DNA from: Macrostomum lignano
Lineage: Eukaryota
NCBI GenBank assembly: GCA_002269645.1
Contig: NIVC01000910.1
Span: forward strand, 322,944 to 386,943
DNA: 64,000 bases
Reading direction: 5' to 3'
The notes beneath the pieces were generated by a model that was not told the origin of the DNA, made no database searches, and saw nothing but the letters and a program-made list of their open reading frames with translations. A program made the translations under genes and the position numbers. Below are positions 1-64,000 of the stretch, piece by piece. Position 1 is the first letter of the stretch. Every line of letters starts with the position of its first letter.

Positions 1-381
1 CTGATTGGTTGTTACCAGCGCACCCCCCACCGCTGATTCTGATTGGTTGTTACCAGCGCACCCCCCACCGCTGATTCTGATTGGTTGTTACCAGCGCACC
101 CCCCACCGCTGATTCTGATTGGTTGTTACCAGCGCACCCCCCACCGCTGATTCTGATTGGTTGTTACCAGCCACCTCCCCACCACTGATTCTGATTGGTT
201 GCCAGCCACCTCCCTCACCACTGATTCTGATTGGTTGCCAGCCACCTCCCCCACCACTGATTCTGATTGGTGCCAGCCACCTCCCCCACCACTGATTCTG
301 ATTGGTGCCAGCCACTTCTTCACCACTGATTCTGATTGGTTGCCAACCCCCTCCTCACCACTGATTCTGATTGGTTGCCAA
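1..381. repeat. ~39-bp minisatellite in a CASK intron
   Basis: About 10 copies of ccactgattctgattggttgccagccacctcccca-like units, ending ~70 bp before the acceptor at 454. Confidence 0.95.
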
Positions 382-454
382 CCCTGCGCAACTGTCCTCT
401 GTCTTTAACTGTCGTTTACAATCGCTGACCTTAAATGCCCTCCCCAACCTGCAG

Positions 455-753
455 ACACGACCCGACTGCCCAGCAAAGGGGAGGTGAACGGTCGCAGCTA
501 TTATTTTGTCGGACGCGAGGAGATGATGCGCGATATAACCAACAACGAGTACCTGGAGTACGGCACCCATGAGGACGCCATGTACGGCACCAAGTTGGAT
601 ACCATCCGGGACATTCACCGGCAGGGTCGCATCGCTATTCTCGACGTGGAGCCGCAGGCGTTGCGCGTGCTTCGAACGGCAGAATTTGCGCCCTACGTTG
701 TGTTCATTGCCGCCCCGGAGCTCAGCGCCATGAGCGACGTGCACGGGCTCAAT
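455..753 (+). CDS. CASK: CASK/LIN-2 MAGUK, penultimate exon (guanylate kinase domain)
   Basis: Acceptor ctgcag|AC and donor AAT|gtgagt. Translation (H)[18 protein letters not shown]...[54 protein letters not shown] closely matches the CASK GuK sequence as recalled ([54 protein letters not shown]). Confidence 0.93.
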
Positions 754-839
754 GTGAGTGCCGTAAAACTTTTACTATTGATGTCCCCTCAGTCAGGAGA
801 CACTGACCTGATCATCAAGTATTAATTTCGCTTGTGCAG

Positions 840-1016
840 GACGGAAGTCTGGAGCGCCTGGCCAAGGAAAGCGAACTTTTAGAGCGGCACTACGGCCACT
901 ATTTCGATCAGAAGATCGTTAATAATGACATCGAGGAGACAATAAGCCAGCTGAAGCACTGCATTGACCAGGTTCAGACTAAGCCGCAATGGGTGCCAGT
1001 CAATTGGGTTTATTGA
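840..1016 (+). CDS. CASK: CASK/LIN-2 MAGUK, terminal exon
   Basis: Follows an 86-bp GT-AG intron (754-839) in phase 0. [35 protein letters not shown]...QWVPVNWVY* is the typical MAGUK p55/CASK C-terminus (QWVPxxWVY). Confidence 0.93.
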
Positions 1017-1139
1017 AACGCTTCTCTGTCTGACACTCCATGCATATCTAGGTATTCTTTTAATTTGCGTCACTATTGCATATTTTTAGTTAATTTGATT
1101 TGGCATCGACTTTTGCCTCTGTATTTCTCTCTCTTTCCA

Positions 1140-1862
1140 TGAGGTGGCTGCAGGAAGAGTTGGGGTGTTGGGGCAGGGAGTGAGGTGGCTGCAGGAAGAG
1201 TTGGGGTGTTGGGGCAGGGAGTGAAGTGGCTGCAGGAAGAGTCGGGGTGTTGTGGCAGGGAGTGAAGTGGCTGCAGGAAGAGTTGGGGTGTTGTGGCAGG
1301 GAGTGAGGTGGCTGCAGGAAGAGTTGGGGTGTTGGGGCAGGGAGTGAGGTGGCTGCAGGAAGAATCGGGGTGTTGGGGCAGGGAGTGAGGTGGCTGCAGA
1401 AAGAGTCGGAGTGTTGTGGCAGGGAGTGAGGTGGCTGCAGGAAGAGTCGGGGTGTTGGGGCAGGGAGTGAGGTGGCTACAGGAAGAGTTGGGTGTTGGGG
1501 CAGGGAGTGAGGTGGCTGCAGGAAGAGTTGGGGTGTTGGGGCAGGGAGTGAGGTGGCTGCAGGAAGAGTTGGAGTGTTGGGGCAGGGAGTGAGGTGGCTA
1601 CAGGAAGAGTTGGGTGTTGGGGCAGGGAATGAGGTGGCTGCAGGAAGAGTTGGAGTGTTGGGGCAGGGAGTGAGGTGGCTGCAGGAAGAGTTGGGGTGTT
1701 GGGGCAGGGAGTGAGGTGGCTGCAGGAAGAGTTGGAGTGTTGGGGCAGGGAGTGAGGTGGCTGCAGGAAGAGTTGGAGTGTTGGGGCAGGGAGTGAGGTG
1801 GCTGCAGGAAGAGTTGGAATGTTGGGGCAGGGAGTGAGGTGGCTGCAGAAAGAGTCGGGGTG
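1140..1862. repeat. ~39-bp G-rich minisatellite downstream of CASK stop
   Basis: Unit gggagtgaggtggctgcaggaagagttggggtgttggggca, ~18 copies, followed by (AG)n at 1876-1915. Confidence 0.95.
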
Positions 1863-1873
1863 TTCTAAGATGC

Positions 1874-1920
<47 letters not shown>

Positions 1921-2689
1921 AGAAATGCGGAAAAGCTCAAAAGTCAAAAGGAGAGAATACAAAGAGTAAGTTACAGATGAGTTGATTTTGTCCAATATTT
2001 GTTTTTTCACAGAACAATTTTCCATTTGTTCAGTTCATTTTGATTTGTACCGTAAAACTGAATGAATACAGCCATTATGACAGATGCACATTTTGGTGTC
2101 TTTTTTATAATTTTTTTGACTTCATTTTTTGTATTATGCACATTTTTGCAAACTGTTGATGTTAGAATCCCCTATTAGCTTTTTGCTCCATCTATTGTTA
2201 ATAGTTATAATTTACAGTTTCGAGCAGAACATTTTTTCATTAAATTGCCTCCCGTGAGTTTGTCCATTGTCACACTACTGCCAGTAGCCAAATGCGTATC
2301 TATTGGCTCTCGCTGCGCCTGTCTGTGTGTATTTTCTAATAGTCAGCAGACCATAAGCATACGGACTGATCTTATCGTTTCTGTATCTGATTCTACTGAA
2401 ATAAAGTTGCTGGTCCTGACTCTTCATCAGCTATTCTAACCGTGATGCTGCACAGAAAGCGCTGAAATTCCTGTTTTAATTTAATTTTAATTCACTTTTA
2501 TATACGTTGAAAGCTTTTAACCTTGTACTGTCACTGTTGGTTTCTTAAGGGAAATCTCTTAACGATTTCTTAATGAAAGGCAGCTATCTAGCTAAGATAT
2601 CAGCATCCCCTGGTAGCTTTGGCATCAAAGCCTCCCTTATAGCCATGGCTTAACCCTAACTCTCCATTTGATGCTTAGCCTACCAATCC

Positions 2690-3925
2690 CCATGAGTTTT
2701 AAACATCTCAGCAATTCCCCATGAGTTTTAAACATCTCAGCAATTTCCCCATGAGTTTTAAACATCTCAGCAATTCCCCATGAGTTTTAAACATCTCAGC
2801 AATTCCCCATGAGTTTTAAACATCTCAGCAATTTCCCCATGAGTTTTAAACATCTCAGCAATTCCCCATGAGTTTTAAACATCTCAGCAATTCCCCATGA
2901 GTTTTAAACATCTCAGCAATTCCCCACATGAGTTTTAAACATCTCAGCAATTCCCCCATGAGTTTTAAACAGCTCAGCAATTCCCCCATGAGTTTTAAAC
3001 ATCTCAGCAATTCCCCCATGAGTTTTAAACATCTCAGCAATTCCCCCATGAGTTTTAAACATCTCAGCAATTCCCCCATGAGTTTTAAACATCTCAGCAA
3101 TTCCCCATGAGTTTTAAACATCTCAGCAATTCCCCCATGAGTTTTAAACAGCTCAGCAATTCCCCCATGAGTTTTAAACATCTCAGCAATTCCCCCATGA
3201 GTTTTAAACATCTCAGCAATTCCCCATGAGTTTTAAACAGCTCAGCAATTCCCCCATGAGTTTTAAACATCTCAGCAATTCCCCCATGAGTTTTAAACAT
3301 CTCAGCAATTCCCCCATGAGTTTTAAACATCTCAGCAATTCCCCCATGAGTTTTAAACAGCTCAGCAATTCCCCCATGAGTTTTAAACATCTCAGCAATT
3401 CCCCCATGAGTTTTAAACAGCTCAGCAATTCCCCCATGAGTTTTAAACATCTCAGCAATTCCCCATGAGTTTTAAACATCTCAGCAATTCCCCATGAGTT
3501 TTAAACATCTCAGCAATTCCCCCATGAGTTTTAAACATCTCAGCAATTCCCCCATGAGTTTTGAACATCTCAGCAATTCCCCATGAGTTTTAAACATCTC
3601 AGCGATTCCCCCATGAGTTTTAAACAGCTCAGCAATTCCCCCATGAGTTTTGAACATCTCAGCAATTCCCCATGAGTTTTAAACATCTCAGCGATTCCCC
3701 CCCCCATGAGTTTTAAGCATCTCAGCGATTCCCCCCATGAGTTTTGAACATCTCAGCAATTCCCCACATGAGTTTTGAACATCTCAGCAATTCCCCATGA
3801 GTTTTAAACATCTCAGCGATTCCCCCCCATGAGTTTTAAGCATCTCAGCGATTCCCCCCATGAGTTTTGAACATCTCAGCAATTCCCCCATGAGTTTTAA
3901 ACATCTCAGCAATTCCCCCATGAGA
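2690..3925. repeat. ~30-31-bp minisatellite
   Basis: Unit ccccatgagttttaaacatctcagcaatt(c), ~40 copies, with length variation in the C-run. Confidence 0.97.
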
Positions 3926-4564
3926 CGTGACATCTCAGCATCTTCCCAAAGCGCAGCGACCTCCGCAAGGACAGCGAAGGACGTGAGGTAGTGAAAGATG
4001 CGCTATTTGACGGAACTTCTTTGCCTGGGACAGGCAAATGAAAGAAGAACACTATAAAACCGTGTCGATGCAGCGGTAAACACAGGAAGATTTTCAAGGA
4101 CGTGAACTTTTTTATGTAAGCTGAGCCGCTGGAGCCAATAAAATGGCTTCATGTTATAGCAAGTGGCTGCTGATATTCCGCTAACTCTGAGAGGCAAATT
4201 GTTTGTGCCTGAATTCCTAATTAATAATTAATCAGGCAAACAGCGTCCTGCCTAACTCTCTCCTGCGCGCTTCGGATTTCATTCAATATTTTCTAGGATA
4301 CACTGCGGTTGCCAAGCTGTTTAGAGATTTCGTCATAGCCGTGCAATGATGGATTGGTGAGCGTACTGGGGCGGGGCTTATGGAGACCCAATTCATTCAG
4401 CTCAAGTGGCGACGTGCCACCTCTACGCAGCTCAACGTAAAATATTTGGGACTTTCATCTAAAATAATGTGCTTGATATTTTTATATTGGAACGCAGTTT
4501 CTGTTGACCGCTTAGCTTAAGAATGCCTGATACTCGTAAATTAATGTGATTGAATGGGGCCGAA

Positions 4565-4775
4565 TGTGATTGGCTGTCCAGGAGTCACGTGCTGGGCTAG
4601 GGTAGAGATTTCAATGGAGTGCGGCACGATCTGATTGGCTGTCCAGGAGTCACGTGCTGGGCTAGGGTAGAGATTTCATTGGAGTGCGGCACGATCTGAT
4701 TGGCTGTCCAGGAGTCACGTGCTGGGCTAGGGTAGAGATTTCATTTGAGTGCGACACGATCTGATTGGCTGGCAT
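4565..4775. repeat. Short tandem repeat (~65-bp units, ~3 copies)
   Basis: gattggctgtccaggagtcacgtgctgggctagggtagagatttca...gagtgcggcacgatct repeated. Confidence 0.85.
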
Positions 4776-5743
4776 ATAATCTAAGCTAGGTTGAAACCTA
4801 TTTGCAAGATTTAAATAACAGAAAGGAACTTTTGAATTCATACAATACTGAAAATTCCCACACTTGTTTTTTTCAAATCGAATTCTGTTTACCTCATTAG
4901 CATCATAAAGAAAGTTGAGCAAATGGGATAAGTTACAGCATCGGCTGAAAAATAATTCAACCGAAAACGTATTTCTCTTTTTTCACAAACCGGTAAACTG
5001 CTGCATGAATGCTAGCTCGTATCTAACGATTCTAACAGAGCTTTGCTAACTTTATTCACTGCATTGCATCGACTGAACTGAAACTTGACGCTTGCCCCTC
5101 CCTGCCTGTCTGCTCGCCTGGCCAATATCGTTTCGGGTGATCGGCCATGCGGGAAAGAAATCAGCTGAAGCTCGGTGCCCATCTATCGACTAATGGGGAA
5201 AAGACTGCTTTATCTGGTCTCAGCACGGAAGCATTCTGTTCAACCAATAAGTACATCCGCAGCCGCATCTGTACCTTCAAATGGCTGCTGAGATTCTGGT
5301 CTTTTCCTATTCACCATCAGGCTGAGGTGCATCCCAAAAAGATCTATTCAATTTCAAAGTATAGCAAACCCCAGTTATATTCAGACAAGCAATGTGAAGC
5401 CACTTCTGGCTACAGGAAAAATGCCAGTCTGCTGTTTTTACTCCGAGATTCCGATAAGAAAATGGTAGCTCGAATTCGACAGATGGGGGGAGGTTGACAT
5501 GTCCCGGGCAGTTCGGCGCTGCTGTGTCACGAACCCATTTTTAATCAGCTATTTTTAGGGATTTTTGCCGATAGATTACGAGTACTGCAATCCGCTGTTC
5601 ATCTGGATCTTATCAGTTCCGGCCGTTCATTCAGTGCGGAGCCTGAAAGTATTGCAAAGCTTGACTGACAGCTCTACAGAGCTTTTTCCCTTATGCAAAT
5701 ACACTTGGGGCTGCGACTGTCTGTCCCAATGCTTTTGTCCCCG

Positions 5744-6040
<297 letters not shown>

Positions 6041-6821
6041 GTGTCTGCTTTTTTCCGTCCTGTCTCCTTGTCAGACTCTTGTAGCACTCCAAACAGAGTC
6101 CTGAGAGTACCATTGGTTAAATTCCGCGCCCATGAGGCCCAAGTCCCACGGCGTACAGTGAGAATGTTCATTCCGTTGACCCCCGGAAACGCACGCGCTC
6201 TCACATGGTGTACAGCGCGCGGCCCTGACTTTGTCATCGTGTCCTCGTTAAATGGCTCTCCCAAGCTTGAAAGAGGCGAAACTATGAAATAGTCAAACAG
6301 CAGCAGAACAAGAAGCACTCAAAATCCGAGGAAAATCTCCAGCCAGCCAGGCAAAACAAAACGATCACACAGGCACTATTCAGCTCCCATAGAGGCTAGG
6401 TCATTCCGAGGGCAAACACTCCTGCAACCGAAAAATATTGCATTGCTGGGAACAGGTCAGGTCGCCCTGCCCCCCCCCCCTGTGCTCCCAGAGACTTCCG
6501 GCTATCGAAGGCGATTTGGGTTAGCTGGTCCGATCGTTCAGGAAATAGAGCCGATTCTGCCTCTGGGAGAGAGAGCGGCGGTTTGGGGGGGGGCGTCGCA
6601 TGCACTGCTCAGCCACTCAGGTTGGCGACTGGCGCTCAAGTTTCAGAGCGAGGAGAGAAGGCTGAAGCTGCTGCTCCAAAACACTGTTCGTTTCGCTTTT
6701 TTGCTTTCACTTTTCATGATATTGCTAATAGTCCTGTTGAATAGATTTAAAGGGCTTCAATGTCATGAAATTATTTTACTGGTCGGGACAATTTTGACTC
6801 CGCTGGAGCAAATCTTCGGGC

Positions 6822-7442
6822 GCCATCTTTGACATCAGATTTGCAGTTGAAATGGCGCTATCTTTGAAATTAGATTTGCAGTTAAAATAGCGCCATCTTT
6901 GACATTAGATTTGCATTTGAAATGGCGCCATCATTGACATTAGATTTGCATTTGAAATGGCGCTATCTTTGACATTAGATTTGCAGTTAAAATAGCGCCA
7001 TCTTTGACATTAGATTTGCATTTGAAATGGCGCTATCTTTGACATTAGATTTGCATTTGAAATGGTGCCATCTTTGACATTAGATTTGCATTTGAAATGG
7101 CGCTATCTTTGACATTAGATTTGCATTTGAAATGGCGCTATCTTTGACATTAGATTTGCATTTGAAATGGCGCCATCTTTGACATTAGATTTGCATTTGA
7201 AATGGCGCTATCTTTGACATTAGATTTGCATTTGAAATGGCGCCATCTTTGACATTAGATTTGCATTTGAAATGGCGCTATCTTTGACATTAGATTTGCA
7301 TTTGAAATGGCGCTATCTTTGACATTAGATTTGCATTTGAAATGGCGCTATCTTTGACATTAGATTTGCATTTGAAATGGCGCTATCTTTGACATTAGAT
7401 TTGCATTTGAAATGGCGCTATCTTTAACATTAGATTTGCAGT
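6822..7442. repeat. 35-bp minisatellite
   Basis: Unit gacattagatttgcatttgaaatggcgctatcttt, ~17 copies. Confidence 0.96.
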
Positions 7443-7446
7443 TAAG

Positions 7447-7665
7447 GGCCAACTAAGGGCCAACCCCAAAGCATGAAGTGTACATGCCTACCGATAAATA
7501 AAGTAGAACCGCTGTACACTCCTGTGTGAGTGTGTGCCTGTGCGTATGACTGCGTACGTATCCGCGCGCTTGTGTGCCTGCTCAGGGGAGAGGCAATGCC
7601 TCTCGCCGGTTGTGTGACAATGTCGCTTAAAGTGCACCAGGGTGCGCACAACCCCCCGCCACTAA
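7447..7665 (+). mobile_element. Dispersed repeat (SINE body), copy 1
   Basis: Shares gtgtacatgcct...gctgtacactcctgtgtg...gtatccgcgcgcttg...ctgctcaggggag...gcctctcgccggttgtg...atgtcgcttaaagtgc...cacaacccccc with 18127-18335. Partly shared with the tRNA-headed copy at 49458-49690. Confidence 0.8.
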
Positions 7666-7940
7666 TAAGAACAAGAAGCTTAGCGCCCAACTGGGGTGCC
7701 TGTCATCAAAGCAACTTAGGCGCATTCTCCATCCCGTAAAATCCGTGAGATCCTTGCTAATCACAGATCAATTATCTGTGAGACAGCAGCTAGCAACAAA
7801 ATCGACCGGACCGTAGCCAAACAAACCGAAACCCCACATTCCGTTATCAGTAGCTGCCGGCCCAGATCTTGGAACCTCGCCATTAGCCTTGAAACAAGAC
7901 AGGTGGGTGAGCCGAGCCTCCCGAAGGAATGGGCAAGACG

Positions 7941-7988
<48 letters not shown>

Positions 7989-8269
7989 CAATCGTTGGGA
8001 TCTGTGGCTTAAGGACAACTTGCAATGCATTGACTTTGCGAATAAGACGAGGGCAGCGAGAGGAATCAGGGGGAGAAATAGCGGCTGTTCAATACGGAGA
8101 GACGCTGACAAATCTGACGGAAAAATTCCTTGTTGCTGAGCCAGAATTTATGCGTAAAGAGCTTTTGTTAGCTTCTCAAACAGTTGTTGCAATCTGTTGC
8201 TAACCTTGCTGCTTTTGTGGCTACTGTAAGTCCTTTGTGCTTCTGTCTGCTGCTTCGATTTCTGGGTAC

Positions 8270-8986
8270 CATGGGATCTGTATTTGTGGCGCCATGGGAT
8301 CTGTTATTGTGGCGCCATGGGATCTGTTATTGTGGCGCTATGGGGTCTGTTATTGTGGCGCCATGGGTCTGTAGTTGTGACGCCATGGGATCTGTAATTG
8401 TGGCGCCATGTGGTCTGGTATTGTGGCGCCATGGGGTCTGCTATTATGGCGCCATGGGGTCTGCTATTGTGGCGCCATGGGGTCTAATATTGTGGCGCCA
8501 TGGGGTCTGTTATTGTGGCGCGATTGGGTCTGTTATTGTGGCGCTATGAGGTCTGTTATTGTAGCGCCATGGGGTCTGTAATTGTGGCGCCATGGAGTCT
8601 GTTATTGTGGCGCTATGGGGTCTGTAATTGTGGCGCCATGGGGTCTGTTATTGTGGCGCCATGGGGTCTGGTATTGTGGCGCTATGGGGTCTGTTATTGT
8701 GGCGCCATGGGGTCTGTTATTGTGGCGCCATGGGATCTGTTATTGTGGCGCCATGGGGTCTGTTATTGTGGCGCTATGGGGTCTGTAATTGTGGCGCCAT
8801 GGGGTCTGTTATTGTGGCGCCATGGGGTCTGTTATTGTAGCGCCATGGGGTCTGTTATTGTGGCGCCATGGGGTCTGTTATTGTAGCGCCATGGGGTCTG
8901 TTATTGTAGCGCCATGGGGTCTGTTATTGTGGCGCCATGGGGTCTGATATTGTGGCGCCATGGGGTCTGTTATTGTGGCGCCATGA
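8270..8986. repeat. 23-bp minisatellite
   Basis: Unit tgtggcgccatggggtctgttat, ~30 copies. Confidence 0.96.
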
Positions 8987-9674
8987 GTCGGTTACAGAGG
9001 CGCCATTTCCCAGCCGGTTAAATTCCACTCAGCTCTCTCAGTCGCGTGCGAGCTTTGCTGACGGACTCCTGCTGCCTGACTGTCGAGAGCTCTCAACAGC
9101 ACGGATTTATTAGTCTGATGTTTGAGCAGCCGGGCTTTTTCTCGGCTTAAGCGGGGGCTTAAGTCCGCTAATTCACCGCCTCGTCTTTCATCTAGTTCGT
9201 GAGAGAGCGGCTCAGCTGGGGAATAAACAGGCAATCGAGCCGAAGGTGATGAAGCCAAGCGACGCTGAGTGCCTCCAGAATCCGTGATGGATGAGGCAGG
9301 CCCGTAGGCGGAGACTGCGTGAGGGGGGACTGTTTGGAGAGGCAGCGGCGACGCACACTTGGCTTGTGTGAGCGGAATATCGATCTGAGCTCTCAGCAAA
9401 GAGAGAGAGAGAGAGTCGAGTGAAGCTTGAATTGCAGGTAGTAGTGAAAGTGCATCAAAAAGCATAGCAAAAGTTGCTAAGCTAAACCCCTGGCTATTGT
9501 GACACTGGACTGCTGTCTGGATAAGTTGGCTCTGCGCTCATTGACAAATGGCTAGGTCATATACTAGCTAGAACTGCATGCATTGAGTTCGCGTCCGGTT
9601 TAAGGTTTTCCGAGTGCATTTTTATTTACCTTTTGATATTACCTGATGCCTAATTAACTTTGATGATGAGCACT

Positions 9675-10789
<1,115 letters not shown>

Positions 10790-10846
10790 TGATAAATTGA
10801 TTTCTCAGTCTTCCGCAAACAACCCCAGCCTCCAGGCGGCATCCAG

Positions 10847-11968
10847 ATGGGCAGCTGCAACGCCACTCAACTCTCGCGAGCTTCCAACGCCACGCCAGCT
10901 GATGCCGCCTCGCCGCCCTGCCTGAAGTACCCGGTGCCGGCGGCCGCGGCTATCGCCCTGGCCATCGCCGCAGTCTGGGTCCTAGTAGTCCTTGGCAACC
11001 TGCTGGTCATACTAGCAATCTGGCTGGACAAGAAGGTCAGCGGGGTGCAGAACTGGTTTTTGGCGTCCCTGGCCTTTGCCGACCTCCTCCTGGGCCTGCT
11101 GGTGATGCCGTTCTCGCTGTCCAACCAGCTGCTCAACGCCTGGGTGTTCGGGCGGCGCTGGTGCGAGCTCTGGCTGGCCATCGACGTGTTGATGTGCACC
11201 TCCAGCATCACCCACCTGTGCCTCATCAGTCTGGACCGCTACTGGAGCGTCTCGCAGGCGCTGACGTACCCGCAGAGCCGGACGAAGCGTCGAGCAGCTG
11301 GCATGATGGCAACGGTGTGGCTGCTGTCCGCCATGGTCTGCCTGCCGCCGCTGCTCGGCTGGCGGAAGCCGCAGGCCAGCGCGGCCACCTGCGAGCTGAC
11401 CAGCGACCCCGGCTACGTGCTGTACTCCAGCATCGCCAGCTTCTACATCCCCATGCTCATCATGCTCATTGTCTACCTGCGCATCTTCCTGGTGGCCAGG
11501 CGGCGGGCCCAGCGACGTCGGGGACACCAGCGAGGAGCCGGCGGTGGCGGCGTCGGCGGCGGAGGAGGCGACATCGGCGTCGATCAGTCGGCACCCCGCT
11601 GCGAACTGCCGCTGAGGACGCTAGACGGCGAGACGGCGCCGACGGCTGGCGAAGAGGCCAGCGGCGACCAGGAGTTGCGGCGGGCGATGCGGAAGCAGCG
11701 CAAGATGGCGCGCAGCAAGGAGCGCCGGGCCACCGTGATCGTTGGCCTCATCGTTGGCGCCTTCGTCGCCTGCTGGCTGCCGTTTTTCTCCACCTACCTG
11801 GCCGACACTTTCTGCGGCTGCGTGCCGCACCTGCTGTTCGACTTCTTCTTCTGGCTGGGCTACTGCAACAGCGCGCTGAACCCCGTCATCTACACGGTGT
11901 TCAACCGGGACTTCAGAAAGGCATTCAAGCGCCTGTTGACTTGCAGCGGTCGGAGGCGGCAGTTGTGA
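10847..11968 (+). CDS. Intronless class A aminergic GPCR, alpha-2 adrenergic / alpha2-type octopamine receptor-like
   Basis: 373-aa GC-rich ORF with seven hydrophobic segments: GNLLV (TM1), LASLAFADLLLG (TM2), DVLMCTSSITHLCLISLDRY (TM3 Asp plus DRY), YSSIASFYIP (TM5 serines), CWLPFF (TM6), NSALNPVIY (TM7). SVSQALTYPQSRTKRRA resembles alpha-2 receptor ICL2 (SxTQAxEYNLKRTPRR). Subfamily assignment is by motif recognition, not phylogeny. Confidence 0.9.
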   Translation: MGSCNATQLSRASNATPADAASPPCLKYPVPAAAAIALAIAAVWVLVVLGNLLVILAIWLDKKVSGVQNWFLASLAFADLLLGLLVMPFSLSNQLLNAWVFGRRWCELWLAIDVLMCTSSITHLCLISLDRYWSVSQALTYPQSRTKRRAAGMMATVWLLSAMVCLPPLLGWRKPQASAATCELTSDPGYVLYSSIASFYIPMLIMLIVYLRIFLVARRRAQRRRGHQRGAGGGGVGGGGGDIGVDQSAPRCELPLRTLDGETAPTAGEEASGDQELRRAMRKQRKMARSKERRATVIVGLIVGAFVACWLPFFSTYLADTFCGCVPHLLFDFFFWLGYCNSALNPVIYTVFNRDFRKAFKRLLTCSGRRRQL

Positions 11969-12605
11969 TATGGCAGCCTTGAGTACTGTTAAAGCAGGTG
12001 CCAATCTCAAACCCTCGAGCTTAAACAGCTAGTTGGTCTTCAGACAGCGCCCTGAGCACTTGACTAGCTAGGTTGTGAGCATGCCAGATGCCGGATGAAA
12101 AAGTTTGGAACGACCATGCTCGCTAGCGACCTTTTTCCAAACAGGACTGTCGCTAAAGAATCTCTCCAGTAAACATCGAATGCAAGAGTTCTCTGTTAAC
12201 TTTATTTTACTAATTAATCACCTTGCTGCGTTCTTTATTGTTACCTAGGAAATCGTTGGTTTTTGCTTGGGCGCAAATTTTTTACAGTCTCTCTGGTTTT
12301 TTTATCTCTGAAATCAAGAAAAAACTCAGTCTGGCATCGTGCGTCATTAAACTCTGCTTTTTGTAATTAAATACTCAGTCAGAAATTATTGTCATCTGTG
12401 CGTGACTTGAAAGCTTCATTATGAAAGCGCAACAAGCATCCGGTGTCTCCGAGGTTCTAAAACCGAATAGGGCACGTTTTTATTCAGGCTCAGCTGGATT
12501 CGAGCCAGTCATTTTTCCCGCCCCTCAGAGCGTCGTTTCAATTTCTCAGAGAACTTTGTATCGAAGGCTCCCGGGTTTGAATCCGGTTCTGTAAGAAGGA
12601 AGTGG

Positions 12606-12955
12606 CGCTTTCACAAACTGGATACTTCACAAACTGGACACTTCACAAACTGGGCACTTCACAAACTGGACACTTCACAAACTGGACTCTTCACAAACTG
12701 GACACTTCACAAACTGGACACTTCACAAACTGGACACTTCACAAACTGGACACTTCACAAACTGGATACTTCACAAACTGGACACTTCACAAACTGGACA
12801 CTTCACAAACTGGACACTTCACAAACTGGATACTTCACAAACTGGACACTTCACAAACTGGACACTTCACAAACTGGACACTTCACGAACTGGACACTTC
12901 ACAAACTGGACACTTCACAAACTGGACACTTCACAAACTGGACACTTCACAAACT
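12606..12955. repeat. 16-bp minisatellite
   Basis: Unit cttcacaaactggaca. Confidence 0.96.
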
Positions 12956-13369
12956 AAACTCTTCACAAAAGAGTTCTGAGAATCTGTTTAAGATTTTTGC
13001 GTCTCAATTGATTAAAATCTATATTTAAATACTAAAAATTCGGAGCAGCCTACTAAAAGTAGGCACCCTATTTTTTGAATTCGATGATATCATTGAAAAA
13101 CAAATTTTTCGACGATGTTGGCCACAACTGAGGCAGTCGCAAAAGGAGAAAGCTGCTCTCAATCTGTGCTTGAGTTTACTTTAACTTCCCATTAGTTGAG
13201 CAAATAATCCAGCTGCTCAAATTCAAGTTCTCAGGTTTCGTTCAGTCTCTTTCCAGCTAATTGAGCGCTGAACTGGTTTCACACCGCTTTGATTTTCCGA
13301 CTTAATAAAAGTACGCGATATTGAACAGCTCTGCTCTAATTCAAACATTGTGATCTAACAGGATACGTT

Positions 13370-13762
13370 TATCTAACAGGATGCCATTGTCTAACATAAT
13401 GCACATTGTCTAACAGGATGCAAGTGTCTAACAGGATGCAAGTGTCTAACAGGATGCAAGTGTCTAACAGGATGCAAGTGTCTAACAGGATGCAATTGTC
13501 TAACAAGATGCAAGTGTCTAACAGGATGCAAGTGTCTAACAGGATGCAAGTGTCTAACAGGATGCCATTGTCTAACATAATGCACATTGTCTAACAGAAT
13601 GCACATTGTCTAACATAATGCACATTGTCTAACAGGATGCAAGTGTCTAACAGGATACAATTGTCTAACAGGATGCAAGTGTCTAACAGGATGCAAGTGT
13701 CTAACAGGATGCAAGTGTCTAACAGGATGCAAGTGTCTAACAGGACGCAAGTGTCTAACAGG
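13370..13762. repeat. 18-bp minisatellite
   Basis: Unit gtctaacaggatgcaagt, with variants. Confidence 0.95.
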
Positions 13763-14669
13763 AAGTCCCTCCACACAGCCACGCAATTCAGCACTTGGTG
13801 ACTGTCGCAGATCTGCAGATGGAGCGAGCGCACAGTCTGTGCCTACAAAGCCCCCAAATTCTAATATGGCAAACTTGATTAACCCGCTGGGGAATTAATT
13901 AATCGAGCACAGTAACTAACTAATCTGCTAAACCAGGTAAGCTGTGCAAAGAACGGGTGCTCAATAATTCAACGGCCTGCCCCTAAAAGCAGCCTTATTT
14001 GATGCCAGACTACCAAGAGAGGGGAAGTCAAGAAGGATCAGTGAAGTAGCAGATTTTGCAGCCGAGCTGGAAAAGCTACAACACACAGCGCCACTTCTTT
14101 TTTTATGATGGAAGGCGACTGAATTATTCAATGCAAGCTATTTGCCATCCACAGATTTGCTGCTTATCAAAACATAGCGAGAATATCTGCATGGCTTCAG
14201 CCTAGCAGCTAGGTAGGCCCTGCCCTCGCTGCCGGGCCCTATGATTACGGGTTGATTCTGCTTGAATGTTTTGCTCAACCTACCCCCGCCAGTGGGTAAG
14301 TCAGGAGCAGGCAGTTTGCACTACTGGCTAAATCGCAGTTTAGCTCATGGAAACAAACTTTACCTCCACATCCGCCCCCCTTTCACCCCCTCAGCCCTTG
14401 CACTCCATCCACTTCCAAAGAATTAATCAATCAGTTCTATAATAGAAATAGACTGGACTGCTTCGCACCCTTCTGCAGTTGTCTGCCAGCCCGTCTGCTG
14501 CACTGCAAGGTCCAACAGGCGCGGGGACACAGTGGCTGTGGAAAACTGAGTTGTGAGCAGCCTGGTCAATACAAATTATCGATTCTGATCTGTCGTATGA
14601 TACTGTCTGAGGTTTCTCTCAAGCCTGCGAGTTAAACTCTGCCAAATTTTCTAGAATTACAGCATTGTA

Positions 14670-16562
14670 CAGCCTGACATACACCCTGTCAGCAGTCCTG
14701 ATACAGCCTGACATACACCCTATAAGCAGCCCTGATACAGGCTGACATACACCCTATAAGCAGCCCTGATACAGGCTGACATACACCCTGTAAGCAGCCC
14801 TGATACAGGCTGACATACACCCTGTAAGCAGCCCTGATACAGCCTGACATACACCCTGTAAGCAGCACTGATACAGGCTGACATACACCCTGTCAGCAGC
14901 CCTGATACAGCCTGACATACAAACTGTCAGCAGTTCTGATACAGGCTGACATACACCCTGTCAGCAGTCCTGATACAGCCTGACATACACCCTATAAGCA
15001 GCCCTGATACAGGCTGACATACACCCTGTAAGCAGCCCTGATACAGGCTGACATACACCCTGTAAGCAGCCCTGATACAGCCTGACATACACCCTGTAAG
15101 CAGCACTGATACAGGCTGACATACACCCTGTCAGCAGCCCTGATACAGCCTGACATACAAACTGTCAGCAGTTCTGATACAGGCTGACATACACCCTGTC
15201 AGCAGTCCTGATACAGCCTGACATACACCCTATAAGCAGCCCTGATACAGGCTGACATACACCCTGTAAGCAGCCCTGATACAGGCTGACATACACCCTG
15301 TAAGCAGCCCTGATACAGCCTGACATACACCCTGTAAGCAGCACTGATACAGCCTGACATACACCCTGTCAGCAGTCCTGATACAGGCTGACATACACCC
15401 TGTAAGCAGCCCTGATACAGCCTGACATACACCCTGTCAGCAGCACTGATACAGGCTGACATACATCCTGTCAGCAGCCCTGATACAGGCTGACATACAC
15501 CCTGTCAGCAGCCCTGATACAGCCTGACATACACCCTGTAAGCAGCCCTGATACAGCCTGACATACACCCTGTCAGCAGCACTGATACAGGCTGACATAC
15601 ATCCTGTCAGCAGCCCTGATACAGGCTGACATACACCCTGTCAGCAGCCCTGATACAGCCTGACATACAAACTGTCAGCAGTTCTGATACAGGCTGACAT
15701 ACAAACTGTCAGCAGCACTGATACAGCCTGACATACACCCTGTCAGCAGTCCTGATACAGCCTGACATACACCCTGTAAGCAGCCCTGATACAGCCTGAC
15801 ATACACCCTATAAGCAGCCCTGATACAGCCTGACATACACCCTGTCAGCAGCCCTGATACAGCCTGACATACACCCTATAAGCAGCCCTGATACAGCCTG
15901 ACATACACCCTGTCAGCAGTCCTGATACAGGCTGACATACACCCTGTAAGCAGCCCTGATACAGCCTGACATACACCCTGTCAGCAGCACTGATACAGGC
16001 TGACATACACCCTGTCAGCAGCCCTGATACAGGCTGACATACACCCTGTAAGCAGCCCTGATACAGCCTGACATACACCCTGTCAGCAGCCCTGATACAG
16101 GCTGACATACACCCTGTCAGCAGTCCTGATACAGGCTGACATACACCCTGTAAGCAGCCCTGATACAGCCTGACATACACCCTGTCAGCAGCACTGATAC
16201 AGGCTGACATACACCCTGTCAGCAGCCCTGATACAGGCTGACATACACCCTGTCAGCAGCCCTGATACAGCCTGACATGCAAACTGTCAGCAGTTCTGAT
16301 ACAGGCTGACATACAAACTGTCAGCAGCACTGATACAGCCTGACATACACCCTGTCAGCAGTTCTGATACAGGCTGACATACAAACTGTCAGCAGCCCTG
16401 ATACAGGCTGACATACACCCTGTCAGCAGCCCTGATACAGCCTGACATACAAACTGTCAGCAGTTCTGATACAGGCTGACATACACCCTGTCAGCAGCCC
16501 TGATACAGCCTGACATACAAACTGTCAGCAGTTCTGATACAGGCTGACATACAAACTGTCAG
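14670..16562. repeat. 34-bp minisatellite, ~1.9 kb
   Basis: Unit cagcctgacatacaccctgtcagcagccctgata. Variant units recur in blocks, suggesting higher-order repetition. Confidence 0.97.
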
Positions 16563-18126
16563 CCAGCCCTGACACTCAATCGCAGTCTGGTTCAGCCTGA
16601 CCTCCAATGTTAGGCAGCCTAAACCCAGTTCAGACTGTTCGTTAGCACACAAGTAGATCTGCAATAGTGTAATGGCACACCAGCCTTCGCTAGTGAACAA
16701 ACCGGCAATAATGCTGACTGGTGGGCCAGGCAAAAGACAATAGGATTAGTTGAATGCACTCAGCAGTTTCACCAGCCAATCAGAGTCGAGCTACCCAGCG
16801 ACTGGGTCGAAGTCGGGGGCTAACAGAGCTCCCCTCCCTTGCCGCCCCCCGCCAATACAACTGCTTGGCTTGTGTCTCTTTAACAGGAGGCAGCAGCTTT
16901 GCCTATAGAAGCTGTGCTATTGTGAGCCGCTGATCACAAAGTAGAACTGTGCAGTTGAGTACACACATAGCAAACCGGTGAGTGCTTTGTTCATTTGTAT
17001 TCATACTTATAGTAGTTGAAACAACAGCGCAGAACCCAGAGAAGGGATTATTTTTAGAAAGCGCTTCATCTAGTGCAGAATTGCAGCGCGTGCTGCTGCT
17101 GGAATCCCCTTGGGAAGGGGGGGGTAAAATGACGGAGCCGTTCTCGAACTGGCCAACTGGTCCGCTCTTCAAGGTTCGAATTTGAATCTTTTTTCTCCCC
17201 ACACGGGAATCAACTTCTGCTGGGAAAAGCGAAGGGCCGGTAGAAGGTAGAGGCCCCATCCCGCTTCCCCTGGTCCGCCAGTCCTTCCCAATCTCCTTCG
17301 GCTGAATGACGTGCGTGGTCCCTGTTCCTCATTTTCCCACACAGGTGAGAGACGCGGAGCTGCTGCGGGATGGGGGGAACTTGTCGGGGATTTCTAAGCT
17401 GTAACGGCAGCTTTTCACCCGATTTTGAAATTCCGCGCAAGGGAAAGTGCAGCTCTGATTGTTTGCAGTTTGCAGTCCGTTTGCAGTCGGCGTAAGCAAC
17501 TGATGGCTCGCTAATGGCTTGTCAATTCACCTGAGCCATTGGGTAACCAAGAAGAGCCTTGCCTATCAGCTGGATCCTCTGCCCTCATCCAGTTTACCCT
17601 GTTAAAATCTGAATCTTTAATGTACCAATTGCGGGAGACTTGATTTTCTAAAAAAGTCGCTCAACAACAAACTACTTCAGATTGCTTTTTTGTTGGAAGC
17701 AGATCAGATGTTTATCCTTAAATAAGCCGCTGTATGGGTGTGTGGGATGATGTCACCGAAGGCATCAGAAGGTTTAGACTAATTGGAGTGCAGTGAAAAA
17801 GTGGGCATTTAATTTGAATCTTGGGGTTGATTCTGGGTGAACCAAATAGAAATGGCTTCGAGAAGCAAATCAGACAAGCTATTTTATAAATGATCATTTA
17901 ATTTTGCTGCGAGTTGCAGTTTCTATAGAAAATCGGCCTGTGAAATTGACACGATCTGCGAGAGAATACGGGAGGTTCTTTTGCCTTCTTTCGCTATCAT
18001 TGCTTTGATTACCGCCAGCTCAGTGATTTGGCTTAGCGCTCTGATATGCCAGCGGCCCAGGCTCGATTCCAAGTGCAGAAATTGGAATCTCGGCTTGGTT
18101 CTGCTTGGGCAATTAACACCTTGGAG

Positions 18127-18335
18127 GGCCAACCCCCAAGGCGCAGTGAAGTGTACATGCCTAAAGATAAATACAGTTAAGGCCGCTGTGCACTCCTGTG
18201 TGTGTGTGCCTGCGTACGTATCCGCGCGCTTGTATGCCTGCTCAGGGGAGTCGGCGGAATGGGCAGTAATGCCTCTCGCCGGTTGTGCCTATGTCGCTTA
18301 AAGTGCGCCAGAGTGCACACAACCCCCCTGTCTCT
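18127..18335 (+). mobile_element. Dispersed repeat (SINE body), copy 2
   Basis: Colinear similarity to 7447-7665. Confidence 0.8.
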
Positions 18336-19064
18336 AACAAGATAATTTTCAGCCTTGTTGTATCCAGGTCTCAAATAGTATGAACATCTCAACATTTCTT
18401 TTAAAAACCACGAAGTTGGTTTTCAAAAAACTAATTTGCGTATTCGATTGCTCGCAGCAAAAATTTCTGGTAGCTTGCTGTGTTGGGACTCAAGGCCTGG
18501 GCCGCTCAAGTATCAAAGCTTCCCTCGATGCAGAAGGCAGAGCTGTGGACTTCGGCACTCAGATGACTCCACATCGGTGTCGCAAAGTGGGGACAGAAGC
18601 AGCCGCTCGATATTGAGTCAACACTGGGGCACCAGATGAAGGACAGTGTTTGCCTCAGCTGGCTAGGATTAAGGAATGACTTTCTCTCGCGCCTATCCGG
18701 CCATCCAGCCTCTCTCTCTTCCTCATCCGTTCTTGATGATGAAAAGACAACACAGTTGATGCGCTTGATGCTTTGCTGTTTCTTAAATAATTTTTATGGC
18801 CACACCAAGACATTGGAGCTGTATGAGGTTAATTCCCAGGTAATCCAGTGCAGTTTTACTCAAAATCTGTTGGCCTAATGAATTTCAAAGCTAAGCCTTT
18901 CTGAAACTGGAGTTTATAAGAGATTTCGGGAGTGATGGTGCCGTGAGTGCATTTCAGGTCAGCTGATTGATTATTGAACAAAATCGATACTGGAAAATAT
19001 TAAGAAGTGGATAGGATGAATGCTAATCCGAGTTGCATTTGCCAGATATGAGTTTCTCATCTGA

Positions 19065-19490
19065 GAGATAGACGGTAGATAGGAAACCTAGACAGTAGAT
19101 AGGAGAGGTAGATGGTAGATAGGAGAGGTAGATGGTAGATAGGAGAGGTAGATGGTAGATAGGAGAGGTAGATGGTAGATAGGAGAGGTAGACGGTACAT
19201 GTAGATGTGAGAGGTAGACAGTAGATAGGAGAGGTAGACGGTAGATAGATAAGTAGACGGTAGATAGGAGAGGTAGACGGTAGATAGAGAAGTAGACGGT
19301 AGATAGGAGAGGTAGACGGTAGATAGAGATGTAGAGGGTAGATAGGAGAGGTAGACGGTAGATGGGAGAGGTGGACGGTAGATAGGAAAAGTAGACGGTA
19401 CATGTAGATATGAGAGGTAGACAGTAGATAGGAGAGGTAGACAGTAAATGGGAGAAGTATACAGTAGATAGGAGAGGTAGATAGTAGGTG
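19065..19490. repeat. ~20-bp purine-rich minisatellite
   Basis: Unit gatggtagataggagaggta and variants. Confidence 0.9.
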
Positions 19491-20024
19491 GGAGACACTG
19501 AACAGTGACAGACGGCAAGGCCACAGCAATAGTACAAGGCTCCCGCCCCAAGAAAAGATACTAAAGCTGCAAGCACTTGCATTTGCCCAGCCGTCTCCCT
19601 CCCCCAAGCAACCCCCCTCCGAACTGTTGACCGGCTAGAAAGTGGCGCCGCCCTCCCCAGCACGTATCGCATGTCGCTCACGGGCGGTGCCGGAGGTTGA
19701 AAGTCCAGACAGCCGCATCATCTCTGGCCTCCCTCACAGCCTCCCCTCTCAGGTAACTCCTTCGCTAATTGCCGCAGTCAATTGCACCTGCGCAATGGCG
19801 CATCATATCAATAATTTTATTTTTGCTTTCTAATACCCACAATATCTGCTATTGGGCTTCTTTTAGTCTCCATGCCTTTTCCTCTTTAAAAAGAATAGAG
19901 ATTTTTGCTGGGCTCTCGGCATCAATTAGGGCAAAGCCCGCTCTTAAGCTGACGTTGGTTCGCGTCGCAGTGTTTGTCCGAGGATTGACTGATTCACGCT
20001 TTTTTACACGCTGGAACACTGGAA

Positions 20025-20270
20025 CGGCAACAACAAAAACAACAACAACAACGACAACAGCGACGACAACAACAAAAACAGCAACAATAACAACAACAAT
20101 AACAACAACAATAACAACAACTATAACAACAACAATAATAACAACAAAAATAACAATAACAACAAAAGCAACAACAAAACAATAACAATAACAACACCAA
20201 TAACAACGACGACAAAAACTACAATGACAACAACAACAAAAACAACAACAACAACAACAACAACAACAAG
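20025..20270. repeat. (AAC/AAT)n degenerate microsatellite
   Basis: Direct reading. Confidence 0.9.
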
Positions 20271-20738
20271 CAGTCGACAAGCGGCACCTCCTGCACTGGC
20301 TGCTGTGGTCAGTACGACTGCCAGCTGGAATTGCCGCAACAGGTCGCTTGACAGCATGAAGTGGGAATAATTACGGGAATTATATCAAATCCCCTTGAAG
20401 CAGAATCCCTGACGATGATGAAATATTTCATACGAGCGCTCTTGCTTCTGCTTTTTTATGCGAGTAACTGCGTTTTCCCCTTTTAAAACTAAAGAAGAAC
20501 AAATAGCACCCATCTCGAAAAACCGGGCACTCATATCACCGAGGGAATTCGTGCCTGCTAGTAGCTATAAAATCCCCACTGACTTGATTAAGCTCAGACT
20601 GATCCCAATTCTCACTCAATGCCGCAAACCCCCACCCTACTACTTCCTCTGTATACCTCGCAGTTTATTCCCTCCCTCTCTCTCCTCTGTCGTCTGCAGC
20701 TGCCAGCTGAATCGATTGGTCCGGCAGAGCGCTGAACG

Positions 20739-20810
<72 letters not shown>

Positions 20811-21117
20811 CTCTCTTCTCTTCGCATTTAGCGCCGAAACCTCTGCTATTGAGTCAACACAGGCACCGGCCCTGCAGCGTCCCAGAAACCCGGGAGATTC
20901 TAATGAGCCCTGCGCCGCGTGAAAACAGAAAATTTTGGCAATCCCAAATTAAAGCTTTTTTCGGATGGAGAGTATTAGAAATGCTAAAGTGATGCTTTGT
21001 TAGGCTTGGGAGAGGCACTTGGGAGCTTGCGGCTTTGCGGAATGAGAGTCGGGGAATCAGAATGGGAATTAGAATCAATAATTATATTGATAACTTTTAG
21101 AAGCATTAAGCCAATTA

Positions 21118-21660
21118 GAATAGGGAATAAGAATAGGGAATGAGAATAGGGGAATGAGAGTAGGGGAATGAGAATAGGGAATGAGTATAGGGGAATGAGA
21201 GTAGGGGAATGAGAATAGGGAATGAGAATAGGGGAATGAGAGTAGGGGAATGAGAATAGGGGAATGAGAATAGGGGAATGAGAGTGGGGAATGAAAATAG
21301 GATAACGAGAGTAGGGGGGTAAGAATGGGGGAATGAGAATGGGGGAATGATAATAGGGGAATGAGAGTAGGGGAATAAGAATAGGGGAATGAGAATAGGG
21401 AAATGAGAATGCGGGAATGAGTGTAGGGGAATGAGAATAAGGAAATGAGAATAGCTATGAGTGTTGAGGAATGAGAATAGCTATGAGTGTTGAGGAATGA
21501 GAATAGCTATGAGTGTTGAGGAATGAGAATAGCTATGAGTGTTGAGGAATGAGAATAGCTATGAGTGTTGAGGAATGAGAATAGCTATGAGTGTTGAGGA
21601 ATGAGAATAGCTATGAGTGTTGAGGAATGAGAATAGCTATGAGTGTTGAGGAATGAGAAT
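21118..21660. repeat. Compound ~13-bp and 26-bp minisatellite
   Basis: gggaatgagaata-type units, then atgagtgttgaggaatgagaatagct repeated ~7 times. Confidence 0.9.
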
Positions 21661-21764
21661 GCCGAATGAAAAATGAAAAATTGCCAAGAATTTAGAATGA
21701 GCTCGAATTGACTGAATGCTGAGAGCCCCGCCCTCTCCCCACGCAGTGCGGGCGGCCAGAGGCA

Positions 21765-21872
21765 ATGTACGCGTCATCCGGAGCCGGCGGCGAACGGCGC
21801 GGCGACAAGGAGAACTACAAGAAGAAGTCTGGAAAGGAGGCACCGAGCCAGCTTTCGCCTGAAGTGCTTGCT
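21765..21872 (+). CDS. Candidate alternative first coding exon A of DPP6/10-like gene
   Basis: gcaATG. MYASSGAGGERRGDKENYKKKSGKEAPSQLSPE(VLA). Phase-0 donor GCT|gtgagc at 21873, or GAA|gtgctt at 21864. GC-rich island with upstream GC box. Confidence 0.5.
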
Positions 21873-21904
21873 GTGAGCATTTTTATTGTTAGCAGTCAGT
21901 GAAA

Positions 21905-22222
21905 TTGCAATCTAATTATCTGCAGTCTGATTATCTGCAATCTGATTATCTGCAATCTGATTATCTGCAATCTGATTATCTGCAATCTGATTATCTGCAA
22001 TCTGATTATCTGCAATCTGATTATCTGCAATCTGATTATCTGCAATCTGATTATCTGCAATCTGATTATCTGCAATCTGATTATCTGCAATCTGATTATC
22101 TGCAATCTGATTATCTGCAATCTGATTATCTGCAATCTGATTATCTGCAATCTGATTATCTGCAATCTGATTATCTGCAATCTGATTATCTGCAATCTGA
22201 TTATCTGCAATCTGATTATCAT
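21905..22222. repeat. 15-bp minisatellite
   Basis: Unit tctgattatctgcaa, near-perfect copies. Confidence 0.97.
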
Positions 22223-22457
22223 CTGAAATTTATATAAAGAGCATATAAAAGCCTTTGAAGTGAAAGAAAGGAAGCAGTTGATTAATGCTCTTCGTCTTTT
22301 GCTTTCTGATTGCATGTTTTGCCTGAAGCAGATTTACAATTTTTTGATACATTTTTACTAACTAGCATATGCTTCACAGCTGAAACAGCTAGCATTTCAG
22401 GGGGACTAAAATTAGGAATTCAATACGGATTTCTCGAATTGGAGAGTCCACAGATCT

Positions 22458-23205
22458 TCAGTCTCATGTGTCTCAGTCTCATGTGTCTCATGTGTCTCAG
22501 TCTCTTGTGTCTCATGTGTCTCGTGTGTCTCAGTCTCATTTGTCTCAGTCTCATGTGTCTCATGTGTCTCATGTGTCTTGTGTGTCTCAGTCTCATTTGT
22601 CTCAGTCTCATGTGTCTCAGTCTCATTTGTCTCAGTCTCATGTGTCTCAGTCTCATTTGTCTCAGTCTCATGTGTCTCATGTGTCTCAGTCTCATGTGTT
22701 TCAGTCTCATGTGTCTCAGTCTCATGTGTTTCAGTCTCATGTGTCTCAGTCTCATGTGTCTCATGTGTCTCAGTCTCATGTGTTTCAGTCTCATGTGTCT
22801 CAGTCTCATGTGTTTCAGTCTCATGTGTCTCAGTCTCATGTGTCTCAGTCTCATGTGTTTCAGTCTCATGTGTCTCAGTCTCATGTGTCTCAGTCTCATG
22901 TGTCTCAGTCTCATGTGTCTCAGTCTCATGTGTCTCAGTCTCATGTGTTTCAGTCTCATGTGTCTCAGTCTCATGTGTCTCAGTCTCATGTGTCTCAGTC
23001 TCATGTGTCTCAGTCTCATGTGTCTCAGTCTCATGTGTCTCAGTCTCATGTGTTTCAGTCTCATGTGTCTCAGTCTCATGTGTCTCAGTCTCATGTGTCT
23101 CAGTCTCATGTGTCTCAGTCTCATGTGTCTCAGTCTCATGTGTCTCAGTCTCATGTGTCTCAGTCTCATGTGTCTCAGTCTCATGTGTCTCAGTCTCATG
23201 TACTC
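22458..23205. repeat. 15-bp minisatellite
   Basis: Unit tctcagtctcatgtg. Confidence 0.97.
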
Positions 23206-23642
23206 AGCCTGGAAATCGGGTCTAATAATCAGGAATTACTGCAGCATTCCCACATTTAGAATGGGAGCAGTTGAGCTTCATCTGGGCGGAGGAGGCTGCA
23301 GACGCTGTAATTACCGGAAGATGCGGCAGGGAAACGCCGATGGCCTTCACTGCGTAGCCGTCAGAAGCGACAGGGGCGCAGAAAGGGAAGAGACTGAGAG
23401 AGAAAAAATGATCCTCAAAAATCCCACCCATTCCCAAGCCTCCTCGAGCCGCCCCTCAAAGCAAAGGCGATGTTTCATTTTCTCTCTGCTCTCGTCTGCT
23501 TTTTTCGAAAATAAGAAAAAACAAAAGCAGCTGCCAGAGCTTTTGGGAGGGGCGGGAAGAGCAGAGCAGCGGGAGAGGAGACAGCTGAGCACACTGCTAG
23601 CGCACCTGAGCAGCATCTCTGCTTGAGTTGAGTTGAGCGGGC

Positions 23643-23927
23643 ATGTCGGCGCCTCCGGACCCGCTGTTCGAAGACTACGCCAACGACGATGTCATCGCCG
23701 AAGACCCGGACAGCCACTGGCGGCGGCTGCTTCGTCGGCGGCAGGCCGGCCAAGCCGCCACCGCCAGTCGCCAAGGCAACAGCAACAGAGGCGGCGAAGG
23801 CGCTGTTGCTGCAGCGGCCGCTGAGGACAAGGCGGAGCTGGCGGCGACTTGCGGCGGCCAAAAAGCGGCGGCCGGCGGGACGAGCAGGCGGGATGAGGAG
23901 GCGGCCAGGCTGGCGCAGCTGCAGGTG
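23643..23927 (+). CDS. Candidate alternative first coding exon B of DPP6/10-like gene
   Basis: ggcATG. 94-95 codons, MSAPPDPLFEDYANDDVIAEDPDSHWRRLLRRRQ...EEAARLAQLQ(V). Phase-0 donor GTG|gtgagg, or CAG|gtggtg. Strong GC3, coding-like composition. Confidence 0.6.
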
Positions 23928-25039
23928 GTGAGGCGGAGATGGTAGAGAGAGAGAGAGAGAACGTTCGGCAGCCGATATGTTGTGTAGTAGTAAACATAGC
24001 AAAGACTGAGTTTTTTAACTAGAATTTTCTTACTTTTTGACTTGTAGGGGGTCACAGAGGAGTCGCAGAGGGGTCACAGAGGGGTCGCAGAGGGGTCACA
24101 GAGGATTCGCAGGAAGGCAGGGGTCGTGAGCGTCACTCTCTAGAACTAGAGGACCCGGGCTCGATTCTTGATGAGGCTGCGCGTGCATCCTGAAGAGAAT
24201 CTCACCGCTAAGCTTCCCAAAAAATATCCGATTTCGATAAGCAAACCACGCTACTATCAGTAGCTTGAAATTCATACTAGTCGACATTTTATTGCTTGAC
24301 TTGTTCAGAATTTTTTCGACAGTTTTTTTCGGCTGTTCGTCTTACTATTAGTAGCAGCTAACAGACTTTATACGCCACGATGAATACAGAACTTAATTAA
24401 GATGAAAGCTTTGATTTAATTTTGAATTCACTCAGGCCATGTATATTGCACCCAGTGCATGGGTTCTGGGTTTCAGAAATTGTTTCCAAGAGCTGAGACT
24501 CGAACTGAGGACCTCTTGAAAACAATTTAGCTAATACAATTCAACCCAAAATTGAGTCATTTAAAAGAAAACAACTTCAAAGAGGAATTCCGCCACTCGC
24601 TTCTTCTCCTGTGCGCCATCTCCCCGCTCTGTCCGCGGTGCAACAACAATAGAGACAACAATATTACTTTTTGAGTTTGAGGGCGGTACACGGCTGCAAT
24701 GGCCTGACTGCCAACCCTAACAGTGCATTAATAAATCAAGCCATGGTTAGACAAAGAAGGCACCGCATGCTGCTTCTGCTCCTGGGTGCTTGGGCTCCCG
24801 GGGATTTCTGCAGACCTCAGTTCAGTACCGACACTTGACAGCTGGCTAGGTAGGATTTATGAGCATTTGCTCATTGAATTTCTCTGGGAAGAGCATTGCG
24901 TTAGTGTAGATTACCGGTAGACAATAGAATAGTGACAGGATAAATCGTGAGAAGTAGGTAGTATTGAAAAGTAGCTAGTATTATTGCAAGAAGTAGACAG
25001 GAAAATTATAAGAAGGTGATATGAACGTAAGAACCAGAC

Positions 25040-26092
25040 TGTGCTGTGCAACCGTGAGAAACAGACAGTGCAACCATGAGAAACAGATAATGCAATCGTG
25101 AGAAACAGATAATGCAACCATGAGAAACAGACAATGCAACCATGAGAAACAGACTATGCAACCGTGAGAAACAGACAATGCAACCATGAGAAACAGATAA
25201 TGCAACCGTGAGAAACAGATAATGCAACCGTGAGAAACAGATAATGCAACCGTGAGAAACAGATAATGCAACCGTGAGAAACAGACAGTGAAACCGTGAG
25301 AAACAGACAGTGCAACCGTGAGAAACAGACAGTGCAACCGTAAGAAGCAGACAATGCAACCGTGAGAAACAGACAGTGCAACCGTGAGAAACAGACAGTG
25401 CAACCGTAAGAAGCAGACAATGCAACCGTGAGAAACAGACAGTGCAACCGTGAGAAACAGACAGTGCAACCGTAAGAAGCAGACAATGCAACCGTGAGAA
25501 ACAGACAATGCAACCGTGAGAAACAGACAGTGCAACCGTGAGAAACAGACAGTGCAACCGTGAGAAGCAGACAATGCAACCGTGAGAAACAGACAATGCA
25601 ACCGTGAGAAACAGATAATGCAACCGTGAGAAACAGATAATGCAACCGTGAGAAACAGATAATGCAATCGTGAGAAACGGACAATGCAACCATGAGAAAC
25701 AGACTATGCAATCGTGAGAAACAGACAATGCAACCATGAGAAACAGACAATGCAACCGTGAGAAACGGACAATGCAACCGTGAGAAACAGATAATGCAAC
25801 CGTGAGAAACAGATAATGCAACCGTTAGAAACAGATAATGCAACCGTGAGAAGCAGACAATGCAACCTTGAGAACTAGACAATGCAATCTTGAGAAACAG
25901 ACAATGCAACCGTGAGAAACAGATAATGCAACCGTTAGAAACAGATAATGCAACCGTGAGAAGCAGACAATGCAACCTTGAGAACTAGACAATGCAATCT
26001 TGAGAAACAGACAATGCAACCGTGAGAAACAGACAGTGCAACCGTGAGAAACAGACAATGCAACCTTGAGAACTAGACAGTGCAATCGTGAG
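25040..26092. repeat. 22-bp minisatellite
   Basis: Unit tgcaaccgtgagaaacagacaa. Confidence 0.96.
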
Positions 26093-26424
26093 AATTGTCA
26101 TATTAACAAAAGTAAGAATTATCTGAAATTACTGTCAGCATAATGCCACCACTCCGCAATTGGACAGAGTTCAACAACTCCATTGCTGACAAATTCAAAG
26201 CCGCTCTGCTCACACCGAGAGAGGCCGCAAAGTGGAGGGTGGAAGGCGAGCTCCAGTCCAAATCCACCATGGCTAGCTGTGGTTGGCTAAGGTTGGCCCC
26301 ATTGGTTGCATATTATTACTGTATATGTAAGCTTAGCCTTCTAAATCGCTGGGGCTATCGACACAGTCGACGTGTTTCAGTCGCGTTGAGTTTCTTATAA
26401 ATTAATAAATAGCTGATAAAAGTC

Positions 26425-26598
26425 ATGTTCGCCGCTCGCGTCACGGTCGGCGGCAGAGGCGGTGGCGGCGGCGGTGGTGGCGGCGGGGGAGGCGACGATC
26501 ACGTCGGTGATGGCGGCGGCGGCGGTAACGGTGCCCTGCTGAAGGGGCGGTTCAACAGGCGCACGGAGAACGTTGACACCGTGTTCGAGAATATGGAG
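26425..26598 (+). CDS. Candidate alternative first coding exon C of DPP6/10-like gene
   Basis: gtcATG. 58 codons, MFAARVTVGGRGGGG...LLKGRFNRRTENVDTVFENME. Phase-0 donor GAG|gtgaga. The C-terminal motif is paralogous to exon D. Confidence 0.7.
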
Positions 26599-27789
26599 GT
26601 GAGAACAGGAGCCGCCAATAGAGACTAAGCGCCAAGAAGGTCCTGGGTTCGAGTCGGATTAGTGCCCAGGTGGATTTAACACAAGTCGACTAGCAATCCA
26701 ACGAATAAAGCTATTATTAAGCACCAAGAAGGTCCTGGGTTCGAGTCTAGTTAACGAGCCTGGTGTCAATAAAAAATATAAGAAATGCCAATCGAAAAAA
26801 TGTTGCAAAAGACCCAATTCAGAGAAGCCCCATAACTTTTTGAACAAAAAAAATCTCTGAAAAAATCAGTGCCCAAAGTTTAAAAATCTCGAAGTGCTAA
26901 CGCAGCTAGATTCTGTTTCCCTCCCCCGGCCAGCGCCCAAAGTAAAAAAATTCCGGAATGCTGGTTCCCTGTGGCTGCGCTATCATAAAACTTCAGCGGC
27001 TATTTTAAGTTTCATGTTTAGTAACTCCTGAGAGTCAATGCAACAGCAATGGAAAACCAATAAATTAGGCACTGATTTGGGCAGACATTTTCTGCTTTTA
27101 ACTCTATCAAGCCGATCCCAGAACGCATTGCAGAATGCGCGGGCTGTTCCGCGCAGCTGGCATAGGGAAGAGGCGGGTCGGCCTGTCCCGCGGATGCATC
27201 GCATAAAACTCCGCAAGCAGGGTGGGGAGGTGAAGAGACGGGAGAGATAGCCGAAGATCCGGCACGGCGCCTCCACTTGCTCGGCTGAGTGCAGCGTGCG
27301 CGATGAAAATAAAATATTCATTGGACAACTGAGGCCCCGGAATGGATTGAGAAGGAAATCGGTTGGGGAGGATACGAGTGGCAGTGGGAAGCGACCTGGA
27401 ATCTGGATAAAAGTTCCATGCTTAGCTTGTTCATCTCAGAAAAGTTTGTCATGGCCTGCGGATGATCAGAGGCTCAGCTGTGCTCATGCGAACTGCATGA
27501 GATCTGAATGAGTTATACTAAATTTTCCTTGTGGTTTGATGCTGCCATTGAATATAAAAAATATGGAAAGCATTTATGATAGAAGGAGGGAAAGGAGGGT
27601 GAGAGATATAAGAATAAGGTAGGATAGAAAAAAACGATGGGAGACGAAAGAGGAGAGAGGAGAGAAGAGAGAGAGGAGAGGGAGAGAGGGGGAGAGGAAA
27701 GAGTCTTAACCCCAAAGCATTGACGCGGTGACGCAGATGTTAAAGCGATATTGTTTATTCTTCCTCAGGGCTAATATGAGTATGCAACT

Positions 27790-28080
27790 TCCCCAGAGAG
27801 AAGAGAGAGGAAAGAGGAGAGAGGAGAGAGGAGAGAGGAGAGAGGAGAGAGGAGAGAGGAGAGAGGAGAGAGGAGAGAGGAAAGAGGAGAGAGGAGAGAG
27901 GAGAGAGGAGAGAGGAGAGAGGAGAGAGGAGAGAGGAGAGAGGAGAGAGGAGAGAGGAGAGAGGAGAGAGGAGAGAGGAGAGAGGAGAGGAGAGAGGAGA
28001 GAGGAGAGAGGAGAGAGGAGAGAGGAGAGAGGAGAGAGGAGAGAGGAGAGAGGAGAGAGGAGAGAGAAGAGAGAAGAGGT
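27790..28080. repeat. (GAGAGGA)n purine microsatellite
   Basis: Direct reading. Confidence 0.95.
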
Positions 28081-29209
28081 GGAGAAGAGAGGCCCCAAAA
28101 GAATCCCAATGGAGCTGCTCCCTGCTCAGGCAAACTATTGCTCAGCATATTTAGCACTCGAAGAGGGTCCGCAGCTCCCTCAGGAGGGGACTGTTGCCCT
28201 CCCCCACAAGCTCCCTGGAGGCAGTGGTGGGCCAGCCCAGCCAACTCCCGCTTGATAAAGTGCCGAATGCGACTTTTCCGTCAGAATTTGATTCAACTCA
28301 ATCCTGCTTAAAAAAACCTTTGATACCTACCACTATATATTAAGAGTGAGAGCTTGGAAATCAATCGAGAAAACTTGGCCCAACTTGAATGCTTAAATAA
28401 AGATAGTGAAGGCAATAAGGATTTGGATTTGCTGAATTGCGATTCTTTCTTGCGCTCAAATTGCACTTTTAACTGTTTCTTAGCCTCAGAAACTGCACTG
28501 CAGCCGCCTCTGCTCTCAGTCCTGTAACTGTGACTGTCTACGCATCTCTGCCACTGCCAAGAGCTGCCATCCACACTGAATGCATCGAGGCGGGATTAGC
28601 ATGCAAATTGAGACAAGTAATTCCCTCTACATGTAGTCAACCGCCTGTCTGCCTGTCTGTTTATCTCTTCTTAGAATTTTTCTCTCAATGTCTTTCGATT
28701 ATTTTGCATCGATGTTTAATCCAAAGCAGATTAGGGCTGGTGGCAGCTAATGGAGGGAATTTAGACAAAAAACACAAATTTCTGCCCCTGGCTACTAGAT
28801 ATGGCCTATTAATGAGCGTTTTATTGACCTTGTCAAATGAGAGCTTTAGCTAACAAATAAATTAGCTAGTTAACGGGAAATTCTCTGCCCAAACACTTCA
28901 CATTCCATCGCGCCTAAGTCAACACCAGCAGCTCATTAGAGCCGTCAACTAGCGTTTCTTTTTCTTAGAAAAAGTCCTATTCCCAGGTTTTCTACTGTAA
29001 GTAGCAGTACAGAATTCCGAGAGCTTTTTTAGCTGGAGTTTTCATTTTTTTAGAACATACAAGCGGTGTGGAGAATTGGGATTTTTTCCTAACATTTTTT
29101 ATATCTTTTCAGTGAAGATATAACACATAAGCTCGCACGTGTGATTCTAGAATCCGTCACTCTATTCTATCTGACCGTAAGAATTCTGTCACTCCTAGCT
29201 CGTATCTAT

Positions 29210-29589
29210 GGGATTGTAAGGATCTGTCACACCATTCCGAGGGATTGTAAGGATCTGTCACACCATTCCGAGGGATTGTAAGGATCTGTCACAGCATTCC
29301 GAGGGATTGTAAGGATCTGTCACAGCATTCCGAGGGATTGTAAGGATCTGTCACACCATTCCGAGGGATTGTAAGGATCTGTCACAGCATTCAAAGGCAT
29401 CGTAAGGATCTGTCACACCATTCCGAGGGATTGTAAGGATCTGTCACCATTCCGAGGGATTGTAAGGATCTGTCACCATTCCGAGGGATTGTAAGGATCT
29501 GTCACACTATTCCGAGGGATTGTAAGGATCTGTCACAGCATTCAAAGGCATCGTAAGGATCTGTCACACCATTCCAAGGGATTGTAAGA
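29210..29589. repeat. ~31-bp tandem repeat abutting the 5' LTR remnant
   Basis: Unit tgtaaggatctgtcacaccattccgagggat, ~12 copies, joined directly to LTR sequence at 29591. Confidence 0.93.
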
Positions 29590-29802
29590 CTTTGCGTACT
29601 CTGTGTACATCGTTGCTCATTCACTATTCCCTCGTGCATGCCTTATCTCTGTCACCCACCCCAATGCTATGCTGCGATGCTTATTAATGTGTTTTCTGAT
29701 CTTAGGTTGACTTCAATAAACTTTTGTCACAACTGAGAGCTAAAGCGATTGACTTTCACTTGGCGTCGCAAGCAGGATAGCGCACGCCTGCATACTGCCA
29801 GA

Positions 29803-32151
29803 ATGTCGATTAAGATTCGCGATCAACTGCCTTTGGATAATGTGGACGAACTGCGAGCCTGGGTAGAAGTGTTCGACGCTCAGGCAAGGTCCAAAGGAGT
29901 CAAAGACGAGGGGAACAACCTCGGCCTGACAGACGCATTTCTAGGATCGCTGGGCGTAAGTCAATTTATGAAGGTGAAACAGCTGGTTGCTCCAAAGAAG
30001 ATCGCAGGAATGCTGTGGGAGGACATCAAGAAAAGTCTTTTCAAGTATCTGGAGCCCAAGAAGAGGCTTCTGATAGCCGAGAGGACAGCATTCATGGCCA
30101 TGAGACAAGTCGATGGAGAGACTGTGGCCGGCTTCACTGCCAGATTGCGAGAACAGGCCATGGTTTGCGAGTTCGAGAAGTTCAAGGAAGAGCAGGCGGA
30201 CCCGGCTGAGCAGCTGATCAAGATGCGCCTCATCGCTGGCCTAGTTAGCCAGGACACGAGAAACAAGGTTCTGGAGCGTGAGATGACGCAAGAGCTGACT
30301 GTAGATCAGATCACTGAGTTTGTTCAGCAGCTGCAACTGGTCAACGACTTCACGACACCAACATCGGCAGCTCAGAACATCGGAGCATCAACTCAGCCAG
30401 CTGTGCATCAGGCGGTGTCACAAGAGCTGGAGCAGCAATCGGCTCACACCGTTCACCAGTTCAAGGGCAAGTGTGGAAGATGCGGCTTGGCTCAGCATCG
30501 TAACGTGTCAGAATGTCGGGCCCTGAAAGCTGCTTGCCACAAGTGCGGAAAGCAGGGACACTTTGCCAGGGCATGTCGCAGCACCGCCAAGGCGCACTTC
30601 ACGGAGCCCGAAGCCAACCCGGATGAAGCTGTGTTTTTCTGCACTGAAGGCAAGCCAGCTGATTTCTGCTTTGTGAAGATCAACGGTAAGCTGGTAAAAA
30701 TGGAGAGGGACAGTGGCGCCTCCTGCTCATTGATCTCCAAGAAAATCTGGATCGACCTTGGAAGACCAGCACTCAAGAAGCCGAAGTCACGCATGCTGTC
30801 ATATGATGGTCACGTGATGAGACAGCTTGGCCTCCTACAGTGCTTGGTGGAGACTGAAGGCAACAACGGGAGATTTGCGACAATGGAACTCCCGGTGATA
30901 GACTGTCACCAGCAATTCGGTCTCCTGGGCCGGAATCTGCTAAGCAGCCAGCAGATGCATCATTTGGAGGAGGTGAACAACAAATATCTGAAGTTGGCTG
31001 GAATCAAGGGCGCGGTTGGAGAGATCCGACTCAAGTCCAGCGCCGAGCCAGTGTTTCAACCGGCCCGTGAGCTTCCCATGGCATTGAAACCGCTAGTGAA
31101 GAAGGAACTCGACCTAATGGAGGCGGCTGGAATTGTTGAGAAAGTGAACTCATCGGAGTGGGGCAGCCCGATCGTGGTCACCGTCAAGCCTGGCCGGGAG
31201 ACAGTGAGGATCTGCGGCGACTACACCACCGTCAATCAGCTGATACAAGGCCAGACGTATCTAACACCCTCCATTGAGATGGCCTTTTCAAAGGTTGCCA
31301 ACAAGAAGTTCTTCTGTCACCTGGATCTGTCAGACGCCTACTACCAGATTCTCCTGGATGAGCAGTCCAAGGCGGTCACCACCATCAACACCCCGTTCGG
31401 CTGCTACCGCTTCAGCAGACTGCCCTACGGTATCAAGGTGTCACCATCAGTCTTTCAGCGTGAGATGGAGAAACTGATCGGTGAGCATCCGAGTGTTATT
31501 ACTTATCAAGATGATGTGCTGATTGGTGGGAGTTCTACGTTAGAGCTGCAGCAGATCAGGGAAAGTGTCTTGAAAAGACTGCGAGAGGCCAATGTCAAAA
31601 TTAACGAGTCAAAGTGCGTTATGGAGGCTAGCAGCCTGAAGTTTCTTGGGCACGTCATCGATGCGGAAGGCATCAAACCAGACCCAGGGATGGTTGAGAG
31701 AGTGCTACAGGTAGCCAGCCCCAAGAGTAAAAAGGACCTAGAGAAGTTTCTAGGACTTGCACAGTTCTACGGCAGACTGATTCCCAACTTCTCCGAGCGC
31801 TGCCGAGTATTGCATGAGCTGAGGAGGAGCGACAGTGCATTCGATTGGAGCCCGGCAGCCGAGGCTGCCTTTGCCGAAGTAAAAGCATGTCTCGCCTCCA
31901 AGCCGTGTGTCAAGCCATACGACATCAACGCGCCAGTCTGCCTTCGAGTTGATGCTAGTGAAAAATCCATAGGCGCTGTTCTGACTCAAGCAGGTCACCC
32001 AGTGATGTACCTATCGAGGATGCTCACCTCCGCGGAGTCCAACTACTCTAACATTGAAAGGGAAGCACTAGCTATAGTTTGGGCAGTTGAGCGAGCGAAG
32101 AAAATGTTGATCGGGAAAAATTTATCTTGCAAACGGATCATGAACCTCTGA
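29803..32151 (+). CDS. Gag-Pol part 1 (Gag with 2 Cys/His knuckles, protease, RT, N-part of RNase H)
   Basis: ATG at 29803 (MSIKIRDQ). Motifs: CHKCGKQGHFARAC, protease DSGAS, RT VRICGDY / LDLSDAYYQI / LPYGIK / YQDDVL, RNase H VDASEKSIGAVL / YSNIEREALAIVWAV. Confidence 0.88.
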   Translation: MSIKIRDQLPLDNVDELRAWVEVFDAQARSKGVKDEGNNLGLTDAFLGSLGVSQFMKVKQLVAPKKIAGMLWEDIKKSLFKYLEPKKRLLIAERTAFMAMRQVDGETVAGFTARLREQAMVCEFEKFKEEQADPAEQLIKMRLIAGLVSQDTRNKVLEREMTQELTVDQITEFVQQLQLVNDFTTPTSAAQNIGASTQPAVHQAVSQELEQQSAHTVHQFKGKCGRCGLAQHRNVSECRALKAACHKCGKQGHFARACRSTAKAHFTEPEANPDEAVFFCTEGKPADFCFVKINGKLVKMERDSGASCSLISKKIWIDLGRPALKKPKSRMLSYDGHVMRQLGLLQCLVETEGNNGRFATMELPVIDCHQQFGLLGRNLLSSQQMHHLEEVNNKYLKLAGIKGAVGEIRLKSSAEPVFQPARELPMALKPLVKKELDLMEAAGIVEKVNSSEWGSPIVVTVKPGRETVRICGDYTTVNQLIQGQTYLTPSIEMAFSKVANKKFFCHLDLSDAYYQILLDEQSKAVTTINTPFGCYRFSRLPYGIKVSPSVFQREMEKLIGEHPSVITYQDDVLIGGSSTLELQQIRESVLKRLREANVKINESKCVMEASSLKFLGHVIDAEGIKPDPGMVERVLQVASPKSKKDLEKFLGLAQFYGRLIPNFSERCRVLHELRRSDSAFDWSPAAEAAFAEVKACLASKPCVKPYDINAPVCLRVDASEKSIGAVLTQAGHPVMYLSRMLTSAESNYSNIEREALAIVWAVERAKKMLIGKNLSCKRIMNL

Positions 32152-33581
32152 GATATATTTTCAACCCGAGCAAAAGCCTGTCAAAAACAGCGTCAGCTAG
32201 GCTGACTAGATGGGCCTTAAGACTATCTGCATTCGATTACTCTGTGGAATACATTCCAGGAAAGCAGCTGCTGGACGCTGATGCCTTGTCAAGGCTCAAC
32301 TACACTGCAGAAGCCGATGAGGACACGGTGCATCAAGCGGATTCAGTGCTGAGCGCAGATGACTGCGGCGCGTCTGGGCTGGTGACTCAGCAGGAGCTCC
32401 GGGAAGCCACCCTGAACTGCTCGGTGCTGAAGAGACTGCAACAGAGAATCCGAACCGGGCGTTGGGGTCAAGTTTCTCAGGTCGAGCGACCCTTTAAAGC
32501 CTGTAGAACTTCTTTGTCGACTGATAACGGCTTGGTGATCCATGGAACTCGAGTGGTACCTCCAGCAGTGCTTCGTCGGCGGATTCTGGAAGCGGCTCAT
32601 GATGAAGTGCATCCTAGCTTTGAGAGCACTAAGGCCCACATCTGCAAGGAATTCTGGTGGCCTGGATTGGATCGAGATGTGCGACAGTATGTGGAGAGAT
32701 GCCGGACATGCGCTGAGTCCCGCCCACTGTCTAATCGCAAAATCGACATTTGGCCACCGGAGACAACTCCATGGAGCCGCGTCCACATGGACCACTGCGA
32801 AGTCTCCGGAGTCGGCCTGCTGCTGCTACTGTCGGACGCTTACTCAGGCTGGCCTGAAGCCATTCAGGTTCCGGACAAGTCGACGGATACGGTCATGAGA
32901 GTCCTGAGAGCTGTCTTTGCTCGCAACGGTGTGCCGCAAACCTTAGTATCCGACAACGCACCAGAGTTTAAATCGACCCGGCTGTCTCAGTGGCTGGACT
33001 CAATCGGCTGCAGGGAGGTCCACACTCCGCCATATCACCCGGCATCAAACGGACAGGCTAAGCGGCTCGTAAGGAGCCTGAAGGACGGCCTGAGAACTTG
33101 GAACCGAGTTGTCCCATTTCAACAATTTCTGCAGAAGTTGCTCCTGACTGTGAGGACTGGCCGGCCGAGTGGATCTAGACCAGCGTCACCGGACATCATG
33201 ATGTGGGGGAGGAGGCTGCGTCATCCTCTATCAATGCCCGAACAAGTCGGAGATGCCATCTGGCTTCGGATGCGCCCAGAGACCGGACCCGTCAAGGCCA
33301 AGTTCGTGGTTCAGCATGGCCAAAATACTGCTCTGGTGACGCCAACTGATTTGCCATCTGGAGGACTGCGCCTGGCCCACCGCAACCAATGGAGCGACCG
33401 TCCAGAGAATCAGGAGGATGACAGCACTGGCGAGCCTGAGCATCTGCAGCCCCCAGCTGGTACATCCAAGATGGTCGTTCCGGAACCAGCTGATGAGCCA
33501 ACGTTTCAGAACTACAGTGCGAATACTGGTGGGCCTTCCTATGAGCTCCGACCAAGACGTCCGGTCTGCTACAAGTGCTAG
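32127..33581 (+). CDS. Pol part 2 (RNase H C-part, integrase) in the -1 frame
   Basis: TDHEPL...RWALRLSAFDY, HHCC zinc finger (H..HPS...CRTC), catalytic VHMD / LVSDNAPEF / SNGQAKR. The usual Glu of SNGxAER is Lys (AAG at 33060). Confidence 0.85.
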   Translation: MQTDHEPLRYIFNPSKSLSKTASARLTRWALRLSAFDYSVEYIPGKQLLDADALSRLNYTAEADEDTVHQADSVLSADDCGASGLVTQQELREATLNCSVLKRLQQRIRTGRWGQVSQVERPFKACRTSLSTDNGLVIHGTRVVPPAVLRRRILEAAHDEVHPSFESTKAHICKEFWWPGLDRDVRQYVERCRTCAESRPLSNRKIDIWPPETTPWSRVHMDHCEVSGVGLLLLLSDAYSGWPEAIQVPDKSTDTVMRVLRAVFARNGVPQTLVSDNAPEFKSTRLSQWLDSIGCREVHTPPYHPASNGQAKRLVRSLKDGLRTWNRVVPFQQFLQKLLLTVRTGRPSGSRPASPDIMMWGRRLRHPLSMPEQVGDAIWLRMRPETGPVKAKFVVQHGQNTALVTPTDLPSGGLRLAHRNQWSDRPENQEDDSTGEPEHLQPPAGTSKMVVPEPADEPTFQNYSANTGGPSYELRPRRPVCYKC

Positions 33582-34344
33582 TTTGATGGGGGGCAGTGTT
33601 GGACTCTGACTGACTCTGATCTTTTTTGGACTGTGGGCTCTGGGGTTGGTGCTTGGGGTGGGTTATTTGTCTGGTGAGGGTTTGCGTACTCTGTGTACAT
33701 CGTTGCTCATTCACTATTCCCTCGTGCATGCCTTATCTCTGTCACCCACCCCAATGCTATGCTGCGATGCTTATTAATGTGTTTTCTGATCTTAGGTTGA
33801 CTTCAATAAACTTTTGTCACAACTGAGAGCTAAAGCGATTGACTTTCAATAATGTTTAGATTTTCGATAATTCTGAGGTAACTGCAAAACAAGATTGTGT
33901 TTTTCTCGCGCTTTCAGGCCCAAAGTCAAGCGCTTTGCTCAAAGCAAGTTTGCTTTTTCTATTTACGGAAACGCTGAAATCTCCAACAGAATAAATTGGC
34001 TACTGGACAGGAATATGCAACAGACTGAGGGGCACAGAGACGGTGGGGAGAGAGGGTGAGCGAGAGCGTGCTCCAAGGCCATTGTGAAAGCGCAGTTGTC
34101 CCGAGCTGCCACAAAGAGAATGAATTTCCTGAGTGAACCTGACTTGGCAGTGACGTGCGCGACTCTCTTGCTTTTGGGGCCGTCTGTTCTCCACTGTGAG
34201 AATGCTTTCTGAGTGGATATAAATGTATCGCAGCGGCAAGTAATTTCTTGGAGCAGCTTAAAGAGCGCTGAGAGAAAACGCGCTTTAGAAAGGCAGAAGC
34301 GATTTAGAAAGCAAGTATAGCCTTAGGTCAGCATTGTGAGCGAA

Positions 34345-34485
34345 ATGCTGGCCAGCAGATCGGGCGCCATGCCTTCAGGGGGCAACCGCGGCAGCAGCGG
34401 CGGCGGCGGTGGTGTCGGTGGACGGACTACTCATCAGCAGCTGCTGAGGACAGAGACGGTTGATCAGACATTTGACAGGCTGGAG
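34345..34485 (+). CDS. Candidate alternative first coding exon D of DPP6/10-like gene
   Basis: gaaATG. 47 codons, MLASRSGAMPSGGNRGSSGGGGGVGGRTTHQQLLRTETVDQTFDRLE. Phase-0 donor GAG|gtgagg. Paralogous to exon C. Confidence 0.7.
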
Positions 34486-34495
34486 GTGAGGCGCG

Positions 34496-36060
<1,565 letters not shown>

Positions 36061-38420
36061 ACTTGGGTAGCCTTATTTTTCTTTTGGACTTCTATCGCAG
36101 CGCAGTTCGTAGTAAATTCAAGCTCAGTCAGATGACACTCCAATAGCTTACTGTGAGTAGTTCGCTAAGCATCGTATCCGAATTCCCTGCAGTAGCAGCT
36201 TGATCACTCGTTCACCGGGGAGCTATCGCACATCAGCTGATAAGTTCTATCAGCTCGCATATGTGGCTGCAGCATGAGATCGGGGCAGAAGGGGTGCAGA
36301 GACAAACAGGGACAAGTGGGAGCAGGTCTGCAGGCCGTCTTCTCCAACAGTCTGCTCCCCAGCGTCGAGGCCAAATACACTTGTCTCGGGGCGGACAGGA
36401 ACTGATCAATCACCTGGTTGAACAGAACCACCACTTATAGTCATGCATTTTGGGCCAAGGGGCAGGGACGGGATTATTCAGAGATGGGGAGAGGAGCGGG
36501 GAGAGAAGAGAGGGGTTAGGAAAGAAAGCGGATAGAATGAAGGCCCTCAGAGAAAAAAGCTCTGTCAGTCTTTCAGCCCATCTTTCGGTAATCCTTTCCC
36601 TTTCTTAAATTCTGATATCTGCCGCCAAACTGTCTCGGCAGAATGGAAGCCGCTGAGGGATCTAAAGTGCATCAGCTGTATGGGCCAGAAATCCGCAAAC
36701 CCTAAAGAATTTGAGGGCGAGGGTGAAAGCAGCGTTGAGCAGTCCTTCAAGGAGGCCGTTCGTTTTATAATGCGCTCCAGATACCCTTGTCTATCGGTCA
36801 CGTGTTAGCGGCAGGTCTAAGTGGGCGAGATGTAGCTCAGTGTGCGTTAGAATTTCTATCTCGGATTGACGCAAGGGGACGGAGCAACTCTTGCGCCACG
36901 ATCCCTGGTTCGATTCCCTTTATTTTCATTCCATTCCATATTCATTCAAGCTGGCTGTGGGACGAGATGTTGTCGAAGGCGTTTCTGAAAACTGCCGCCC
37001 ATCCAGCTGCTGCAAGCGGCCTTCCGCTTCAGCTGTTCATGGCTCAACTTAAATGCAAAGGTAAAATGTGAAGCCCTAACAGAGCCCAGATGCGTGGTTC
37101 ACTGCTTCAAGTTCACAAAGTGAAAGGTTCACTGCTCTGTTTGATTGCGCATGCCACTGACATCCGGGTTGGCCTTTGTCTATCAGTCACGTTATGTAGT
37201 GGGCAGGCCTAGTCTCGATGCGAACCGAAGCTAAGTAGATTAAGTATAGCTTAATAATACTAACAACTAACTTGCCACCACGAGGTCCAAGATGTGATCC
37301 AAGCGCGGCCTCTAGTGCGCTCTCTGCAGCTATAGTTCAAGCCTCAGTGCCTTGTACCTGCTCAATTCTCTTCTCAATAACTCGCTCCTATGCGGATCCT
37401 TTCTTTCGCCAGAAATTCTCCTGTCCTTGTCTCCCTCTCTCTCTCTCTTAGCCTCTGTTCAGCCTCACTTCTAGCTCTGCTCAGCGGTTCCTTCTCCGTC
37501 TTCGCCTTCACCTCAGTTCCTCCTCCCGTCAAATAATCCCCCACAACCCTCTCCAGGCCGCCCAGCTTTGCACTGATCCTCTGGCCCTGCCTTCTTCCGG
37601 TTTGTTGCCCTCGCCCTCGCCCTCGCCCTCGCCCTCCCCCTGCTCTGCCTATTCTTATCCCATTTTCTCCTTCAAATCCTCTAGTTTTCCCCTTACTACG
37701 CAAAGGAGTCGTTAATACTAGTAGCTGCCGGCTTCACTGGCGCGCGCGATCTCTCTCAAGGCAAAGTTTGAAGGCTTTTCTGGGTAAAGAACACAGAGGA
37801 AGGAGCTGTGGGTGGCCCGCAGGAGGTCTGTTGGCAAGCAAGAAATAAACTGATGATAAATAAAGACAGGAATAGTACGAAGCATCGCTGGAGAAAAACC
37901 GCAGTTTAGAGCTCAGCAAAAAAATGCTGTCATCAACCAGAAAATCTTCTTCCAACCTTTTTCTGCGGCGGCAAAAGTCGGAGAGCTGTTGGGGTTCAAT
38001 TTTGCAACAGCAACAGCAGCAACATGCAGAAGAGGGATCAGCCCTAGTTGCTGCTTTTGCATTTGTTGTCCAACCAGAATTAGGAGGAAGAGAGCGGGCG
38101 AGGAAAGGGGGAGCGAGCGCTGGCAGGCGAGGTCTGGTAGGATAAGAGCCGGTCAGACTGGCATAGCAACAAGAGTGAGGGCTTCTCTTTTACTTCTAGC
38201 AGCTTCCCGAGGCCTCCGTCCTCTCTCTCTTTTCGCCTCAACTTTGCCGACTCAATTTCCTAAGGAAATCCCCCTCTTTATTGTGGCATCCCGCATGCCT
38301 GGACAGTTGGGCACAGTTGGACTGGCTGCCATCTGCGGTTGACACTGAGCGGGCTCGCTTCCCCACAGATCCCAGCCCCAGATCCCGACAGTTGCAGCCA
38401 CCCCTGCTGCCACTGGCGAG

Positions 38421-38462
38421 ATGAGCGAGTCCGAGTACAATGACGACTTGGACGCGGATGAG
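38421..38462 (+). CDS. Candidate alternative first coding exon E of DPP6/10-like gene
   Basis: gagATG. 14 codons, MSESEYNDDLDADE. Phase-0 donor GAG|gtaggg. Confidence 0.6.
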
Positions 38463-38649
38463 GTAGGGGCCTTTCTTAGGCTATCCTATATGTTAATGCT
38501 TTGCCTAGCCAGTGCTAAATTTATATGTTGAGGAGTAAAAATATGATATATTTATTGTACTGCACTCGGCTGCACCCTGTAACAGTTAGAACAGCTATAT
38601 AAGCTGTTAAAAAGTAGACGAAGCAGCGCCTCGTTTTTGAGAATGCGAA

Positions 38650-39065
38650 GAATAGATGAGAAAGAAAAGAGACGAGAGGAGAAGGAGAGAAAAGAGAAGA
38701 GAGAGAAGAGATAGGAGGGAGAGGAGAGATGAGAAAGATAAGAGAGGAGAGATGAGAAAGAAGCAAGGACAGACGGGAGAGAAGAGAGGAGAGATGAGAG
38801 AGAAGAGAGGAGAGATGAGAAAGAAGCAAGGACAGACGGGAGAGAAGAGAGGAGAGATGAGAGATGAGAGATGAGAGATGAGAGATGAGAGAGAAGAGGG
38901 ATATACGAGAGAGAAGAGAGGAGAGATGAGAGAGATGAGAGGATATACGAGAGAGAAGAGAGGAGAGATGAGATGAGAGAGATGAGAGGAGAGATGAGAG
39001 ATGAGAGATGAGAGCGGAGGGAGAGGAGAAATGAGAGAGGAGAGAGGAGAGAGATTTAAGAAGAG
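38650..39065. repeat. Purine-rich low-complexity repeat
   Basis: GAGAT/GAGAG units with internal duplications. A separate (GA)n tract lies at 39364-39445. Confidence 0.88.
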
Positions 39066-39359
39066 GCAGAAGAGGAAGCCCAAGACCTAGACCGGACAAC
39101 TGGGCTAGGGTTTTGCGACCTGTTATGGGTGGACTGCGCGCAACTCAAGTAATCTAAGGGCCCAGTTTTGTTTCTAAGAAAATATGACTCTCAAATCTCC
39201 TCATCACTGCCAAGTAAAATTTGGGGAGCTAAAAAATAAACTGCAATAAAACCTGTAGTTGAGAAACTGTTACAAAAATAACTAAAACTAAAACTAAATA
39301 CAAAGTGCTCTTAGTCATGTCAGCTCAGTCCCCCCCCGAACTGCTGCACAGAGGGAGAC

Positions 39360-39430
<71 letters not shown>

Positions 39431-42400
39431 AGAGAGAGAGAGAGAGGTCGCATGCTGGGTGGACAGTGGAAAACTCGGCTAAATAACAACAAAGAGCGCA
39501 GACAATATCCGGTGTCCCCAACTGCACGCTTCGGCAATTTATCCCTTCTGCTTGTGGATCCCGAACGGACTCCAATGCCGCTGTTTTGCCGCACAGAGGC
39601 CGGGACAGTGAGAGAATGAAAGCTTCGGAAATGGACAAAATTGGCGTGAAGCGGCCCAGCTGTCTGGGAAATTCGATGCCGCTTAGCCGCTAGCCCCCCC
39701 CCCCCCACTAAAAATGCCACCAGCGGCCTCGCTTCATCCTTTCTCCTAAAATTTCCAAACTGGACGATCAGCTAAAAAATTGGATTCCCAAGTGCGAAAA
39801 ATTGCAAAATTTGCCCCAATGCCAAGCGATTGCCTCCCCAGTCCAGCTCTCAAAATTATTTAGATTTATTAGCTGGGCTGCGGCAGGAGGCAATCAATGG
39901 AGGCGGAGCACTGAAGGGGAGTTATTGGCTGGGAATTATCCCACGCGCGGCTCTCAGCAGCTGGCATGGCGGTCCAGCAGGCCAAGGTGGCAATGAATAA
40001 TGGATGGCCTCGACTGTCATCGGCAGGGAGATGTGAGGCTGGACGCGCGAGAGGCGCGGGGCCAAGACTTTTTAGGCTTTAGCGCCATGCCAGCTTTGTA
40101 CTTTCAATCGACTGTTGTGTTAAAATTTTCAACAAAAAAATTGGTGTTGTTTAAAATTAAAAATTAAAATTGTTTAATTGTGTTTTAGTGTTTTAAAAAT
40201 GATTCAGAAATAAAAAGTAGGGTAGACATTTCGTTGACAATATTTTACAGTAGAATTACGTTGAAAGTGCAGTTAAAAATACCGTTAAATTAAATACAAT
40301 TTAATATGGCACTATAGTGTGCTTTAATAAAAAGTAAGTTTGTCAAGTGTTTCATGCATAACTGTGTAATGCATAGGTAAATTATACGCTCCTGTATGCT
40401 AAGGAATTAAAATTACTAGCTAAACACAACGGTTTTTGCTATACTGCTTACAAGTTTTTTGCGTGACTGTGAAACAGATGAAGACTTGAGGAAGAGTCAG
40501 GCCTCTAGCTACTTGGAAGACCTAGTTTAGATTTTTAATAATAAATTCCATTCCAATAAATTACGAGCGTATTACATAAATATTATGTTTTTTAATATTA
40601 ACAAAAATAAGTAACCTATAAATTATATAATCACTTTAAAAAGCTTTACTTCAAAATTAAACGCAAAAATCAATGACAAATTAAAACTCAAGTCGTTCAT
40701 AATGGAATTTATGATATTCATTGTAATTCACTGCAATCAAAAAAATTATATAAATTAGTTACTTGTGTTTTCCAGTCCGCCCATACTTTAATAAGCTCCC
40801 TCTCTATAGTTTTCTATTCTGTCCATTTCTGTCAACTGAGCTGATTATATCTAAAAATAATTCCCAAGAGAATTAAAACACAATTTCACGCAACAATTCT
40901 GGCTAGTGGAAACTTCGCGTAACTTTGACGCGCAATTCCATTAATTTTCCTGGGAATTGCCGCGAATATTTTGCTTCCCGGGAGTCGATTGAATGCGCGC
41001 CTTCCCTGACGAATTCGAAATATTGCAGCTCAACTTGCAAACCGGTAGGGCTTGGGGAGCAACAGCTGAGGTCCCAGCAGCTCGCTGCAATTAGCCCTTG
41101 GCAATTGCCCAAGAACTCCAAAAACTATTTCTTGTCGAGTGCGAAAAAGTTTTTTTACCAGAAAAAGACAGTCTGTATTTATTTGTCAAATGTTTCCTTT
41201 TTGTTAAAAAACCCTGCTACTTACCATCATAGCTTACTTCTAGTAGCATCTCAACCAGTCTGTTTCTACGAATAAATAAAATTATTACAAGGGTGACTCT
41301 TCCAAGTACAATGACACTAAACAAAGAAATTATGTTTACAAGAAAACATGATATCAATAATGATATTTAGAGTGTATTGACAGTGATAACATTTAGTAAA
41401 ATACTGTAGTAAAAAAATCAGTAGCAAAATTAGCATCTTTTTTGTAATAGCTGTTAACAGTAAAGTTCAAAAAAATCTATTGAACTATATTAAAATTTAG
41501 TTTTAATTGAAATTTTTTTTGATGATATTCAACCCTTTTGACTCTGCTCAGTAAAAGAGATCGGACTCTCTACTTCTTCACAGCTTTTATTCTGACTGGC
41601 AACATTTTACATTGCAAGATTTAAAAATATGAGCATAAAATCCATCATTCCAACAATTTTCGATGAAATGAATTGGTTCGTGGATAGAAAAAACCTAATC
41701 TACTGATTATCAGTAGTGCATTCCGACTATTTCATGGCATAATGATTTTTTTTCCAGCATATTTTATTTAGAATCCAAATTTTCGTTTGCAACGAGACTT
41801 TGACTCGGAAAGCTATCTTAAATTGGCTAGCGCATTGCTCAGAGGGCAATTTCCTACCCGTCAGAAAGTCAAAGCAACTCTTGCTTCTTCTTTTTAAAAG
41901 GGAGACAGAGAAATAGACAGACGCTGGCAGCCGTCTCAGCTGAATCTCTCTTTATTTAAGCCAAGAGACGCCAAGATGAGGAAGAGAAGAAAAGGGGGAA
42001 GGACGAATTATCGATTTCAGCCCTAGGCTAAGAGCTGATGAAGCTGCAAGCTTGGGATAGGAGAGGCTGCGAGGGCTGGGATGGCGGCTTCACAGCGAAG
42101 TCTAAATAGGCCGTGATAGGGAGAGCTGCTGCCCGGAGGCGAACAAAAATGGCAGCGGAAGGAACGGGACCAGACTGTTTGACCCCCCGTGCGGCTTGTT
42201 GCCAACTGCACATGGCGTGCACTGCGGGAGGCTTCTTTGACTCAAAGATTCTTGGGTTGAGAATGAAAGGAACTAGAAAAAGATGGGGCACAATGAAGCT
42301 TGACTGACTGCTTCACTTTCGTTTGCTCGTCTGCCTGCTGAATTTTTTACTTCCTTGCAACACTGACTTGGGCAGTTAAAGAAATTAAAATTTTTATCCA

Positions 42401-42699
42401 AACCTATTTTTTCATGCATTTCATATTTTTGTGCGTCGCAGATAATGCTGTTTGAATACTCCTGTGTGATCAATATTTTAATGCGCTCACATGCTAAATG
42501 CAAGCAGCAGGTGCAGACATCAGCTGAACAGAGATTGCAGTCGACTTTTCTCTCGAAGAATTGAAAGCAAATTAAATAATAACGTGAATTGTTAAACAAT
42601 GATGGTCTTCAATCACTTATTGGATTGAGTTTCCATGCATACAGATTAGCTTGTACACATTAGAAAAGGTAGCGTTGCTTTCTAACGGACAGAATTCAG

Positions 42700-44282
42700 C
42701 GGATCTACTGACAGACAGACAGAAGGGAACTCAGCGCATCTACTGACAGACAGACAGAAGGGAACTCAGCGCATCTACTGACAGACAGACAGAAGGGAAC
42801 TCAGCGCATCTACTGACAGACAGGCAGAATGGAATTCAGTGCATCTACTGACAGACAGGCAGAATGGAATTCAGTGCATCTACTGACAGACAGACAGACA
42901 TACAGAAGGGAACTCTGCATCTACAGACATACAGACAGAAGGGAAATCAGCGTATCTACTGACAGACAGACAGAAGGGAACTCAGTGCATCTACAGACAT
43001 ACAGACAGAAGGGAAATCAGCGCATCTACTGACAGACAGACAGAAGGGAACTCAGTGCATCTACTGACAGACAGGCAGAAGGGAACTCAGCGCATCTACT
43101 GACAGACAGACAGAAGGGAACTCAGCGCATCTACTGACAGACAGGCAGAAGGGAACTCAGCGCATCTACTGACACACATACAGAAGGGAACTCAGCGCAT
43201 CTACTGACAGACATACAGAAGGGAACTCAGCGCATCTACTGACAGACAGAAAGACATACAGAAGGGAACTCAGCGCATCTACTGACAGACAGGCAGAAGG
43301 GAACTCAGCGCATCTACTGACACGCATACAGAAGGGAACTCAGCGCATCTACTGACAGACATACAGAATGGAAATCTGCGCATCTACTGACTGACAGGCA
43401 GAAGGGAACTCAGTGCATCTACTGACAGACAGGCAGAAGGGAACTCAGCGCATCTACTGACAGACAGACAGACATACAGAAGGGAACTCAGCGCTTCTAC
43501 TGACTGACAGGCAGAAGGGAACTCAGCGCATCTACTGACAGACAGGCAGAAGGGAACTCAGCGCATCTACTGACAGACAGACAGAAGGGAACTCAGCGCA
43601 TCTACTGACTGACAGGCAGAAGGGAACTCAGTGCATCTACTCACAGACAGGCAGAAGGGAACTCAGCGCATCTACTGACACACATACAGAAGGGAACTCA
43701 GCGCATCTACTGATAGACAGACAGACATACAGAAGGGAACTCAGCGCATCTACTGACAGACAGACAGACATACAGAAGGGAACTCAGCGCATCTACTGAC
43801 AGACAGGCAGAAGGGAACTCAGCGCATCTACTGACACACATACAGAAGGGAACTCAGCGCATCTACTGACAGACAGGCAGAAGGGAACTCAGCGCATCTA
43901 CTGACACACATACAGAAGGGAAATCAGCGCATCTACTGACAGACAGACAGAAGGGAACTCAGCGCATCTACTGACAGACAGACAGAAGGGAACTCAGTGC
44001 ATCTACTGACAGACAGACAGAAGGGAACTCAGCGCATCTACTGACAGACAGACAGAAGGGAACTCAGTGCATCTACTGACAGACAGACATAAGGGAACTC
44101 AGCGCATCTACTGACAGACAGACAGAAGGGAACTCAGCGCATCTACTGACAGACAGACAGAAGGGAACTCAGCGCATCTACCGACAGACAGACAGAAGGG
44201 AACTCAGTGCAACTACTGACAGACAGACAGAAAGGAACTCAGTGCATCTACAGACAGACAGACAGAAGGGAACTCAGCGCTG
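42700..44282. repeat. ~35-43-bp minisatellite
   Basis: Unit ctactgacagacagacagaagggaactcagcgcat with a variable (GACA)n core. Confidence 0.96.
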
Positions 44283-44645
44283 ACAGTCTCGCAGACAGTG
44301 TGGAACAGAACATACAGCCTAGGAATTGAAGACCTAGCGTTCAAGGGCTCCCCTCTCTTCCTTAGCACACTGGCTGCTGGCAGGCTCTGTATAACCAGCT
44401 GAACGCTGACTGGCTGGAGGAGACGGGCCACAGGCAAGCGACAGCTCGGGCCTGGCCAGTCACAGAGCTTCCAAGGGGAACCCAAGTCTTTCAGACGCTG
44501 TGCGGGGGTCTATCGGCTGTTCCTGAGCGGCCGCTGATAAACGGTTGAACACCGGAGCTGTCATAAAAGACCCATATCCTTGTCTAGCAACAGCACTGCT
44601 AGGCATTGAACTAAGCTAACTTTAACAGTACCGGCTTCAGTTGCT

Positions 44646-44684
44646 ATGGACGCGGCAAAGCAACAGGCGGTGCCGCTCAACGAA
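44646..44684 (+). CDS. Candidate alternative first coding exon F of DPP6/10-like gene (most proximal)
   Basis: gctATGg. 13 codons, MDAAKQQAVPLNE. Phase-0 donor GAA|gtgagt. Confidence 0.62.
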
Positions 44685-44974
44685 GTGAGTTCGATACGAA
44701 TGGTTCTAATTGTCTACCTGTAGCTACCCTGCTTACTCAAATGAATCTATCTGCCTGTCTACCAGTACCAGATCATATACTTTCCAGGCACGTGTATGTA
44801 CCTTGGTTGATAAATAGTAACAATTTGCTTCAATGAGCGAGTTTGGGTGTGCTAAAGATCTGGAATATCAAAGTGGGCACTCAAACAACTTTGTACCTGT
44901 GCATATGTATATAAAAGAACTTCGATAATATTTAACTACTTACTTACCTACCTACCTACCTACCTACCTACCTA

Positions 44975-46788
44975 CCCGGCGGTAAAAATCACGTCGAAAT
45001 GACGTCGATATTCGCCTTTCAAAAACTTGCGACAAATGAGTAGTCGTTTGAACCTTCATTTGACGTCGAAATTTCGATATGAAATTTTTATCTTCTTTTT
45101 TGCAGAAATAATTATTAGTGATATTTGAAAAATATTTTTTCAACGTGATTTTCAGTGTATTGAAAGGATCAATAAATTCAGTAAAACTGACACAACGTTT
45201 TTTTTGTTTCAACGCATCGCGAGATACACCTTTTTAAAAATATCGCCATGCTGAATGTCGATCTATTATTTGTCAATTGCAGACTTCCAAATTATTTTAC
45301 TGCGATTCATACGTAAATCTTTAACGTAAATTTTCTGTAACAAACATGGCAATTCATATTCTTTAATTGCGTTTCATTATTTTTTCGATAATTAATGTAA
45401 TATACAATTTATGCGTTTAAAGTTCGATGTTTTATAATACTGTTGCTTATAGGACGGATAGGTTTAACTTTTTATACAGGATAAGTGAATTAATAATAAA
45501 GTAGCCATAAATTAGCAACTTTTTACGTTTTAGTACAGCTTATTGGAAATTAATAATAGTGTAATATTTAATAAACAATAATAGATTAGCTTTTATAAAT
45601 GTAATAAAAGCACAATTCTATAGCTAAAAGAATGTTTGTTATGAAAAATTTTTTAGGACATTTAGGACATAGACGTAATTATAATTTTAGCCTAAATAGT
45701 ATATATAATTATCCCATTTAAACATTAATTATTTAATTATTCATTCTAATATATGTTTGTTACATTCTAAATAAAAGCATAGCCCAACCCATAACTGCTC
45801 ATGAAATAACTAGAACAGCTATAGCATTTAAGTACCTTATCGCCAGCATCTAGAGCATGAAATACTACTCATACTATAATTATCTATTTTTTCTATGTAA
45901 TGAAAACAGGATATACTATGTAACTATGCTATAAAAACTTTTATAAATGCTCTATATGGCCCAGGAATATATAGAACATTGTATAGCATTTTACTTGTTT
46001 AGTAAAGCCGCTGCTTACTCTACCAAAAATTCCAGCAAATGCCCCTCTGTCAACTCGGCGGCTGAGGACGTCCTACGTGACCGCACAAGACGCAAAAGCT
46101 GAATTTCCGTGTGGAGTAACCGCGCAGACGCCGTTGATTTTCAGTGTTTCCCTTTCACGATTACAATATGTTGAATTACATTTAGTTGCATTTGTTGACA
46201 TTGTTGTTCCTTATTTTTCCATCGTCTATTTTCTATTCTTGATAGCTTTGATGCTATTTCTATGATCGTTTCCAATTGCTGGTGAATTGAATATACACTG
46301 TATACTTTTTCATGGTTGCAGGATAATAGGATCTGGTTTGGATAGCAAATGAAACGTCATGCAGCCTTGCTTGGCATTTTATGCTTAAATATTTCTTTCC
46401 TATTTAGGTAGATTAGTGACTTTAGTGTATGGATTAACATTTATGTTTCGTCAGCTTAGTTCGTTTGTAGATCGTACATGTAGTTCGTCAGTTTATAACT
46501 ATTGAAAAAAATAACTTTTTATAACTATGAAACTAATGCACTACAGTATATTATTAATATTAATTAGTATATGTAGATAAAAATCGTCAATTTGTCGAAA
46601 ATCGCCATCTACTTGCGGTCATCATGAATATGAACGACGTCGACTTTTCGCCATCAATAGTGGAAAACGCGACGTCGCACACTCTACATCTGATGGCGAA
46701 AATTTCGACGTCGAAATCGTGGTTCAAATCGACATGAAATTTCGACGTCGCTTTTCGACGTCATTTCGACGTGATTTTTACCGCCGGG
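44975..46788. mobile_element. Non-autonomous DNA transposon with TIRs, TA-flanked
   Basis: TIR CCCGGCGGTAAAAATCACGTCGAAATGACGTCG at the left end and its reverse complement at the right. TA on both sides, inside a (TACC)n tract. AT-rich interior with no transposase ORF recognised. Confidence 0.9.
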
Positions 46789-47478
46789 TACCTTCCTACC
46801 TACCTACCTACCTATCTACCTACCTACCTATCTATCTATCTATCTATCTACCCACCTACCTACCTACCTGAGGCCAATCAGTGTAGATATCTATTAACCA
46901 AGTCCTCAGACAGCCACATTTGCTGGCCCTGTGCAGCACAGTCAGACCTGCAATCCAGACGCTAAACTAGAAGACGATCGCACCACTTGAGGCCGCTAGC
47001 AATCTGACAGCAAGCGAGAATATTTTGGCTGCTCTTATTGCGTTCTAAAGCAATAAAGCAAATCAATTTCCTTCACCCCTTTCTGCGTAGCAACAATAAG
47101 CATTTTATGCTTGCCTGCGCTTTCTTGATTATTGTATTTGCTCATCCGGGGTTGGGAGGGTGTTTCGGCTCCTTTGATCTCTGGTCGGAGAGAGGTTAGG
47201 AGGTTCGGTCTTCCCAATCTATTGATTCTACAGTCAGTCTATTGCCTCAAAATGCCCCGCTTGTATCCAGGCCAGCTGGTGTCTCTCTTCAGAATTCAAA
47301 TTTGTTTTTGTTTGCAACTTTTCACTTTTCACTGTACATTAAATCTTATCACAGTGCTTTAACTGAGACCATTTGACATCAGCTTAGAAGAGTAGCCTAA
47401 AAACCTTTTTAAGGAAGCTTTGCCATAGACAGCGGTCGCAGACAATCTTTGTAGCTCGTATACTTTTACGCAAAAGAA

Positions 47479-47782
47479 GGGGGTTGTAGCCCAGCAGTCG
47501 TTAGAGCGTCGGGCTCACGACTGAAAGGTCGCGGGTTCGATTCGCGACCCACACGGAACAATTTATGTCTTTGAGCAAGACACTTAACTCTGCATTGCTT
47601 CAGTTCACCCAGCTGTAAAATGGGTGCCAGCATTAGCTGGGGTAATTGAGGGTGTGCGGCGACCCCCCAGTCCTTGGACTGAACAGCCGTACGCAGCCTT
47701 CAGATGGGCCGCGCAAAGCTGCGGCTGAGCTGTCGGTTGCACATCTGGCCCAATTGGGGCAGGTGTAATCAATTATTATTAT
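47479..47782 (+). mobile_element. tRNA-derived SINE with CORE-like domain
   Basis: A-box-like tagcccagcagtcg and B-box ggttcgattc. The segment tgtctttgagcaagacacttaactc...cagctgtaaaatggg resembles the CORE domain. Ends in an (ATT)n tail. Confidence 0.8.
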
Positions 47783-47804
47783 ACCCACATTCCAAAATCC
47801 TCAG

Positions 47805-47919
47805 GAGCTGGTTGGCAACGCGCCGGCGCAGAAGAATCTCAGAGGCGTCGTCATAGCCGTGGTGGTGATCGTCTCCATTCTGGCCCTGATCGGAGCGGCA
47901 ATTTTGTGGTTAACGCCGA
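47805..47919 (+). CDS. DPP6: DPP6/DPP10-like: shared exon with type II transmembrane helix
   Basis: Phase-0 acceptor ctcag|GAG and donor A|gtgagt. ELVGNAPAQKNLRGVVIAVVVIVSILALIGAAILWLTP matches vertebrate DPP6 exon 2 as recalled ([38 protein letters not shown]). The symbol denotes the DPP6/DPP10 group, not strict orthology. Confidence 0.88.
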
Positions 47920-48482
47920 GTGAGTTGCCTGCTTCGCTGCAGATTTAATCTGCGCTTTTCCGCCTCTCTCTATTTATTTATCTTTTTTTCCTCCAGCCTC
48001 TGGCATGCGCGAGTACAGCTCTTGAATTTTCAGTGTCGCTTCCTGGGGGATGCTTCATAGGTGTCACAAGTTACACGTTTTCATTTCATAGACTGGTTGG
48101 TAAATCTTGCGACAACAGCAAGCTCGTACTTACGATGTCTTACATGTTTTCATCCGACGCCTAAATTCGCTCTGTTGCATTTTTATGTTAAGCTTACCCA
48201 CCGGCCTGAAGTATCTGCGGACTATGCACTCAAATGACTCACTCTTCGTCTAACGCAAAGGACGTGGCACTAATGGCAAATGCTGCGCAAAAAGCATAGC
48301 TGAGAGGCCTGTTTTTGCTACAAACCTCATTGGCAAGATAAGGATAGTTTTTAGCGCTAAATGACCCAATTGTCTTCGTATCGATCAATGCCTTTCATGG
48401 CTTCATCACAGTTTCCCGATGACGGCGTTCTTTTAGTCTGGAGGCCTCGATATTGGGGCAAGGATTACTCTTTCACCAGCTC

Positions 48483-49020
48483 CCCGCTCCCCCTCTCCTT
48501 CTCTCCCCTCTCCTTCTCTCCCCTCTCCTTCTCTCCCCTCTCCTTCTCTCCCCTCTCCTTCTCTCCCCTCTCCTTCTCTCCCCTCTCCTTCTCTCCCCTC
48601 TCCTTCTCTCCCCTCTCCTTCTCTCCCCTCTCCTTCTCTCCCCTCTCCTTCTCTCCCCTCTCCTTCTCTCCCCTCTCCTTCTCTCCCCTCTCCTTCTCTC
48701 CCCTCTCCTTCTCTCCCCTCTCCTTCTCTCCCCTCTCCTTCTCTCCCCTCTCCTTCTCTCCCCTCTCCTTCTCTCCCCTCTCCTTCTCTCCCCTCTCCTT
48801 CTCTCCCCTCTCCTTCTCTCCCCTCTCCTTCTCTCCCCTCTCCTTCTCTCCCCTCTCCTTCTCTCCCCTCTCCTTCTCTCCCCTCTCCTTCTCTCCCCTC
48901 TCCTTCTCTCCCCTCTCCTTCTCTCCCCTCTCCTTCTCTCCCCTCTCCTTCTCTCCCCTCTCCTTCTCTCCCCTCTCCTTCTCTCTCCTCTCTCCCTCTC
49001 CCCTCCCCCTCTCCCTCTCT
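48483..49020. repeat. 15-bp polypyrimidine minisatellite
   Basis: Unit tccttctctcccctc. Confidence 0.97.
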
Positions 49021-49457
49021 TTTCCCTCCAGTCCAAAATCGCTGCCTTCCAATTTCTTCTACCCTCATTTACACTCAATTTCACCACTCTCACCTGGCAA
49101 TTTCTTACCCTCAAGTGCTGCTTCCATCTCCCCTGTAACCCCTGTATGCCAGCATCTTCAGTTTGCCTTTCTCATTGTCCTCGTTACTCGCTGATTAAAC
49201 CAACCTTCATTGAGCGTAATCCGGCCACAGATCCCAGAAAAGGTGAATCCCAATACTCTCTCTGGGCAATAAAGATTGTACTATTATAAGAATAGGAAAA
49301 AGTGCCAGCAGACTTAGTTGGCTTCAGTGCGTTGCCCCGCAGGAGTGAATGGCGCCACGCACTGCCAGCCAACTAAAGAGGCTGCACTCATAAAACATTG
49401 CGCGTTCTTTTACTTTTAGCCTACATTAAACCAATTTGCGCAGCTGTGAGTGCATGT

Positions 49458-49690
49458 GGGGGGGGGCAGCTCAGCGGTAGAGGCGCCTGACTCTCGGGCC
49501 GCAGCCCCTGGTTCGATTCCCTGCGCGGCCAAAATTTATTTGGGGCTTGTGCAAGAAAAAATGGTCGGTCCAGCCCCCAAGACACAGAGAATGTACACGC
49601 CTGACGATTAGAAAGTCAGGACGGCTGTACACCCTGTGTGAGCGTGTGTGTGTGTGAGTGCGTGCCTGCGTACAGTATCGGTTGTTTTTC
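49458..49690 (+). mobile_element. tRNA-derived SINE (head plus body shared with 7447 and 18127 copies)
   Basis: A-box agctcagcggtagag and B-box ggttcgattcc. Body tgtacacgcct...gctgtacaccctgtgtgag...gtgcctgcgtac. Confidence 0.78.
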
Positions 49691-49829
49691 ACTGGCTGAC
49701 CGTTGAGACCCTTGAGCCACTGCTGACTAAAAAAGAATGCCACGAAATTTCTTCTGATGTCCCCCTTCTGATGTTTGCTATTCTATTGATATTTGCTTTT
49801 GGTTTTAAAGTTTGAATACAGACACTGAT

Positions 49830-50732
49830 AGATTGAGTGACTAAGTGACTGAGTAAGTGTGTGACCGAGTGACCGAGTGACCGAGTGACTGAGTGACCGA
49901 CTGACTGAGTGATCGACTGACTGAGTGACTGAGTGACTGAGTGACCGACTGACTGAGTGATCGACTGACTGAGTGACTGAGTGACTAAGTGACTGAGTGA
50001 CCGACTGACTGAGTGACCGACTGACTGAGTGACTGACTGACTAAGTGATCGACTGACTGAGTGACTGAGTGACCGACTGACTGAGTGACTGAGTGACTGA
50101 GTGACTGAGTGACTGAGTGACTGAGTGACCGACTGACTGAGTGATCGACTGACTGAGTGACTGAGTGACTAAGTGACTGAGTGACCGACTGACTGAGTGA
50201 CCGACTGACTGAGTGACTGACTGACTAAGTGATCGACTGACTGAGTGACTGAGTGACCGACTGACTGAGTGACTGAGTGACTGAGTGACTGAGTGACTGA
50301 GTGACCGAGTGACTGAGTGACTGAGTGACTGAGTGACTGAGTGACTGAGTAACTGAGTGACTGAGTGACTGAGTGACCGACTGACTGAGTGACTGAGTGA
50401 CTGAGTGACCGACTGACTGAGTGACTGACTGACTGAGTGATCGACTGACTGAGTGACTGAGTGACCGACTGACTGAGCGACTGAGTGACTGAGTGACTGA
50501 GTGACCGAGTGACTGAGTGACTGAGTGACTGAGTGACTGAGTGACTGAGTAACTGAGTGACTGAGTGACTGAGTGACCGACTGACTGAGTGACTGAGTGA
50601 CTGAGTGACCGACTGACTGAGTGACTGACTGACTGAGTGACTGAGTGATCGAGTGACTGAGTGACTGAGTGACTGAGTGACTGAGTGACTGAGTGACTGA
50701 GTGAGTGACTGACTGACTGACTGAGTGACTGT
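49830..50732. repeat. (GAGTGACT)n-type compound microsatellite
   Basis: Direct reading. Confidence 0.95.
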
Positions 50733-51016
50733 ATGATTGAGTGGATAAATATTTAACAGAAATTCTTCAAGTCAAGTATCGAAAAAACTGGGTGAGACAG
50801 AGGAATCCTCAGTCCATCTCTAATGGGAATCGAGGAGATTTATCCCAGATTTCCCCTGCAGCTAATAGTTCTCATGCACCTAATAAGCTGCCATAGCAAG
50901 GCTGCTTGAGTGACTCACTCAGGTAGTGCAGCAAAGCCTCCTGATATTCTGAGACAGATGGATCAGCAGCAGACTAACAGTAGGAATACCAAGCCATTTT
51001 TCCGCCCGTCGAACTA

Positions 51017-54000
51017 CCAAGGGGGGGGGAAAATTTCCCCCCCCCCTGACAATTTTTTTTGCTGCGCCGGAACGGAGCAACGCAGACACACAAAATTCAA
51101 GAACACGGGCTAACTTTTTGTTGCGCACCTTCTCAAACAAGAATCAAGTCGCCAGCCCTCCGGACCGTCGAGATATTCGACGATTCTGCCAGAAGGTCGG
51201 ATTTTTCCCATAAGCGCTAGTGTATTCAGTACACCCCTGTGCGCCAATCAGCACTGCGCCTCAGTGCAGCCTTGCCAAGTCTCCAAATTTCATCAGCACG
51301 TCGACCACATGTGTCTGCATCAGCTCTGACTTCGTTGGTCACTAGCCTTCACCCAGGCGGAGCTTCTGGACCTTCAACAGGTGGCACCAAGTGACTATGG
51401 ACACTCTGATACGAATTTCTCGAGTTTCGCTGATCAAGCCTCGACAGTGGGCATACCTCAACTGCTAGGTATCCTCAGCTAGTCTCTCGAGCCTTCCATC
51501 ATCACCCCGACGCCGTCGGCACCTTCAACGGATTACACCAGGTGACTATGAACACCCTGATGCAAATTTCTCTAGTTTCGCTGATCAAGCCTTGCCAATG
51601 GGCAAGCCTCAACCGCGAAACATCTTCAGCTAGTCTCTCAAGCATTCAGTCATCACCCCGACGCCGTCGGCACCTTCAACAGATGACACCAGGCGACTAT
51701 GAACTTTGATGCGAATTTCTCTAGTTTCGCTGATCAAGCCTCGACAGTGAGCAAGCCTCAACTTCTGGACACCCTCAGCTAGTCTCTCAAGCATTCCGTC
51801 ATCATCCCGACGCCGTCGGCACCTTCAACAGGTGGCACCAGGTGACTATGAACACCTTGATGCGAACTTCTCGAGTTTCACCGATCAAGCCTCGACAGTA
51901 GGCAAGCCTCAACTGCCGGACACCCTCAGCTAGTCTCTCAAGCATTCCGTCATCATCCCGACGCCGTCGGCACCTTCAACAGGTGGCACCAGGTGACTAT
52001 GAACACCTTGATGCGAACTTCTCGAGTTTCACCGATCAAGCCTCGACAGTAGGCAAGCCTCAACTGCCGGATACCCTCAGCTAGTCTCTCAAGCATTCAG
52101 TCATCACTCGGACGCCGTCGGCACCTTCAACAGATGACACCAGGTGACTATGAACACCTTGATGCGAACTTCTCGAGTTTCACCGATCAAGCCTCGACAG
52201 TAGGCAAGCCTCAACTGCCGGATACCCTCAGCTAGTCTCTCAAGCATTCCGTCATCATCCCGACGCCGTCGGCACCTTCAACAGGTGGCACCAGGTGACT
52301 ATGAACACCTTGATGCGAACTTCTCGAGTTTCACCGATCGAGCCTCGACAGTAGGCAAGCTTCAACTGCCGGACACCCTCAGCTAGTCTCTCAAGCATTC
52401 CGTCATCATCCCGACGCCGTCGGCACCTTCAACGGATTACACCAGGTGACTATGAACACCCTGATGCAAATTTCTCTAGTTTCGCTGATCAAGCCTTGCC
52501 AATGGGCAAGCCTCAACCGCGAAACATCTTCAGCTAGTCTCTCAAGCATTCAGTCATCACCCCGACGCCGTCGGCACCTTCAACAGGTGGCACCAGGTGA
52601 CTATGAACACCTTGATGCGAACTTCTCGAGTTTCACCGATCAAGCCTCGACAGTAGGCAAGCCTCAACTGCCGGACATCCTCAGCTAGTCAGTCAAGCAT
52701 TCCGTCATCACCCCGACGCCGTCGGCACCTTCAACAGGTGGCACCAGGGGAGTAATGACACGTGAGCGTGATTTTTCATCATGCTCTTAACATTTCTGAA
52801 TCATTAAAAAATGAAAAAACCGACTGAATTTACTGGCTTTTTAAAAGCATAACCCTTTCTGCATTGGGTTCAATATTATAGCTGAATAAACTAAACAGCT
52901 TTTCGAATAAAATATGTATGTAGCTCGTATGCATAAAAGTATGTGTAATAATAATATAAATATACAGCAACATGAGTTCAAGCTGAACTATAGCAATGTC
53001 CGTGCTTGAAAAATTTTGAGAGCTTCAGAAATGTTAAGAGCATGATGAAAAATCACGCTCAGGTGTCCTTACTCCCCTGGTGTCATCTGTTGAAAGAGCC
53101 GACGGCGTCCGGATGATGACGGAATGCTTGAGAGACTAGCTGAGGATGTCCAGCAGTTGAGGCTTGCCCACTGTCGAGGCTTGATCGGTGAAACTCGATG
53201 ACGTGACGCGAAAGTCAGGAATCGAATGTTGTTTGAACGAGTATAAATTCTTGCGATATATTTGCAGTAGTAGAATAGTCTAAGTTGCTTGACGAGACAC
53301 AGATCGAGAGCAATGGTTTAAATATTGCGACTATTGAAAATATTGAAGTGGAGTATTGAACTATATTGATGCACTGCATGATTGAGCATGTGGAGGGACT
53401 TAAGGGGCGAGGCAAGGCTAGAGCAACGATGTACACTGAATTGCACTGAATTGCAAAGTGACTGAGTTAGCAGAATAAAGTTAAGCAAAAAACCGCACAC
53501 AGTTACCCATGCTAGCAAACCAATGAACCGTCACTTCACTCGAGAAGTTCGCATCAAGGTGTTCATAGTCACCTGGTGCCACCTGTTGAAGGTGCCGACG
53601 GCGTCGGGATGATGACGGAATGCTTGAGAGACTAGCTGAGGGTATCCGGCAGTTGAGGCTTGCCTACTGTCGAGGCTTGATCGGTGAAACTCGAGAAGTT
53701 CGCATCAAGGTGTTCATAGTCACCTGGTGTCATCTGTTGAAGGTGCCGACGGCGTCCGAGTGATGACTGAATGCTTGAGAGACTAGCTGAGGGTATCCGG
53801 CAGTTGAGGCTTGCCTACTGTCGAGGCTTGATCGGTGAAACTCGAGAAGTTCGCATCAAGGTGTTCATAGTCACCTGGTGCCACCTGTTGAAGGTGCCGA
53901 CGGCGTCGGGATGATGACGGAATGCTTGAGAGACTAGCTGAGGGTGTCCGGCAGTTGAGGCTTGCCTACTGTCGAGGCTTGATCGGTGAAACTCGAGAAG

Positions 54001-54851
54001 TTCGCATCAAGGTGTTCATAGTCACCTGGTGCCACCTGTTGAAGGTGCCGACGGCGTCGGGATGATGACGGAATGCTTGAGAGACTAGCTGAGGGTGTCC
54101 AGAAGTTGAGGCTTGCTCACTGTCGAGGCTTGATCAGCGAAACTAGAGAAATTCGCATCAAAGTTCATAGTCGCCTGGTGTCATCTGTTGAAGGTGCCGA
54201 CGGCGTCGGGGTGATGACTGAATGCTTGAGAGACTAGCTGAAGATGTTTCGCGGTTGAGGCTTGCCCATTGGCAAGGCTTGATCAGCGAAACTAGAGAAA
54301 TTTGCATCAGGGTGTTCATAGTCACCTGGTGTAATCCGTTGAAGGTGCCGACGGCGTCGGGGTGATGATGGAAGGCTCGAGAGACTAGCTGAGGATACCT
54401 AGCAGTTGAGGTATGCCCACTGTCGAGGCTTGATCAGCGAAACTCGAGAAATTCGTATCAGAGTGTCCATAGTCACTTGGTGCCACCTGTTGAAGGTCCA
54501 GAAGCTCCGCCTGGGTGAAGGCTAGTGACCAACGAAGTCAGAGCTGATGCAGACACATGTGGTCGACGTGCTGATGAAATTTGGAGACTTGGCAAGGCTG
54601 CACTGAGGCGCAGTGCTGATTGGCGCACAGGGGTGTACTGAATACACTAGCGCTTATGGGAAAAATCCGACCTTCTGGCAGAATCGTCGAATATCTCGAC
54701 GGTCCGGAGGGCTGGCGACTTGATTCTTGTTTGAGAAGGTGCGCAACAAAAAGTTAGCCCGTGTTCTTGAATTTTGTGTGTCTGCGTTGCTCCGTTCCGG
54801 CGCAGCAAAAAAAATTGTCAGGGGGGGGGAAATTTTTCCCCCCCCCCTTGG
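51017..54851. mobile_element. Foldback-type element with long inverted arms made of 151-bp tandem repeats
   Basis: Ends CCAAGGGGGGGGG...CCCCCCCTTGG, with TA on both sides. About 51017-52326 is the reverse complement of ~53543-54851. An inner inverted pair (~52610-52800 / 53024-53198) flanks an AT-rich spacer. No ORF recognised. Confidence 0.92.
53199..53538. mobile_element. Solo LTR nested in the foldback element
   Basis: Starts TGACGTGACG and ends CGTCACTTCA (imperfect inverted termini, TG...CA). 5-bp TSD CTCGA at 53194-53198 and 53539-53543. Internal AATAAA. Confidence 0.85.
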
Positions 54852-56419
54852 TAGTTCTACTGCTAATCAGCATGCCCGAAATGCGGAGGTGTGATGATAT
54901 CCTTTCGCTTACTACCTTTATCCTTGTAGAATGTGAAATTGCCTCGAGGATAGAGCTGGAAGGTGGGAGAGGAAAGCCATAAGGGAAGAGAAAGGAGTAA
55001 AGAAGTAAGCGACCTCTGAAGTGCGACGCCAGCTGCAGCGCACCTGTCGCTTATCCCAGTGCCGCAACGGGATCTCTTTCACTCTCTCACTGCTTCCCAT
55101 GCTCCCAGCCTCCTCCCCTTACTTACTACTCTAATTCCTCTTTCCCCTATTCTTTTAGCCGCGAAGGTGAATTGTCACCTGTGTGGGGCCGGCAACCCGC
55201 AGCCACCGGCTGGCTACAAATTGCAACTCCATCTCGTCCTGCACGTAGGCTGGACTAAATGGAGACGGTTACATTATTCTCTCAAAAAGCTCAAGATGTA
55301 GAAAGCAAAGCCGGACACTTATTCTGCATTAAATTGGTTGCTAGGTGCTATGGCTGAGAGAAAGCTGCATAAAGTAAAATGTTATACCTAATAATTCGAA
55401 TAGCATGCCGTGCCTTGGGGGAGCTGGTCTCTGGGTAATCGATGCGAGACGGCGTGCCGCTCCACCTCCCTCCCGCTTCCTCGAGCAGCGACTTCTGTGA
55501 ATTATAGATTTGCCTGTGTATAAGCCGCAGGTCCGGGGACCTCGGGGAGGAAGCTGATCTCTCCTCTCACCCGCTTCCCCTTCCCATTGGACCTTTAAGC
55601 CTCTTCTCTCGTAGCGAAATCCGCTTTCATTGTGACTCAGTGGGGGAATGGAATACGAGAGGATCAGCGATAAGCCTGCCGGTGCTGCGTGGGTTAGTAA
55701 GGAGTCGGGTTGCGCTGGTCGTTAAGCATTCGACAACCGAAAATTGGGATTAAGAATGATGAATTTATGATGGGAGCAATCAATTCAGTTTTGTGTGTCT
55801 GGGTAGAACTAGATTTTATTTTGCTTTTTTAAAGAAGCATTTTTTCGTGAATTGATAAAACTACCTGCCAGTAATTTGGTATTAATTAAATTGCTTTCCC
55901 CTAGATGTGTTTTTCTATTGAACAAGAACTTTGGTCACACTTGCTCATACTCTAATACCTTGTTTAATCCCCTGTTGGAACAGATTTGTTTGGTAAGAAG
56001 ACCAGCAACAACCAGTGTTTTCGTGAAAACTCGTTTCCGTTGCTTTTGCTCGATCAGCAATGATCCTAACGAGTAATCCCGTAACGAATAGCTAGCTCAG
56101 CTTGTTATAAGCTCGTCTTTAACCCCCCCCCATCATATTGGTGAACGGCGTGCTTCCACAGCGCAGTAGACTGAGCTCATTTTGCCTAGATGCATACTAT
56201 ATCTACTCGTATGTCAAGTAAAACCCCACAGCAATCGAGATTCCACCGTCACTATTGGCATTAAACCGATAGAAGTTGAGTGTCCCCTTCCTTTGTTGTG
56301 ATATAAAAACCCCAGATAGAAAAAAATGGTTGTTTATCTAAAAGTTAATACACGTTGATACAGTTTGTCTCAATGCGACGGGTGATTAAGTGAAAGTTTA
56401 ACTCAATGCTGATTTTTGA

Positions 56420-56770
56420 CAGCTAATCAGCGGTGATTCAGGGGTAGGGTTGGAGAGATGGGTTGGGGCAGAACGAGACGGCGTGTGCTAGGAAGAATAG
56501 TCAGTGAAATTAATGAGCTTTATAGCCAGCCAATCAGCGGTGATTGAGGGGCAGGGTAGGAGAGATGGGTGGGACAGAACGAGAGAGGCGTGGGTTAGGA
56601 AGAATTGTCAGTGAAATTAATGAGCTTTATAGCCAGCCAATAAGCGGTGATTGAGGAGCAGGGTTGGGGAGATGGGGTGGGGCAGAACCAGACGGTTAGG
56701 AAGGAAATTGAGTAAAATGATTTGAATGAGCCCTCAAGCCAGCCAATTAGCGGCGATTAAGGGGCAGGAA
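56420..56770. repeat. Degenerate tandem repeat (~105-120-bp units, 3-4 copies)
   Basis: agccagccaatcagcggtgattgaggggcaggg...gagatggg...cagaac repeated. Confidence 0.75.
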
Positions 56771-57634
56771 AAATGGTTCCCTAGTCCACACATGTAAATA
56801 TTTGTCAACCAACTAAACCAGAATAAATGTTGACACGGAATGCGGTTTGATTCCAGTCGTTTTTTATCATATTCAATAATTCTTTCAATCAGTTGTTGAC
56901 TGAATCGAATAAATCGTTTTTTATTCTTGAAACAAACTTTATCGGTTGTTGCTGCATAGCTTTGAAGCTAGAAAAGACTAAGATAATAGTTTTCAGAAAA
57001 CGCTGGATACGAAGTCATGTGATTTTTTTCTGCTTTCGTCAAAGGCCAAACAAAACGGCACATTCGAACCAAAATAGGAATCAGAAAGAAGTTTTCTGCT
57101 TTTCTGCATAGCCGCAGCTAGTGGACTTTTGAATATTTATAATGGGTTCGCTATCCTGCCCCGTGGGTTTAGCCGACAGGACACGGGTAGGAAACACCTG
57201 CAGCAAACAATATTGCTGCCTGGAAGATTATGCCGTGGTTGGGACGCGGTCGTTGCTTAGGACGATAACTAATATATTCCCATAACTCCGTTTGCTTACG
57301 TGCATATTTCTGATGGTTAAACGTGCACAGGACACGAGTTTTTCGAACTTGGCGCACAGTTTTTTCCTGTTGTTCATGTTCTATGTGCGTCTCAACAAGT
57401 AGTCAGTCAGTATTTTATCCCCGCTTATTTTTACAATGCGATTTACTGTGTACTGTACTGTATTTGTTCACACACCGTTTGTAAAATAGCTCGCATACAG
57501 ATACAGTACGCAACTACTGTTTGCGTATTAGTATTAGTAGGGAATTTCCTAAATTGTCAAACAGGTGGAGAAATGAATTATAAGGCATTTAGAAGCTAGA
57601 CTGAGGAGGATAAAGTACTGACGGCTGAATGCGG

Positions 57635-58095
57635 GTGTGGAGTGAGAGAGAGGGGTTGGGGCAGGAAACTTGCACCAGCCAATCAAGATGGTCGGTGAAG
57701 GACAGGGAGTGATGGGCTAAAATGGGGGTTGAATGGGTGTGGAGTGAGAGAGGGGTTGGGGCAGGAAACTTGCGCCAGCCAATCAAGATGGTCGGTGAAG
57801 GACAGGGAGTGAGGTGGCTAAAATGGGGGTTGAATGGGTGTGGAGTGAGAGAGGGGTTGGGGGCAGAAAACTTGCGCCAGCCAATCAAGATGGTCGGTGA
57901 AGGACAGGGAGTGAGGTGGCTAAAATGGGGGTTGAATGGGTGTGGAGTGAGAGAGGGGTTGGGGGCAGAAAACTTGCGCCAGCCAATCAAGATGGTCGGT
58001 GAAGGACAGGGAGTGAGGTGGCTAAAATGGGGAACGGGGGGTGAATGGGTGTGGAGTGAGAGAGAGAGCTTGGGGAAGGAAACTTGCGCCAGACA
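57635..58095. repeat. ~108-bp minisatellite, ~4 copies
   Basis: gggtgtggagtgagagaggggttggggcag...ccagccaatcaagatggtcggtgaaggacagggagtgaggtggcta. Confidence 0.92.
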
Positions 58096-58448
58096 ATCGA
58101 AACGGATACAATAGGGTTTATAGTGTGTATCAGGGATGTTTTAAAGCCAGATTACCAATAAAAACAGCCATTGATAGTTTCCACCAGCCTTACTTGCATT
58201 ACTTGAAATTCGATATGGAATTTTTTTGTCAATAATCGCATAACTACAAGTCCGAGTCTGCTCCAATGATAATAGAACTTGAATAATCAAGTAAAGAATC
58301 CTAGCCTGCTATGCTTCGTACATAAATCTAACTTATTACTTGGATAATTATTTTAGATCATTAAACTTTTGCACGAAACTGTTTTTCTAGGGATAATTCA
58401 TGCATTGCAAGCAAAGTTTAACTCGCCAAAAAATTGACAACTTTCAAG

Positions 58449-58556
58449 GAACGGACGAACTCCATCTGGGTGAACCCATTACCTTTACCGAAGCGATGTC
58501 AATGATGAGGAAGATGCGGCAGCTGCGTTACCAATGGCTCAGCTGCAGCAAAAGAG
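58449..58556 (+). CDS. DPP6/10-like exon (phase 1 to 1)
   Basis: ttcaag|GA...AGA G|gtaata. (R)TDELHLGEPITFTEAMSMMRKMRQLRYQWLSCSKR(G) aligns positionally with the DPP 'VTVEDLF...WIS' segment. Phases match both neighbouring exons. Confidence 0.65.
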
Positions 58557-58679
58557 GTAATAAATGATAGAAGATCCTATTGATTGTGAACATGCTGTAG
58601 GCCATTTTTACCAGCCAATTAACAAGGTAGATCTTTGAAGAGTGAATAGGCGGGGATGGCTGCCATACTAAACTTTAGG

Positions 58680-59195
58680 GATGGTTGCGACTTGGAGGAG
58701 TAAGAAGCATCACAGACACTTTTGCCAGCCAATCACAATGCAGATAGGGCTAGAGTTGGGAGTGAGGTGGCTGACATACTGAACTTTGGGAGGGTTGCGA
58801 CTTGGAGGAGTAAGAAGCATCACAGACACTTTTGCCAGCCAATCACAATGCAGATAGGGCTAGAGTTGGGAGTGAGGTGGCTGACATACTGAACTTTGGG
58901 GAGGGTTGCGACTTGGAGGGGTAAGAAGCATCACAGACACTTTTGCCAGCCAATCACAATGCAGATAGGGCTAGAGTTGGGAGTGAGGTGGCTGACATAC
59001 TGAACTTTGGGGAGGGTTGCGACTTGGAGGGGTAAGAAGCATCACAGACACTTTTGCCAGCCAATCACAATGCAGATAGGGCTAGAGTTGGGAGTGAGGT
59101 GGCTGACATACTGAACTTTGGGGAGGGTTGCGACTTAGAGGGGTAGGAAACATCAGAGACTAATACAGATAGGGTAAGAGTTGGAGTGAGGTGGG
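58680..59195. repeat. ~115-bp minisatellite, ~4 copies
   Basis: gggttgcgacttggagg...gccagccaatcacaatgcagatagggctagagttgggagtgaggtggctgacatactgaactttggg. Confidence 0.92.
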
Positions 59196-59232
59196 GCTGA
59201 AAGATTAACACTTGATTTTCACCTTTTCCCAG

Positions 59233-59357
59233 GCGCTACTGCAGACGTTCTGGTGTACCTGAACGCCAGCTCTGGCGACATTATGCAGGCCAGCTTCGAC
59301 CAGAACAATGATACTGTGTCCGTTTCCAGGCTACTGTCGAAGGACCAGTTTAGCGAG
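59233..59357 (+). CDS. DPP6/10-like exon (phase 1 to 0)
   Basis: ttcccag|GC...GAG|gtagcc. ATADVLVYLNASSGDIMQASFDQNNDTVSVSRLLSKDQFSE. Confidence 0.75.
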
Positions 59358-59447
59358 GTAGCCATCAACGATGCGATGTGTATTATACTCTATCGATCGG
59401 CAACGCGCATACATTTTTCAACTTCTCTCCTGCCCCATTCATTGTAG

Positions 59448-59516
59448 GGCAGCATTGGACATTTTGTCGCCTCGAGAGATTGTCAAACTCTGCTTATTCA
59501 AAGTAGTCCTGAAAAG
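59448..59516 (+). CDS. DPP6/10-like exon (phase 0 to 0)
   Basis: ttgtag|GGC...AAG|gtaatg. GSIGHFVASRDCQTLLIQSSPEK corresponds to the DPP 'YxISPDxxYxL' segment. Confidence 0.72.
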
Positions 59517-59579
59517 GTAATGGCTTTTAACTATCAGCACTTGATTGGAGGTTTAAAGATGCCCGTGAAGGGGCTTGAG

Positions 59580-59890
59580 GTTCCAGTGGAGGGTTAGAGG
59601 TGCCAGTGGAGGGTTAGAGGTGCCAGTGGAGGGTTAGAGGTGCCAGTGGAGGGTTAGAGGTGCCAGTGGACGGTTAAAAGTGTCAGTGGAGGGTTAAAAG
59701 TGTCAGTGGAGGGTTAAAAGTGCCCGTGGACGGTTAAAAGTGTCAGTGGAGGGTTAAAAGTGTCAGTGGAGGGTTAAAAGTGTCAGTGGAGGGTTAAAAG
59801 TGTCAGTGGAGGGTTAAAAGTGTCAGTGGAGGGTTAAAAGTGTCAGTGAAGGGTTAAAAGTGACAGTGGAGGGTTAAAAGTGTCAGTGGT
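59580..59890. repeat. 20-bp minisatellite in DPP intron
   Basis: Unit agtggagggttaaaagtgtc. Confidence 0.95.
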
Positions 59891-59954
59891 CTGAGTGTTT
59901 AGAGGCGTTCAACGAACTCCTAGCAACACAATTCTGCTAAAAAAATCGCTGCAG

Positions 59955-60016
59955 ATTTACCGGCACTCCTCGAGCGCATTCTACAAGCTGGTCGCACTGC
60001 CAAAAGCGCCAGGACA
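59955..60016 (+). CDS. DPP6/10-like exon (phase 0 to 2)
   Basis: ctgcag|ATT...CA|gtaagt. IYRHSSSAFYKLVALPKAPG (compare DPP IYQHSYTGYY / xWRHSYTASY). Confidence 0.85.
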
Positions 60017-60219
60017 GTAAGTGGTCTGTAACGTGACCTTGAGCTTGACCGACAGCTTGCCTATGCTTTCCGAAAATCTAATTGAGCTGATGAAGCCATT
60101 GGCGGGCAAAACAGTTGGATTAAAATTTCTCTATTTGGTCAAACGCTACGTGCCAGAAGCCTCAACGAGGCGAATTATCAAAGCTATAGGCTTAGTCCTT
60201 AATCTCTCCCCCGCCGCAG

Positions 60220-60316
60220 GCGAATTACAGAGAAGAGCCTCTGCCCGGAGGGGAATTGCGAAGTTAATCCAGCCAGGCTTCGCGCCGTGCAGTGGGGCTC
60301 CGACGGCGCCTTTGTG
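60220..60316 (+). CDS. DPP6/10-like exon (phase 2 to 0)
   Basis: ccgcag|G...GTG|gtaagc. RITEKSLCPEGNCEVNPARLRAVQWGSDGAFV (compare LQYAGWGPKGQQL). Confidence 0.8.
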
Positions 60317-60439
60317 GTAAGCAGATTGAGTCTTGAGCCACCGGCAGATGCTGTTCACAGAGCTCTATTTTTGATTGAACCTGTGTGGCCTGCGTGACTA
60401 AACTGCTTTTCAAATACACTGACTCACACTCCCTCCTCT

Positions 60440-61152
60440 GGTGCCAGTCCCTTCAGTCCCTCCGCTGCCAGTCCCTCCGCTGCCAGTCCCTCAGATGCCA
60501 GTCCCTCAGATGCCAGTCCCTCAGATGCCAGTCCCTCAGATGCCAGTCCCTCAGATGCCAGTCCCTCAGATGCCAGTCCCTCAGATGCCAGTCCCTCAGA
60601 TGCCAGTCCCTCAGATGCCAGTCCCTCAGATGCCAGTCCCTCAGATGCCAGTCCCTCAGATGCCAGTCCCTCAGATGCCAGTCCCTCAGATGCCAGTCCC
60701 TCAGATGCCAGTCCCTCAGATGCCAGTCCCTCAGATGCCAGTCCCTCAGATGCCAGTCCCTCAGATGCCAGTCCCTCAGATGCCAGTCCCTCAGATGCCA
60801 GTCCCTCAGATGCCAGTCCCTCAGATGCCAGTCCCTCAGATGCCAGCCCTCAGATGCCAGTCCCTCAGATGCCAGTCCCTCAGATGCCAGTCCCTCAGAT
60901 GCCAGTCCCTCAGATGCCAGTCCCTCAAGATGCCAGTCCCTCAGATGCCAGTCCCTCAGATGCCAGTCCCTCAGATGCCAGTCCCTCAAGATGCCAGTCC
61001 CTCAGATGCCAGTCCCTCAGATGCCAGTCCCTCAGATGCCAGTCCCTCAGATGCCAGTCCCTCAGATGCCAGTCCCTCAGATGCCAGGCCCTCAGATGCC
61101 AGTCCCTCAGATGCCAGGCCCTCAGATGCCAGTCCCTCAGATGCCAGTCCCT
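60440..61152. repeat. 15-bp minisatellite in DPP intron
   Basis: Unit tgccagtccctcaga. Confidence 0.97.
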
Positions 61153-61190
61153 ACCGTTAATTTGTACTCAACTCTAATCCCAACCCGCAG

Positions 61191-61314
61191 GCGTTCGTAT
61201 TCGATAACAATATTTACTACTCAGCAAAGCCGTTCGAGGAGCCGGCAGTGAAGATCACCAACAGCCCGCTGGACCCGGCCATCACAGTTGGCACTTGCAA
61301 CTGGGTTTATGAAG
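61191..61314 (+). CDS. DPP6/10-like exon (phase 0 to 1)
   Basis: ccgcag|GCG...GAA G|gtgcag. AFVFDNNIYYSAKPFEEPAVKITNSPLDPAITVGTCNWVYE. Confidence 0.88.
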
Positions 61315-61489
61315 GTGCAGGCACTGATTCATAATTTTTGTTGAGGAAGTATTCGAGCCTTCTAGATATAAATCTCATAGGAAATAAAGCCAGAATTTGA
61401 AGTACCAACTCTTGTCTAATTAATTGTTTTTAAAGGTTTTGCGACTAAAATAAGTGATTGTTTGAAATACTTTATCAGTCTTACTTTGA

Positions 61490-61672
61490 TCTAATCTGAT
61501 CTAATTCAATCTAATCAGATCTAGCCTAATCTAATCTGATCTAGCCTAATCTAATCTAATCTAATCAGATCTAATCTGGTCTTATCTAATCTAATCTGAT
61601 CTAATATAATCTGATCTAATCTGATCTAATCTGATCTAATCTAATCTGAGCTGATCTAATCAGATCTAATCT
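61490..61672. repeat. (ATCTA/ATCTG)n pentamer repeat in DPP intron
   Basis: Direct reading. Confidence 0.9.
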
Positions 61673-61704
61673 AAACCGCGCACTCATTGCCTCAATGAAC
61701 GCAG

Positions 61705-62099
61705 AGGAGATCCTGGAAAGCAGCGACGCGTTCTGGGTGTCCCCCGGCGACGAGCGCATCGCCTACTTGGTGTTCAACGACTCGGCCGTGCAGGCCTACC
61801 GCATGCCCTGGTACGGCAGCCCCACCAACATGTACATCCAGCAGCGCGGCGTGCCCTACCCGAAGGCCGGATCCAGGGCGCCGCTGACGAAAGTATCGCT
61901 GCGAGTTTACGACATCGCCAGCCGGCGGACAATCGAGCTGTCGAAGCCGATGGCGGTGCCACAAGAGCACTACGTGACCCTGGTGCGCTGGTTCAACTCA
62001 ACGCACCTCATCGTTGGCTGGGTGAACCGCAACCAGGACAGGGGCTTTCTGGGAGTCTGCGACCTGGGCACCGCCTCTGCTACCGCAACCTGCCGATTG
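61705..62099 (+). CDS. DPP6/10-like exon, DPPIV_N beta-propeller core
   Basis: acgcag|AG completes WVYEEEIL. FWVSPGDERIAYLVFNDSAV...YPKAGS...EHYVTLVRW...WVNRNQD. Donor TTG|gtgagc. Confidence 0.93.
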
Positions 62100-62164
62100 G
62101 TGAGCCTGCGGTGGACTTGAACCAATTCACAACCTTTGCGGCTGCTGAACTCTTATTTAGTTGA

Positions 62165-62865
62165 AGATTCCCCGAGAAAAGAGAATTCCCATCGAAATGA
62201 GAGATTCCTATCTGAGGGGATTCCCATCGAAATGAGAGATTCCCATCTGATGGGATTCCCATCGAAATGAGAGATTCCCATCTGAGGGAATTCCCATCGA
62301 AATGAGAGATTCCTATCTGAGGGAATTCCCATCGAAATGAGAGACTCCAATCTGAGGGAATTCCCATCGAAATGAGAGATTCCAATCTGAGGGAATTCCC
62401 ATCGAAATGAGAGATTCCTATCTGAGGGAATTCCCATCGAAATGAGAGACTCCAATCTGAGGGAATTCCCATCGAAATGAGAGATTCCTATCTGAGGGAA
62501 TTCCCATCGAAATGAGAGATTCCTATCTGAGGGAATTCCCATCGAAATGAGAGATTCCTATCTGAGGGAATTCCCATCGAAATGAGAGACTCCAATCTGA
62601 GGGAATTCCCATCTAACTTAGAGGTCCTAATCGGAGGGAATTCCCATCGAAATGAAAGGTTCCAATCGGAGGGAATTCCCATCGAAATGAAAGGTTCCAA
62701 TCTGAGGGAATTCCCATCTAACTTAGAGGTCCCAATCAGAGGGAATTCCCATCTAACTTAGCGGTCCCAATCGGAGGGAATTCCCATCGAAATGAGAGAT
62801 CGGAATCGGAGGGAATTCCTATCTGAATGAGAAGTCCCAATGGGAGGGAATTCCCATTTAAACGA
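62165..62865. repeat. 35-bp minisatellite in DPP intron
   Basis: Unit tctgagggaattcccatcgaaatgagagattccta. Confidence 0.95.
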
Positions 62866-63364
62866 GATTTTCATACCTGAGAGAGTTTCTATACTAATTA
62901 CCGTTTTCGAAAGGGATATAAAATCTAAGGTTAAAGAGGAATCCAAACGACGGAAATAAAAGCATTGAGACGGAAGAGAAATAAAAAATCAAACTCAGTC
63001 CCAGCTTTTAATCCTCAGATAATCCTTCCGCAAATAGGAATTCAAATACCCCTGGACAGGAAATTAATCCGAAAGGCGTTCGAAAGCCGAGCTGGAATCG
63101 ATCCGTACCCTTCTAACCGCACAGACCGTCTCTGGGGAATCGGATGACAAGAAATCAGGCAAAGATTTCCGTGTGTGTTTTTGAGTCTCTTGCAGCGAGT
63201 GAGAAGCTTTGAAACTGGAGCAGGCGGCCTGGCACTGGGCAAAACAGGGCGGATGACTGGCAGACCAAAGAGTTATTGGTATAAACAACATTTGCAAGCT
63301 ATGAAGCCACTGTTTATAAAAAAAATTTACCGATTTCATGAAAGCAAAAGGTGACTGAGGATTA

Positions 63365-63625
63365 ACAAGATAACTGACAGGATAAACAATGTGACTGACA
63401 GGATAAACAAGCTGACTGACAGGATAAACAAGCTGACTGACAGGATAAACAAGATAACTGACAGGATAAACAAGCTGACTGACAGGATAAACAAGATAAC
63501 TGACAGGATAAACAAGCTGACTGACAGGATAAACAAGCTGACTGACAGGATAAACAAGCTGACTGACAGGATAAACCATGTGACTGACAGGATAAACAAG
63601 CTAACTGACGGGATAAACAAGCTGA
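63365..63625. repeat. 21-bp minisatellite
   Basis: Unit tgactgacaggataaacaagc. Confidence 0.95.
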
Positions 63626-63751
63626 TCGAAGCTGCATGATGAAATTTTCAGTCCCGAATGCCTTGTAAAATCCATACTAAATAAACGTAAATCTCGCATT
63701 AACGTAGAATCGGCCTTTAAAAGTTTCGCAACTTCCACTCCATCTTGGCAG

Positions 63752-63889
63752 TTTTTTCGGCACATTCAGCGCAACGGCTGGATGGACTTCAACAAGCAGA
63801 AGGCCTCGGAGCCGCTGATGGACCCGGCCTCCGAGCGGCTGTTCATCGTGCTGCACAATTCTGGCTATCGGAGAATTGCCGCGCTCAGA
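63752..63889 (+). CDS. DPP6/10-like exon (phase 0 to 0); gene continues beyond the window
   Basis: ttggcag|TTT...AGA|gtgagt. FFRHIQRNGWMDFNKQKASEPLMDPASERLFIVLHNSGYRRIAALR. An alternative acceptor cattcag at 63769 is also in frame. Confidence 0.78.
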
Positions 63890-64000
63890 GTGAGTTGCCC
63901 AGCGCTCAGAGCTGTTGGCTTTTTTAATGAACAATGAAGGGCCTCTGGGAAAGGCGCCAAACTGAGGATGGCGCCAAATTGAGAACGGCGACAAATTGGT

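What the first reader, a model, noticed from the sequence alone, without database searches (positions are those of the whole stretch)
21765..47919. Array of at least six alternative first exons feeding one DPP6/DPP10-like transmembrane exon
Seen: six separate GC-rich islands over 23 kb (21765, 23643, 26425, 34345, 38421, 44646). Each has an ATG with G at -3, a short stop-free frame and a GT donor in phase 0. Most end on Glu (..ME|, ..LE|, ..DE|, ..NE|, possibly ..PE|). The first recognisable internal exon downstream is the phase-0 acceptor at 47805 (ELVG... plus TM helix), and no other gene body was recognised in the interval. Established: vertebrate DPP6/DPP10 use alternative first exons spliced onto this same ELVG/ELGS exon to vary the cytoplasmic N-terminus that tunes Kv4 channel gating. 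Inference: this invertebrate locus runs a promoter-choice 'variable N-terminus / constant ectodomain' system with a 13-95 aa repertoire. It could be ancestral or independently expanded.
Basis: partly seen in the sequence, partly recalled or inferred. Interest (0 to 1): 0.85.

Follow-up and report, generated by a model that had tools for sequence, protein, structure and literature searches.

The report
Candidate alternative first exons, flatworm DPP gene
This is the 5' end of a flatworm (Macrostomum lignano) membrane dipeptidyl-peptidase gene; one of the six proposed start exons is already annotated, and the other five look like real coding exons but have no transcript evidence.

Summary
The window is Macrostomum lignano contig NIVC01000910.1 (100% identity). 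The downstream gene is BOX15_Mlig008602g1 (PAA74979.1, 850 aa), a type II membrane peptidase of the DPP4/FAP/DPP6/DPP10 family.

There are more of them than chance predicts: 7 on the + strand, 1 on the - strand, 2.1±1.5 in shuffles. Each has coding-like codon usage in the proposed frame.

E5 (38421-38462) spliced to 47805 is exactly the transcript-based GenBank CDS start, at this locus and at two homeologous loci. Its acidic peptide also begins a mollusc homologue.

E2, E3, E4 and E6 keep their ATG, frame and donor in both homeologs, although nearby non-coding DNA carries about 6.5 indels per kb. E3 and E4 are paralogues. E1 rests on codon usage alone.

No annotated or database protein joins E1-E4 or E6 to the TM exon. 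E1-E4 could instead splice into in-frame acceptors just upstream of E5.

The gene is DPP6-like in its TM and propeller parts but keeps the catalytic triad motifs. The interval also holds an intact LTR retrotransposon and a TIR element.

Verdict: partly supported. This is an invertebrate example of a known gene layout, of modest interest.

The parts
21765..21872 (+). E1, candidate alternative first coding exon. Peptide MYASSGAGGERRGDKENYKKKSGKEAPSQLSPEVLA, donor GTGAGC. A shorter form ends at 21863 (donor GTGCTT). This is the weakest candidate.
   Evidence: ATG, frame and donor. Codon-usage z 2.1. A strong acceptor-like tract, ccctctccccacgcag|, lies 18 nt upstream of the ATG. E1 falls outside the homeolog loci, so conservation was not tested.
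23643..23927 (+). E2, candidate alternative first coding exon (95 aa). Donor GTGAGG at 23928.
   Evidence: An in-frame TGA lies 2 codons upstream with no phase-0 acceptor between it and the ATG, so in this frame E2 can only be a first exon. Codon z 4.6-4.8. The ORF is intact in both homeologs despite 12 substitutions (6 synonymous, 6 not) in L003 and one 3-nt in-frame deletion in L001. The flanks carry many indels. The GTGAGG donor is conserved; the 23924 GT is lost.
26143..26291 (+). ORF X (MPPLRNWTEFNNSIADKF...). It is coding-like and is used as an exon in the ML2 ab initio model, but has no strong phase-0 donor. Status unknown.
   Evidence: z 2.6. Identical in all three homeologs. No Pfam match.
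26425..26598 (+). E3, candidate alternative first coding exon (58 aa). It ends ...RTENVDTVFENME|GTGAGA and is a paralogue of E4.
   Evidence: E3/E4 similarity, shuffle p<0.001. Codon z 3.4-3.6. The ATG frame is more coding-like than the frame used in the ML2 model. The ORF is intact in the homeologs, but it sits in a nearly identical 1.5-kb block, so that conservation says little.
29591..33848 (+). Intact Ty3/gypsy-type LTR retrotransposon. Not part of the gene. It is inserted between E3 and E4.
   Evidence: Gag-protease-RT-RNaseH and integrase ORFs. The 168-nt LTRs are 100% identical and a TGGCG primer-binding-site-like motif follows the 5' LTR. Absent from both homeologs.
34345..34485 (+). 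E4, candidate alternative first coding exon (47 aa). It ends ...RTETVDQTFDRLE|GTGAGG and is a paralogue of E3.
   Evidence: Codon z 2.2-2.3. The ORF is intact in the homeologs, with only Gly-run substitutions. A TATAAAT lies at -127.
38421..38462 (+). E5, the annotated first coding exon (MSESEYNDDLDADE). Donor GTAGGG.
   Evidence: The GenBank CDS of PAA74979.1 starts here and joins 47805. The start is identical in the homeologs. The same type of N-terminus occurs in mollusc P0281 and in other homologues. Phase-0 CAG acceptors end at 38375 and 38381.
44646..44684 (+). E6, candidate alternative first coding exon (MDAAKQQAVPLNE). Donor GTGAGT. It lies inside the annotated E5-to-TM intron.
   Evidence: Codon z 1.8. 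The peptide is unchanged in the homeologs, with 2 synonymous substitutions in L003. A cttcag| acceptor 5 nt upstream of the ATG matches the M. lignano spliced-leader acceptor motif. A paralogue model, P0124, starts MDTRKHTQLPD|ELVG.
44973..46790 (.). AT-rich element with 51-nt terminal inverted repeats. Not part of the gene. It is inserted in a (TACC)n tract between E6 and the TM exon.
   Evidence: About 1.8 kb here against about 0.36 kb in the homeologs.
47805..47919 (+). Constant exon 2: juxtamembrane ELVGNAPAQKNLRG plus TM helix. Phase-0 acceptor, phase-1 donor GTGAGT.
   Evidence: Two synonymous substitutions in each homeolog.
58449..63889 (+). Further constant exons of the annotated CDS, encoding the DPPIV_N propeller: 58449-58558, 59232-59357, 59448-59516, 59955-60017, 60218-60316, 61191-61314, 61702-62099, 63752-63889. 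Ends are ±1-2 nt where a codon is split. The gene runs on past the window end.
   Evidence: Exact mapping of P0272 onto the window. Pfam DPPIV_N.

Best explanation
The interval is the 5' region of M. lignano gene BOX15_Mlig008602g1. The gene encodes a type II membrane serine peptidase of the S9B family (DPP4, FAP, DPP6, DPP10).

Shown: the main annotated mRNA starts its coding sequence at E5 (38421) and splices E5 directly to the TM exon at 47805.

Inferred: E2, E3, E4 and E6, and less surely E1, are real, conserved, ATG-initiated coding exons in phase 0. They give alternative cytoplasmic N-termini on one constant TM and ectodomain body. Their 5' ends would come from separate promoters or from spliced-leader trans-splicing at acceptors just upstream of some of the ATGs.

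Each may splice straight to 47805. E1-E4 could instead splice through the in-frame acceptors upstream of E5. E3 and E4 arose by exon duplication and keep a shared motif, RTExVDxxFxx[ML]E, which would sit next to the membrane-proximal ELVG.

What the variants do is unknown. By analogy they would change trafficking or partner regulation, as the N-termini of vertebrate DPP6 and DPP10 do.
For: 1. Locus and E5 junction. Window 28421-64000 equals L002 at 100%. L002 is the locus of PAA74979.1 (GCA_002269645.1, NIVC01000910.1), and its CDS start falls at window 38421. P0272 maps exactly as E5 + 47805-47919 + later exons. The two homeologous genes have the same start. The annotation is transcript-based (PMC5730564).

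2. Enrichment. 7 units on the + strand, 1 on the - strand, 2.1±1.5 in shuffles.

3. Codon usage. Composition-matched z scores are 2.1, 4.7, 3.5, 2.3, 2.2 and 1.8 for E1 to E6. Of 26 other ATG-to-GTRAG ORFs outside the retrotransposon, 25 score 1.2 or less and one scores 2.15. ORF pieces of the retrotransposon score 3.3-3.7.

4. Homeologs. ATG, frame and donor of E2, E3, E4, E5 and E6 are kept in L001 and L003. The only indel in 2 x 681 nt of exon is a 3-nt in-frame deletion. Background non-coding DNA has 6.3-6.9 indel events per kb, about 80% of them not multiples of three. Pooled dN/dS is 0.33 against L003 (p=0.023).

5. E3/E4 paralogy. Three of the DNA differences within the shared motif are synonymous third-position changes.

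6. E2 can only be a first exon in its frame.

7. The same boundary elsewhere. Two ML2 models of a 47-53% identical paralogue start with an E5-like peptide (MSETAECQNDVGDLDAEE|ELVG) and an E6-like peptide (MDTRKHTQLPD|ELVG). Crinoid RefSeq isoforms X1/X2 and X3 differ only upstream of ELVG. Vertebrate DPP6 and DPP10 use alternative first exons.
Against: - No transcript or junction evidence exists for E1-E4 or E6.
- The transcript-based GenBank annotation calls no gene upstream of E5 at any of the three loci, and its longest product is the 850-aa E5 form.
- Exact look-ups of the hypothetical proteins E1-, E2-, E3-, E4- and E6-to-TM, and E4-E5-TM, found nothing among about 15 billion proteins.
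- The only model that contains E2-E4 (A0A1I8I163) joins them in series with E5.
- Substitution rates in the candidate exons are not lower than in their flanks. dN/dS against L001 is 0.76 and not significant.
- E3 lies in a block that is nearly identical among the copies, so its conservation is uninformative.
- The scan criteria and z threshold were set after seeing the six.
- GGC-rich microsatellite content contributes to E3 and E4.
- Promoter motifs are weak.
Confidence: 0.5

Rival explanations
1. Only E5 is a functional first exon. E1-E4 and E6 are GC-rich, open, ATG-containing stretches. They would be relics of old exons or by-products of GGC-rich low-complexity DNA near regulatory regions, and are not part of any stable mRNA.
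For: The transcript-based annotation has only the E5 form at three loci and calls no gene upstream. No database protein carries these N-termini except one ab initio model. Substitution rates in the exons roughly equal those in the flanks. About 2 such units are expected by chance. E1, E5 and E6 are very short.
Against: All six have coding-like codon usage in the proposed frame, and only 1 of 26 control ORFs does. No frameshifting indel occurs in 2 x 681 nt, although about 7 would be expected from the background rate. dN/dS is 0.33 against L003. The E3/E4 motif is kept through synonymous changes. Whole-animal short-read assemblies often miss rare or cell-type-restricted first exons.
Confidence: 0.25
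2. Serial or hybrid splicing. E2 (or E1) is the true upstream start, and E3, E4 and E5 are internal in-frame cassette exons joined in series, as in UniProt A0A1I8I163. This gives a long cytoplasmic tail of 150-260 aa. The short E5-first mRNA comes from an internal promoter or from trans-splicing.
For: The ML2 model P0001 chains E2, X, E3, E4, E5 and TM. Phase-0 AG acceptors lie between the in-frame stop and the ATG of E1, E3, E4 and E5. The E5 tract, ccccag|, looks like a strong acceptor and the frame into E5 is open. All units are phase 0 at both ends, so any combination keeps the reading frame.
Against: P0001 needs two 1-nt indels, in E2 and E3, that are absent from the Mlig_3_7 copies. These are probably ML2 assembly errors, so part of its path is an artefact. 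The acceptors for E3 and E4 are weak (TAG with an A/G-rich tract) and are formed by the in-frame stop itself. E2 has no usable acceptor, and E6 has none with a strong signal. Every unit starts with a well-placed ATG within 2 to 24 codons of an in-frame stop. TransDecoder would have reported a longer ORF if serial transcripts had been assembled. The E4-E5-TM protein is not in the collection.
Confidence: 0.2
3. E1-E4 belong to one or more separate, unannotated upstream transcripts, coding or non-coding, and are unrelated to the peptidase gene.
For: They lie 4-17 kb upstream of the annotated CDS start, with repeats and a retrotransposon in between.
Against: No terminal exon, stop-containing exon or other recognisable coding body lies in the interval. 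All the donors are phase 0, matching the single phase-0 acceptor at 47805. No gene is called there in GenBank.
Confidence: 0.05

Closest known systems
Vertebrate DPP6 (DPPX) and DPP10 (DPPY) genes: alternative first exons (DPP6a, K, L, D, S; DPP10a-d) spliced to a common exon 2 that encodes [14 protein letters not shown] plus the TM helix
   Same: Both encode type II membrane proteins. Both have a constant exon that starts at ELVG and carries the TM helix. At least one short ATG-containing first exon is spliced onto it in phase 0 (E5). Further candidate first exons spread over tens of kb would give 13-95 aa tails. The propeller region scores best against DPP6 (137 bits), then DPP10 (111), then DPP4 (80-87). 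The literature basis is PMC3973911 and PMC3366920.
   Different: The catalytic motifs GWSYGG, GDDNVH and DEDH are kept, and the catalytic domain is closer to FAP/DPP4. None of the flatworm N-terminal peptides resembles the vertebrate exon 1 peptides. Only one first exon has transcript support here. A Kv4 partnership was not tested.
Drosophila DPP10 orthologue (Sci Rep 2016, PMC4873792)
   Same: It is an invertebrate member of the family that keeps peptidase activity and also acts as a Kv4 ancillary subunit (abstract). That makes it the best functional analogy for a catalytically intact, DPP6-like protein.
   Different: The paper describes no N-terminal isoform array. I did not establish orthology to the flatworm gene.
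RefSeq isoforms of 'prolyl endopeptidase FAP-like' in the crinoid Anneissia japonica (XP_033113541-43)
   Same: Two different N-terminal peptides, MRTYATIDGSGINKDSQSMGLLGWFQ and MNIFNTIFLYRSLKLM, join the same ELVGGHQEQRNWKG-TM sequence. Alternative first coding exons at this same boundary are therefore already visible in an invertebrate annotation.
   Different: There are two variants rather than six. They are predicted isoforms from an automated pipeline. Their peptides do not resemble E1-E6.
Variable/constant first-exon arrays made by tandem exon duplication (UGT1A, clustered protocadherins)
   Same: Several ATG-containing 5' exons lie upstream of one shared acceptor. One pair, E3 and E4, is clearly paralogous.
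   Different: Only one pair is paralogous. The exons are tiny cytoplasmic tails rather than whole domains. A promoter for each exon is not shown.

Membership tests
Peptidase family S9B (DPP4, FAP, DPP6, DPP10) | DPPIV_N beta-propeller followed by a Peptidase_S9 alpha/beta-hydrolase domain | tested here: met
   For P0272, Pfam gives DPPIV_N at 2.5e-63 and Peptidase_S9 at 5.3e-42. The window itself encodes residues 1-425.
Peptidase family S9B (DPP4, FAP, DPP6, DPP10) | Type II topology: short cytoplasmic N-terminus, then a single TM helix | tested here: met
   The exon 47805-47919 encodes ELVGNAPAQKNLRG followed by a hydrophobic stretch of about 23 residues. It aligns to the DPP6 TM region. No topology predictor was run.
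Active DPP4/FAP-type enzymes | Catalytic triad motifs GWSYGG (Ser), DDNVH (Asp) and a His near the C-terminus | tested here: met
   VFGWSYGG, HGTGDDNVH and PDEDHS align with the FAP motifs. FAP and DPP4 score 175 bits, DPP6 142 and DPP10 128. This part of the protein lies beyond the window end, in the annotated protein of this same locus.
DPP6/DPP10 (DPLP) Kv4 auxiliary subunits | Loss of the catalytic serine (GKDYGG or GKGYGG; 'inactive' peptidase) | tested here: not met
   GWSYGG is present.
DPP6/DPP10 (DPLP) Kv4 auxiliary subunits | Juxtamembrane and TM exon [14 protein letters not shown]... that follows the variable exon | tested here: met
   It aligns to DPP6 residues starting at ELVG. 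The motif is not specific to DPP6/10, because it also occurs in many invertebrate homologues.
DPP6/DPP10 (DPLP) Kv4 auxiliary subunits | Several alternative first exons, each spliced to the common exon 2 | tested here: inconclusive
   The E5-to-47805 junction is shown by the annotation. E1-E4 and E6 have sequence-level support only and are absent from annotations.
DPP6/DPP10 (DPLP) Kv4 auxiliary subunits | Binds and modulates Kv4 (Shal) channels | not testable with these tools
   This needs co-expression and electrophysiology.
Alternative-first-exon (variable/constant) arrays | Each variable exon has its own transcription start or 5' end | tested here: inconclusive
   TATAAAT lies at -29 (E3) and -127 (E4), and GC boxes lie upstream of E1 and E2, but this is not significant. 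Acceptor-like tracts upstream of E1, E5 and E6 would fit spliced-leader trans-splicing. No 5'-end data were available.
Alternative-first-exon (variable/constant) arrays | Variable exons are mutually exclusive in mature mRNA | not testable with these tools
   This needs junction reads or long reads. Serial splicing is compatible with the reading frame.

The most novel reading that the evidence does not exclude
A flatworm DPP6-like peptidase that is still catalytically intact runs a true array of at least five or six alternative N-terminal exons. The array would include an ancient acidic 'YxDD..E' exon shared with molluscs, and a lineage-specific duplicated pair that carries a conserved membrane-proximal motif. 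If so, exchanging the cytoplasmic N-terminus on a constant TM and ectodomain body predates the vertebrate DPP6/DPP10 split and the loss of catalysis. It would be an ancestral bilaterian way of tuning this protein's partners.
Probability: 0.3. Interest if true: 0.5.

Novelty: new member of a known kind. Interest (0 to 1): 0.35.

Why it matters
If the extra exons are used, this would be an invertebrate case of the 'variable N-terminus, constant body' layout known from vertebrate DPP6 and DPP10. It would sit in a protein that still has its catalytic triad. That would place the origin of N-terminal diversification before the loss of enzyme activity, and probably before the split of protostomes and deuterostomes.

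M. lignano can be made transgenic, so promoter choice and the role of each tail could be tested directly.

As it stands, the certain part (E5 spliced to the TM exon) is already in GenBank. The rest is a well-motivated annotation hypothesis, not a surprise.

Tried and rejected
1. Word-index protein searches, one with a chimera of all six peptides plus constant exons and one with the constant part, returned only the ML2 model P0001 and distant bacterial hits. They missed the GenBank proteins, which appeared only in the full HMMER scan. Absence is therefore weak evidence.

2. The look-up of encoding contigs for P0001 found nothing on record.

3. P0001's reading frames in E2 and E3 looked at first like evidence against the ATG frames. 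They are reproduced by single 1-nt indels that are absent from the Mlig_3_7 homeologs. I rejected them as probable ML2 assembly errors.

4. All-against-all comparison of the six peptides found only E3/E4 significant. E2/E5 gave p≈0.1 and E4/E6 p≈0.02 on four residues; I did not rely on either.

5. Promoter motif counts (TATA, GC box) were not significant.

6. The spliced-leader sequence, Rfam families and tRNAs gave no hits in the window.

7. Pfam scans of other long ORFs in the interval found nothing except the retrotransposon.

8. An exact look-up of the upstream GPCR ORF, meant to reach homeologous DNA covering E1, failed. E1 conservation is therefore untested.

9. Gene identifiers Mlig002127 and Mlig008602 appear in no searchable paper, and no supplement was held for the trans-splicing paper.

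11. The paralogue (P0124, P0163) exists only as UniProt ML2 models with no DNA available. I could not test whether it keeps the same exon order.

Full report
**What the window is.** The best database match to the constant exons was a Macrostomum lignano protein. A full HMMER scan then found three 850-aa GenBank proteins of the Mlig_3_7 assembly: PAA76838.1, PAA89369.1 and PAA74979.1. Fetching their loci showed that window 28421-64000 is 100% identical to L002. L002 is NIVC01000910.1:351364-410678, so window coordinate w equals contig position 322943 + w. PAA74979.1 (BOX15_Mlig008602g1) maps exactly onto the window:
- 38421-38462
- 47805-47919
- 58449-58558
- 59232-59357
- 59448-59516
- 59955-60017
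- 60218-60316
- 61191-61314
- 61702-62099
- 63752-63889, and onward past the window end.

The GenBank annotation comes from a genome-guided transcriptome (StringTie/TACO, TBONE, TransDecoder; PMC5730564).

**The observation.** All six units have an ATG with G at -3 and an open frame. All have a phase-0 GT donor. Five donors are GTGAG, which matches the M. lignano donor motif GT[G/A]AG (PMC8629364). An in-frame stop lies 2 to 24 codons upstream of each ATG, and the acceptor at 47805 is phase 0.

A strict scan found 7 such units on the + strand of 12.5-47.8 kb and 1 on the - strand. Flanking segments gave 0 to 2, and block-wise dinucleotide shuffles gave 2.1±1.5, with 1 of 200 reaching 7. The seventh unit sits in an AG microsatellite and does not look coding (z 0.2). 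The 'ends on Glu' pattern mostly reflects the (G)AG|GT donor consensus read in phase 0.

The claim that the interval has no other gene body is wrong in detail. It holds an intact Ty3/gypsy-type LTR retrotransposon (29591-33848). It also holds an element with terminal inverted repeats (44973-46790).

**What is established: E5.** The annotated CDS starts at 38421 and joins 38462 to 47805. So one of the six proposed junctions is already in GenBank. The two homeologous loci, L001 and L003, have the same start.

The E5 peptide MSESEYNDDLDADE is an old N-terminus. A bivalve homologue begins MGSEYDDFED|ELVG (P0281). Several unnamed homologues begin M..(N/I)YDD(E)|ELV (P0139, P0142, P0150). A 47-53% identical M. 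lignano paralogue model begins MSETAECQNDVGDLDAEE|ELVG (P0163).

**What is inferred: E1-E4 and E6.** I trained a codon-usage model on verified coding sequence in the window (the GPCR and the constant DPP exons) and scored each unit against shuffles matched for its own composition.
- E1 to E6 scored z = 2.1, 4.7, 3.5, 2.3, 2.2 and 1.8.
- Of 26 other ATG-to-GTRAG ORFs on both strands outside the retrotransposon, 25 scored 1.2 or less and one scored 2.15.
- ORF pieces of the retrotransposon scored 3.3-3.7.

The homeologous loci lack the retrotransposon, so they reach back to window position ~22660 and cover E2 to E6.
- ATGs, frames and donors are all intact in both copies.
- Across 2 x 681 nt of candidate exon the only indel is a 3-nt in-frame deletion in E2.
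- Aligned non-repeat, non-exon DNA shows 6.3-6.9 indel events per kb, about 80% not multiples of three. About 7 frameshifting events would therefore be expected.
- The two comparisons are not independent, and indels cluster. A conservative estimate from one comparison is p≈0.03.
- Pooled dN/dS is 0.33 against L003 (9 non-synonymous and 9 synonymous differences, p=0.023). Against L001 it is 0.76, with few differences.

E3 and E4 are paralogues. They end RTENVDTVFENME|GTGAG and RTETVDQTFDRLE|GTGAG, and three of the DNA differences are synonymous third-position changes. In shuffles the similarity has p<0.001.

E2 has a stop 2 codons upstream of its ATG and no acceptor in between. In its frame it can only be a first exon. 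Its real donor is the GTGAGG after 23927, because the GT after 23924 is GC in both homeologs.

E6 keeps its peptide through two synonymous changes in L003. A paralogue model starts with the loosely similar MDTRKHTQLPD|ELVG (P0124). E1 lies outside the homeolog loci and rests on codon usage alone.

**What argues against the array.**
- No gene is called upstream of E5 at any of the three loci, and the longest recorded product is the 850-aa E5 form.
- The hypothetical proteins E1-, E2-, E3-, E4- and E6-to-TM, and E4-E5-TM, are absent from a collection of about 15 billion proteins.
- Substitution rates in the exons are no lower than in their flanks. E3 lies in a 1.5-kb block (25900-27400) that is almost identical in all copies.
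- The only model that includes E2-E4, UniProt A0A1I8I163 from the ML2 assembly, joins E2, X (26170-26291), E3, E4 and E5 in series. Part of that path depends on 1-nt indels in E2 and E3 that the Mlig_3_7 copies do not have. The frame it uses in E3 is not coding-like. The model is therefore unreliable.
- The serial idea itself is not excluded. Phase-0 AG acceptors lie between the in-frame stop and the ATG of E1, E3, E4 and E5. The tract upstream of E5 (ccccacag atcccag ccccag|) looks like a strong acceptor with an open frame.
- About 30-39% of M. lignano genes are trans-spliced to a leader that ends in ATG. These tracts, and the cttcag| 5 nt upstream of the E6 ATG, could equally be trans-splice sites.

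**What the gene is.** The TM exon and propeller region score best against DPP6 (137 bits), then DPP10 (111), DPP4 (80-87) and FAP (78). The catalytic domain scores best against FAP and DPP4 (175 bits), ahead of DPP6 (142) and DPP10 (128). It keeps GWSYGG, GDDNVH and DEDH.

So this is not an 'inactive' DPP-like protein. The closest functional analogy is the fly DPP10 orthologue, which is both a peptidase and a Kv4 subunit (PMC4873792). The ELVG..NW[KR]G juxtamembrane motif is widespread in invertebrate homologues with very different N-terminal lengths. Crinoid RefSeq isoforms differ only upstream of ELVG. Alternative first coding exons at this boundary are therefore probably ancestral, and are already visible in public annotation.

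**Verdict.** E5 spliced to 47805 is known. E2, E3, E4 and E6 are probably real coding exons of this gene, and most plausibly alternative 5' exons. E1 is weaker. Whether they splice directly to the TM exon, each from its own promoter, is unproven, and a serial or hybrid arrangement through E5 remains possible. I put about 0.5 on the array reading, 0.25 on 'E5 only', 0.2 on serial or hybrid splicing and 0.05 on a separate gene. Interest is modest: this is a new, partly predicted member of a known gene layout.

Noticed in passing
window 29591-33848 (+): An intact Ty3/gypsy-type LTR retrotransposon. Its ORFs of 800 and 484 aa carry a zinc knuckle, protease, RT, RNase H and integrase. The 168-nt LTRs are 100% identical and a TGGCG primer-binding-site-like motif follows the 5' LTR. 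It is absent from both homeologous loci, so it is a very recent insertion upstream of the annotated gene start, in the same orientation as the gene.
   Followed up: partly
window 44973-46790: An AT-rich element (about 27% GC) of about 1.8 kb with 51-nt terminal inverted repeats (86% complementary). It is inserted in a (TACC)n microsatellite between E6 and the TM exon. The homeologs have only about 0.36 kb at this spot.
   Followed up: partly
window 10847-11968 (+): An intronless ORF of 373 aa for a rhodopsin-family GPCR (7tm_1, E 5e-72). It has DRY and NPxxY motifs and a Gly/Arg-rich third loop, and looks aminergic. The exact ORF is not in the protein collection.
   Followed up: partly
window 25900-27400: A 1.5-kb block holding ORF X and E3. 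It is almost identical in the three homeologous copies (0-0.7% divergence, almost no indels), against about 3% divergence elsewhere. Either selection or recent gene conversion could explain this.
   Followed up: no
window 26143-26291 (+): ORF X (MPPLRNWTEFNNSIADKFKAALLTPREAAKWRVEGELQSKSTMASCGWL). It has an ATG with A at -3, codon-usage z of 2.6, and is identical in all copies. The ML2 model uses it as an exon. It has no strong phase-0 donor and no Pfam match. It could be a further 5' exon with a different splicing phase.
   Followed up: partly
window 34496-36051; 25047-26094; 42692-44280; 22458-23201; 21906-22220; 48490-48992: Very large tandem arrays sit in the introns. (GTA)~519 begins only 10 nt after the E4 donor. 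There are also a 22-mer x48, a 35-mer x44 and several 15-mers. Array lengths differ between the homeologs.
   Followed up: no
UniProt A0A1I8I163 (P0001) against window 23803 and 26471: The ML2-assembly gene model differs from the Mlig_3_7 sequence by single-nucleotide indels in GC-rich exons. It therefore uses wrong reading frames and invented splice paths. This shows how assembly errors carry over into UniProt models for this species.
   Followed up: yes
L001 43159-50977, L002 51460-59315, L003 42964-50820 (- strand; beyond the window end): The downstream neighbour at all three homeologous loci is a gene for a protein of about 718 aa with EH and EF-hand domains, on the opposite strand. Synteny is kept.
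   Followed up: no
P0166, P0276, P0277 (Anneissia japonica XP_033113541-43): Crinoid 'FAP-like' isoforms carry two different N-terminal peptides joined at the same ELVG boundary. Alternative first coding exons at this position therefore exist in another invertebrate annotation.
   Followed up: partly
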